From IMG/VR virus record IMGVR_UViG_3300008255_000197, positions 1-44,237 of that record: DNA of 44,237 bases; one strand, 5' to 3'. The stretch is from a virus. Lineage: Duplodnaviria; Caudoviricetes. The notes under the pieces were generated by a model. That model was not told where the DNA came from, ran no database searches, and saw nothing but the letters and a program-made list of their open reading frames with translations. Positions 1 to 44,237 of the stretch are shown here, piece after piece (position 1 is the stretch's first letter; each line of letters begins with the position of its first letter). A program made the position numbers and the translations under genes.

Positions 1-1
1 C

Positions 2-622
2 GGCGGCGAAGCGGAGAAAGATCCGGGCTTCATGCCAGTCTACACGGATATCGAGGGCCTCCGTCGCTGGCCCGACATCCTCCAGCCCGGAGAGCCTGTC
101 GCCATCACGGAGAAGCTGCATGGCGCCAATGGCCGCTGGTGCTACAAGGACGGGCGGCTCTGGTGCGGATCGCACCGCCAGATTAAGAAACCGGCCAAGT
201 CTAGCTTCTGGTGGCGTGTGGCCGAGCAGTACAGACTGTTGGATAAGCTATCACAAGCACCCGGCGTCGTGTTCTATGGCGAGGTGTACGGATGGGTGCA
301 GGATCTCCGCTACGGCGCCAAGCCGGGAGAGCTGTACGTGGCGTTCTTCGACGCCTTCGTTGGGAAGATCGGGCGATATCTTGATTACGGCGATTTCTCT
401 GATCTCTGCCGCGCCATGCACCTGCCCGTGGTCCCTCTGCTGTACAGCGGACCGTGGGACGAGAGCCTACTGGCCTACGCCGAAGGGACGACCGTGACAG
501 CGGCGGATAACGTCCGGGAGGGTTTCGTTGTGCGCCCGAAGCAAGAGCGGTTTGATGATCGAATCGGGCGCGTCGTTCTCAAGCAGATTGGTGAAGGGTA
601 TTTGACTCGAAAGACGGGATAG
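2..622 (+). CDS. RNA ligase, Rnl2/DRB0094-like family (5'-truncated by window)
   Basis: Nucleotidyltransferase motifs EKLHGAN (I), FYGEVYG (III), FFDAF (IIIa), EGFVVRP (IV), VLKQI (V). The frame is open back to base 2, so the true start lies outside the window. Confidence 0.85.
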   Translation, partial: GGEAEKDPGFMPVYTDIEGLRRWPDILQPGEPVAITEKLHGANGRWCYKDGRLWCGSHRQIKKPAKSSFWWRVAEQYRLLDKLSQAPGVVFYGEVYGWVQDLRYGAKPGELYVAFFDAFVGKIGRYLDYGDFSDLCRAMHLPVVPLLYSGPWDESLLAYAEGTTVTAADNVREGFVVRPKQERFDDRIGRVVLKQIGEGYLTRKTG

Positions 623-812
623 CAACATGAAGACGCCATCAGACAGTATCCTTTGTTGTTACTGCGGCAAGATCGTTAAGACCCATGGCAGAACCACCAC
701 CCCTTTGCCTTGACGGAAGAGGTCGGGGAATCCAGTGAAGCCGTCTCTTGCGGATCAGGTTTCTGTCAATCAACTACTCAACATCGTCGCTGATCAATTG
801 GAAGACTAACTC

Positions 813-1106
813 ATGCGCCCTAAGCCTTCACGCTACAGCTTCACGCTTCAGATCAAGACGCCCGAGGGCACCCGTAGTCTAGCTGTGATTCGCGGGTACC
901 GAGCAACTTCTGAAGTGATTCGCGGCTTGCTCAAGTCCTACCCAAAATTCAAAGGCGAGCTGCAACTCTACGGGTGTCACGTACGGCGAGACGACCTGCC
1001 GGGAACCGTCTGGCTGAGCGAAGAAGTGTTTCCACTCTGCACGGTCGATATGCTGCGGGATATTTTCAAGCAAGCGGTATCGAACTGCTTGATTACTACG
1101 CAGTAA
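813..1106 (+). CDS. hypothetical phage protein (97 aa)
   Basis: Closely packed in the + strand run; its TAA stop lies inside the dispersed palindrome. Confidence 0.6.
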   Translation: MRPKPSRYSFTLQIKTPEGTRSLAVIRGYRATSEVIRGLLKSYPKFKGELQLYGCHVRRDDLPGTVWLSEEVFPLCTVDMLRDIFKQAVSNCLITTQ

Positions 1107-1108
1107 TT
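1091..1108. repeat. dispersed palindrome copy 1 (GATTACTACGCAGTAATT)
   Basis: TTAC-N6-GTAA; contains the stop of 813..1106 and precedes the AAGGA RBS of 1123. Confidence 0.85.
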
Positions 1109-1122
1109 CACAAGGACATACC

Positions 1123-1608
1123 ATGAAAAACTCACATCCGACATGGATGGAGCAGCCGGAAGTGATCGTCCGGCGCCTCCTGGAATTGTTGGACATGCCT
1201 TGTCAGGTCCGCGCCTCGGGAGAGTATTACTTTCTTCGTCCGTCTAGGGGATGTGTCTCCCTGGCTGCAATCACAAAACGATTGGAGCCAATCCTACGGT
1301 GCTCCAATCTGTACGCCGTTGCCATGTGCCTAGAAATACTGTCCAAAGACAGGAGGCGGGTCCAAGCACTCTGTTCTACTCTCATGAAGACCGCCGAAAA
1401 TCTGAGAGTAGACGCCGCAGCCGCCTTTGAGCAAGCCGCCGGAGATTTCCCGCCGCCGGAAACACGGGCAGAGGCTTGGTGCGAGTATTGTCACGGGAGC
1501 GGCAAGTGTCGGTGCCCCAGATGCCGCAAGGTCCACGCCTCCCCCGACAAGTTGCCGGTTGTCCTGCTAGGTCGCTGCGGGCACCACTGTCCGATTACCA
1601 CAAAGTAA
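1123..1608 (+). CDS. hypothetical protein with C-terminal Cys-rich (Zn-finger-like) region
   Basis: AAGGA RBS; CEYCHGSGKCRCPRC...CGHHC, resembling a DnaJ-type CxxCxGxG. Confidence 0.65.
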   Translation: MKNSHPTWMEQPEVIVRRLLELLDMPCQVRASGEYYFLRPSRGCVSLAAITKRLEPILRCSNLYAVAMCLEILSKDRRRVQALCSTLMKTAENLRVDAAAAFEQAAGDFPPPETRAEAWCEYCHGSGKCRCPRCRKVHASPDKLPVVLLGRCGHHCPITTK

Positions 1609-1610
1609 CA
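1593..1610. repeat. dispersed palindrome copy 2 (GATTACCACAAAGTAACA)
   Basis: Contains the stop of 1123..1608 and precedes the AGGAG RBS of 1625. Confidence 0.85.
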
Positions 1611-1624
1611 GAATAGGAGACCTC

Positions 1625-1918
1625 ATGCAACCATGCCCCCAATGTACCGGCGTTGGCCCGGAGAATTGTCACTGCCCTCGTCCCCGCGTTGACGAAGAGA
1701 CTGTCCCGGCAACATCCCCCGTCGTCTTGGAGAATCAACACCTAGACGTGGAGTTGTTTTACCCCCTACCTCGAACAGACGGCATAAGCCGATCCGAGGT
1801 AAAGGTTTCTCTGATACTCCCAAACACCACGGTTGCTCCTTTGGAAATTCGTTGGGACCACGAGTACGGAGCGTGGTACGTTGTGTGCGGGGGTGTCCCA
1901 TGGCGACCACTGATATAA
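1625..1918 (+). CDS. hypothetical protein (N-terminal CxxC...CxC)
   Basis: AGGAG RBS upstream of the ATG. Confidence 0.6.
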   Translation: MQPCPQCTGVGPENCHCPRPRVDEETVPATSPVVLENQHLDVELFYPLPRTDGISRSEVKVSLILPNTTVAPLEIRWDHEYGAWYVVCGGVPWRPLI

Positions 1919-2145
1919 CCTATGTCCTGAAGCTGCCAACAAGAAAACCCGTCTGTAAGTGGTTGACGGGTGCGGACGGGTTCAACCTTCGGCGCAATCT
2001 TCTCGTGTATCGAAACGGCTACTACGAGGGTTTCGGGACATGCTCCGGGGGGCACACCCACAAGGGTAAGATGGGCCTGTGGATCAATCGGTTTGGGCAG
2101 ACGTGGTGGATCTGCGAGCACGCCCGCCCCTTGGACCCGACGTAG
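1900..2145 (+). CDS. hypothetical phage protein (~81 aa)
   Basis: ATG at 1900 (MATTDITY...) with GGGGG upstream, overlapping the previous gene end; last gene before the convergent junction. Confidence 0.5.
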   Translation: MATTDITYVLKLPTRKPVCKWLTGADGFNLRRNLLVYRNGYYEGFGTCSGGHTHKGKMGLWINRFGQTWWICEHARPLDPT

Positions 2146-2357
2146 CCCCGGCTACATACCCAGGAAGGCCCCTGGCGCTCGTTCTGCGGGCCGATATCCC
2201 CCTAACGGATGCCGAGGCCCCCTAGAGCCACCGCCAGAAGGCCCACGGCCCACACCGGCCAGCCGAAGAAAAGGGAGATCAAAGCTGAGGGGTGGGCCAG
2301 CAGACCGGAGTGGCTGACGACGACTAAGGTTATGACAGCAATTTCGTGGCGCTTCCC

Positions 2358-2789
2358 TTAGAGCTGGCCGGCGACAATGGCGGGCCAGCTCCCCGTCAGC
2401 ACGCCGAAGAGTGTAAGCCCCCAGCTCTTGATCTTCTCTTTCTTGCGATACCACTTCACCTCGCGTCGTGTGGTCCGCAAGACTTTCTGCGTTTCGTCCG
2501 CCAGCGTCTGGTAAGAGGTACTGTGCTTCTGTTCGGCAACCAGCATCTGCTGCTTGTTCTCCAGCCGCTGCTCGTACTTGGCCGTCGCCTGCACGTTGAG
2601 TTGACGCAGCTCCTCATACTGGACCTTCAACTGCTCGTAACGGTCCAGCTTGTGATTGAGCTGAAGCGCGGCGGTCTTGGAGTACAAGTACCCCGCAAAG
2701 GGCGCGGGCTCTCCAGGCTTGACGAGAACGAGATCCTGCCCGCTCACCTCCCCTACCAAAACCATCGCGAGAATCAACAATCGAAGCAT
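2358..2789 (-). CDS. spanin-like membrane protein (signal peptide, coiled coil, C-terminal TM)
   Basis: Start re-called at ATG 2789 (MLRLLILAMVLVG) with GAAAGG RBS; KPGEPAPFAGYL motif, long coiled coil, hydrophobic C-terminus; last gene of the lysis region. No lipobox Cys. Confidence 0.5.
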   Translation of the reverse strand: MLRLLILAMVLVGEVSGQDLVLVKPGEPAPFAGYLYSKTAALQLNHKLDRYEQLKVQYEELRQLNVQATAKYEQRLENKQQMLVAEQKHSTSYQTLADETQKVLRTTRREVKWYRKKEKIKSWGLTLFGVLTGSWPAIVAGQL

Positions 2790-3178
2790 GAGTAAACCTT
2801 TCGTCGAAGTAATGGGACATCGTTTCGTTTGTACTGTGCCCGGCACCGGATGCAAATGGGGTCGAGCGGGCACTCCGACATATCGCAAGACAGAATCAGC
2901 CCGGGGCACGTCGCCTCCAAACAAGGCGGCATGCCCCGTTCAATCCATTCCAACTGCCGGATGGAGGGCATGCTGATATGCACCTCGCCCGTCAATGTTT
3001 GTTCCAGATAGCCGCTTGTCGTCTTGGCTATCTGACGCTCTGTACCGAACGGACGAGGGGCCGGAACCACCACTGTCCGGTTTTCCTCGTCAGCGGCGTA
3101 GAAACTAGGCAGGCGCTCACCGTTGAGCGTCACCTCCAAACTACGAAACATAGGGTTCTTGTGGTAGACAATTTTCAT
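2774..3178 (-). CDS. hypothetical protein with C-terminal Cys cluster
   Basis: ATGA overlap with the upstream gene; several Cys including CIRC. Confidence 0.55.
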   Translation of the reverse strand: MKIVYHKNPMFRSLEVTLNGERLPSFYAADEENRTVVVPAPRPFGTERQIAKTTSGYLEQTLTGEVHISMPSIRQLEWIERGMPPCLEATCPGLILSCDMSECPLDPICIRCRAQYKRNDVPLLRRKVYSCFDC

Positions 3179-3483
3179 AGGTAGGCGCGGAGTAACTGGA
3201 GCAGGTCCTCGTCAGAAACGGAAAGAGCCTGAGCGCGAAGAACTTCTTCATGAAGACGATCCGTTTCTAGGGCTTGGTGTAGGCCGATGGCCTTGTTGAG
3301 AAAGCGGCTTTCGTTCTCCAGGGCCACCTCTCGGGCAACTACCGCCTCCTGGTTCACTGCATGCACCGCCGCCGCCTTATCGGTCTCTGCGCGAAGGGCG
3401 GTTAACTTCGTATACTGCTCCTCGGAGCGGAACCCCAGGAACTCGAAAAACAGATCCACGACCAATTTCAACAGGTCCCACAT
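3175..3483 (-). CDS. putative i-spanin/Rz-like protein
   Basis: GAGG RBS; hydrophobic N-terminus then a helical Ala/Glu-rich region; downstream of endolysin and holin-like genes. Confidence 0.45.
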   Translation of the reverse strand: MWDLLKLVVDLFFEFLGFRSEEQYTKLTALRAETDKAAAVHAVNQEAVVAREVALENESRFLNKAIGLHQALETDRLHEEVLRAQALSVSDEDLLQLLRAYL

Positions 3484-3492
3484 GGCAGCACC

Positions 3493-4209
3493 TCAGCCGT
3501 TCAAGGGCTTGTCCGATGTGGGGACGGCGGCAACGACAGGCTCGAACGTCTGAAGTGTGGTCACGGCGGGCAAGAACGACGCCGCACCCCGATGGAGAGC
3601 GCCAACGGCGCGACGGATTCGGTCGCGAAGTTCGTCATCACTCAGATCCTTGACGATGGGAAGCCCCCGGAGACTGGCTACGGCGGACTCCAGCTTCTCA
3701 GCGTTGGACATGATGTGCTTGTTGAGGGTCTTATTCTCCTTGGCGACTTGCTCGATGCCGAGGGCGGCGCGGATCGACAGCTTGTGAATTACGTCATCCA
3801 CGCGGTCTGCGATTTCGATACCGCGCTCTTTCTCGAAAGCTTCCGTCCGCACACGAACCCAGGTTCGGAATTGCCAGCTCACCAGAGACAAAACGCTCAT
3901 CAGAAAGACCATCAGTGCCTCCCGGATCTGTGTCGAGAACCAGACCAGCCACGTTCGGTCGCCCTTGGGGGAGTCCGGTACCGAGGGGAGCGCATCCACG
4001 ACGCCACCCACAGCCTCCATCAGCGTTGCCGTGGAGACGGGCGTCTCGGGGAGAGAGGGGGCGGTGGAGACGGGCGCCGTGACGGTCAGAGCGCCGACTA
4101 CCGTAGGGACATCTAAGGGCCAAGGGGACGACTCTTCCTGCGCGAACGTCGGGGCCATGAGGAAGGCAAAGGCGAGAAAAAGTGTGGAGAGTGTTTTGAA
4201 TCGAACCAT
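3493..4209 (-). CDS. holin-like membrane protein (LL-H-like C-terminus) with N-terminal signal peptide
   Basis: Start re-called at ATG 4209 (MVRFKTL...) with GAAAGGAAA RBS; signal peptide ..APTFA/QEE, Pro/Thr linker, TM, then AALGIEQ..AEKLESAV..SDDELRDRIRRAV, resembling LL-H holins; adjacent to the endolysin. Confidence 0.55.
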   Translation of the reverse strand: MVRFKTLSTLFLAFAFLMAPTFAQEESSPWPLDVPTVVGALTVTAPVSTAPSLPETPVSTATLMEAVGGVVDALPSVPDSPKGDRTWLVWFSTQIREALMVFLMSVLSLVSWQFRTWVRVRTEAFEKERGIEIADRVDDVIHKLSIRAALGIEQVAKENKTLNKHIMSNAEKLESAVASLRGLPIVKDLSDDELRDRIRRAVGALHRGAASFLPAVTTLQTFEPVVAAVPTSDKPLNG

Positions 4210-4235
4210 GGTTGTGTTTCCTTTCTTTCCCGTCT

Positions 4236-4253
4236 GATTACTACGAAGTAAGG
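4236..4253. repeat. dispersed palindrome copy 3 (GATTACTACGAAGTAAGG)
   Basis: Intergenic, 26 nt upstream of the holin-like start at 4209. Confidence 0.85.
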
Positions 4254-4360
4254 GGTTAAACAGACGTGGGGCTCTTGTGGGTAGCATATTCGTTATGTCG
4301 GAAACATTCGGAGTTTCTGTTGGAAATATAGACAGCATTTGCGACGGTCGAAGTTGGGAT

Positions 4361-5152
4361 TTATAGGGTCAAGGTCGCCTCCATGTGCATACCGTCTTTG
4401 CGTCCCGAGTAGTGTCCGCCCCAGTAGAAGCCGTGCTTGTTGGCCAGCGGGACAAGAGGCCGAACGGTACCGAACGCATTGGCGAGGGCGGGTTGGTGTC
4501 CCAGCATGTTCCACTGGTAGTTGATGTCGAACGCCAGACCGAACGCATGGTTGGACAGGCTGTTGCCCCCCCGTATCAGACGAGGCACGAACGCGCCCTC
4601 GTAGGTCTTGACGAGGTGCAGGAGTCCCGCCGCCTTCCAGGCGCTCCAGAGGTCACACAGAGGCCCTACGATGGACTTGTGGACCCGCATCCGGGTGTAC
4701 TTTCCTTCGGTGGCCTCGGCCAACTCAGGAACCTGAACGGTAACGATGTTTTGCTCCTCCCACTTCCCAAGGATCTTGATGTTCCCGGCGGCATCCAGAC
4801 GTTCATACCGATACAGCTTCCCGCCCAGCATCTGCCGCACGCGGGTCAGGGAAGGGAACAGAAGATCCGGAGGCGCTGGAGGCCAGGAGGCGCTAATCTG
4901 TTCCTCCCGGTCGTCTTCCAGCGTGTCTAATCCGGCCAGCATCATTTGGGCCAAAGTTTTGGGACCGACGAGACCGTCCGAGTCAAGGTCCATCGACTGT
5001 TGGAAGTCTTGAACGGCTATTTTCGTCTTCGGCCCGAACTTGCCGTCCGCCTTTCCAACTCCTCGAAAGTCGGCGCCCAGCAGAAAGAATTGGACGGCCC
5101 TCACGTCGGCCCCCCGATGTCCCTCTCGAAGAACTCGTGTGATTTTCGTCAT
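4361..5152 (-). CDS. endolysin: peptidoglycan-binding domain + M15-family (L-Ala-D-Glu/D,D) peptidase
   Basis: N-terminal LREGHRGADVRAVQ..ADGKFGPKT..AVQDFQ..DGLVGPKT (PG_binding_1); C-terminal SNHAFGLAFDIN, WGG, DGMHME (M15 Zn ligands); GAAAGGA RBS. Confidence 0.9.
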   Translation of the reverse strand: MTKITRVLREGHRGADVRAVQFFLLGADFRGVGKADGKFGPKTKIAVQDFQQSMDLDSDGLVGPKTLAQMMLAGLDTLEDDREEQISASWPPAPPDLLFPSLTRVRQMLGGKLYRYERLDAAGNIKILGKWEEQNIVTVQVPELAEATEGKYTRMRVHKSIVGPLCDLWSAWKAAGLLHLVKTYEGAFVPRLIRGGNSLSNHAFGLAFDINYQWNMLGHQPALANAFGTVRPLVPLANKHGFYWGGHYSGRKDGMHMEATLTL

Positions 5153-5211
5153 GCCATTCCTTTCGTCTCGATCCTATCGGATCGACCGATCCGTGTGTGC
5201 ATGCCCGCCGC

Positions 5212-5646
5212 TTACCGATTTAGGTCGATGGTGTCGAACTCCGTAGTGGTGTCGTCCGTGTTGGTGAAAGAGAACCGCTTCCACTGAGATTCCATCACCT
5301 TCATCTGAACGCCCCCTACCGTTGCCGTGCTGGTGAAGCCGGTGGAGAATGCCTCGGGGGGGACGTTGGTCCAGCTCGTGAAGGGTCCACTCCTGTAAGA
5401 AGAGTTCTCGATGGTACAGATGAACGAGGGCGACGTGCCGAAGGTGGACATCTCCCAGGAGAGGGTGAGAATCGTATCGTTGGTTGTCAGCGCCACGACC
5501 GAGGTGGTTTGCGAAGGCGCCAACGAAACGGTCTCCGGGAACATAGGTTCGACGGACTGATGGCCGAGAATCGGATCAGCACCCGCCGAATTGATACCGA
5601 AAATCAGAACCACCACAAGCATCCAGCAAAGAAAGTATCGCATCAA
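5212..5646 (-). CDS. secreted beta-rich hypothetical protein
   Basis: Signal peptide MMRYFLCWMLVVVLIFGINSAGA/DP; Thr/Ser-rich mature part; GAGG RBS. Confidence 0.6.
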   Translation of the reverse strand: MMRYFLCWMLVVVLIFGINSAGADPILGHQSVEPMFPETVSLAPSQTTSVVALTTNDTILTLSWEMSTFGTSPSFICTIENSSYRSGPFTSWTNVPPEAFSTGFTSTATVGGVQMKVMESQWKRFSFTNTDDTTTEFDTIDLNR

Positions 5647-5655
5647 AGCCTCATT

Positions 5656-5937
5656 TCATGTCCAGGAGTCCAACAGGTTGTCGTCGGAGTCTCGAAGTTC
5701 TAGCGTATAAGGTCCGGCTCCAGTTACCACGAAGTAATACATCTCACCATGATCCGGCCCGGGGAATTCTGTGGCATCCTGGCCCGGGGTCAACGCAGGA
5801 GTGCCGACAAAGAACTGGAGCCTGCCCGAAGGACCAGCAGGAAGTGTGATGTCGTAGAGAAGAACTGCCGCCTCCATGACTATGGGCGAATCCTTGTCGA
5901 GGCGGACCAGATCATCAGGAGAAATGGTTGTACTCAT
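5656..5937 (-). CDS. hypothetical protein (93 aa)
   Basis: ATGA overlap with the upstream gene; operon context. Confidence 0.6.
   Translation of the reverse strand: MSTTISPDDLVRLDKDSPIVMEAAVLLYDITLPAGPSGRLQFFVGTPALTPGQDATEFPGPDHGEMYYFVVTGAGPYTLELRDSDDNLLDSWT
5722..5739. repeat. dispersed palindrome copy 4 (AGTTACCACGAAGTAATA)
   Basis: Intragenic copy with the commonest spacer, CACGAA. Confidence 0.75.
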
Positions 5938-6515
5938 GGTGTCTGCCAGGACGCTAGCTCGGTCACGCTATCCTTGATCACCTTGAGCGCCCCGCCAACG
6001 ACTTGAAGGCGAAAGATTTCCACGCCGCCGTCATCCAGCCAGCGAATCGGTTTTCCGGCTTGCATGCTCATCTGTTGGGCGAGGATCAGGCGACCGGAGA
6101 CCGTCCCGCCCGTAAGCCTCGACAAGAAGGCTGTCGCCAGGCCATCTTCCACAGGACCGTTGGGGTCAATCTCCCGGAGATTTTGCATCCCGGGTGTCGG
6201 ACTGTCCGCAACCACCCAACGCCCCAGGCGAATGGTTCCAGAAGGATCACGAATGCTCACATTGTAATAGGCATTTGTCGGACTGACACGCGCCTGCTCC
6301 GATCCTGTGGGGACAGCGTAGAAGTCCACCGCTGCCGGGTTGGCAATGGAAAACGTAACGGGGAAAGTCTCTACTGCATGCCACAATGCGGGGTTGGTGT
6401 CGTCCAGGATGATCAGGCGTTGGTTAAGCCGAAGGGTGACCGTCAGCGGCCCCGTCAAGGCGGCGCCGCTTGGGCCGTACATCGCCCCGGTGATTCGGGT
6501 CTTTGGAATGGCCAC
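5934..6515 (-). CDS. hypothetical protein resembling tail-fibre N-terminal/adaptor beta-sandwich
   Basis: AAGGAGG RBS; TRITGAMYGPSGAALTGPLTVTL start and fibre-like LTGGTVSGRL segment. Confidence 0.5.
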   Translation of the reverse strand: MAIPKTRITGAMYGPSGAALTGPLTVTLRLNQRLIILDDTNPALWHAVETFPVTFSIANPAAVDFYAVPTGSEQARVSPTNAYYNVSIRDPSGTIRLGRWVVADSPTPGMQNLREIDPNGPVEDGLATAFLSRLTGGTVSGRLILAQQMSMQAGKPIRWLDDGGVEIFRLQVVGGALKVIKDSVTELASWQTP

Positions 6516-6527
6516 GAGATACCTCCT

Positions 6528-6983
6528 TTACGGGATCTTCCCGCAGGCTTTCAGCACACCGTAGAGAACGCCACCCACGGCACTGCACGCGGTTGCGATC
6601 AAGAGTAAGACTCCCTTCCAGGACTCCAGCCACACCCAGGCCGAGGCGCGGTCCCGGACCCCCTGCTCCCGTAGCTCCTCGCGCACACGAGCGGCGGCTT
6701 GTCTGTGGAGCCAGGTGGGGTACATCTCCTCGTTCACCCGACAAAGCGTGACGCGAAGGGCGTCTGCGGGTGGCATGCCGTCGAGGCGGTCATGAAGTCG
6801 ATCCAGAGATGCTCTCAGTTCGGACAATGCTGATCCGTGAGACTGGATGGCGCGGGACGATTCCTCCGCCCGCTTCACGTAGATTTCACTGTTGACCACG
6901 ACGCGCTCTAACTGCTTCGCTTGGCGCGAAAGGTCTTGTGTGAGCGGGAGGAAGTATTTTGTCAGGAAGTCGTCGGAGACCAT
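6528..6983 (-). CDS. coiled-coil protein with C-terminal TM helix (holin/antiholin-like)
   Basis: Heptad-rich N-terminal half; C-terminal WKGVLLLIATACSAVGGVLYGVLK; lysis-region position. Confidence 0.5.
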   Translation of the reverse strand: MVSDDFLTKYFLPLTQDLSRQAKQLERVVVNSEIYVKRAEESSRAIQSHGSALSELRASLDRLHDRLDGMPPADALRVTLCRVNEEMYPTWLHRQAAARVREELREQGVRDRASAWVWLESWKGVLLLIATACSAVGGVLYGVLKACGKIP

Positions 6984-6989
6984 GGGTGC

Positions 6990-7460
6990 TTACTTGCCAT
7001 TCAGTGTCAGGTGACTTTTCTCAGCTCTCCTACAAGTTCTTTTCAATTGCTGCATGAGGGGGGCCATGCAGACGGCCAATACCAATTCACTCAGCCAGCC
7101 ATTGCTATCTTTCCGAACCGTGTCATCGAAGAGTCGGTGATTCTCTGTTGAGACCACACTCTCCTCGGGGTAAATACCCACGAAGGAGACTCCGTGTTTC
7201 ATTTCTCGTAACTTACTGACCACTCCTGCCATGTCCGAGTGGTCAAGCGGAAGATCCACGACCATGGTGTCGTAAGTGTGACCTTCAAGAAACTCTTCCT
7301 CGGCCTCTGTCGCGGTCGATACCATGGTTATCCGGGCCAGATGCTGAACGCCCTGTTCCTTGTCTGACAAAAGCTGTTTCAATCTGTCCAGGAGATCCAT
7401 GTCTTCGTCCAAGATAAGAACTGCCGTCCCCCCACCACCTCCTAGTCGCCTGATGCACAT
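6990..7460 (-). CDS. stand-alone receiver-domain protein (divergent CheY-like)
   Basis: VLILDED acidic pocket, YDTMVVD phospho-acceptor strand, VSFVGI, FDDTVRK; no output domain. Confidence 0.6.
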   Translation of the reverse strand: MCIRRLGGGGGTAVLILDEDMDLLDRLKQLLSDKEQGVQHLARITMVSTATEAEEEFLEGHTYDTMVVDLPLDHSDMAGVVSKLREMKHGVSFVGIYPEESVVSTENHRLFDDTVRKDSNGWLSELVLAVCMAPLMQQLKRTCRRAEKSHLTLNGK

Positions 7461-7463
7461 TTT

Positions 7464-7847
7464 TCAGCCCTTCCTTTCCCCGCGCAGCCCATCCATCCAG
7501 ATCGCTGCGCTGCCAACAGTCGGCTTCATGAACCACCGACAACCCGTCGCCTCCACGAACTTTTTTGCGTCTGCATTATCATTCCAGTCGTAAGCAGAAA
7601 GCATCACGAATCGATCTATGAGCTTTGGGTAGTGCTTCTCGACATATAGGTAAAATGCAATGCCATCCATCCCGTCAGAGAGCTTCCAGTCCACCAACAA
7701 CAGGTCTGGGTCTAACCCCCCGGCCAGATGAACAATCGCCGACGCCGCACTCCCGCAGCAAACCGCCGTGATATGGCGAAGGGAAAACACCCTCTTAATC
7801 ACGGTGAGGACGAGAGGCGCATCGTCTATGGCCAGGACAGTTGGCAT
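7464..7847 (-). CDS. stand-alone CheY-like response regulator receiver
   Basis: VLAIDD, PDLLLVDWKLSDGMDG, FVMLSA, FMKP: all canonical REC residues present; 127 aa. Confidence 0.9.
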   Translation of the reverse strand: MPTVLAIDDAPLVLTVIKRVFSLRHITAVCCGSAASAIVHLAGGLDPDLLLVDWKLSDGMDGIAFYLYVEKHYPKLIDRFVMLSAYDWNDNADAKKFVEATGCRWFMKPTVGSAAIWMDGLRGERKG

Positions 7848-7850
7848 GCC

Positions 7851-8312
<462 letters not shown>

Positions 8313-8320
8313 GGCTTCTC

Positions 8321-10036
8321 CTAGCGTTGTGCGTTGATGACTCCTGTTCCAGACTTGAGTTCGCCCAGGGCGATTCCAACTTCAATCCGACTTCCCCCGT
8401 GCAGCCATGCGGCGAGTTTGCCTGCCCGCATAGCATAGCCACGCTTCGAGGAAGAGACTAGCAGGTCTCCACGACCGATTGGCCCATTCTCGTCACACAC
8501 TTTTGTCGGAACTAGTCCCACCAAAGCAACCGGCTGTGTGTTCTCGTAGGTGTGTAGAGCCATCAACGGAAACTTCTCTCGTATGTTGTTCATGCCGTCT
8601 GCAAGTTGCGCCTGGTGATAACTGACAACTCCTGCGACAACCTGGTAACTCTCCGTGGAAGGCGTCAACCGATTATCATGGATCAAATCTACTGTGAGAA
8701 CGGTTCCCGGATCGTTGTCTTGATCCGCTGTTACCCTCACATCATAGTCTTCAGCCAAGTCAAAGGCAGAATCTGTCCACACGGCATCAGCGTAAGCATT
8801 ACCGTCTCCATCAAAGGAGAATTTAGTGGCGGCGTTGTTTCTAAAGACTATCATGTTCTCCGTAGCGCCAAGTGACGTAATGCCGGTGCCATTTTTCTTT
8901 CTGGCGTCGAAAACCATAGTTCCGAGTAGGTTGTTGGCCGTGTCAATCGTCGTCGAATTTGACTGAAAGAAAACAGCGGCTTGCCCGCCGGTATATCCTC
9001 CCATAAAGATTCCACCGGCGGAGGAGGGGCTGGCTAAACGACCGGCTTCGTTGGTGGGTACCAAGGCGGTCATTCCGTGGGCAACGCCTGTGTTGAGGTA
9101 AGAAAGTATGACTCCGTTTGGCCCTTCACGGGTAATCACATCTGCAAACTTCTTGAGCCCAGAAATCGTCTGGGCACTCTCTTTGTCCACCGCCCGTTTT
9201 ACAGAGCCCGCGTGCCACTCTAACTCGTTCGAGTCACTGTCAATCATCAAATTGTCGAAGAATGGTGACGCCCCTATGTTGGGGTCTCCGGTCTTGTTTG
9301 GGATACGAAGCATGCCCGTTGCCGTCAGGTCCAGAAAAGGCACAACAACCATTCCAACAGACACGGCTTTCTGAATCTGGGACACTAAAACCAAACCACC
9401 AAGCAACTCAATATCGTCTGATCCAGCGTTTATGGTTACATTCGACCCGGCCCCCGGATCGGTAATGCGCGAGTCGCCAATGGCGGTTGTCACAGTGAAC
9501 TTGGCTATTGAATCGGGAGTTCCCGACCCGGTGATTGATCCTCCTCCTCCGGTGGCGGCTATCGTGCGGGTGGGGCCGGTTCCGGTGATATCTATGCCAG
9601 AGCCTTCAACAAGGTCATACAGGTAGGTCCGAACAGCGGTTCCGTCATGGGCCTTGAGCCCCGTGCCGTCCACCGCGATTTGCCGAGTGGCTGCTGGCGT
9701 CGTTGATGGCGCGTAAAGAACAACTGGAGACAGACTCGCGCCGCCACCATCTCCAGACGAAGCGTGGTCATGAGTAAAGTTGGAGATCGTGGCCTTGGTT
9801 TGCGTGCCGGTGTGGTTGGCGCGGGCTTTGTAGTGGGCGCCGTTCTGTCCCTCCAGGGTAGAGGCGTTGACGGCGGTCAAGCTGGCGCCGTTCCCCGAAA
9901 AACCAGGGACGGCTGTGGTGCTGATCAATCCGGTCGCCGAGATGACATCGAAGTAGCTGGTCCCGGCATAGAGTAGGCCCGTCACGAGAATGGACAGGAT
10001 CAAGACTTGGGTTCGGTTGCGTGCGCGTGTGGTCAT
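8321..10036 (-). CDS. tail fibre-like protein with C-terminal intramolecular-chaperone (Peptidase_G2-like) domain
   Basis: Gly/Thr-rich fibre segments, ARANHTGTQ motif; C-terminal DLAEDY..PGTVL..VAGVVS..PVALVGLVPTKV..ENGPI..GDLLVSS..GYAM..GIAL; hydrophobic N-terminus. Confidence 0.7.
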   Translation of the reverse strand: MTTRARNRTQVLILSILVTGLLYAGTSYFDVISATGLISTTAVPGFSGNGASLTAVNASTLEGQNGAHYKARANHTGTQTKATISNFTHDHASSGDGGGASLSPVVLYAPSTTPAATRQIAVDGTGLKAHDGTAVRTYLYDLVEGSGIDITGTGPTRTIAATGGGGSITGSGTPDSIAKFTVTTAIGDSRITDPGAGSNVTINAGSDDIELLGGLVLVSQIQKAVSVGMVVVPFLDLTATGMLRIPNKTGDPNIGASPFFDNLMIDSDSNELEWHAGSVKRAVDKESAQTISGLKKFADVITREGPNGVILSYLNTGVAHGMTALVPTNEAGRLASPSSAGGIFMGGYTGGQAAVFFQSNSTTIDTANNLLGTMVFDARKKNGTGITSLGATENMIVFRNNAATKFSFDGDGNAYADAVWTDSAFDLAEDYDVRVTADQDNDPGTVLTVDLIHDNRLTPSTESYQVVAGVVSYHQAQLADGMNNIREKFPLMALHTYENTQPVALVGLVPTKVCDENGPIGRGDLLVSSSKRGYAMRAGKLAAWLHGGSRIEVGIALGELKSGTGVINAQR

Positions 10037-10046
10037 TGGTGTCTCC

Positions 10047-10064
10047 AGTTACTTCGTGGTAATC
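10047..10064. repeat. dispersed palindrome copy 5 (AGTTACTTCGTGGTAATC)
   Basis: Intergenic, between the stop at 10069 and the GGAG RBS of 10036; 22 bp identical to copy 8. Confidence 0.9.
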
Positions 10065-10068
10065 CGAT

Positions 10069-13023
10069 TTAGGTATGTGGCTCCATGATCCAGTATAGAG
10101 TATACGTACCCCCAGAGCTTCCTTCCAGGGCGAAGTCGAACCCGTCCTGGCGTCTAGCGGTTATCCTGGAAAGAGTCCACAAACCCGCCCCGGAGAAGAC
10201 TGTCAAGGCGATGGAGTAGGCCATTGCAGAAGGTGGCGCGACCCGGAACAACACGGTGCCCGTGAGTGAGGACGTGATAAATGATCCGGCGTACCCGGAG
10301 GAGAAAGATCGTTTGTGCCAGCCGATCAACGCCCCGGCAGGATTCTCCGCCAACTCAAACCCGAACGCCGATGCCGAGACGGATCTTACACACCACGTCG
10401 TTGCTAGTGTTTGTGGGTGCCCTACCACGGCAAACTGAGTATCTTTGTCTTCGCTGAAGAAAGGAAGGCTCCCCACAAGAGTACCCGCTTCTATGGCATA
10501 TGTATCCGTAAAAGACTTGTCTACTGCCACGACGATCCAACAAACCGTGAGCGTTCCCGGGTTTCCCTGCAAGTTCATCTGGAACTGACTGGACGTTTTG
10601 AAGACAGTGGGGGCCGTGATTATCGTATTTGCTGTGGCGTCTACAACACAGGCCAACACGACATAATCTGTGACCGGTAGCGTGATTCCAAGCGAGATTA
10701 TTTTTTGGACGGAGCCGCCGGTAAACACGGCGTCTCCAGATCGGATATAACCTTGAGTAAACGTCAGTGGGGGCATCAGGCTGGGGAGGTTCGCCTGCTG
10801 AAGACTCCCCCACGTCACCCGATCCTCTCGATTCTTGACGGAGTTCCATCGCTGATTGCCGCCTGCCGTAGACCCAAAGCTCAAGCCCTCTTGATCCACG
10901 CTAAATTTCCCCACCGTCAGCACCCCAGTTGGGCCGTCAAAGACCTCCTTCTGAAGTGGAGACGTGGTGTCTCGAAAAGGGGCGTCTACGCTCGTCCAGC
11001 CTACGAGAATACCCGGGTCCATAATATTCTCGCGGTAAAGTCCCAAGAACTCATCCACGGTAATATTGGTATTTACTGTAGAGAATCCAGACTTATTGGA
11101 TGCCTGAGTCACTAACGCGCCCTCACTCCAGCGCCCCCCTAATACCAGTCTTGGCGTGCGGTTTCCTACGGGGGTAAACCCAAAGTCCAGGTTGCTAACC
11201 TCGCCCTGGATAACATACGCCCCATTGATAGCAACACGAATGGTGAAGTCCGTGACCTGGACCAGATCCTCTACTGCCCATCCCAAAGCGAGTCGATCCG
11301 TATCGTCACTGGCGATTGAGATGGGTGCGGATTCAAACACATTGTCTCGATAAATGATGTAAAGGCTTGTGTCTGTCCCTATCGCAGTACCCACCTCTTT
11401 GAGAAACGCCTCCAAGAACAAAACAATATCTCCCGTCGAATCAACTTCCCCCAAAGAGAACAATTGCTGGAGATTGTGATTCGCTCTAAGGTGGATATTC
11501 GCACTCGAAAGATCCGGGGTAAAGGCTGATGCCAGGGTAATGAATGCGACCCCTTTGGATGTGTAGCCATGATTCGTCACAACACGAGACTGCCCCGCCG
11601 CAGGACCCGAGTCTACAAACACACTCCAGCCGCCAATTCGATTGACCAATGACCGCGTAATGTTTCCTGTGAGGTTGGTGCCGCTACTACTCGCGACGGT
11701 ACTTCCCGATTCTGGCAAGCGTCCGAACGCGGTATCCCGATGAAACTCCAAAAACGCTGCCCCGAAGTAGGGAGATAGCTCCGACACTTCCTCCGTAGTA
11801 GGGATGTTGTACTCCAGGTAGGTTTCCCTCTCGGGCCATAGAGAGTCATCCGTCGTAGACAGAATCGCGTGATATTGAGGAACAAATGGCAACGCGGAGG
11901 GGCCGGGAACAACCGACACATCGTCAAACCAATACGTGACATTCTGGGTATTGTCCGGGATAAGGAACGCTATGCCCGTTTCTCCATTAGGATCAAACAG
12001 GGCCTGGTCCTCATAAAAGAACGGCTTAGACCGATGATCTGGCCCACAAGAAAACCCTTGAGTCCAAATCTGACCCCCTCCCGCCGTCGCATAATCTGCG
12101 GGAGCGGTCCCCACCGCCTCGCCGAAAGTGAACGTGTAGACAGTTGGTGCCGTAATAACGGAAGATCGCATGTAGAAAGACAGCGAGCCCGTCAATGGGT
12201 ACAGGTGGCGGGCGGAGACGGCGGGGTTGGCGCTGGCCCGAAGACGGCCCAGACGAGCAAACAAGATGAACGAACCCGTATTGGCAGGGACAAACAACTC
12301 TTGAGTTCGTCTCGGTAAAGCATTGACCCGGCGCCAGTCTTCTTGGGTCGCCAAGATTGTCCAAAAGGTTTGTGTCGTATTCGGCGCAGGCGACGTGAAA
12401 TCCTCACTAGAGGGGGTAAGGAGTCTCGGCCGAATCAGTGGCGGATTCGGCGCCCCGGCAAACAGGTCATTTTCCCCTACCAAATGCCATCCTGCGGCCA
12501 GTCGAAGCGGGACTCCAGGGAGCCAAAATTTGACGGTATGTGTTCCCCAGGAGCCAGTGATTGCGGGGGCGGTGTAAATTCGCATGGCGGTCAGACTGCC
12601 GCTGTAGATATCTACGTCGCGCACATGATAGGACTGTCCCACACGATTAGGCCCACTCAAACTGTCCAGTACAACAACACGCGCCCCGTAAAAGCTGTCG
12701 TTCATGTTGTTTCGTATGGTTGTTTCGGTGCCGGTACTCAACACGAACCCAGAACTACCCATCTCCGCCGCTTCGACCGCAGGAAACCCGGTTAACGCAC
12801 GGGGCCAGTAAGGAAACGAAATTGGCGTAGAGATGGGCTCCCCGTCGATCAGAAAAGTTGTTGCGGGGGATATGGCAGGTATGACATCGAACCCGCCATT
12901 GAGCACCATGTTCCCCGTTATGGTGTTGTGAAGGCTGACGGACTTACTTCCTGTTCTGACGACGCGAGAGTGTGCCGCCAAGAGAGGCAGTCGCCGACCC
13001 GCGTCAAACGCCATTTTAGACAT
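10069..13023 (-). CDS. putative receptor-binding/tail protein (carbohydrate-binding, LamG-like and C-terminal lectin-like domains)
   Basis: 984 aa, beta-rich, follows the central tail protein; CBM-like YWFDDVSV, LamG-like RVAING..LVLGG, C-terminal H-type-lectin-like repeats ending VCWIVV / IGWHKR / LYWIME. Confidence 0.6.
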   Translation of the reverse strand: MSKMAFDAGRRLPLLAAHSRVVRTGSKSVSLHNTITGNMVLNGGFDVIPAISPATTFLIDGEPISTPISFPYWPRALTGFPAVEAAEMGSSGFVLSTGTETTIRNNMNDSFYGARVVVLDSLSGPNRVGQSYHVRDVDIYSGSLTAMRIYTAPAITGSWGTHTVKFWLPGVPLRLAAGWHLVGENDLFAGAPNPPLIRPRLLTPSSEDFTSPAPNTTQTFWTILATQEDWRRVNALPRRTQELFVPANTGSFILFARLGRLRASANPAVSARHLYPLTGSLSFYMRSSVITAPTVYTFTFGEAVGTAPADYATAGGGQIWTQGFSCGPDHRSKPFFYEDQALFDPNGETGIAFLIPDNTQNVTYWFDDVSVVPGPSALPFVPQYHAILSTTDDSLWPERETYLEYNIPTTEEVSELSPYFGAAFLEFHRDTAFGRLPESGSTVASSSGTNLTGNITRSLVNRIGGWSVFVDSGPAAGQSRVVTNHGYTSKGVAFITLASAFTPDLSSANIHLRANHNLQQLFSLGEVDSTGDIVLFLEAFLKEVGTAIGTDTSLYIIYRDNVFESAPISIASDDTDRLALGWAVEDLVQVTDFTIRVAINGAYVIQGEVSNLDFGFTPVGNRTPRLVLGGRWSEGALVTQASNKSGFSTVNTNITVDEFLGLYRENIMDPGILVGWTSVDAPFRDTTSPLQKEVFDGPTGVLTVGKFSVDQEGLSFGSTAGGNQRWNSVKNREDRVTWGSLQQANLPSLMPPLTFTQGYIRSGDAVFTGGSVQKIISLGITLPVTDYVVLACVVDATANTIITAPTVFKTSSQFQMNLQGNPGTLTVCWIVVAVDKSFTDTYAIEAGTLVGSLPFFSEDKDTQFAVVGHPQTLATTWCVRSVSASAFGFELAENPAGALIGWHKRSFSSGYAGSFITSSLTGTVLFRVAPPSAMAYSIALTVFSGAGLWTLSRITARRQDGFDFALEGSSGGTYTLYWIMEPHT

Positions 13024-13025
13024 GG

Positions 13026-13043
13026 GATTACCTTGTAGTAACT
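13026..13043. repeat. dispersed palindrome copy 6 (GATTACCTTGTAGTAACT)
   Basis: Fills almost the whole 23-nt gap between TAG 13047 and ATG 13023; 21 bp identical to copy 9. Confidence 0.9.
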
Positions 13044-13046
13044 GGA

Positions 13047-16000
13047 CTACTCATCCAACAGGGGCTGCACCGAGCCCTGTGGGTGCAGCCCTCGCGACGA
13101 GAACAGTCCCTGATCAAACGGGAGCAAAAGCCCGCCACCATTTGAAAAATCAAAGCTAAAGAAGACGGCCTTCTCGATAGTCAGTGTCGAAGAACTTGCC
13201 GTAACGCTCTCATTGCCGGAACTATCTACCGCCTTGATCAGAAAGGAATACGATCCGGTCAAGAAGCGACCCTCTGGGTGCGTTGCTGGAACTGTGGCCC
13301 GAAACGTAGAGGCGTCGGAACGAATCGAGTCGATAGCCGTCTCGTAAAAGATCATCCCCGCAACCAAATGGAAGGTGTCTCCGATCTGAATCGGCCCGCC
13401 GAGAGGAGACCCCCACCCCACCCATCCTGCAACGGCATCGTAACTTGTGATACGGCGCATCTGACCAACATTTACCCCAACGCCAGAGTCGATAATGATG
13501 TATGAACCAGCAGGATTATCGGCAGCCAAAAACGCCTTGAAGTCATCGCCACCGTAAAAACGCTTAACAGAACTTGCCGTGTTCGCAGTTGAAACATCCA
13601 CTCCCGCTAATGGGTAGCGACCTTGTTTCCAGACTTCTGGTTCGCCCGATTCGATCAATTGAACCGTATAGCCAATAATGTCGAGATGGGCGGGAGTCTT
13701 GAGTAATGACCATATCAAATCCAAGGTCGCATTCTCGTTGTCCAGAACACGAAACCCGGGGACATTCGGCGGGGGCGCGTCGGCCCCGAACACGTCAATA
13801 GCTCCGGTCGAATTCTTGCCGGGGGAGGATAGTCCGTTAAAGTTGAAGGCGCGAACCCGGATGCGATAGAAGATACCCCGAATCTGATTCGAGCTGGACG
13901 CCAGCAAATTGGGGAGCGCCTTTCGGAGGATGGTTCGGTCGCTTCCCTCTACCTTGTCGAACACTTCCCACGTCGCTTGCGAATCCGGGAGGTTCACGTC
14001 CCGCGTGTACTCCACTTGATAGTAGCGAATGTACGCCGCGCTGTTAACTGGGGGCTTGTGCCACAACACCGTCACCAAGGGGGTTACCGTGCCGTCCACG
14101 TTCTTCACGGGCGTTGGGAGGGCCTGAACCGAGTGCGGGTCGGGAGGACGCCGAGACTGGCCGGAGAATACCTCCAGACGCTGGGGACGAACGGCGGGAT
14201 GGAACTTGATGGGGTCGTCGAACCCGTAGACTTCCGGGTCATGCAGCGTACCTTCGTAAGAGATGACACGCTCCGAAGACCGGGACATGCGCGTGACCCG
14301 AACGAGAACCGGATCGGGGAGTCGATCTGCCGGATCGTACAACGTCACCACGGACCCGGCCCGAACAGATTCCGCCGAGGAAGGTCCGCCCTGCCAAGTG
14401 AATTCTCGATCCTCCGACCGCGCCCGGTCCAACAAGAACCGAGCCTCGCGCCCTGCTTGAGAGGCGCGGGTAATGCCAACGAAGTTCACTTCAATCTCGG
14501 CCAGATCATTGAGCGTTTGATCCGCTTGGTCATCAGCAGGCACCCGATCCGTAGCGTACTCCAGCTCCCAGTTTCGGAAGATGCCCCACACTTGGTTGGG
14601 GATGAACTTCCTGTCCGAATCTCGGAACTCCAGACTGGTGCGACCTTCCTCATCAGCCAAGATATTGTGGGAATTGAAGATGAACGAGGGCGCCTCATCC
14701 TTCAAGAACGTGATGCCGCGCTTCCCATCCTGAAGAGTCAGCACACACCGGCAGCACTGAAGCAGAGCTTCCAGGTGGTCTTCCTTGCGCCGACGATCTG
14801 GAAGCAGAGCGTCCATCTGAAACGCCAGCTCCTCGTGAAGAATCTCGTAGGTGTCTCCAGGGCCAGGGCGACGAAACGTCGGGTCTTTCCAGAACACTTG
14901 TCCCAGTTCTGGATCGAACGCACTAATCGCTCGTTTCGCGTACCCCAGGCCCCCCTCGTCGATACCGTGAATCAGCACTGACCAGCCGTAGTTCTTGACG
15001 ATGTTGTTACCGATCAAAGACGCGGCAATGAACGACACCCCCACCGGGCCGTGAGTGGCGGGCTCCTCGGCGGTGATTATCCCGAGGTAAGTCTCTGTCC
15101 CCAGCACCACCCAAGTCTGCTGAAAGTAATCGAACAACTCCGCAAAGTCGTTCTGATTCAGGTCCGCCGCCCGCATGCGAAGACCATTCAACGAATCCAT
15201 CATGAAATCTCGGATGACAGCGGCAGGGTTTGTCTCAGCAATCGAAGTGGGGACGTTGGTCCGGGCGGTATCCACTCGCCGAAGGGATACGGTAGGAGAC
15301 ACCCAGTCCGGATCAGAACCGGAGGGCTGTCCCCCATCGTAAGTCCCGACGAACACGGGTATGACTTTCCCTTCGATAATATTTCGAGTGGAAGGGACGC
15401 TGCCTCCCAGCGGGTCACTTCTGAAGTCCTCTCCGATATAGGCGATGTACGGCATCCGAAAGAGATCAGAGTAGTGGGTCTTCAGGTGTGTCACGCGGAC
15501 GATGGCGCGGTTGTAGGTGTAAGCGGCAGGATCGTATCCGTCTGTTCCCAACGGCCCGTCCGAACCGGCGCCGTTACCTAGAAAGGCCAGGTACTCCGCT
15601 ACCGTTGGCGCCTCCACCGCAAGGACAGAGAAGGCGAGTGTGATTGTCTCGCCCTCCGTACCGCCCAGAACACCATGTCCAAGATCCGCTGAGAAGAGGT
15701 GATCGTACTCGTTAGCCGGGATAGGGGATTGAACCCCTGTGATGGGTTGGAGTCCCGGCACTGGCTGCCGCATCGGGTCATAGGGGAAGCGGGCGTCTCC
15801 GTAAGCCACAGAGGCCCTATCCTGGGGATCTGCGGCCTCGGCCAGCAGGGTTGTCCGATGGTCGGTCTGATCGTTAGCCGTGACGGCCAAGGAAACAGAA
15901 TTCGCACTGAACGATTGAACGATTCCTTGAACCGTCTCCACGACGGGCGTCCCCGTGCCAATGGTCCGTGTGATCTGAACAGTCACCTTCACGGGCCGCA

Positions 16001-17117
16001 GGCGACTGGTCGAATCAAGGCCCCCGCCGCCCACGGGTTTCGCCGAGAACCCGGCAAACACCATCCCCAGGTTAATGATCAACCCCTCTTTGAGAGAGGT
16101 GAAGGTGATCGACGACCCGACGCTTGTATCGGCATCGTAAAGCGTAGCCCCCCCGTTGACGGCCAGATCCAGGCCCAAGGGGACCGTCTGAATCCCGCCA
16201 GATGTAACCCTAGAAGTCACTGGAACCGACGACGGATTGTTAGTAACGGCTCGATCCGAATACGTCTTCAAAGCCGCAGGCAATAAGTCCACCGGAACGG
16301 ATTCATCCCCCACTGAGATGGGGTCCGTGCCCTGATGTATCGCCGGATCGTAAAGTTGATAGGGCGTTCCAGAAATGACGGAGAACGGAACCGTCCCGAA
16401 GACAATGGAAGTGATGTCATCTCCGGATCGATTCACCGCTGTCAATTGCCGCTCGACAACATCCGACTTGCCCGTACCGCCATCCACTTCAACATTGGAC
16501 GGGAATCGGATTCTCCAGGAAGTCGTAACGAACGGCACGCCTTCTTCATTTAGGGCGGCGTCAACCAAGGTTGTTGACGATCCGCTATCGGCGAACCCAG
16601 GGTTGCCATTGATGTTCGGCGCATTGCCGAGGTCTGAACGGCCCAAGTAAAGGCGATACGTGACGCCAGAAGTTTGCGTTTGCAGGTAGCGGTCCCAGAG
16701 GACGCCGTTGCGCCCGTTCACCAAATCCGGCCCCGCAGTGGGACTTTGCATCAGGTTTAGACTCGTACGCCCCCACTCATTAATCTGCCCGTATTGGATA
16801 CCCGCCTCGGCAGCGGAGAACGATCCGTACAGGCACCCATGAATCGGGCCTTGACACTTTCTGATGAACCGATACCAAAAGTCCCCTTGAGAACCGGCCC
16901 CGCCCGGAACCAGTCTCTGGTACTGAATCTGACCGGCAATCATGTTGCGCCCATAGGCGATGTACAGAGGCGCCTCGGGGTCGATGATGTTATCGAACGC
17001 AGCATTGCCGAAGGTCGCCAACTGTTTCGTCTGCGTCTTCTTCTTCGGCTTACCAGCAAAAGCACTGAGCGCAAAGCCCAGTATGATGCGTCCGATGAAA
17101 CTCCCAAGGAAACCCAT
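13047..17117 (-). CDS. central tail fibre / tip attachment protein (lambda gpJ / GTA-tail-like)
   Basis: PLYIAYGRNMIAG N-terminus, TNPAAVIRDFM, FIFNSHNI, GITRASQAGR..L, FN3-like YRIRVRAFNFNG and YSFLIKAVDSSGNES; 1356 aa. Confidence 0.8.
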   Translation of the reverse strand: MGFLGSFIGRIILGFALSAFAGKPKKKTQTKQLATFGNAAFDNIIDPEAPLYIAYGRNMIAGQIQYQRLVPGGAGSQGDFWYRFIRKCQGPIHGCLYGSFSAAEAGIQYGQINEWGRTSLNLMQSPTAGPDLVNGRNGVLWDRYLQTQTSGVTYRLYLGRSDLGNAPNINGNPGFADSGSSTTLVDAALNEEGVPFVTTSWRIRFPSNVEVDGGTGKSDVVERQLTAVNRSGDDITSIVFGTVPFSVISGTPYQLYDPAIHQGTDPISVGDESVPVDLLPAALKTYSDRAVTNNPSSVPVTSRVTSGGIQTVPLGLDLAVNGGATLYDADTSVGSSITFTSLKEGLIINLGMVFAGFSAKPVGGGGLDSTSRLRPVKVTVQITRTIGTGTPVVETVQGIVQSFSANSVSLAVTANDQTDHRTTLLAEAADPQDRASVAYGDARFPYDPMRQPVPGLQPITGVQSPIPANEYDHLFSADLGHGVLGGTEGETITLAFSVLAVEAPTVAEYLAFLGNGAGSDGPLGTDGYDPAAYTYNRAIVRVTHLKTHYSDLFRMPYIAYIGEDFRSDPLGGSVPSTRNIIEGKVIPVFVGTYDGGQPSGSDPDWVSPTVSLRRVDTARTNVPTSIAETNPAAVIRDFMMDSLNGLRMRAADLNQNDFAELFDYFQQTWVVLGTETYLGIITAEEPATHGPVGVSFIAASLIGNNIVKNYGWSVLIHGIDEGGLGYAKRAISAFDPELGQVFWKDPTFRRPGPGDTYEILHEELAFQMDALLPDRRRKEDHLEALLQCCRCVLTLQDGKRGITFLKDEAPSFIFNSHNILADEEGRTSLEFRDSDRKFIPNQVWGIFRNWELEYATDRVPADDQADQTLNDLAEIEVNFVGITRASQAGREARFLLDRARSEDREFTWQGGPSSAESVRAGSVVTLYDPADRLPDPVLVRVTRMSRSSERVISYEGTLHDPEVYGFDDPIKFHPAVRPQRLEVFSGQSRRPPDPHSVQALPTPVKNVDGTVTPLVTVLWHKPPVNSAAYIRYYQVEYTRDVNLPDSQATWEVFDKVEGSDRTILRKALPNLLASSSNQIRGIFYRIRVRAFNFNGLSSPGKNSTGAIDVFGADAPPPNVPGFRVLDNENATLDLIWSLLKTPAHLDIIGYTVQLIESGEPEVWKQGRYPLAGVDVSTANTASSVKRFYGGDDFKAFLAADNPAGSYIIIDSGVGVNVGQMRRITSYDAVAGWVGWGSPLGGPIQIGDTFHLVAGMIFYETAIDSIRSDASTFRATVPATHPEGRFLTGSYSFLIKAVDSSGNESVTASSSTLTIEKAVFFSFDFSNGGGLLLPFDQGLFSSRGLHPQGSVQPLLDE

Positions 17118-17130
17118 GGTGGCGTACCCC

Positions 17131-17148
17131 CGTTACTTCGTGGTAATC
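17131..17148. repeat. dispersed palindrome copy 7 (CGTTACTTCGTGGTAATC)
   Basis: Contains the TAA stop of 17133..17591. Confidence 0.9.
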
Positions 17149-17591
17149 GGCGCGTAATCGTTCAGGCGCCAGAAAGTTCCGATCAAGCGTGACCAGAACG
17201 GAACCGTGATAGCAGAGAGGCCGACATAGTTCTTCTCGAAGACATAGAAAAACTGCGTTTTGTCCACCATGAACAGAAGCATCAGGCGTCCCGAGAACGG
17301 CTTGGTCAACATCAGGTCGCCGTGCCGAACGTCTCGGCGGGCCAAGACCTTTGTGGCCCGGGCATGCAACGCCGTCAAGACCCGATCCTCGTTCTCTACC
17401 GTGAACCACTCTTCGAGCCGTCGCGGCTCTCCCGTGCGATCCTTCCAGAACCTCTCTCCAGTGTAGCCGCAGCACTCCACCAACACCTTGTCCAACAAGG
17501 TGATACAATTCAACGGTAGTTCGCCACCGTCCAGGCGAAAGAACGAGTTGAACTTCTGCCCGGTGAATGTAGCCGGTTTACAAGTATGCAT
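17133..17591 (-). CDS. NlpC/P60-like tail assembly protein (gpK position), degenerate
   Basis: Position between gpL-like and gpJ-like genes; LNCITL in place of xDCxGL; RHGDLML; the catalytic His segment is not recognisable. Confidence 0.5.
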   Translation of the reverse strand: MHTCKPATFTGQKFNSFFRLDGGELPLNCITLLDKVLVECCGYTGERFWKDRTGEPRRLEEWFTVENEDRVLTALHARATKVLARRDVRHGDLMLTKPFSGRLMLLFMVDKTQFFYVFEKNYVGLSAITVPFWSRLIGTFWRLNDYAPITTK

Positions 17592-18817
17592 CAGAAAATC
17601 TCTCCGCCGTGGGCCTGAACCTGGGGCGCTTGGGGGGAGCCGCCGAATCGGGATAGGTTCTCGAATAACGCACAGTTCGCTGTAGTCTTGTCACAACCCC
17701 TCTTGATCACGACGATATCGCCATCCAGAGGAATGTGGGGCAATGGTGTTCGGGTTAGCACACGGCCACTCTCCGCGCCGGGGTCTGTGCTCTCGGCAAA
17801 AGTCTCGCGAATAGTAGTTCGACGTGCCGCCGTAGCATTACGCCCCGTGAGAAACTCCACCTCGCCCAATCGAAAGTAGTTGTCGGCATACCATGTGTAG
17901 CCAACGCCGGTCAGCAGCTTCACGTAGAACTTACTCTTGGTAGGCGTCTTGCCCGCCAGAGCGATCACCCGACCGATGATCTTGTTATCCCCGGCGGCGC
18001 GTGGGCGATGCAGATCAAACGTCTGCCCCGAGCAAGACGCTGGGAGATTACCCGTCCAGGTGACTGCTCCTGTACCCGAGGTGAAGCCAGTTATATCGCG
18101 GAACTGAAGCTCATTACTGGTCCCGCGAAACGAAATCTGATACCCCCCCGAGACCAAGTTCGTGGTAATACCAACGAGTTGGGAGGAGGTGCCGCTCACC
18201 AAGTTACCCGTCTGAAATGTCCCGCCTCCCAGCACGTCATAGGTCCCGCCCGCCAGTTGAGAGGCTTCTGGTATCCCCGCATTCGGACGGTTGGTGTTGA
18301 CCGCACAAGAGAGCGGGTCTCCAAAGACGTAGCTGCACTGCGGCTGGTTCAGCCAGCGCGGGACATTCGTCAGCCGGTCGCCAAACGTGTTGGATGCAGT
18401 CAGCTCGATTGCCCCCACCCCGTAATGAGGAAAGTCAATCTTACCAACGAACTCCACCTTTCGATCTGTGTCCGAGGCAATCACCAGAGACGGGTCCACA
18501 AAGTTCAAGTACACTGTGGACAGCTCCAGGGTGCCTTCCTTGGGGTCGAGCCCTTGACGGTGGATGCGACGCGACATCATGTTCGCCCCATCGTCAATCC
18601 GAACCTTCACGGTGATGATCCCCACCTCTGTCTCATCTGGGATCTCCTCGTACCGAAAGGCCAAGGGACGATACTCGTCGCTCGCAATCGTGATCATCTT
18701 GTCGTAGTTCGCGAAGTAGAACGACAGCCCCGTAGCCGGGAACGTGATCCGGAGCAGATCCACCGGACGCGGTTGTGGCTGAATGGCCGAGGCCAGTATG
18801 CGAGCAGAGGTGGTCAT
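17591..18817 (-). CDS. tail tip / hub protein (DUF2163 + BR0599, lambda gpL-like)
   Basis: QPQCSYVFGDPLSC and GCDKTTANC..FENLSRFGGSP four-Cys signature. Confidence 0.85.
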   Translation of the reverse strand: MTTSARILASAIQPQPRPVDLLRITFPATGLSFYFANYDKMITIASDEYRPLAFRYEEIPDETEVGIITVKVRIDDGANMMSRRIHRQGLDPKEGTLELSTVYLNFVDPSLVIASDTDRKVEFVGKIDFPHYGVGAIELTASNTFGDRLTNVPRWLNQPQCSYVFGDPLSCAVNTNRPNAGIPEASQLAGGTYDVLGGGTFQTGNLVSGTSSQLVGITTNLVSGGYQISFRGTSNELQFRDITGFTSGTGAVTWTGNLPASCSGQTFDLHRPRAAGDNKIIGRVIALAGKTPTKSKFYVKLLTGVGYTWYADNYFRLGEVEFLTGRNATAARRTTIRETFAESTDPGAESGRVLTRTPLPHIPLDGDIVVIKRGCDKTTANCALFENLSRFGGSPQAPQVQAHGGEIF

Positions 18818-19827
18818 GGGACCTGCACCCGTCCCATCGTCAGACGATAATCGTCCGAGGTGAGCACCGCGTTAGGAAGCGGGGGAAACCACTGACACTC
18901 GCCCGTGGTCGCATTGAAACTCGTGAGAATTCGAGGCATGCCGACGTTACTGCCGTCCGTGTAATCGAGCGTCCACCCCGGGGCGATATCGTAGTTGTCG
19001 ATCAGCCCCGTGTCGATGAACGTCTGCCGAACAGGGCTACCGGGGATGGACGTGGCGTTGCCTGTGTACGGACCGGCCACCTGATTCCAGTCGAACTCCT
19101 GAGTGACTTGAACCTGCGCGGTGTGCAATCGGGGGGCGGCGATTTCCGACATTTGAAAAGAATCGTCCTGAAGCTGGCACAAGACGAAACGATCCAAGAA
19201 GGCGTCGTACAGATAGAACCCGGACATCTGGCCTTGAAGTCGCTTGAGGAAGTAGAATAGGCATGCCGACTGATACTTGTCCTGGGGCTTGCACTCCAGG
19301 GAGAAGACATCCTTGTTCTCGCTCCACCCCACCACCCTCTGCACGAGGCCCGAGCTGGACTCGAAGGTGGAGGAGGGGCGCAGGGAGCCCCGACTGAATG
19401 GATACGAGACTCGCACTCGGGGACGCCGGATGTAATACGATGGCAAGGCGGTGAACGTGATCGCTTCACTCTCGTTCCAGAAGAACCGCCCGCTGGCCCC
19501 CCAGTTGATGGACGTGATGAACCGCCGCTGGTTCGCGATGTTAGCCGGGGCGGTGAATACGACCTCCCAGCCCTCCGTGTAGTACGGAACCCAAGAAATC
19601 CCATTGTCCGTTCTCGGGGCCACAAGGGTTACATCATGGAGACCGTTGGCAGCGCCTGGCAGTGTGACGGAGGCGGACTTCAAGTACATCGTGTCTGCCG
19701 TCAACGTCCCCGACAACGGGAACCTGGAGAACGTCTTGCCAAAATGCCCCGCCGCCTCAGCAACCAACGACTCCACACTCGGGAAGGTGTTGTGAATCGT
19801 TTGATTGTAGGCGTATACCGTAGTCAT
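18814..19827 (-). CDS. distal tail protein (gpM/DUF2460-like) with extra beta modules
   Basis: Follows the tape measure; FESSSGLVQR..W and FLKRLQGQMSGFYLYD resemble the DUF2460/gpM core. Confidence 0.6.
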   Translation of the reverse strand: MTTVYAYNQTIHNTFPSVESLVAEAAGHFGKTFSRFPLSGTLTADTMYLKSASVTLPGAANGLHDVTLVAPRTDNGISWVPYYTEGWEVVFTAPANIANQRRFITSINWGASGRFFWNESEAITFTALPSYYIRRPRVRVSYPFSRGSLRPSSTFESSSGLVQRVVGWSENKDVFSLECKPQDKYQSACLFYFLKRLQGQMSGFYLYDAFLDRFVLCQLQDDSFQMSEIAAPRLHTAQVQVTQEFDWNQVAGPYTGNATSIPGSPVRQTFIDTGLIDNYDIAPGWTLDYTDGSNVGMPRILTSFNATTGECQWFPPLPNAVLTSDDYRLTMGRVQVP

Positions 19828-19838
19828 GGGAAGGCTCC

Positions 19839-19856
19839 AGTTACTTCGTGGTAATC
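19839..19856. repeat. dispersed palindrome copy 8 (AGTTACTTCGTGGTAATC)
   Basis: Overlaps the TGA of the DUF6527-like gene and abuts the GGAG RBS of 19827. Confidence 0.9.
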
Positions 19857-20172
19857 AGTGTGCCCAAGAGACGCAACCCAGAATGATCCAATATCGCGAG
19901 CGACAGCGACTTGGGCTTTCAATGGAGGGGGTTAGGGTGGGGCCAGAAGAACTCTGTATCATATGCCACCTGGCCACTGGAAATGGGGCGCCCTGGAGGG
20001 GGAGGGGGACGGGCATCCCGCAGCCGCAAGGGCAAAGATGAATGGATTGTGTTGGGTAACTGGCATCATATTGAACATACAAGACTGCTGGAAACAAGTG
20101 TTCAATGTTGTAAATATACGGAACTAGTTCCAAGCGCACAGTCACGCCACCCTTAGCCACCACCCGCCACAT
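19855..20172 (-). CDS. DUF6527-like small Cys/His protein (likely start GTG 20145 or 20139)
   Basis: PAVLYV..HLCPCGCG..VPLPL..W..PTLTPSI..CRSRYWI..VSWA matches the DUF6527 pattern as I recall it. Confidence 0.7.
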   Translation of the reverse strand: MWRVVAKGGVTVRLELVPYIYNIEHLFPAVLYVQYDASYPTQSIHLCPCGCGMPVPLPLQGAPFPVARWHMIQSSSGPTLTPSIESPSRCRSRYWIILGCVSWAH

Positions 20173-23100
20173 CTTGGATGGCTCGGCGCACGCCCTTATT
20201 CCTTTCCAGGTTTTGGAGGATCATGTTAGAGACGACGGTCTCGTCGAGAGACCCGTTGACTAGATGCCGCATGCCTTTGGGGTCCATGCTGTTCACGATC
20301 TTGATGTTCGGTGCGCCCTTTCTGATGGATTCCAGAGTCTCTGGGGAGAGGTGAACCACCTTGATGCCTTCCTGATTGGAGATGGCGCGGCGGGTCTCTG
20401 CGGATTCTCTTCTCGCCTCCTGCGCCTGCGACGCCTGAGCTTGACTTGCACTCTGGAAGACTTGGTTCGTGGTTGGATCTGGACCTAGAGTTGCTTGAGA
20501 CATGGTTTCCGGCTGCTGCCCGAACAAGCCGCCACTTGACCCGCCGACCGCAGCGCCCACCACAGAGTTGATAATGCTCCCTCCGAACGAATTCGACTCA
20601 TTACCCCCGCCGCCTCCCAAGCCACCAAACAACCCACCGATGACATCGTTGGCGAGGCTCTTGACGATGGTCTCCAGGATGGTATCCGCAATGGTGCGAA
20701 GGAGGTTCTTGAACACGTCTGCCAGACGAATCTGTTCTTCCTGCAACTCCTTCCGTTCCCGCTCCAGATCCACAATCTTGCGTTGGGCGTCAAGCTGCTT
20801 GGAAAGAGTCTCGGACGTGATACCGCCACGACGCGCCTCCGCGATAATCACTTGATCCAGCGTGGTGAGATAGGTTTGTTGCACCGCAATGTCTTGATCC
20901 AGCGCCTTGATCTCCGTGCGGTTCGGCGGGTTCATGGTATGCGTGAAGAAATCCTTGAGTCCGGAGGCCAGGCTATCTCGGCTACGAACCACTAAGTTCT
21001 GCGCCAGTTCCGCCGACAACTCCTTGCCGGTCTCCAGGTTCAAGAGAGCCGCTTGCATACTCGCCCCGAAAGCATCCGCCGCGCCCGCCGCCTCCAGCAA
21101 ACCGGAGGTGATTCTGGAGACTTCCTCCGAAGCCAACTGACGACGCGAGGAGATGGGCATGCTCTCATCGCTGATCAGTGCCCGCGCCACTTCGCTCTGC
21201 TTGATAGCGAGCGTTTGCTGATCCTTAAGAAGTTGTCGATTCGCCTGGACCTGAATCTGGGCGCTGTTGCGCGAATCGTCCGCCAACGCCCGCAAGATAT
21301 CGATCCTCTTCTCCAGAATCAGATTACCTTGTAGTAACTGGAGGTTGACCGCGACTTCGTTCTGCCGGATCTTCTCCTCCGTCCCGAACAAGTCGCGCAT
21401 GGTGGAGGCAATTTGATCCGGAGGTGCGTCTACGTCCACCATCTTGTTTATAGCGTCCCTCTGGGCGGTAGCTATAAGGCCAGTAGGAGCCCCCTCCGTG
21501 GCCTTGAGTCGCTTTATCCCCTCCAGGAGGAAGGGGATGGCTAGTCGGGTCGTCTCAACCTCGCGCATGGCCTCCTGGATGTTGAAGTCCGTGAGTTGGC
21601 GCATCGCCTCTTTTCGCTTGTCGATGGACAGGCCGTGCGCCTTGACGATTTCCTGGAGGTACGACTTCTCCGCAGAGAACAACTTCTCATTGGCGAGGGC
21701 CAGAACTTCTTCCTTGTCGGCGCCGAGCTTCTTGTAAAGATCCCCAGAAGCCGCGATCAACTTCTGGATGTCTTCCTTGATTTTCTGCGTAGGTGGGGCG
21801 AAGCCTTGGATGAGGGATTCAATCTCAGAGGGACCGCCGCCGCCACTCGAAGGTTTCTTGCCGTTCTTAAGAAGTTCTGCTCGCTCTCTATTGTCCTGGT
21901 CGCGAAGGTCTCGGTCCTTCTGTGCAGACCGAGACAAGCGGCGACCTGAGTTGGGTGCTGGCGGGACCAAGGGTGGCGCCAGATTCGGCTTAGACAGGGC
22001 GTTGGTTCGTTCACTAGTCTCTGGCACAACGCTGGGCGGGGCGGGAAGGAAAGCGGCCATGACTCCCATAAACCCGCCGAAATTAGCGATTGATCTATTC
22101 AAATTCCTAAACGCACCGTCAATCAAAACGATAGCCGATTCGGTCTTCTTGATGACGGCAACGCCCTTCGTTGCCATCTCTTCAACCCTATCCCGGATCG
22201 TATCTCCCTTGGCCCTGAGATCGTTAATCTCCGTATCTATTTCTTCTCGATCCGTCGCCAGCTCGGCCAGACGCTGACTGAGCTGATTGGTCTTGCCAAG
22301 ATTTTCTGGATCGTTGAGGCGGCTCTTCGTTTTGTTGTAGTCATCAGCAACTTCCCGCGTCTCCACAAACGAGTCGAATTTCTTCCGACTCAGATCCTCG
22401 ATTTTCTGATAGATATCAAGGAGTGCCTTGCCGTCTGCCGTGTTGAGTGCGAGTTGGACAAGGCTGGCATTTGTTGTGGACTCGGCCAACTGCTTCAAAC
22501 TTTCCGACTGAGCCTTTGATGCGTCCTCAAACCTATCGGGCGATTCTATAAGCTCCTTTTGCCGCACAATATCGGGATGGCTCACACCCACCCGGACCTC
22601 TTTCAACTCCTTTTCTTTAGCTACAAGAGCGGGGTCAGGAACAAAAGATTCTGCGGGCAGCGTCTTCCCCAGTTTGACAAGCGTCCTTTCTAGTTCTTCC
22701 GCACTCGACTTTAGTTGTGTCTCCAGCTCCGTTCGAGCGCCCTTTTCCTGTTTACGGGCCGTATGCAAGGGCGTCTTGAGAAGCGCCTCCACCGCCTTCT
22801 GAAACTCGGGAATGGCTTGCGACCCCCGCCCAAATCCGGCAGTCAAACCCTTGAGGGCTTCCGCATACTCTACCATGGGCTGCCGAGAGTTCTTGAAATC
22901 TTCCGCCAAAGTATCTACAAGATTTGACTGAACAAGAAGAGCGTTAGACCCCTGTGCCAGAGACTCCTCCATGCTGTCCTTTACGAACCCAAGTCTATCC
23001 GACTCAATGCCAGCACCAGTTGCCGATTGATTCTCCAGAAGAATCTTTCTATTCCGCGCACCCGTTCTGCTTGGGATTCCCTTAACAAGGCTTCTCCGTT

Positions 23101-26100
23101 CCTCTGCGGCAACAACAGTCAAAGCGCCCGCAGACTCTAGTTTATTTATTCGTTCGATAAGTTGATTCGATTGCTCAAACAACTTCTCAATATTTACCTT
23201 TCTTCGGCTACCCTCACCCAACTCTGCGGCAGGCACCTCCACAGACTGTTGCAAAAGCTCCGTTCTCTTCTCGGAGTTTTTGGCCCCACGGCGGGTTAAC
23301 GCTTCTTGCCGAAATTCTTTACTAGAATCTATAAACCCAGACAAAGCCAATTTATCCAGTAAAGACAGCCAGAAATCATCCCGCTTGTCGCGTAACTTAG
23401 TGACAAAATCAATCGCACCAGAGACTCCGGAGTCTTTGAAAAGATCCGATCCACCACGCACGAATGTTGGTGTGTCATCGCCCAGGGCTTCCGTCATCTT
23501 CTCCGAGACAAACCCTAATAGCAACGTCGCCGCCGCCGTTGCCGCAACCCCGAGGGCCACAGGAGGGACGAAGCTCGTCAGACCCGTCGTTACGCTACCG
23601 GCAGCCCCTGCCAGCAACGTCCCCGCGCCTGCCGCCGCCGTTTTGACGACTTGGGTATTAGACGCCGCCTGAACGGCAGCAAAGGCGGTAGCAACGGGAA
23701 TGGTATCGAGAAGAATCCCGCCCGCCGACGTGAGCCCGCTCTTCCCGAGTTCCGCCCCCCGCTCCAACAATCCCTTGGGACTGGTCGCCAGTTGTTTCGG
23801 ATCGCCGACAGACGCCCCAGACTTATCGGTGGACAAGGGGCGCAGGCCGATCTTCTCGAAACGAGCCGACCGCTCCGCGAGGGCCTTCTCCAGACGAGCG
23901 TCGGCTTCCGTCTGAACCTTTCGGAGATTCTCCAGGCGAGCGTCCACACGGGCTCGTGCCTCTTCGACGCGACTATCTCTTTGTGCCCTCTGCAACTGTG
24001 CAATCTGAGAATCTAGTCCCCGAATCTGCCGCTCCTTGTCCTCTCGAAGAAGCCCCGACAAGCGAGCCTCGCCCGCATCGATGTCCTTGACTAGACGGTC
24101 TTCTTCAGCCTTGTTACGCCGAAGCTGTTCCTTCAGCGTTCGCTCTTGTGCCGCCCGATTAGTAGCTGTACCCGCAGTGGTTACCTGAGCCAACAAAGGA
24201 TCAAGAATACGACCCGCCGTAGGATCAGCTAGCTTAGCCAATTCAATCTCTTCCGCCGCAACCTTCAACGCCTGAACTCGGGCCTTACCACGAGACCGCA
24301 ATGCCTTATCCAAAGCATTCTCCGCCGCGATCAATTGATCCCCAGCAAAGGCCCTGTCCGGGGCCTCGCCCGAAGATCGTGCCAAAGACTCCGTACGCTT
24401 CGATTCCGCCTTCTCAAGATTCGTTCGAGCCTGAGATACGCCCTGCCGCGCCAAAGCCAAACGCTGGTCCACGCTCTGAAGTCGCGACTCCGAGCCAATA
24501 GCGTCTAACTCTCGCTGAATCAGTGAACTTTCTGCGTTCAACTCGGCCAACTGTTTCTGCTTGGACCCACGAAGCAATGCCACCTGTTTCTTCTGTGCGT
24601 CCAGTTGGGCCATGTTGAGAGTTTTCAACTCCTCCTGTCCTGCCCGAAGAGTCTTCGCCAGCTCCTGACGGCCCGCCTGTGCCTCTGTCCCGCCCTTCAA
24701 GCCCCGGGCAGAAGACAGGAGCGAATCGACCGTACTTCTCAAAGGTCTGTCCGCCTTGATCCCCGACAGATCCTTCGTAAAGATGGAGATAGACTTCAGC
24801 CGCTCTCCACCCGGTTGAGACGCCGCCTCGGCCAGGATCTTGTTCGCCGCCTTGAGCTGATCCATCAATACCCTAGTAGTGTCAGCGGTAATCTGCTGCC
24901 CAGAAGTCTCTGCCATTTCCTTGGCCATGCGCGAAAGTTCATCCGAACCCTTCTCCAGCATGTTTCGTATTTTAGCAGAATCAGGGGCCGTCACATTCTT
25001 ACGCAGTGCTGCCTGCTCCTTCAGAATAGCGGCAGCGTCTTCGTAGACGCTCGACAACACCTTATCTCGGGCAACCTGAATCTCTACATTCAAGATGCCC
25101 TCACTTTCTGAACGGCGCCCGGTGCCGCCGAGAAGGGCTCTGCGTTGTCCCGAGGGCAAGTTTTGAATCGTCTCAAGAGTAGCGCCACCCGAGGTCTCTA
25201 GTAGGCTACGCGGCGTAACAACGGCACTGGATTCCGGCGCAACCCCCAATCGCTCCTTCTGCACCTGGAGCTTGTCCGCAAGCCGTCCGATAAGAGAATT
25301 GGTCCTATCACTAACCCCCGCACGAGCACGCTCCAACCGACCGGATTCTGTATCGAACCGCAACCGCTCTCGCGCAACTTCTAGATCCTGCTTAAGTACC
25401 GATGCCTTGGACCTAGCATGCTCGGCCTGCTCCTCCAGTAGCTTCACCTCGGGAGTAGATTCCGCCACGATAGAACTACGTCGAGCCCGAACCTCATCTC
25501 GACGCGCCGTGAGTTGCTCGCGACGTGCCGTATTTTCAACGAGACGCCCCCTTTCAGCTTCGATGTTGGCAAGGCGGCGCTCAGTAACATCCTTACGCTG
25601 TCGGGCCTGGGCCACCCCCTGATCCGCCCGAGAGGCGATAGCTAACTCCCGCCCTTGGATAAGCTGAGTCTTCTTGGAATACTCCTCAAAGGCAGTTACC
25701 GTCTTCGCCTTTAGCGAAGCGAGTTTCTGATCCGAAACAACTACGGCATTTGTAGCTGCCAGATTCTCTTTCAAAACTTGGCTGGACCGACGAAACTCGG
25801 AGAGCTTTTGCTGCGAAGACTCCACTCGTTGTGAAACTCGCACCGCTTCTGGCCCAACCTCCGAAATAACACGAGACCTCTCTGCACGAGCGGCCCTAAT
25901 ACCCTCGATAGCTCGCTCTCGCTCAAAATGTCGTGTTCTCAACGCCTCGCGACTGGCCTCCAGATCCGCAATGCGATTGGAAACCTTGGCGCGATTCTCG
26001 ACAGCCATGACCACCGACTCCGAACTCTTCGCCGCCTTCTCAACATTCCGCCCAAGTGTCTTCAATCCTGTCTCGTACTGCCGCCAAATCGGGTTCATCT

Positions 26101-27790
26101 CGCCTCGTGGCGTGCGGCTCATGGCGTCTCGTTGAGAGGCGACACCGCCGCGCATGAGACCGATAGCTTCTACGTCGGTAGCCGGGCCTGCCGCGCCCAC
26201 AGCTTGCGAGAGTACGGTGGCGGGAAGCGTCGTCGGGACATCGGGGCGCGTCAGCCCAGCTACCCGTGCGGCGGCATCAGCCGCCGCCTGACGCTCCTGG
26301 CGGGCCTTAAATGCGGCGCTCAGACGATTCCCGGCCATACCCACGACACCAAACCCTGCCGCCGCCACAGCCGAAGAAGCGAAGATACCTCCTGCCGCCG
26401 AAAGCAACGGATGCTCGGCAATAGTCGGCGCCACACTCGCCGCACCGGACGCTAAGTGGGCAGAGAGTTTGACGACTGCCGGAATCAACTCCCCCATATG
26501 CTTCGCAAGACTACTGACCACTTTCTGAATGTCTTGAAAGAACTCGACCGCTTCACTGCGGTTAGCGCGGAGGGAATCGAACAATTCGTTGATCTCTTCG
26601 CGCAAGAACTTCACGCCAGCGCCGATAGCCTGGATGACCCCCACCGGTCCAGACGAAACGCCAAACGCTTCCGAGAAGGCGGCGTTGATCTCCGTTCCGA
26701 ACTCACGCGCCACCACCAGCAAACCGGACATCTCGTTGGAAAGCGCCTGAACACCGGACTGGAAACCTTCCGTCTTCACGTCTCGGCTCAAGGCGTCGAT
26801 AACCTTGTTCAACTCTTGGACCAAGTTCTCGTAGAAGCCCGCATTGCCGATATCAATGCGGACGCCTTCCATCAGGTTCTCCAGGATTTTAACTCGCTTG
26901 GAGAACTGCTGATTGATCCGCTCCACCGTATCGTCACCGACGTTCACCTTCAAGAACGCTTCGAGGGCGTTCACAATGCCGGGGGCGCCAGTGTTTCTCA
27001 ATTGCTCGCGAGTCTTGCCGACGACACCGGCAATCAGATCCGGCGAGACTTCAAAGCGCCGCATCAGAGAGATGAAGTTACCCGTCAGGGCTTCTCTGAA
27101 GGCGAACACGGCGGAATCCAGGCCCAGGCTGGGGCGGAGGGTCAGCAGTCCCTGGATGATACCGACGATGCGCCGGACATTCCCCTCCAACTGCCCTGTC
27201 TCCTGAAGCATGTTTCTCAGTCCAGGAACCACGGAGACAGCCTTCATGATCTCGCCGATGTTCTGGATCGAGAGCGGCATCTCCGTGGACAGCTTGCGGA
27301 ACGTCCCAACGATGTCCTGCGTCAACTCTCGATTGCGGAAGAAACCCGTGAAGGTCGCCTCCAGATTCCGAACCGTCTCCGTACTTCGTGCCACCTCCCG
27401 GTTCAGCGAGATCACCTTATTGGAAACCAGCGACACCCCGGCAACCGACATTCGGAAGATAAATTGTGCGACGTTCAGGCCCAGACCCATCGTGTTCGTC
27501 AACGCTGTCACAGATCCGGTGATCACGTTGATACGACTGGCCAGTCGGTCGTAGTCTTGGGCGAACCCCTGGATGGGGGACCGCATGGAAGCCGCGAACC
27601 GCCTGCCCGTGAGATTGCCAAGCGCGTTCTCTAGTCGGGAGGCGGTTGCGGTGGCACCTGCGGAGGCGCCTTGATTGAGCTGGCCGACGGCCCGGGACGT
27701 TTCATGGGCCTTCTTGTTCAGCCGATCAAACAGGTCTGAAGCGCCGTCATCGCGGCCTACGGCTACGACTTCAAATTCGCTTCGGGCCAT
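20153..27790 (-). CDS. tape measure protein (2545 aa)
   Basis: Directly after the tail chaperone; helical Ala/Leu/Glu-rich; N-terminal tape-measure domain; Gly-rich GGLFGGLGGGG near the C-terminus. Confidence 0.9.
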   Translation of the reverse strand: MARSEFEVVAVGRDDGASDLFDRLNKKAHETSRAVGQLNQGASAGATATASRLENALGNLTGRRFAASMRSPIQGFAQDYDRLASRINVITGSVTALTNTMGLGLNVAQFIFRMSVAGVSLVSNKVISLNREVARSTETVRNLEATFTGFFRNRELTQDIVGTFRKLSTEMPLSIQNIGEIMKAVSVVPGLRNMLQETGQLEGNVRRIVGIIQGLLTLRPSLGLDSAVFAFREALTGNFISLMRRFEVSPDLIAGVVGKTREQLRNTGAPGIVNALEAFLKVNVGDDTVERINQQFSKRVKILENLMEGVRIDIGNAGFYENLVQELNKVIDALSRDVKTEGFQSGVQALSNEMSGLLVVAREFGTEINAAFSEAFGVSSGPVGVIQAIGAGVKFLREEINELFDSLRANRSEAVEFFQDIQKVVSSLAKHMGELIPAVVKLSAHLASGAASVAPTIAEHPLLSAAGGIFASSAVAAAGFGVVGMAGNRLSAAFKARQERQAAADAAARVAGLTRPDVPTTLPATVLSQAVGAAGPATDVEAIGLMRGGVASQRDAMSRTPRGEMNPIWRQYETGLKTLGRNVEKAAKSSESVVMAVENRAKVSNRIADLEASREALRTRHFERERAIEGIRAARAERSRVISEVGPEAVRVSQRVESSQQKLSEFRRSSQVLKENLAATNAVVVSDQKLASLKAKTVTAFEEYSKKTQLIQGRELAIASRADQGVAQARQRKDVTERRLANIEAERGRLVENTARREQLTARRDEVRARRSSIVAESTPEVKLLEEQAEHARSKASVLKQDLEVARERLRFDTESGRLERARAGVSDRTNSLIGRLADKLQVQKERLGVAPESSAVVTPRSLLETSGGATLETIQNLPSGQRRALLGGTGRRSESEGILNVEIQVARDKVLSSVYEDAAAILKEQAALRKNVTAPDSAKIRNMLEKGSDELSRMAKEMAETSGQQITADTTRVLMDQLKAANKILAEAASQPGGERLKSISIFTKDLSGIKADRPLRSTVDSLLSSARGLKGGTEAQAGRQELAKTLRAGQEELKTLNMAQLDAQKKQVALLRGSKQKQLAELNAESSLIQRELDAIGSESRLQSVDQRLALARQGVSQARTNLEKAESKRTESLARSSGEAPDRAFAGDQLIAAENALDKALRSRGKARVQALKVAAEEIELAKLADPTAGRILDPLLAQVTTAGTATNRAAQERTLKEQLRRNKAEEDRLVKDIDAGEARLSGLLREDKERQIRGLDSQIAQLQRAQRDSRVEEARARVDARLENLRKVQTEADARLEKALAERSARFEKIGLRPLSTDKSGASVGDPKQLATSPKGLLERGAELGKSGLTSAGGILLDTIPVATAFAAVQAASNTQVVKTAAAGAGTLLAGAAGSVTTGLTSFVPPVALGVAATAAATLLLGFVSEKMTEALGDDTPTFVRGGSDLFKDSGVSGAIDFVTKLRDKRDDFWLSLLDKLALSGFIDSSKEFRQEALTRRGAKNSEKRTELLQQSVEVPAAELGEGSRRKVNIEKLFEQSNQLIERINKLESAGALTVVAAEERRSLVKGIPSRTGARNRKILLENQSATGAGIESDRLGFVKDSMEESLAQGSNALLVQSNLVDTLAEDFKNSRQPMVEYAEALKGLTAGFGRGSQAIPEFQKAVEALLKTPLHTARKQEKGARTELETQLKSSAEELERTLVKLGKTLPAESFVPDPALVAKEKELKEVRVGVSHPDIVRQKELIESPDRFEDASKAQSESLKQLAESTTNASLVQLALNTADGKALLDIYQKIEDLSRKKFDSFVETREVADDYNKTKSRLNDPENLGKTNQLSQRLAELATDREEIDTEINDLRAKGDTIRDRVEEMATKGVAVIKKTESAIVLIDGAFRNLNRSIANFGGFMGVMAAFLPAPPSVVPETSERTNALSKPNLAPPLVPPAPNSGRRLSRSAQKDRDLRDQDNRERAELLKNGKKPSSGGGGPSEIESLIQGFAPPTQKIKEDIQKLIAASGDLYKKLGADKEEVLALANEKLFSAEKSYLQEIVKAHGLSIDKRKEAMRQLTDFNIQEAMREVETTRLAIPFLLEGIKRLKATEGAPTGLIATAQRDAINKMVDVDAPPDQIASTMRDLFGTEEKIRQNEVAVNLQLLQGNLILEKRIDILRALADDSRNSAQIQVQANRQLLKDQQTLAIKQSEVARALISDESMPISSRRQLASEEVSRITSGLLEAAGAADAFGASMQAALLNLETGKELSAELAQNLVVRSRDSLASGLKDFFTHTMNPPNRTEIKALDQDIAVQQTYLTTLDQVIIAEARRGGITSETLSKQLDAQRKIVDLERERKELQEEQIRLADVFKNLLRTIADTILETIVKSLANDVIGGLFGGLGGGGGNESNSFGGSIINSVVGAAVGGSSGGLFGQQPETMSQATLGPDPTTNQVFQSASQAQASQAQEARRESAETRRAISNQEGIKVVHLSPETLESIRKGAPNIKIVNSMDPKGMRHLVNGSLDETVVSNMILQNLERNKGVRRAIQDVAGGG
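21322..21339. repeat. dispersed palindrome copy 9 (GATTACCTTGTAGTAACT)
   Basis: Intragenic in the tape measure; identical to copy 6 including flanking GGA. Confidence 0.85.
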
Positions 27791-27796
27791 TTCGGC

Positions 27797-28246
27797 TTAC
27801 TCTCCCTGTTCGTCGGGAACTCCCGATAACCACGGCTCCAACTCATACTGGGTGGAGGCGGTCTCCTCGGGGCTTTCCGTTCCGGCTCTCTCGTGTTCTT
27901 GCTTCTCTCGAATTGCGGCGTGATAGAAATCGAAAAGGACATTCAACTTCTCGAACAACTCCGTGTCATCCGTCCGTCCGTATCGATCCAGATCCAACCA
28001 CACCGCCACATGGTTCAGCGCGATGGGCGTTCCCAGTTCTCCTGGGACCACCTGCCGACACACTGTCGGCCACATCTGCACCGCATCCTCGTTCTCGGGG
28101 AGCGGCTTAACTTGAGAGGTGACGACGGGGCACGCTCGGCATAGGCGCTTGGAGCGGGCGCCCGTCGCCTGCTCCTTCAGGCAGACTCCGCACTCGGGGA
28201 GTCCGAAGTCGGCGTTTCGCTTCGCCCATCGCTTGGCGAGTTTCCC
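27797..28246 (-). CDS. tail assembly chaperone, -1 frameshift extension (gpGT-like)
   Basis: The -1 frame from the slippery site reads GKLAKRWAKR..CGVC..CRACP..PLPENEDAVQMW..ALNHVAV and ends just before the tape measure. Confidence 0.75.
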   Translation of the reverse strand, partial: GKLAKRWAKRNADFGLPECGVCLKEQATGARSKRLCRACPVVTSQVKPLPENEDAVQMWPTVCRQVVPGELGTPIALNHVAVWLDLDRYGRTDDTELFEKLNVLFDFYHAAIREKQEHERAGTESPEETASTQYELEPWLSGVPDEQGE

Positions 28247-28722
28247 AGGTTCTCGAACTCCTTCTGGCGCAGGAACCGGATGTAGTTGGCGGGCTTGAGG
28301 GTCGTGGTCTGAACGAAGTCCCCAAACGCCACGGAATTGTTGCCGAGCTTGGCGACGTTCTCTGCCGACCACGGCATCTCCGTGACGCCAGGGCCAAAGT
28401 CCTGCTCCAGATCGCGAAGGGTGATCTCCGCGCCCAGCAGCTCGGAAAGAACGTCCGGCGTCAGGCCGCTCCAGCCCTTCACCGTATCCGTCAGGAACTC
28501 GGCGAGAAGCGCCTCATTGTGCGACTTCCAACACGGCTCCCCGGTCAGCTCGTCCGTGTCCTTGTAGCGGTGCTTGTTCTGCAATCGCTCCATGTCCTCT
28601 CTCTGGAGGAACACAGCCTGAATCACGAACAACCCCCACTTCGTCTTGACCGTGACGGGCTGGTTCCGCGCCACGCCTCGCTTGTGCTGTACGGTCCTGC
28701 CCCAGAAACTTCCGTTTGCCAT
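28177..28722 (-). CDS. tail assembly chaperone (gpG-like)
   Basis: Between tail tube and tape measure; VKGWSGL..MPWSAENV motif; AAGGAAGAAGG RBS. Confidence 0.8.
   Translation of the reverse strand: MANGSFWGRTVQHKRGVARNQPVTVKTKWGLFVIQAVFLQREDMERLQNKHRYKDTDELTGEPCWKSHNEALLAEFLTDTVKGWSGLTPDVLSELLGAEITLRDLEQDFGPGVTEMPWSAENVAKLGNNSVAFGDFVQTTTLKPANYIRFLRQKEFENLGNSPSDGRSETPTSDSPSAESA
28240..28246 (-). other. programmed -1 ribosomal frameshift site G GGA AAC
   Basis: X XXY YYZ heptamer in the correct phase (CTG GGA AAC, Leu-Gly-Asn) joining the two chaperone ORFs. Confidence 0.85.
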
Positions 28723-28749
28723 GCCCTTCTTCCTTTCTGTTTACCGCCC

Positions 28750-28767
28750 GATTACTTCGTAGTAATC
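28750..28767. repeat. dispersed palindrome copy 10 (GATTACTTCGTAGTAATC)
   Basis: Most symmetric copy (7-bp perfect arms); intergenic between tail tube and chaperone. Confidence 0.9.
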
Positions 28768-28789
28768 AAACGGTACGGAGATTGTGATG

Positions 28790-28818
28790 GGGGCGGGGAC
28801 CGTCGTGGTCCCCGCCCC
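28790..28818 (-). terminator. GC-rich hairpin after tail tube gene (no U-tract)
   Basis: GGGGCGGGGACC-N5-GGTCCCCGCCCC, 12-bp perfect stem 13 nt after the stop. Confidence 0.5.
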
Positions 28819-28831
28819 GAAAGATACCGAC

Positions 28832-30313
28832 TTACGCAGCGCCGATGGTGAGCAACATCTCGTCGTTGCCCGCCGTCGTTCCGAGTGGTGCGATTTCAGT
28901 GCTCATGACGATTTCCTCACGCCCCGCCTGGTTCGTCTTGCTCATGAACAAGGTCTGGGCGAAGGAGAGCTTCATGACCCGGGCGGGACTCAGCACGTTC
29001 GTACCGACCGACGCCTCGACCGTCCGTAGCAACTGAAGCCGAGCCGACACGTTGTCACCCACGTCCGCCTCACGCTCAAACTTAGAGATGGTGACGCGGA
29101 TGTTGCGCTTGCCGGGAGCGCCGATGGTCTCTGCCGTCCGCAGCCCGTCCTTCTCGTCGTCGTAAAACTCGCGACCGACGCGAAAGCGGATCTGCGTGGT
29201 GATCGGCTTAACCACGCCGTTGTCGAAGAGAACGGGACCGAACTTGCCGTGTAGCGGGGCGAACGCCACGTTGCCCGCCGCTTCTAGCTGCCCCACCGGA
29301 GTCGGGAACCAGGGGGTGATGATCGAACCGGCTGCGTGCGCCTTGGTCATGGCGTAGGTGCCGTCACCGGGGGTCGTCCCCGTCGTGTTGCCCGGGATGA
29401 ACCCGCGAATCACCGTGATTGTGTCGGCATAGGAATCGACCGCCGAGATCAAGTGAACGCCCGCCGAAGCATCCACGGTCGGAAAGACCGATGTACTGGC
29501 ATCGTGAATGTACACGATACCGCCCACCATGAACCGCTTGCCGTGTCCCGCCGGAAGCTGAACCACTTCCGGGACCGCCGTGACCGGGGGGTTGGGGAGG
29601 GTGACCGCCAGCGAGCCCGAAGCGATGCTCGACTTGCCCGTCAGGATCTGCTCGATAAACCGTCCCGACCAGTCGATGGAGGCGATGCTGTCGCCGTTCA
29701 TGTTGAACGTGACCTCATCGACTGCACAGCCTCGGTGGTATTGGGCCTGTCGGAACCCGACGAGGCGGAACGAGGAGAACGTCAGCGGGTCATCCAGCAG
29801 CGAATACTCCAGCCGCAGGATGGGGTTGTTGCCCGCCGCCGGGTTTGGGTCATACGCCGCCTGATCGTTCACAAGACGCATGACGATCTTTCCGAAGGCA
29901 CTCATAAGAAGGTGATGGATCTCAGGAAGCACGGGCTGAAGGGCCAACGACGCCGAGGGGATGGTCGCGTACGGCTTGCAGTACGTGGAGAAGTTGAACC
30001 GGCCCGGCGTCAGACGCCCGAGAACCAGTGGCTGCTCCGAACGGGAGTTGGCCAGCTCCTCGTTGGGAAGCATCTCGTCCGTCTGCTCCCAGATCGAATT
30101 CGTTCCGAACGGAACGACGACCCGAGGGGAGCCCTGACCATAGGTCTGCTCCGCACCATCGGCAGTCGAAGCCCACGGCTCGTCGATGGGGTCTGCCAGA
30201 CTCTGTGGCGGCAGCGTCAGCAGCACGGGCAGATCGGCGATTGCCCGTGCCGGGTTCTCCTGGACAGTGACGAGGATGTCCTGCCTCTTGAGAGCGATTC
30301 GACTCGTTGTCAT
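28832..30313 (-). CDS. major tail tube protein (siphovirus) with inserted domain
   Basis: Synteny; QYHRGCAVDEVTFNMNGDSIASIDWSG tube motif; strongly biased codon use; no sheath gene in the module. Confidence 0.75.
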   Translation of the reverse strand: MTTSRIALKRQDILVTVQENPARAIADLPVLLTLPPQSLADPIDEPWASTADGAEQTYGQGSPRVVVPFGTNSIWEQTDEMLPNEELANSRSEQPLVLGRLTPGRFNFSTYCKPYATIPSASLALQPVLPEIHHLLMSAFGKIVMRLVNDQAAYDPNPAAGNNPILRLEYSLLDDPLTFSSFRLVGFRQAQYHRGCAVDEVTFNMNGDSIASIDWSGRFIEQILTGKSSIASGSLAVTLPNPPVTAVPEVVQLPAGHGKRFMVGGIVYIHDASTSVFPTVDASAGVHLISAVDSYADTITVIRGFIPGNTTGTTPGDGTYAMTKAHAAGSIITPWFPTPVGQLEAAGNVAFAPLHGKFGPVLFDNGVVKPITTQIRFRVGREFYDDEKDGLRTAETIGAPGKRNIRVTISKFEREADVGDNVSARLQLLRTVEASVGTNVLSPARVMKLSFAQTLFMSKTNQAGREEIVMSTEIAPLGTTAGNDEMLLTIGAA

Positions 30314-30378
30314 GTCACACTTCCTTTGATGAGCGGTGGGTCACACGCGCTCCCGAGAGGAGGGCCGAGGCCCGTGAA

Positions 30379-30669
30379 TTACTTGGACGCCTTCTTCTGG
30401 AATGTCAGCTTGAAGCACGGGTGGCCGACGTAGGAGCTGATCTGATGCTCGGGGACCAGCACCGGAGGCTTGCCCCGGATGATCTGGGGGTGACCGGCGA
30501 ACGACTTTCCAGCGCCGACACCGACATACTGAACGTAGGCATCGTAGTCCTTGCGCAGGCCGGGGTAGCCGTACTCGTCAACCGTCTTCTTCGAGGAGGC
30601 AGGGACATCCAGAACCAACTTCTCGGGCTCCACACCATCCTTGGCCTTGGGGGTAGTCTTGTTGGACAT
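30379..30669 (-). CDS. hypothetical virion-module protein (96 aa)
   Basis: TAAGGAGG RBS; position before the tail tube. Confidence 0.7.
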   Translation of the reverse strand: MSNKTTPKAKDGVEPEKLVLDVPASSKKTVDEYGYPGLRKDYDAYVQYVGVGAGKSFAGHPQIIRGKPPVLVPEHQISSYVGHPCFKLTFQKKASK

Positions 30670-30683
30670 TGATCGCCGCCTCC

Positions 30684-31136
30684 TTATGCAGCAAACTGAG
30701 AGATTGTCACAATGTCAACCTTCAGCATGTACATCTGAAGGGGGTAAATGGTCGTAGGTCCATGCCTGCGTTTGACTTCGCTGTTGGTTATCCTGGCCCC
30801 CCAGGAGGCGTCGAACACCATTAACCTCATGGTAATCGCATCCCGCACCGTCTTCACCTTGTTATCGACCCGCAAGAAAGCGTCGGAGCCCTCCTCCCAC
30901 TCGATAATGGCGAGGTATATATCGTAAAGAAAATGCCGCTCGACCTGCTCGTTCCCGAGGACGCTCTCAACCTCATCGGGTTCGGGGATGAACACAGCGT
31001 CCATCTGATCTTGGCGCACCATGTCCAGGTTCGGCTTCTCGAAAACTCTAGCTACGGTCTTGAACGTATCGCCACACACTATTTGAATCGTCTCGCGAAG
31101 ACGCTCGGTGATCACATGTCCATCTGAGGGATTCAT
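30684..31136 (-). CDS. tail terminator/completion-like protein 2
   Basis: Neck-region synteny; helix - FKTVARV - DAVFI - beta pattern similar to the neighbouring gene. Confidence 0.5.
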   Translation of the reverse strand: MNPSDGHVITERLRETIQIVCGDTFKTVARVFEKPNLDMVRQDQMDAVFIPEPDEVESVLGNEQVERHFLYDIYLAIIEWEEGSDAFLRVDNKVKTVRDAITMRLMVFDASWGARITNSEVKRRHGPTTIYPLQMYMLKVDIVTISQFAA

Positions 31137-31663
31137 TCACTGTCTCCGTAATACACAATGTCTACGGCCATAATCATCACAGCCATGGGGAAGTGATAAC
31201 CCTCATCCAAGGCCGTACCCTCCACAGTCAGCTTGTACGCCAAGCGACGCCCGGTGGACGTGACGAGGTACTTGTTGGCCCGAAGCCGTTGCGTCACTTC
31301 CTCTTTGAAGAGGTGGACAGCGGTGGCCATCTTTCCATGTTGATTGTGCGTGTCGGGATCTTGCGCCTGCCAGTCCACCACACACACGAGGATGACCAGA
31401 TTGTAGGACACCTTCTTGCGATACAAATCCTCCAACACCTGGATGACCGGATCGTCCGAGACCTCATTCAGAAAGATGGCGGGAAACCGGAAGTTTCCGT
31501 CTGGTGTGATCTGGTCCCAGTCCTCTCGCTGACGCTCCACGACGGCAACCGTCTGAGAGAATCCGTTCGCCGTCGTGATGCCCTGCAAAAGAGCTTGCAG
31601 CTCAACGGAAATTTCTTCCAGATCCGTCAACACGGGCGAACTTTTGCCGAGTGTTTCGCTCAT
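31133..31663 (-). CDS. tail terminator/completion-like protein 1
   Basis: LQGITTANGFSQTV..FPAIFL..VDIVY pattern typical of tail-completion proteins; synteny. Confidence 0.6.
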   Translation of the reverse strand: MSETLGKSSPVLTDLEEISVELQALLQGITTANGFSQTVAVVERQREDWDQITPDGNFRFPAIFLNEVSDDPVIQVLEDLYRKKVSYNLVILVCVVDWQAQDPDTHNQHGKMATAVHLFKEEVTQRLRANKYLVTSTGRRLAYKLTVEGTALDEGYHFPMAVMIMAVDIVYYGDSE

Positions 31664-32436
31664 ACGCCCTTCACCGCGTTATTGAATCGGGCGACCAAAT
31701 CTTCTCGAACCCGTTCCGCTCGACGCTCGAAGTTTCGCATGGCGATCTTGAAAAACGACGTAGCGCGAATACCCCGCCGCTGAACATCGGAGAACAAGTA
31801 GTAGTGTCCACCACCGGCGTTGGGGGCCATCCGCGAAGCATTGGGGAAGGCGCTGGCCGGGAAGTAAAGATTGACCTTCCCGGTCTGCTTTACCCCTTTG
31901 GCCGCGATACCCCGCGTCCGAAAACTGTTTCGACGACTTCCCGCGAAGATATTCTTCGCTGCTCGGGAGGATCGACTTGCGGTGCCGCTCTCCAGCCACC
32001 GTAGCAAGGGGCGAAACTTCGTCTCGTTGACAATCCGATGTCGAATCGTCAAGCCCTGAGAACGGTCGGGGCGACGACGGGCACCAGGAGCCCCCCCGGA
32101 GCCTTCCGCACCGTCCATCTTCCACATGGACCAGAGCCGCGTCTTCCCCTTCAAGCGTTCGTCTGCGGGCCTCCCACGACCCTTGGGCGGGGTGAGGTTC
32201 TTCAAGTCCTCCACCGTTTTTGCCATGAGCCTGACCACGGCATCATCCAAGTCTTCCATGGACAGGGCGGTCTTGGCAGCAGACACCGCTTTCAGGAATC
32301 GTTCCATACCGAACACAACCCGGAATTTAACCCCCGTAAACACCTGTGTCCGCCCCGTTGGACCGAAGGACATTGGTAAACTTTGCGGCGGGATTCTATG
32401 CCGCTTTCCGGGGAAAAAATCGTTTGCAGAGATCAT
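31660..32436 (-). CDS. neck protein, HK97 gp10-like
   Basis: Basic protein; KNLTP, WLESGT, RGIRATSFFKIA resemble gp10-family motifs; synteny. Confidence 0.55.
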   Translation of the reverse strand: MISANDFFPGKRHRIPPQSLPMSFGPTGRTQVFTGVKFRVVFGMERFLKAVSAAKTALSMEDLDDAVVRLMAKTVEDLKNLTPPKGRGRPADERLKGKTRLWSMWKMDGAEGSGGAPGARRRPDRSQGLTIRHRIVNETKFRPLLRWLESGTASRSSRAAKNIFAGSRRNSFRTRGIAAKGVKQTGKVNLYFPASAFPNASRMAPNAGGGHYYLFSDVQRRGIRATSFFKIAMRNFERRAERVREDLVARFNNAVKGV

Positions 32437-32438
32437 CG

Positions 32439-32456
32439 GATTACCACAAAGTAATC
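32439..32456. repeat. dispersed palindrome copy 11 (GATTACCACAAAGTAATC)
   Basis: Overlaps TGA 32455 and ends 2 nt before ATG 32436. Confidence 0.9.
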
Positions 32457-33180
32457 AGCCCAGACGAGTGCCGCCTCGGGTGAAGGCTTCCTTGGACTCG
32501 CGAAGCATCTTGCACTCGAACTCGTCTTTCTTCTCATTGCCGTCTGAAGCGATGCGCTTCCCGGCACTATAGATCACCCTCCGGCCATCCCCACGGTTCA
32601 CCCCGGCCAAATTCTCCCTCTTATTGGCAAGTGCGTGAAGACATTTGAACGAGGCGTAAAGAACCACGTACTCCCGATAGTTATCGGGTAGTGTGGCGAG
32701 GGTCCAGAGCTTCATGGCCAGGTAAAGATACGTCCGAACGGCGGACGGTTCTGGCATGATCTTTAGGATCTTAGACTGACTGTCGAATGTCCAGTCACGA
32801 CCCTGACGAATATCCTGCTGAAAGTCCTTAATCTTGAGAATTGTCCAAAGGCTGGGGTTGTCGTACAGCTCCCGAGCCTCAAACACGACTCCATTACCTT
32901 CCGGCGGAAACACGAAGGTATCGCCCGTAGCGGAAGAAGTCTCTCGGGGGAAAGTAACCTGAGCGATAGCCACAAGCCCGGTCACCGCCGACAGATCGTA
33001 AGATTGTTGACTTTCGACAGAGACTAGGCTCCTAGCCTCCCGAGCATGCACCCACTTGGAAATCTCCACGACAGAATCGTCAATCTTCTGATCGACGAAG
33101 GTGTTGGCCAACTCTGCCGGAGCGGGCGATCCGCACTCGATAAGAATCTCTGGCCGAAGACTGTCCTTGGTGAGTGTCAT
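32455..33180 (-). CDS. head-tail adaptor / head completion protein
   Basis: Synteny after the capsid; QQSYDL, LKIMPEP, LPDNYREYVVLYA adaptor-like motifs. Confidence 0.6.
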   Translation of the reverse strand: MTLTKDSLRPEILIECGSPAPAELANTFVDQKIDDSVVEISKWVHAREARSLVSVESQQSYDLSAVTGLVAIAQVTFPRETSSATGDTFVFPPEGNGVVFEARELYDNPSLWTILKIKDFQQDIRQGRDWTFDSQSKILKIMPEPSAVRTYLYLAMKLWTLATLPDNYREYVVLYASFKCLHALANKRENLAGVNRGDGRRVIYSAGKRIASDGNEKKDEFECKMLRESKEAFTRGGTRLG

Positions 33181-33211
33181 GATTTTCTTCCCCCAAGAAA
33201 CCTCTCAGCGA

Positions 33212-33712
33212 CTACTTCTTGCCCTTGGACCTGCCCCGCGCCGGAACCTTGATGGCGAGCTGGGCCTGGGGCTCCTCCTCGTCATCCTCCTGATCCTCGT
33301 CGGCCTCTCCGTCGTCGTCCTCGTCCTCCTGTGCGGCTGCCTCGACGGCGGCACGGCGGCTCTCCTCCTCGGCCAGCGCAGCGTCCGAGAGCGTCTGCTT
33401 GGCGGCAGACATCTTCTTGGTGGGCGTGGTTGCCGTAGCCACCGGGGCGGGACGGCGGCGGAAGTCCTCGATGGAATCCGCTCGCGGGCCGACGACACGA
33501 GCCTCGTCCACCTCGCCCGTGTAGGGCGACAGGAGAGAGTGAACCTCGCACGACGACCGGTACAGCTCCCCCTGGACACAGAAGCCCAGGGGAATGGTGA
33601 TGGAGATGCCCGCGACGAGGTTGATCGTCATGCTTCTCCCGTGACGGGTCTTGTCGTTGATAAACAGCGGGCCACCCTTGGGGTCGGCCTTCCTCGGTAC
33701 AGCGTAATTCAT
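33212..33712 (-). CDS. hypothetical protein with acidic C-terminal region
   Basis: AAGGAAGGCAGGAAGG RBS; DEDDDGEADEDQEDDEEE tract; directly after the capsid gene. Confidence 0.7.
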   Translation of the reverse strand: MNYAVPRKADPKGGPLFINDKTRHGRSMTINLVAGISITIPLGFCVQGELYRSSCEVHSLLSPYTGEVDEARVVGPRADSIEDFRRRPAPVATATTPTKKMSAAKQTLSDAALAEEESRRAAVEAAAQEDEDDDGEADEDQEDDEEEPQAQLAIKVPARGRSKGKK

Positions 33713-33735
33713 AGCCTTCCTGCCTTCCTTTCGTC

Positions 33736-33778
33736 TGAGTAGGCAACGGCCTCACCGGTGGAGGCCGTTACCCGCTCA
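33736..33778 (-). terminator. long hairpin after capsid gene (no U-tract)
   Basis: Core AACGGCCTC-N7-GAGGCCGTT, extendable to ~18 bp with G-U pairs on the minus strand. Confidence 0.5.
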
Positions 33779-33797
33779 CAATTGTTTCGTCCCGAGA

Positions 33798-35090
33798 CTA
33801 GGCGGGCACCCCGCTCGGGTTCGTGACCTTCACGATGCCGTAGTAGTCCGGGTTCAGCTTCTGCATGCCGTACCGATTCATGACGTAGCGGCCCCGCTGA
33901 CCCGTGAGGTCGTCGATCTCTGGGGACACATAGTCCATCATGTACGGGCAGAACGCCGTGCCCGAAGTCGTCGGCGAGCCTGACCGAGAGATGCAAAGGA
34001 TCAGCTCGTTGCCGTCGTCATCCACCTCGGGGAAGTCAGGGTCCACCCAGAGGTTGAAGCGGTTCGCGACGGAGCCCTGGAGGTACTGATTGCCAGTCAC
34101 GATCTGTCCGGGGGAACCGAACATCGTGTTGTTCAGGATCTTGGCGCTCCAGCTCTCCAGCTTCGTGAGACGGCTCTGACCGCTCAGACCGACGAGAAGG
34201 TCCGTGACCCGCTGGTACACGAGACCCCCGATGATCCGCTCCACGTCCACGATGGCATCGAAGATCGTAGCGTCATATGCCTTGCGGTGGAGGGTGATGT
34301 CCTTGTCGCCATCGAGGAACCCGGCGGCGTTCCACTCCTTCGTTCCGGCGACGGGGTACGCCTGATCGGGAGAGAACCCGTTGGCGTTCAGAAACTCCAG
34401 GTACAGCCACCCATTGCTCTGCCGCCGCAGGTCGATGAGGTTCATCTTCAGCATCTCGGCGTGCGCGTCGATGCTGTGGTACGCCTGGAGGTCCTGAAGC
34501 ACCTCAATGGGGACCACAGACTTCACCTTGTCCGTGTTGGCGCTGATGTCGGCGCCCCGGATCTTCGTCTTCGTATCGACGATGGTGGACCCGGGGGTGT
34601 TGTTACGAGCGTAGGAGCGGTTGAGGACGCGAAAGTTCTGCTCCGTGGCCCCAGCGCCGCCCGTCTCCCGGAAGTGGTCGATAGTGAACGCCTTGACCGT
34701 GGGCGTGGACGTTGGAATGGTCCCGGCCAAATCGAAGGCCAGGTTGTCGGGAAGGTTGTGACGCATCAGGATGATGCTCTGAGTCACGAACGGAGTCACG
34801 TCGGCTGCCGTCATGGCCTCCCAGAGAAACCGCTTCATGATCTTGGAATTCTCGATCATCTCAGGTCGGATGTGAAGTCCCTCACGGACCATGTTGTCGG
34901 CGCTGATCTCAAACGACTGCCGGGCCGAGTCCACCAGACCCTCGGACATGAAATCCCATCGCGCCTTCCGAATGGGATCTTCCGCGAGACCGTCCAGGGT
35001 CGCACGGTACATCTGGGGGATCTTGCTCGCGAACGAGCCAGCCCGCCCACCTGCCATCGCCCTCGGCGAGTAACCGATGCCGCTGCTCAT
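33798..35090 (-). CDS. major capsid protein, T4 gp23-like
   Basis: C-terminal AFCPY..DDLTGQRGRYVMNRYG..NPDYYG matches the gp23-family CPY..TRYG pattern; GAGGAGGAG RBS; 430 aa. Confidence 0.85.
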   Translation of the reverse strand: MSSGIGYSPRAMAGGRAGSFASKIPQMYRATLDGLAEDPIRKARWDFMSEGLVDSARQSFEISADNMVREGLHIRPEMIENSKIMKRFLWEAMTAADVTPFVTQSIILMRHNLPDNLAFDLAGTIPTSTPTVKAFTIDHFRETGGAGATEQNFRVLNRSYARNNTPGSTIVDTKTKIRGADISANTDKVKSVVPIEVLQDLQAYHSIDAHAEMLKMNLIDLRRQSNGWLYLEFLNANGFSPDQAYPVAGTKEWNAAGFLDGDKDITLHRKAYDATIFDAIVDVERIIGGLVYQRVTDLLVGLSGQSRLTKLESWSAKILNNTMFGSPGQIVTGNQYLQGSVANRFNLWVDPDFPEVDDDGNELILCISRSGSPTTSGTAFCPYMMDYVSPEIDDLTGQRGRYVMNRYGMQKLNPDYYGIVKVTNPSGVPA

Positions 35091-35161
35091 GCTATTCTCC
35101 TCCTCAATCGATCACTGGCCGAGGCCAGAATCAACAAGTACAGGTCTCGTTTCTACTGCCT

Positions 35162-35923
35162 TCAGTTGCCTTCCGTCGCCTTGCTACCGTTCTTCACGGT
35201 GCCCGGGTTCATCCTGGCTTCCCAGTCCTTGTACGCCTGCGACTCCTCGATGGAATCGTCTCCGCCGAAGAGGGAGCCCCGGGTCTCCAACAGGTGACTG
35301 AAGCCCGCACCAGACTTGGTGCTCTCGACGACCGGCGCCGCCGACTGGAGGCTCTTGGCCGCTGCGAGGGACCGCTGGATGACAGCGTTGGCCTCATCGA
35401 TGGTCTTGGGGGCCGCGAACTTGATCTGCTCGGAAACGAACGAACGGACGGTCGCCTCCGTCACGTCGGCAAGCACGCGGTTGACGTGAGTCTCAACCTT
35501 CTGGCTGGCGAGATCCGATGCGATCTTGCCGAGCGACTCCTTGAGGGCGACGTTCTCGTTCTCGGCGAGAAACAAGCGTCGCTTGATCTCCTTGCTCGAA
35601 GCCGTCTCCATCACAGTGGCGGCGGAGGGCGCCGTGGAATCCTTGACCTCCTCTTCCTCCTCAGCCTCCTTCTTCGCGAAAGGATTCTTCGCCTCAACGG
35701 TCATGTCCTTCAGGCCCTCAACGATGAGCTGGAGGGTCTGCTTCTGCATGCCCTCCAGAACCTCACCACTGTTGGCCCGACGAACGATGGTGTCCACCTC
35801 GGCCTGAACAGCCTTGGGAAGCTCAGCCTCCAGAATCGAGGTGCGAAGCGTGGCCGCGTTCTCCTTGAGAAGTTCGGCGCACAGGTCCGGGTACTTCTCC
35901 TGCAACTCCTTCAGATTCTTCAT
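35162..35923 (-). CDS. nested scaffold protein from internal in-frame start (~253 aa)
   Basis: AGGAGGA 6 nt upstream of in-frame ATG 35923 (MKNLKELQEKYPDL). Confidence 0.65.
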   Translation of the reverse strand: MKNLKELQEKYPDLCAELLKENAATLRTSILEAELPKAVQAEVDTIVRRANSGEVLEGMQKQTLQLIVEGLKDMTVEAKNPFAKKEAEEEEEVKDSTAPSAATVMETASSKEIKRRLFLAENENVALKESLGKIASDLASQKVETHVNRVLADVTEATVRSFVSEQIKFAAPKTIDEANAVIQRSLAAAKSLQSAAPVVESTKSGAGFSHLLETRGSLFGGDDSIEESQAYKDWEARMNPGTVKNGSKATEGN

Positions 35924-36634
35924 AATACATTCCTCCTGTCCTCTTTCTCGGAGAGTAATGCACTCTCTTTCCGTGATTTCCTGTGTCAGAACCTCATCCA
36001 ATTCCACTCCCGCTGCAACTTCACTTGGGTTCAAGACGAAATCGAAGATGTCGAGATAATAGTTATCCTGAACATTTGCGACCACGCCATGAGGCGCAAT
36101 CTCCTTTTTCTCCGTGGCCCCATAACCCCGGGAACTCACTCCTGGTCTACCCCCCGCCTCCAGGATCGACAAAATATGACTGCCCCAAAAACTCCTACAA
36201 AGAATCGCCACCCCCCACAACTCCTTACCCTCCCACCACAAATCCTCCAGAATCGCCGCCACGTCTCGAATCTGAGGGACGGCCACCTTCTTCACACCCT
36301 CATCCGTCTTCACGTCCATGTTGGGCAGAGGGTGATCCACATTCATCATCCCCGAACCCCGCTTCGCCCGGGCCAAGACCTTGATCCTCTCCCGCTCCAA
36401 AAGATCCCAAGAGTAATACCGACCGTTCTGATTCTTCGTCTCCGCGATGGAGAAAATACCGCGAACCCGAGGACGAGTCCTCACCTCGGAGACTGTCAAG
36501 AACTCTCCCGCCAGAGACTGAGCCTCCTCCAGAGAGACGCGAGAAGTCTCGACCAGGACCAATTCCGAGGCAACATACTCGACCAATAGTCGGCGCCCAA
36601 CGCCCGGACCTTCATTCAATGGCTCGTGAATCAT
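35162..36634 (-). CDS. prohead protease (T4 gp21-like) fused to scaffold
   Basis: Start re-called at ATG 36634 (GGAG RBS); KNQNGRYY, VDHP, GVSSRGYG, FDFVLNPS; Glu-rich coiled-coil C-terminal half. Confidence 0.85.
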   Translation of the reverse strand: MIHEPLNEGPGVGRRLLVEYVASELVLVETSRVSLEEAQSLAGEFLTVSEVRTRPRVRGIFSIAETKNQNGRYYSWDLLERERIKVLARAKRGSGMMNVDHPLPNMDVKTDEGVKKVAVPQIRDVAAILEDLWWEGKELWGVAILCRSFWGSHILSILEAGGRPGVSSRGYGATEKKEIAPHGVVANVQDNYYLDIFDFVLNPSEVAAGVELDEVLTQEITERECITLRERGQEECIMKNLKELQEKYPDLCAELLKENAATLRTSILEAELPKAVQAEVDTIVRRANSGEVLEGMQKQTLQLIVEGLKDMTVEAKNPFAKKEAEEEEEVKDSTAPSAATVMETASSKEIKRRLFLAENENVALKESLGKIASDLASQKVETHVNRVLADVTEATVRSFVSEQIKFAAPKTIDEANAVIQRSLAAAKSLQSAAPVVESTKSGAGFSHLLETRGSLFGGDDSIEESQAYKDWEARMNPGTVKNGSKATEGN

Positions 36635-37011
36635 AGCTCTCCACCCGTTACTTCGAGGTAATCCGGTTCCGGTTCCTGCCCCAGTAAGATGGAGCTTCCG
36701 CCACATGGGCAGGCGGGGACGCTTCGCAGGGAGATGTCACTCGATCCGCATGCATTGGGGCACGGTACGGCGCGTCCTGTCCCTAGCAAAGCTCGAATGA
36801 ATGACGACTTGTGCTCTTGAAAGATACGGTGTGCGTCATCCTTGAACTCTCGAAATTCGGGATTAGTTTCGCCGCCACAAACCGCCTTGCCCCGCGACAA
36901 GACAGCCTTGAACGCCCGCATCAGAGACAGGTGAAACAAGCCGGATACGTCCAGATCCTTCTCTGGAAGACGAAGCCCGGCGAAAGCTATTCGACTCTGA
37001 AGGGCTTCCAC
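36631..37011 (-). CDS. hypothetical protein with Cys cluster
   Basis: Tightly packed between head genes; CPNAC..CPCG; ATGA overlap with the protease start. Confidence 0.5.
   Translation of the reverse strand: MEALQSRIAFAGLRLPEKDLDVSGLFHLSLMRAFKAVLSRGKAVCGGETNPEFREFKDDAHRIFQEHKSSFIRALLGTGRAVPCPNACGSSDISLRSVPACPCGGSSILLGQEPEPDYLEVTGGEL
36646..36663. repeat. dispersed palindrome copy 12 (CGTTACTTCGAGGTAATC)
   Basis: Immediately upstream of the RBS of the protease start at 36634. Confidence 0.85.
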
Positions 37012-37014
37012 CGC

Positions 37015-37443
37015 TTACTTCTCGCTGTCCGAGGACAACGCAGTTACGATTCGCCGGAACTTGGTGGCCGGGAGGAACTTGCGCCCTGCCGTCGCCTCGA
37101 CGATCCGACGCACGCTCGACACCGGTTTGCCGGAAACCTCTGAGAGCGTTTCCATCAGACCGTTGGTGAAACAGAACGGCTTGGACAAATCGGCGATCTT
37201 CTGCGCCGCCACCTCCCGAACAATCACCGCCTCCACCATCTGCTGCCGCTGCTCGGAGACGGCGCCCATCGAAAGTGGAGAAGCGCTTCCATAGGTCGAA
37301 ATATTGATGGAGAACCCGAGATACGACAACAGCTTCTGTACCGTCGCCCGCAGCTCGCCCTCCACTTTCTTTCTCTCCTCGGGCGGCAGCTCCCAGAGAC
37401 CTTCCGAAATGACCCACTGATTGTCTTCCGTCAACTTGAGCAT
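37015..37443 (-). CDS. hypothetical protein (142 aa), possible C-terminal HTH
   Basis: Start re-called at ATG 37443 (GGGAGG RBS, 1 nt after the portal stop); METLSEVSGKPVSSVRRIVE is HTH-like. Confidence 0.6.
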   Translation of the reverse strand: MLKLTEDNQWVISEGLWELPPEERKKVEGELRATVQKLLSYLGFSINISTYGSASPLSMGAVSEQRQQMVEAVIVREVAAQKIADLSKPFCFTNGLMETLSEVSGKPVSSVRRIVEATAGRKFLPATKFRRIVTALSSDSEK

Positions 37444-37444
37444 G

Positions 37445-39190
37445 TCATGCCTCCCAAATCTTGAACCTGGGCTTCTGCCCCAGGTCCGTGGTGTATGTGT
37501 TGTTTCCCCCACCATAGGCTTGCAAGGTACGAAGGAGCGGAACCATGCGCCCAACAATCGCGCAAGATTCCTGAATTGTCGCGTCCGCCAACATCTCATC
37601 CGCCATGGTCTGGCTTTCGTGGCCAGGATTCATCCCCCGAGCCGAACCTCCCTTGCTTCCCGACTTCCCGGTAGATCCGGGCCGAGACGGGACGCCTTCC
37701 GTACCTTTCTTGTTCACCCGGAAAGGAACCTTAGACCCGGCAAACTTGGGCGGCTCGCCCATCAACTCCGGGTGCTCCTCCAGGTACTCCGTCACAGAAG
37801 AAGCCTCCTCACGACTCAAGTCCAGCGCCGGGGACAAAACCTTCGAGACCAAAAACTTGGGGGGTAGCATTTGCCGAAGGGTCGTCGCAATCTGCGCAAG
37901 CGCCAAGCGCATATTCACGCGGACCATCTCATCCGAAGCGCCCATGAAGGGGAACGTGTAGCTCAAAACCACACTGTCCGTATCCATATTGGCGGCGGCG
38001 AGGACCACACGGTAGTAGAAGTCCAGCCCGCGCTTGAGGTCCTGCTGTAGATGGCGAATGGCGCGAGCGAAGCCCATGGAGGCCCCCTCTTGAGCCGCGC
38101 GACCGCTCTCATCGGGGAAACCAAGCATGGTCTTGTTCCCCTTGATGCCGACGACAAACTTGTCGTGCATATACTTGAGCGCCGCCACGTCGAAACGAAA
38201 CGCAGAACCCTGTCCCATGACTTCTACGTCATGGTCCGCACCTCGCGCACCAACCGGAAGCCAAATGTCCCGCGATTGCGTCATGGGGTTGAACCGGGAG
38301 GAGATACGCCCCTCCGAATCCACCTCGTAGGTGGAGGAGACCTGAGACCGGAACGTCTCCATGAATTGCTGACGAAGGTTCTCGTCCGTGATGCCCTTGG
38401 TGTCCACCTTCCACTTGTACTTCACGAAGGCCCGTTCCACCCAGGCGACCACCATCATATCTTCCATGAGCTTCATCTGGGTATAGGTGGCCCTAGCCCC
38501 CTGGAAGATGGAAGTTCCGTATCGTGTCCTTCGATCCGGGCGATAGGCGAAATGAACTATTTGCCACGGCTTGAAAGTGGCGATTGGTGGGGCGTGCGGG
38601 CTAAGGGACTGAATATAGGGGGCCATCGGATCAGGTTCTCCGAGGGAATTCCAGTTAATCCGCATACTTTCTTGCGGGCGATACTCCAGGCCCGTAATTC
38701 CTTGGCCCGGAGACGCCACCGCCTCTTCAAAGTCATCCCCCCGGGTCACCGCCTGAAAGGCGATGGGCCAGATGTCCTCGCGGATTCTTGTGGCGGTGTC
38801 CGCCGCTTGTACCGCCGCCTGCGCTCGCTTGGTTCCCCGCTGATTCTTGCTGGTCACTTCTACGGCGTAGCAAGAGCCCGCCGAATCCACCGAACGCTTC
38901 TCCGTCTGGAGAGCCGCATCGCACAACGACTCCGCGACCAACATGGTCTCGGGGGTGTCGTTGAGCATGTTCTGGTACGTTTCGTACCGCTTCGTTCGGC
39001 GCTCGTCATGGGCGACGAGATCGTAGTACCACGTCCCCAACGCCCCCCCGTGAGCGCCATAATACCCCCGAGCCGTTCGGCGCGACAACACCGAATCCAG
39101 CTCGTTCCGCAACTGCCGATTGTGTATCTTTTGGATCAGCGCATGATCCGTATTGAACCGCAGATCCCCGAATAGCTTTGAAGAGGCCAT
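37445..39190 (-). CDS. portal protein, T4 gp20-like
   Basis: IVHF, YGTSI, QMKLMEDMMVVAWVERA, DIWLP, DVAALKYMHDKF correspond to gp20-family motifs; directly after TerL. Confidence 0.85.
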   Translation of the reverse strand: MASSKLFGDLRFNTDHALIQKIHNRQLRNELDSVLSRRTARGYYGAHGGALGTWYYDLVAHDERRTKRYETYQNMLNDTPETMLVAESLCDAALQTEKRSVDSAGSCYAVEVTSKNQRGTKRAQAAVQAADTATRIREDIWPIAFQAVTRGDDFEEAVASPGQGITGLEYRPQESMRINWNSLGEPDPMAPYIQSLSPHAPPIATFKPWQIVHFAYRPDRRTRYGTSIFQGARATYTQMKLMEDMMVVAWVERAFVKYKWKVDTKGITDENLRQQFMETFRSQVSSTYEVDSEGRISSRFNPMTQSRDIWLPVGARGADHDVEVMGQGSAFRFDVAALKYMHDKFVVGIKGNKTMLGFPDESGRAAQEGASMGFARAIRHLQQDLKRGLDFYYRVVLAAANMDTDSVVLSYTFPFMGASDEMVRVNMRLALAQIATTLRQMLPPKFLVSKVLSPALDLSREEASSVTEYLEEHPELMGEPPKFAGSKVPFRVNKKGTEGVPSRPGSTGKSGSKGGSARGMNPGHESQTMADEMLADATIQESCAIVGRMVPLLRTLQAYGGGNNTYTTDLGQKPRFKIWEA

Positions 39191-39198
39191 GAGAGTTT

Positions 39199-39216
39199 AG
39201 TTACTACGTTGTAATC
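39199..39216. repeat. dispersed palindrome copy 13 (AGTTACTACGTTGTAATC)
   Basis: Overlaps the TerL TGA; 8 nt before the portal ATG. Confidence 0.9.
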
Positions 39217-41107
39217 AGTTGTGGAACGCCTTGTTGTAATGTCGATCCATCAAATCGTCTACCGTAGAAACAGGACGAACGCCCCGAGACGTGTCCACCC
39301 ACAGCAGATTAGATCCGCTGCGGGCCATGGAGGCGATCCGTCCTGGCGCGTTCATCTCCAGAAGCGACTTGAGGTTATCCGGTATTTGATCGGGCGCGTT
39401 TGGCAACAACTGCTGGTTGATAACGTCGGAGTAATCGTACCCCCGGTCAATTCGAGCCGCCAGCAAATCGTAGGAAGTCGCATGAAAACAGTGCGAATCC
39501 CGGCGCTCGCGATAGATGAAACAGGGCACTTTTCGGGAGTCGTCATACACCCGAACCAATGCCGTCATCTGCTTGAAGAAGTCCCCCCCGAGCAGGGCAT
39601 CGGCGTTTCTCGGCAAAAGGTCCGACCCACGCAAGATGCTCTGCGTGGTGTCGTCCAGCAACTCCGTCCGGCCCACCGTGATGGTGGAGATGCCGTCCTC
39701 CTCCTTGACCTTGTACCCCGAAATATTCTCCGCCTTGCTGTACTCCACCATCATGGCCCGTCCGTACCAACGTTGACAGAACGCCTTGGCCGAGGCTCGC
39801 TCGGGCAAAGAGTCCACAACGGCCAGTCGAACACCGAACACCTTCATCAGCATGTCCAGACCCGGCATACCGGGCTCCATCGGAACCTCCAACATCGCAA
39901 TCAATCGACGGATTCCGGTCGAGTAGTCCGAGATCCGCACATGGAGGCGGCGAGTGCCTACGTCCACACCCATCGTAGTTCCTGTTGCCGTCAGAGGAGC
40001 GTCATACGGCTTCAGCTCCGTGAGCTTGCGAAGCTCTGTCTCTGTCAACTCGTACCCCGAGGAGGTGAACGCCAACCCCAAGTAGGAGTTGTAAAAGTTC
40101 CTCATCTTCGTGGCGTTGCCCAGAGACTGGAAGAACATGATCGCCAAGTCACGAGACTTGTACCGCGTAAACAACTTGGAAAACTCATATCCATGGGTTG
40201 TTCGACTAGGGAACTCGGCTGACCAATCGCCCGCCGCCAGACGATCTTTAGGCTTCCCACAGAAGGGACAATAGCACCGCAACTCTGTCCCAGATTCGGG
40301 CGTCCAGTCAGGGTCCAAAGGCTCGAAGTCGCCCTCGTCCACTTGCCGCACGAAGTCTCGATGCCAGTCGAGCGTTTCACTCCGCCGACAATGCCCGCAT
40401 GGAACGCGGTAGCGAAGCTGATCGCTCTCTTGGTACTTGAGGTCGATACCCACCCCTTCAATGGTGGGATTCCCACAAAGCCGGGTCCAGACATCCCCTT
40501 CGTTCTCTTCCGACGCCAGACGGTCGAACGCCATGGGCAAGTACCCCGGAATCTCCGACTCGTCGTACTCGTCAATGACGAGTACCTTGGCCGGAAATTC
40601 CTTGAAGTATTCCCCCATCTGCGCCCCCACATACCGAATAACACCCGAGCCAAAGTGCTTCTGGCTCATGTTCTGAGAGGAGCCGTCCGCCCCCCGAGAC
40701 ATCTTCCGATAGTGCTCAGAACGCTTGATTGTCTTATCGACACGGTTCTGAACATACAGGTTTTTTAGGGTATTATTCGGCATTACGTAGATTACAGGAC
40801 GGCCCTCTTCGGCGTGCCAAAGGGTCTCGCACGTCAACTCCTCCGTCTTACCAGATTGCACACAACCCTTGTTCACCCGATGGTTTTCCAGGTGGGCGCG
40901 TTCCCACCAACGACGCGCATATGGACGCCGCCTGAGATCCACCTTCTTTCCGTTCTCACAGACATGATTCAGATGGGCATAGCCGACCAGCTCATGGTTG
41001 GCGTAGTACCCGAGCAAGGCGGCACCCTCTGGATCTTCTCTCTCGAAAGCAGAGAGCTGGTCTTGCAGATCCACCTCGCGCTGGAACAGGCTCTTGGGCT
41101 GAGACAT
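39215..41107 (-). CDS. terL: terminase large subunit, lambda gpA-type
   Basis: Walker A KGCVQSGKTE, Walker B VLVIDEYDE, coupling GNPT, CGHC..CPFCG Zn motif, FYNSYLG, nuclease MGVDVG. Confidence 0.92.
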   Translation of the reverse strand: MSQPKSLFQREVDLQDQLSAFEREDPEGAALLGYYANHELVGYAHLNHVCENGKKVDLRRRPYARRWWERAHLENHRVNKGCVQSGKTEELTCETLWHAEEGRPVIYVMPNNTLKNLYVQNRVDKTIKRSEHYRKMSRGADGSSQNMSQKHFGSGVIRYVGAQMGEYFKEFPAKVLVIDEYDESEIPGYLPMAFDRLASEENEGDVWTRLCGNPTIEGVGIDLKYQESDQLRYRVPCGHCRRSETLDWHRDFVRQVDEGDFEPLDPDWTPESGTELRCYCPFCGKPKDRLAAGDWSAEFPSRTTHGYEFSKLFTRYKSRDLAIMFFQSLGNATKMRNFYNSYLGLAFTSSGYELTETELRKLTELKPYDAPLTATGTTMGVDVGTRRLHVRISDYSTGIRRLIAMLEVPMEPGMPGLDMLMKVFGVRLAVVDSLPERASAKAFCQRWYGRAMMVEYSKAENISGYKVKEEDGISTITVGRTELLDDTTQSILRGSDLLPRNADALLGGDFFKQMTALVRVYDDSRKVPCFIYRERRDSHCFHATSYDLLAARIDRGYDYSDVINQQLLPNAPDQIPDNLKSLLEMNAPGRIASMARSGSNLLWVDTSRGVRPVSTVDDLMDRHYNKAFHN

Positions 41108-42108
41108 CAGTTGTCGTCCTCTTCGTCATCGTCATCCTCAAAGGACTCCGAGGAGGCGCCAGACGCTGAAGGTGTCGGGAGCGGTGGGGTAACGTCTTTG
41201 GCTGTCTCCTCCACCGGCCCGAGGAGTTCCAAAGAGCTGATACGAAACCGACCCTTTCGATCTTTGATGAGCGCAGCCAGCTTCGTCAAGTTGTCGTCGT
41301 ACATGTCTCCCGTGACCGACATCTCGGTACTGGGGTTCCGACCACCAGCTCCCGCCTTGTCCAGGTACTGAAGCTCTCGCAGGAACTTTAGGGCCTGGAG
41401 GATGTTGCCTTGAATCGCCGTAACAGCGGCCCACGCCGGGCCACTCTGTTTGACTTTTTGACGCGACCGGCTACCGCCCCTGCGTCCCGATCCAATTACT
41501 TCGTCGTTATCGGAATCTTCATGAAGAGGCTTCTCCGTCTCCGTCTGGACGTGCCCCATCAACGCCACTTCCAGGGTGCGATGGAGCTTGGCGATATAGA
41601 TGTTGGTAGCGTCCACCAGAGTCAAGTAAGCGTGCTTTTGATCCACCGGACGTTCGAGGCGCTGTTCCTCGAAGTCCCGAATCATCTGCACATCTTTCTT
41701 GATGATGTGCTTCGTCTCCCCCATCCGCGCCTCGATGTCCTCCAATGAATACCCGGCATACATCATCTCGCGAACCACGCGACGACGTTCCAGGCGCCAC
41801 GCCATGTAGTCTTCCCGAGGCCCGCCCTTCAACGGCTTACTCTTTCGCAACCGATAAAGGATTCGAGTCAACTCCGCCTCGTCGGGGGACACCACGGGCG
41901 AGGTCATGGCGAGAAGCGTTCGCCCGCCCAAAAACTCCAAAACGGAACGATCCGCCTTCTTGGGAAGCGTTATGCCCTTCTCGCGCTGAAGGTTTCGACG
42001 CTGCTTATCCAGCACCGCCTGTTCTTTCTTCTTTCGGGATAGCTCTGATCTAACGCGGCGAGCCTTTGCCAGACGCATGCAGGCTACCGCCCTGTTGCTG
42101 AATTCCAT
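41107..42108 (-). CDS. putative terminase small subunit (HTH)
   Basis: TGATG-coupled to TerL; HTH-like GYSLEDIEARMGETKHIIKKDV; start re-called at ATG 42108 (MEFSNR). Confidence 0.6.
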   Translation of the reverse strand: MEFSNRAVACMRLAKARRVRSELSRKKKEQAVLDKQRRNLQREKGITLPKKADRSVLEFLGGRTLLAMTSPVVSPDEAELTRILYRLRKSKPLKGGPREDYMAWRLERRRVVREMMYAGYSLEDIEARMGETKHIIKKDVQMIRDFEEQRLERPVDQKHAYLTLVDATNIYIAKLHRTLEVALMGHVQTETEKPLHEDSDNDEVIGSGRRGGSRSRQKVKQSGPAWAAVTAIQGNILQALKFLRELQYLDKAGAGGRNPSTEMSVTGDMYDDNLTKLAALIKDRKGRFRISSLELLGPVEETAKDVTPPLPTPSASGASSESFEDDDDEEDDN

Positions 42109-42308
42109 ACCAAGAAGATATCCGAACGGAAAAAAAAGGACAGCACACCATGAACACGACACGAGAACCCATGTTCGAGATCCAGAACCCCGCCGCCGAC
42201 CCCACCGACGACAAGGAAAATGAGGAGGTCCCCACGCCCGGCGCCACCCCCGCCCCCAGTCCGAATTCCCCACCACCCACCCCCCTTCCTACAAAGGAGA
42301 CTTCTGCG

Positions 42309-42809
42309 ATGAACCGAACCCCCTTCCTGCTCACCGTCTTTTCGATCCTCCTGATCGGCGCCTTCCTTCTTCCCGCACCGGCCATGGCCCAGGGCACCAC
42401 CATCATCGGCCCGATCACCGTCCCCGCCAATTCGACGGTCACCCTACCCAACACTTCCGCGCTCTCCCGGCCAGACATGATCCACAGTGCTCAGCTCACG
42501 GTAGTCCGGACTTCCGGCTCCGTCAGCGTGGCTCTCCCCACCACCATGGTCGTGAGGTTCGGGCTCAACCTTCAGGCCAGCACCGCCACGAAGCCGGTGA
42601 CTGGAGCCTTCACGTTCCACAACTTCGTCGGACGAAACGGCCCCACGGGCTCGACGAACCAGGCCAACACCTACTCGTCTTCGGCGCCGAGCGCACTCAC
42701 CACCCGCTGGTTCTTCCCGATCACCATGCCCAGGGCAACATGGAGCCTGCCGCAGTTCAGCAACCCGACCACCCACCCTTCGACGGCCATACTGATCCTT
42801 CAACACTGA
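42309..42809 (+). CDS. secreted beta-rich hypothetical protein
   Basis: AAGGAG RBS before ATG 42309; signal peptide ..LLPAPAMA/QG; Thr-rich; followed by a terminator. Confidence 0.7.
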   Translation: MNRTPFLLTVFSILLIGAFLLPAPAMAQGTTIIGPITVPANSTVTLPNTSALSRPDMIHSAQLTVVRTSGSVSVALPTTMVVRFGLNLQASTATKPVTGAFTFHNFVGRNGPTGSTNQANTYSSSAPSALTTRWFFPITMPRATWSLPQFSNPTTHPSTAILILQH

Positions 42810-42833
42810 TCGCCCGTCGTTCAACACAACAGG

Positions 42834-42863
42834 AAACCCGGCCATGGGGCCGGGTTTTTCTTT
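42834..42863 (+). terminator. Rho-independent terminator
   Basis: AAACCCGGCC-ATGG-GGCCGGGTTT followed by TTCTTT. Confidence 0.8.
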
Positions 42864-42883
42864 GCCTTCAGAACTATTCAACC

Positions 42884-43780
42884 ATGAAAGAAAAGAATCT
42901 CGGTCTGCTCCGTTGGGCAGGCGGCAAAACCCAAGACCTTCCCCGACTCCGCTACCTATTCCCCGCCAACTTCAACAACTACCTAGAACCCTTCGTTGGG
43001 GGCGGGGCGGTGTTTTTCTTTCTTAGATCCTGCGGGTACAACAAAAAGGCAATATTGAACGACTCCAACGAGGAACTAATCGCAACCTACCAAAACCTAA
43101 GAGACAACCCCCGACAAATCTTCCACGCGCTGAAGCAAATAGAAAGCCGAAGTGAAGGCCGGGAAGAAGCCCTATACTATGAAACGCGGGACGACTTCAA
43201 CAAACACCTGAGCAGCAGGACGGTTTCCCAAGCCGCACGCTTTCTGGCATTGAACAAGAACAACTTCAACGGTCTCTATCGCGTCAACCGAAAGGGATTC
43301 TTCAACGCCCCGTGGGGGAGATGCGCCCCCTTCCGACGCCCATCGAAGGCCCGACTCCTTCAGGTCTCGTCCGCGCTCCAGAACACACAGCTCCTGAGCA
43401 TGGACTTCGAGGCGTGCCTTCACCAATATGCCAAGCCCGGAGACTTCGTGTACCTCGACCCACCTTACTGCACCCAAGGGGATACCTCCGACTTCACTGC
43501 GTACAGCAAGGCCGGATTCACCGGGTTTGATCAAGTCCGACTTCGGGACGCCATGCACACCGCCCACAAATCGGGCGTCCAGCTACTACAAAGTAACGCA
43601 AATACGGAAACCACCCAACGCCTTTACAACGGCGGGTGGTGCGATATCTGGGTGGGGGCAGAGCCGACGCGGCGTGCCATCGGCCCCACAGCAGAAGGAC
43701 GGCACACGGTGCACGATCTAATAATTGCCGCTCGATACATGACCATAGGACAATTCCTCTTCCGCCGCATCGACTACTAA
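42884..43780 (+). CDS. dam: DNA adenine methyltransferase, Dam/D12 class
   Basis: LRWAGGK, YLEPFVGGGAVFF, FNGLYRVNRKGFFNAPWG, FVYLDPPY; start re-called at ATG 42884. No cognate restriction enzyme in the window. Confidence 0.9.
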   Translation: MKEKNLGLLRWAGGKTQDLPRLRYLFPANFNNYLEPFVGGGAVFFFLRSCGYNKKAILNDSNEELIATYQNLRDNPRQIFHALKQIESRSEGREEALYYETRDDFNKHLSSRTVSQAARFLALNKNNFNGLYRVNRKGFFNAPWGRCAPFRRPSKARLLQVSSALQNTQLLSMDFEACLHQYAKPGDFVYLDPPYCTQGDTSDFTAYSKAGFTGFDQVRLRDAMHTAHKSGVQLLQSNANTETTQRLYNGGWCDIWVGAEPTRRAIGPTAEGRHTVHDLIIAARYMTIGQFLFRRIDY

Positions 43781-43995
43781 GGTTTCGGGGGGAGAGTCCA
43801 GATCAAGCGTGGGGCGCTACACCCGCGCTTCTTGTGACGTGCCCGGCAAGTCGCGCACAAAAGGGCGGCATGACACTTGGGGCAAATCTTCGCGGGAGGA
43901 GATGATTCCACAACACCACCGCACTCCCGACACAGAAAGCCTCGCCCCGCACAAGTGGGGCAGCGACGATACGGCATGTACTTTTCAAGGGGCAT
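43777..43995 (-). CDS. small Zn-finger-like protein
   Basis: CPTCAGRG..CRECG..CPKC..CATC; probable start 43995 or 43977. Confidence 0.55.
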   Translation of the reverse strand: MPLEKYMPYRRCPTCAGRGFLCRECGGVVESSPPAKICPKCHAALLCATCRARHKKRGCSAPRLIWTLPPKP

Positions 43996-44004
43996 TGAGT
44001 TACC

Positions 44005-44022
44005 AGTTACTACGGAGTAATC
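44005..44022. repeat. dispersed palindrome copy 14 (AGTTACTACGGAGTAATC)
   Basis: Contains tandem TAG TAA stops of the partial upstream ORF; 9 nt before ATG 43995. Confidence 0.85.
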
Positions 44023-44237
44023 AACCTCGACGTGCGGTCCCGCCAGTAGACCTTGACTTCTTCTACAGCGAGACGATACTCCAACCCATACGCCGCTTCG
44101 CCGCCGCCGATGTATCTGTAGGATCGAAGAAGCCTTCGCATGGTCCGGCGAGGAAGGCCAGAAAGACATGCCGCGCACATGGGCGAATTGGGGTGAATCG
44201 GAACGGGGCTGTCATGCGGCCCCCAGCAAATCCGAAC
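44010..44237 (-). CDS. hypothetical protein, probably 5'-truncated by window
   Basis: Hand-translated frame open to the window end: ..CWGPH..MCAACLSGLPRRTMRRLLRSY..EVKVYWRDRTSRLITP*. Not in the supplied ORF track. Confidence 0.45.
   Translation of the reverse strand, partial: VRICWGPHDSPVPIHPNSPMCAACLSGLPRRTMRRLLRSYRYIGGGEAAYGLEYRLAVEEVKVYWRDRTSRLITP

Follow-up and report, generated by a model that had tools for sequence, protein, structure and literature searches.

An uncultured groundwater phage of a divergent, siphovirus-like type carries 14 exact copies of the palindromic core TTAC-N6-GTAA in the window analysed here, which is the whole 44,237-nt stretch IMGVR_UViG_3300008255_000197. With moderate confidence we interpret these sites as docking sites for a phage dimer, probably of the ParB/Noc/KorB type, that would silence or organise the genome. 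Judging from the sequence of the sites, it is very probable that a protein binds them at all; within that confidence about one half falls to a protein of the ParB/Noc/KorB-type family. The reader would be a phage-encoded homodimer whose gene lies in the missing 70% of the genome, and it would probably use a ParB/Noc/KorB-type DNA-binding domain with changed specificity. Dimers sitting every ~3 kb could silence or organise the lytic genome, and bound dimers may obstruct RNA polymerase along the long late operon in the manner of KorB or of stoperators. Such hindrance would act in the lysogenic or early phase rather than amount to mere genome handling. Four residues can switch the specificity of ParB-family proteins (PMC7383237).

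The phage and its late operon

CheckV assigns ~30% of the phage genome to the window and the whole genome may measure roughly 150 kb. A contig from the aquifer sequencing run X1 extends ~4.1 kb beyond the right end of the window. The lattice of sites that a first, sequence-only reading had called genome-wide does span the window, but the window is only this fraction of the genome. Its GC content is 57.4% instead of the ~60% assumed before. Most sites lie in one operon, in which the following features were annotated:

2358..42108, minus strand: virion and lysis operon carrying most of the sites (from gene annotation)
39215-41107, minus strand: large terminase
33798-35090, minus strand: gp23-like capsid protein
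4361-5152, minus strand: endolysin

The operon also encodes a T4-like portal, an S77 protease, a tape measure and the tail genes DUF2460, BR0599 and Phage-tail_3. Searches of the window for tRNAs and Rfam families found none. No close relative was found with the terminase (at most 35% identity) or the capsid protein (at most 32% apart from the self-match) as query. Single-protein scans of viral contigs with these two proteins returned zero loci, and the capsid and tail-tube-like proteins had zero matches among GenBank phages.

A 22-bp dyad in 14 copies

All 14 cores proposed in the sequence-only reading are present at their given places. The sites, which as dyads are listed without strand, and the near-consensus copies are as follows:

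Site 1, 1089..1110 (core 1093-1106): holds the stop of ORF 813-1106; start 1123 lies 17 nt downstream (plus-strand genes)
Site 2, 1591..1612 (core 1595-1608): holds the stop of ORF 1123-1608; start 1625 lies 17 nt downstream
Site 3, 4234..4255 (core 4238-4251): in the 151-bp gap after the endolysin; start 4209 lies 29 nt downstream; against transcription
Site 4, 5720..5741 (core 5724-5737): intragenic, ORF 5656-5937
Site 5, 10045..10066 (core 10049-10062): intergenic; GGAG and start 10036 directly after
Site 6, 13024..13045 (core 13028-13041): intergenic; start 13023 lies 5 nt downstream; against transcription
Site 7, 17129..17150 (core 17133-17146): holds the stop of ORF 17133-17591; a tail-fibre J-like gene lies 16 nt downstream
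Site 8, 19837..19858 (core 19841-19854): next to the stop at 19855; start 19827 lies 14 nt downstream
Site 9, 21320..21341 (core 21324-21337): inside the 2545-codon tape-measure-like gene; against transcription
Site 10, 28748..28769 (core 28752-28765): most symmetric; in a 109-bp gap; start 28722 lies 30 nt downstream
Site 11, 32437..32458 (core 32441-32454): next to the stop at 32455; start 32436 lies 5 nt downstream
Site 12, 36644..36665 (core 36648-36661): 3' end of ORF 36631-37011; the likely prohead-protease start lies 17 nt downstream
Site 13, 39197..39218 (core 39201-39214): terminase-portal junction; the portal start lies 11 nt downstream
Site 14, 44003..44024 (core 44007-44020): holds the stop of ORF 44010-44180; likely start 43995 lies 12 nt downstream
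Near-consensus copy, 41492..41513 (21.1 bits): inside the likely small-terminase gene
Near-consensus copy, 43579..43600 (18.0 bits): inside an adenine methyltransferase gene
Weaker near-consensus copy, 30818..30839 (12.7 bits): inside ORF 30684-31136
Weaker near-consensus copy, 39417..39438 (11.4 bits): inside the large-terminase gene

When the spacer was varied from 0 to 15 nt, N6 gave the 14 cores, N10 and N13 one each and all other lengths none. Dinucleotide shuffles contained 0.14 cores on average and none of 100 reached 14; synonymous-codon shuffles (n=300) averaged 0.48 with a maximum of 2. Codon-preserving shuffling, proposed earlier as a check, thus gave no equal density, and the suspected excess (~0.25 cores expected by chance) stands at 14 against 0.14-0.5. 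The conserved spacer YACRAA described before fits 8 of the 14 copies. A symmetric half-site, C-Y-R-R-T-T-A-C-Y-W-C, which yields a 22-bp dyad of ~28 bits, describes them better, and the scores show a clean gap. Intragenic near-consensus copies of at least 10 bits, whose cores start at 41496, 43583, 30822 and 39421, number four, compared with 0.89 in 200 shuffles (p ~0.01).

Placement of the sites

The sites are closely tied to gene starts: in 12 of 14 cases the core ends 5-30 nt ahead of a start codon, compared with 4.3% of positions (p ~4e-15, several of the start codons having been picked by the analyst). The two copies described as intragenic are indeed so (5724 and 21324). Scored with an asymmetric matrix, ten sites are oriented with transcription and four against it, in agreement with the earlier statement that both orientations are used. 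Spacing of ~3 kb is even, with a gap CV of 0.54 (p 0.010 against a uniform distribution, p 0.002 against a model of 12 random starts and two random places).

It is improbable that the word is a core or activator site of late promoters, or an mRNA signal for translating the next gene. Such a role would agree with the forward copies, mostly 11-17 nt ahead of starts and often with GGAG after them, and with two reversed copies in which the likely ribosome site falls within the word itself. Against it stand the copies in both orientations and within genes. In addition, no second conserved element was found in the 60 nt upstream of the sites (the best 5-mer occurs in 5 of 14), and sigma-70-like sites are at chance level (5 vs 4.7; 11 vs 7.8). 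RNA hairpins on the sense strand are weak (mostly -0.6 to -6 kcal/mol for 26-mers) and not conserved, and no Rfam family matched. Intragenic copies at 21324, 43583 and 30822 bring in rare codons: at site 9 the tape measure uses TTA and CTA, which make up 3% and 6% of Leu codons, and the copy at 43583 reads CTA CTA (6% each). Weak sense-strand pairing, both orientations and rare intragenic codons argue, at the level of sequence, for a dimeric protein on double-stranded DNA over an RNA hairpin, as had been suggested.

Inverted arms around a 6-bp centre, two half-site classes and copies that overlap stop codons would also suit site-specific recombination that shuffles gene modules, and recombination between repeats is reported for mycobacteriophage Cluster O (PMC4351075). 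However, essential virion genes lie between same-orientation copies whose centres are identical, and long contigs of sequencing run X1 cross 13 sites without a joint, although rare variants are lost in contigs and the window itself may stem from X1. We regard recombination sites as most improbable.

Candidate readers and searches for further copies

Neither profile searches (A5, A6) nor annotation found a reader in the window, and no recombinase or repressor was found in it. Two candidates with putative helix-turn-helix folds had been named before:

41107-42108, minus strand: helix-turn-helix protein directly upstream of the large terminase, with Atlas neighbours
37015-37443, minus strand: 142-aa helical ORF between portal and protease

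Neither is supported as the reader. Among the Atlas neighbours of 41107-42108, HTH_23 and Terminase_5 occur on minorities of members; these neighbours and the position of the gene make it likely that the protein is the small terminase and not the reader. The ORF 37015-37443 has no significant family or fold match; its single-sequence model reached pLDDT 67 and had zero Foldseek matches at E 0.001, and Atlas matches stayed below 0.9.

A helix-turn-helix gene that adjoins the large terminase and itself contains a near-consensus copy would fit marks for packaging or self-recognition whose reader is the small terminase or a virion-assembly protein, and so would the even spacing. Yet the small terminases that are known work at a single pac or cos region, and placement ahead of starts is unneeded for packaging. 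This explanation is very unlikely.

The array was absent from all loci matched by the motif (79 viral, 82 non-self metagenome and 43 GTDB loci), and these scans found no further piece of the phage genome. Metagenome loci numbered 89 in all, of which seven were the window's own contig and nine covered 620 bases only. As the scan patterns fit only 6-7 of the 14 sites, other pieces of the genome could be missed. TTAC cores numbered at most two in each of 80 terminase-picked and 17 capsid-picked loci and at most three in 15 whole records. Apparent excesses of palindromes in two loci (L088 and L138) were tandem repeats.

The window's lack of a reader would be explained if the phage had adopted sites of a host regulator or nucleoid protein, and the TTAC-N6-GTAA frame resembles the CopR/PcoR copper box. 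A 20-letter pattern covering 7 of the 14 sites, however, occurs at only 43 places in 185,579 GTDB genomes. None of these genomes has an array; the single one matched repeatedly (five times) has all its matches inside repeated paralogous sequence. Furthermore, the analogous word of the relatives described below spans host classes and tracks a phage gene. A host factor is quite improbable.

Comparison with described repeats

Conserved inverted repeats of phiC31 offer one parallel, on which literature searches turned up no paper. Dispersed palindromes in phages have been on record for ten years with no assigned function (mycobacteriophage Cluster O, PMC4351075; Microbacterium cluster EG, PMC7302621); to this known kind the window adds a new word that is unusually tied to virion gene starts. 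No literature on the motif, or on such an array together with its reader, was found, with subscription journals mostly outside the scope of the search, and the main text of the DLP3 paper contains none of the terms 'palindrom', 'inverted repeat' and 'operator'.

The window shares with these dispersed palindromes its many near-identical dyads of 17-22 bp (14 plus four near-consensus copies in 44 kb) and their location near starts or in short gaps in free orientation (12 of 14 within 30 nt of a start). Microbacterium EG phages have 8-10 phage-specific 18-bp dyads in short gaps 14-22 bp upstream of starts, but these differ in sequence and are confined to right-end non-structural genes (PMC7302621), whereas ours lie mostly in the virion operon and some are intragenic. 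Cluster O carries 34 dispersed 17-bp palindromes without meaningful orientation, intergenic and intragenic, mostly off promoters and with predicted dimer binding; they differ in sequence, in their 7-3-7 layout, in being loosely linked to starts and in being denser in the non-structural arm (PMC4351075).

Cluster A stoperators and Cluster K SAS/ESAS likewise occur in many copies at gene junctions or starts, but stoperators and SAS are described as 13-bp, asymmetric and oriented elements (PMC4351075, PMC3203893), in contrast to a two-way 22-bp dyad with 4 of 14 copies reversed. ParB-family dimers bind short palindromes in ParB-parS and Noc-NBS (PMC7383237) and in KorB-OB of plasmid RK2 (PMC11790492); the 14-bp core in a 22-bp dyad, repeated several times per replicon, would be of this kind. 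KorB silences promoters at distances that range from 4-10 bp up to more than 1 kb (PMC11790492).

A candidate reader family in distant relatives

Distant head-module relatives, whose capsid proteins are only ~25% identical to that of the window, possess arrays of their own with the word TGCAA-N4/5-TTGCA (22 copies in G006, 15 in G007 with a CV of 0.55, and 14 in G009). Like the TTAC core, these are evenly spread palindromes, of 14-15 bp. An uncharacterised protein of family phrog_17202 is present in G006 and G007 and was not found in the complete, array-less G008, nor in the array-bearing G009 and G013, which are 53% and 34% complete. G016, picked by this protein alone, contains TGCA-N7-TGCA 11 times compared with 1.3 expected. 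Among cultured phages picked by the protein an array occurs in 7 of 7. Among viral loci so picked it occurs in 38 of 55, compared with 0 of 80 terminase-picked controls; the 55 include near-duplicates, and the controls are shorter, with a length of 10 kb reached by 33 of 80. Across host classes the phages share the TGCAA-type word, which tracks a phage gene. Neither G006 nor G007 has a copy within the gene of the candidate reader itself.

The phrog_17202 protein is predicted to fold like the DNA-binding domain of Noc, ParB and KorB. Foldseek ranked Noc-NBS first for its model (6y93, prob 0.97, TM 0.71 by target, E 0.5), and VIA-align gave Z 9.4 against Spo0J (rmsd 2.6, 104 aligned) and Z 7.2 against KorB (rmsd 3.6, 107 aligned); the E-value is not significant and Raf1 ties (Z 9.5). 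KorB needs a CTPase clamp domain and KorA (PMC11790492), whereas Pfam ParB_N had no match on the phrog_17202 protein. This putative ParB-type protein is present in G006, G007 and G016, and none was found in the window with its ~30% of the genome. A separate ParB_N gene was rejected as the relatives' reader: it does not track the array, as it also occurs in array-less G008, where it adjoins glycosyltransferase- and epimerase-like genes, and it resembles ParB activators without a DNA-binding domain (PMC13229309).

The window does not use the relatives' word (GCAA-N4/5-TTGC occurs once). Conversely, phrog_17202 carriers lack a TTAC array: the core numbers at most one in 55 loci and none in 14 whole records, and among seven cultured carriers five have none and the other two have 5 and 3. 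The two words differ at 4 of 7 half-site letters. Only tentatively, and at less than even confidence, we propose that a re-specified member of a widespread, undescribed phage Noc/ParB-fold family may tile the whole chromosome at regular intervals as a silencing or organising grid, TTAC being a natural specificity switch relative to TGCAA.

The relatives are temperate (G006 has an integrase, cI and cro; G013 and G016 are classed as proviruses), which agrees with a classic helix-turn-helix repressor whose operators or stoperators would block transcription at gene starts in lysogeny. Site centres lie within 40 nt of a stop in 8 of 14 cases here, compared with 2/15 to 12/43 in six phrog_17202 carriers (background 7-11%); this stronger link to junctions fits a classic operator better, as do the 12 sites tied to starts, more than in ParB/Noc-type carriers, the ten pointing with transcription and the similar placement of the EG repeats. 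On the other hand, the reversed copies set the sites apart from stoperators, even spacing is unexpected for operators and the window has no repressor. The G006 array was rejected as a CI operator, with zero copies in the cI-cro gap. Overall, repressor operators appear unlikely.

Of the functions listed in the sequence-only reading, ParB/KorB-like organising or silencing gains indirect support from the relatives and recombination gains none. The more useful result also comes from the relatives: phrog_17202 is a candidate reader family whose presence predicts an array in all seven cultured phages. As its carriers in culture include Rhodobacter phage RcZahn (gene 66) and Rhizobium phage L338C (gene 074), the function of such arrays is directly testable in hosts that are harmless in the laboratory.

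The repeated word and its setting

All 14 TTAC-N6-GTAA cores counted in the sequence-only reading were confirmed in place, with 6 nt as the only spacer length in use. By chance 0.14 cores are expected, and none of 100 dinucleotide shuffles contains as many as 14; synonymous-codon shuffles (n = 300) gave an expectation of 0.48 and a maximum of 2. Stacking the 28 half-sites yields the consensus C-Y-R-R-T-T-A-C-Y-W-C and a full word that is a 22-bp dyad with C-G at its centre and about 28 bits; the 14 main copies score 23-32 bits. Four weaker intragenic copies (41496, 43583, 30822 and 39421) reach at least 10 bits versus 0.89 expected (200 shuffles).

By CheckV estimate the window covers about 30% of the genome of a very divergent tailed phage, its closest capsid proteins being at most 32% and its closest terminases at most 35% identical. 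Of the words sampled from the window, 99% occur in one aquifer run, which may be where it came from. Its genes include:

Minus strand: gpA-type large terminase, T4-like portal, S77 protease, gp23-like capsid protein
Minus strand: tape-measure-like gene, 2545 codons
Minus strand: DUF2460/BR0599/Phage-tail_3 tail genes, endolysin
Plus strand: RNA ligase, adenine methyltransferase

Further observations on this gene map were:

123-127: 1143 extra letters inside the RNA ligase gene in contigs of metagenome runs X1 and X4, likely an intron, intein or insertion element that some members of the population carry
6990-7460 and 7464-7847, minus: adjacent small late-operon ORFs resembling stand-alone receiver domains (the second matches Response_reg, the first was judged by eye only)
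27797-28372 and 28177-28722, minus: tail-chaperone-like ORFs preceding the tape measure, whose overlap (within 27797-28722) suggests the usual programmed frameshift
42324-42809 and 42884-43780, plus: signal-peptide ORF and D12-class adenine methyltransferase, a moron-like pair opposed to the late operon and separated by a 12-pair hairpin (42832-42859)

Placement of the sites

The core ends 5-30 nt upstream of a start codon in 12 of the 14 copies, several of these starts having been picked by us from ribosome-site context; such positions make up 4.3% of the window. Sites 4238 and 28752, in two wide gaps, lie closer to the next start than to the preceding stop. A late-promoter or translation signal might be sought at such positions, a reading we hold to be unlikely. 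No second conserved element was found upstream of the sites, sigma-70-like sites occur in the window at chance level only, and for most copies the sense-strand 26-mer folds weakly as RNA. Ten copies follow the direction of transcription and four oppose it. Selection appears to act on the DNA word despite codon preference, since the tape-measure copy is written with TTA and CTA, which make up 3% and 6% of leucine codons, and the methyltransferase copy with CTA CTA.

Copies are spaced more regularly than expected by chance: the gap CV of 0.54 has p 0.010 under uniform placement and p 0.002 under a model of 12 random starts and 2 random places. We regard packaging marks as very unlikely among uses for sites so spaced. 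Recombination sites are the least probable reading of those weighed; long contigs of run X1 show no contig joint at 13 sites, site 21324 lying outside both stretches compared.

Pattern scans, matching 79 viral loci, 43 GTDB loci and 89 metagenome loci (7 of them the window's own contig), revealed no second array of the word, and the array is missing from 80 terminase-picked loci, 17 capsid-picked loci and 15 whole records. One Spirochaetota genome has five pattern matches, all within repeated paralogous sequence; that a host factor reads the sites seems to us slightly less likely still than a promoter or translation signal. A distant terminase relative (L120) carries three GATAA-N6-TTATC palindromes near its terminase region (284-6984).

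Arrays and a candidate reader in relatives

Portal, protease, capsid and head-completion genes are common to the window and capsid-picked contigs at about 25-30% identity. Among nine capsid-related viral records examined in full (G006-G013, G016), arrays of TGCAA-N4/5-TTGCA occur in G006 (22 copies in 94 kb), G007 (15 in 94 kb) and G009 (14 in 65 kb), with five copies in G013 and a looser form in G016; none was seen in the complete G008 or in G010, G011 and G012 (27-32% fragments). G006 is temperate (integrase, cI, cro), and its cI-cro gap holds no array copy. For the window's sites, a classic phage repressor as reader is doubtful, though the most plausible of the alternatives. At G006:22122-22350 and G009:20029-20503, upstream of early genes, 6-7 array copies are packed into dense AT-rich clusters with repeated TGTGGAA words; an origin, a centromere or a main control region is a possible role for them.

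The relatives' ParB_N gene was rejected as array reader: it does not track the array, because the array-less G008 has it too. The uncharacterised phrog_17202 protein does track it, being found in G006, G007 and G016 and not in G008 or the fragments G009, G011, G012 and G013. For its structural model (pLDDT 76.5) Foldseek ranks Noc bound to NBS first (prob 0.97, E 0.5), and the model matches the DNA-binding domains of Spo0J (Z 9.4), ParB (Z 9.0) and KorB (Z 7.2), with Raf1 (Z 9.5) tying with Spo0J; a Noc/ParB/KorB-type DNA-binding fold is likely on modelling grounds.

G016, selected by the phrog_17202 protein alone, has TGCA-N7-TGCA 11 times versus 1.3 expected. TGCAA-N4-TTGCA-type arrays are the top palindromes in all seven cultured phages that we picked from 46 matching records to span hosts (RcZahn, DLP5, L338C, SIO-2, TM16, LV6 and HJ05; W01-W07), with 8-46 copies each, counts that leave out 0.2-10 kb at the end of five genomes. 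The phrog_17202 gene itself is preceded by a copy at less than 100 bp in RcZahn and DLP5. GCAA-N4/5-TTGC is enriched in 38 of 55 protein-picked viral loci, which include near-duplicates, versus 0 of 80 terminase-picked controls, which are shorter. The association is directly testable in cultured phages.

Array and protein (unannotated; helix motif RKAxYL) go together across W01-W07, G006, G007, G016 and the viral loci L389-L442; hosts of the cultured carriers are Rhodobacter, Rhizobium, Stenotrophomonas, Vibrio and Aeromonas. A published account calls DLP5 a temperate phagemid (PMC5834331). In carrier locus L392 (12601-18579), copies precede TTGACA hexamers by about 8-10 bp at six or more places, resembling promoter-proximal KorB operators. 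The provirus L399 (1429-7690), which carries a protein of the phrog_17202 family, has six copies of another word, GGATCGTGA(C/G)CGATCC, inside longer repeats.

Discussion

The best interpretation of the window's array is a set of docking sites for a homodimer encoded by the phage, whose gene would lie in the missing part of the genome. We favour a putative ParB/Noc/KorB-type binder with switched specificity because the spacing is even, orientation is free, some copies are intragenic and the lineage has such habits. In the ParB family a specificity switch is achievable by four residues (PMC7383237), and KorB is described as repressing from near and far operators (PMC11790492); by analogy with KorB, bound dimers might damp the late operon. 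Against carrying the relatives' reader over to the window count three findings: no TTAC array among the phrog_17202 carriers examined, no phrog_17202 homologue in a profile search of the roughly 30% complete fragment, and a far closer tie of the window's sites to gene junctions (centre at most 40 nt from a stop in 8 of 14 versus 13-28% in six carriers).

Comparable repeats are described for Microbacterium cluster EG phages (18-bp dyad, 8-10 copies, 14-22 bp ahead of starts; PMC7302621), Cluster O mycobacteriophages (17-bp dyad, 34 copies, without known function; PMC4351075) and Cluster K (oriented start-associated sequences; PMC3203893). A literature search covering running text found no publication on the window's word or the TGCAA array. 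The window's array belongs with such phage repeats as a new example.
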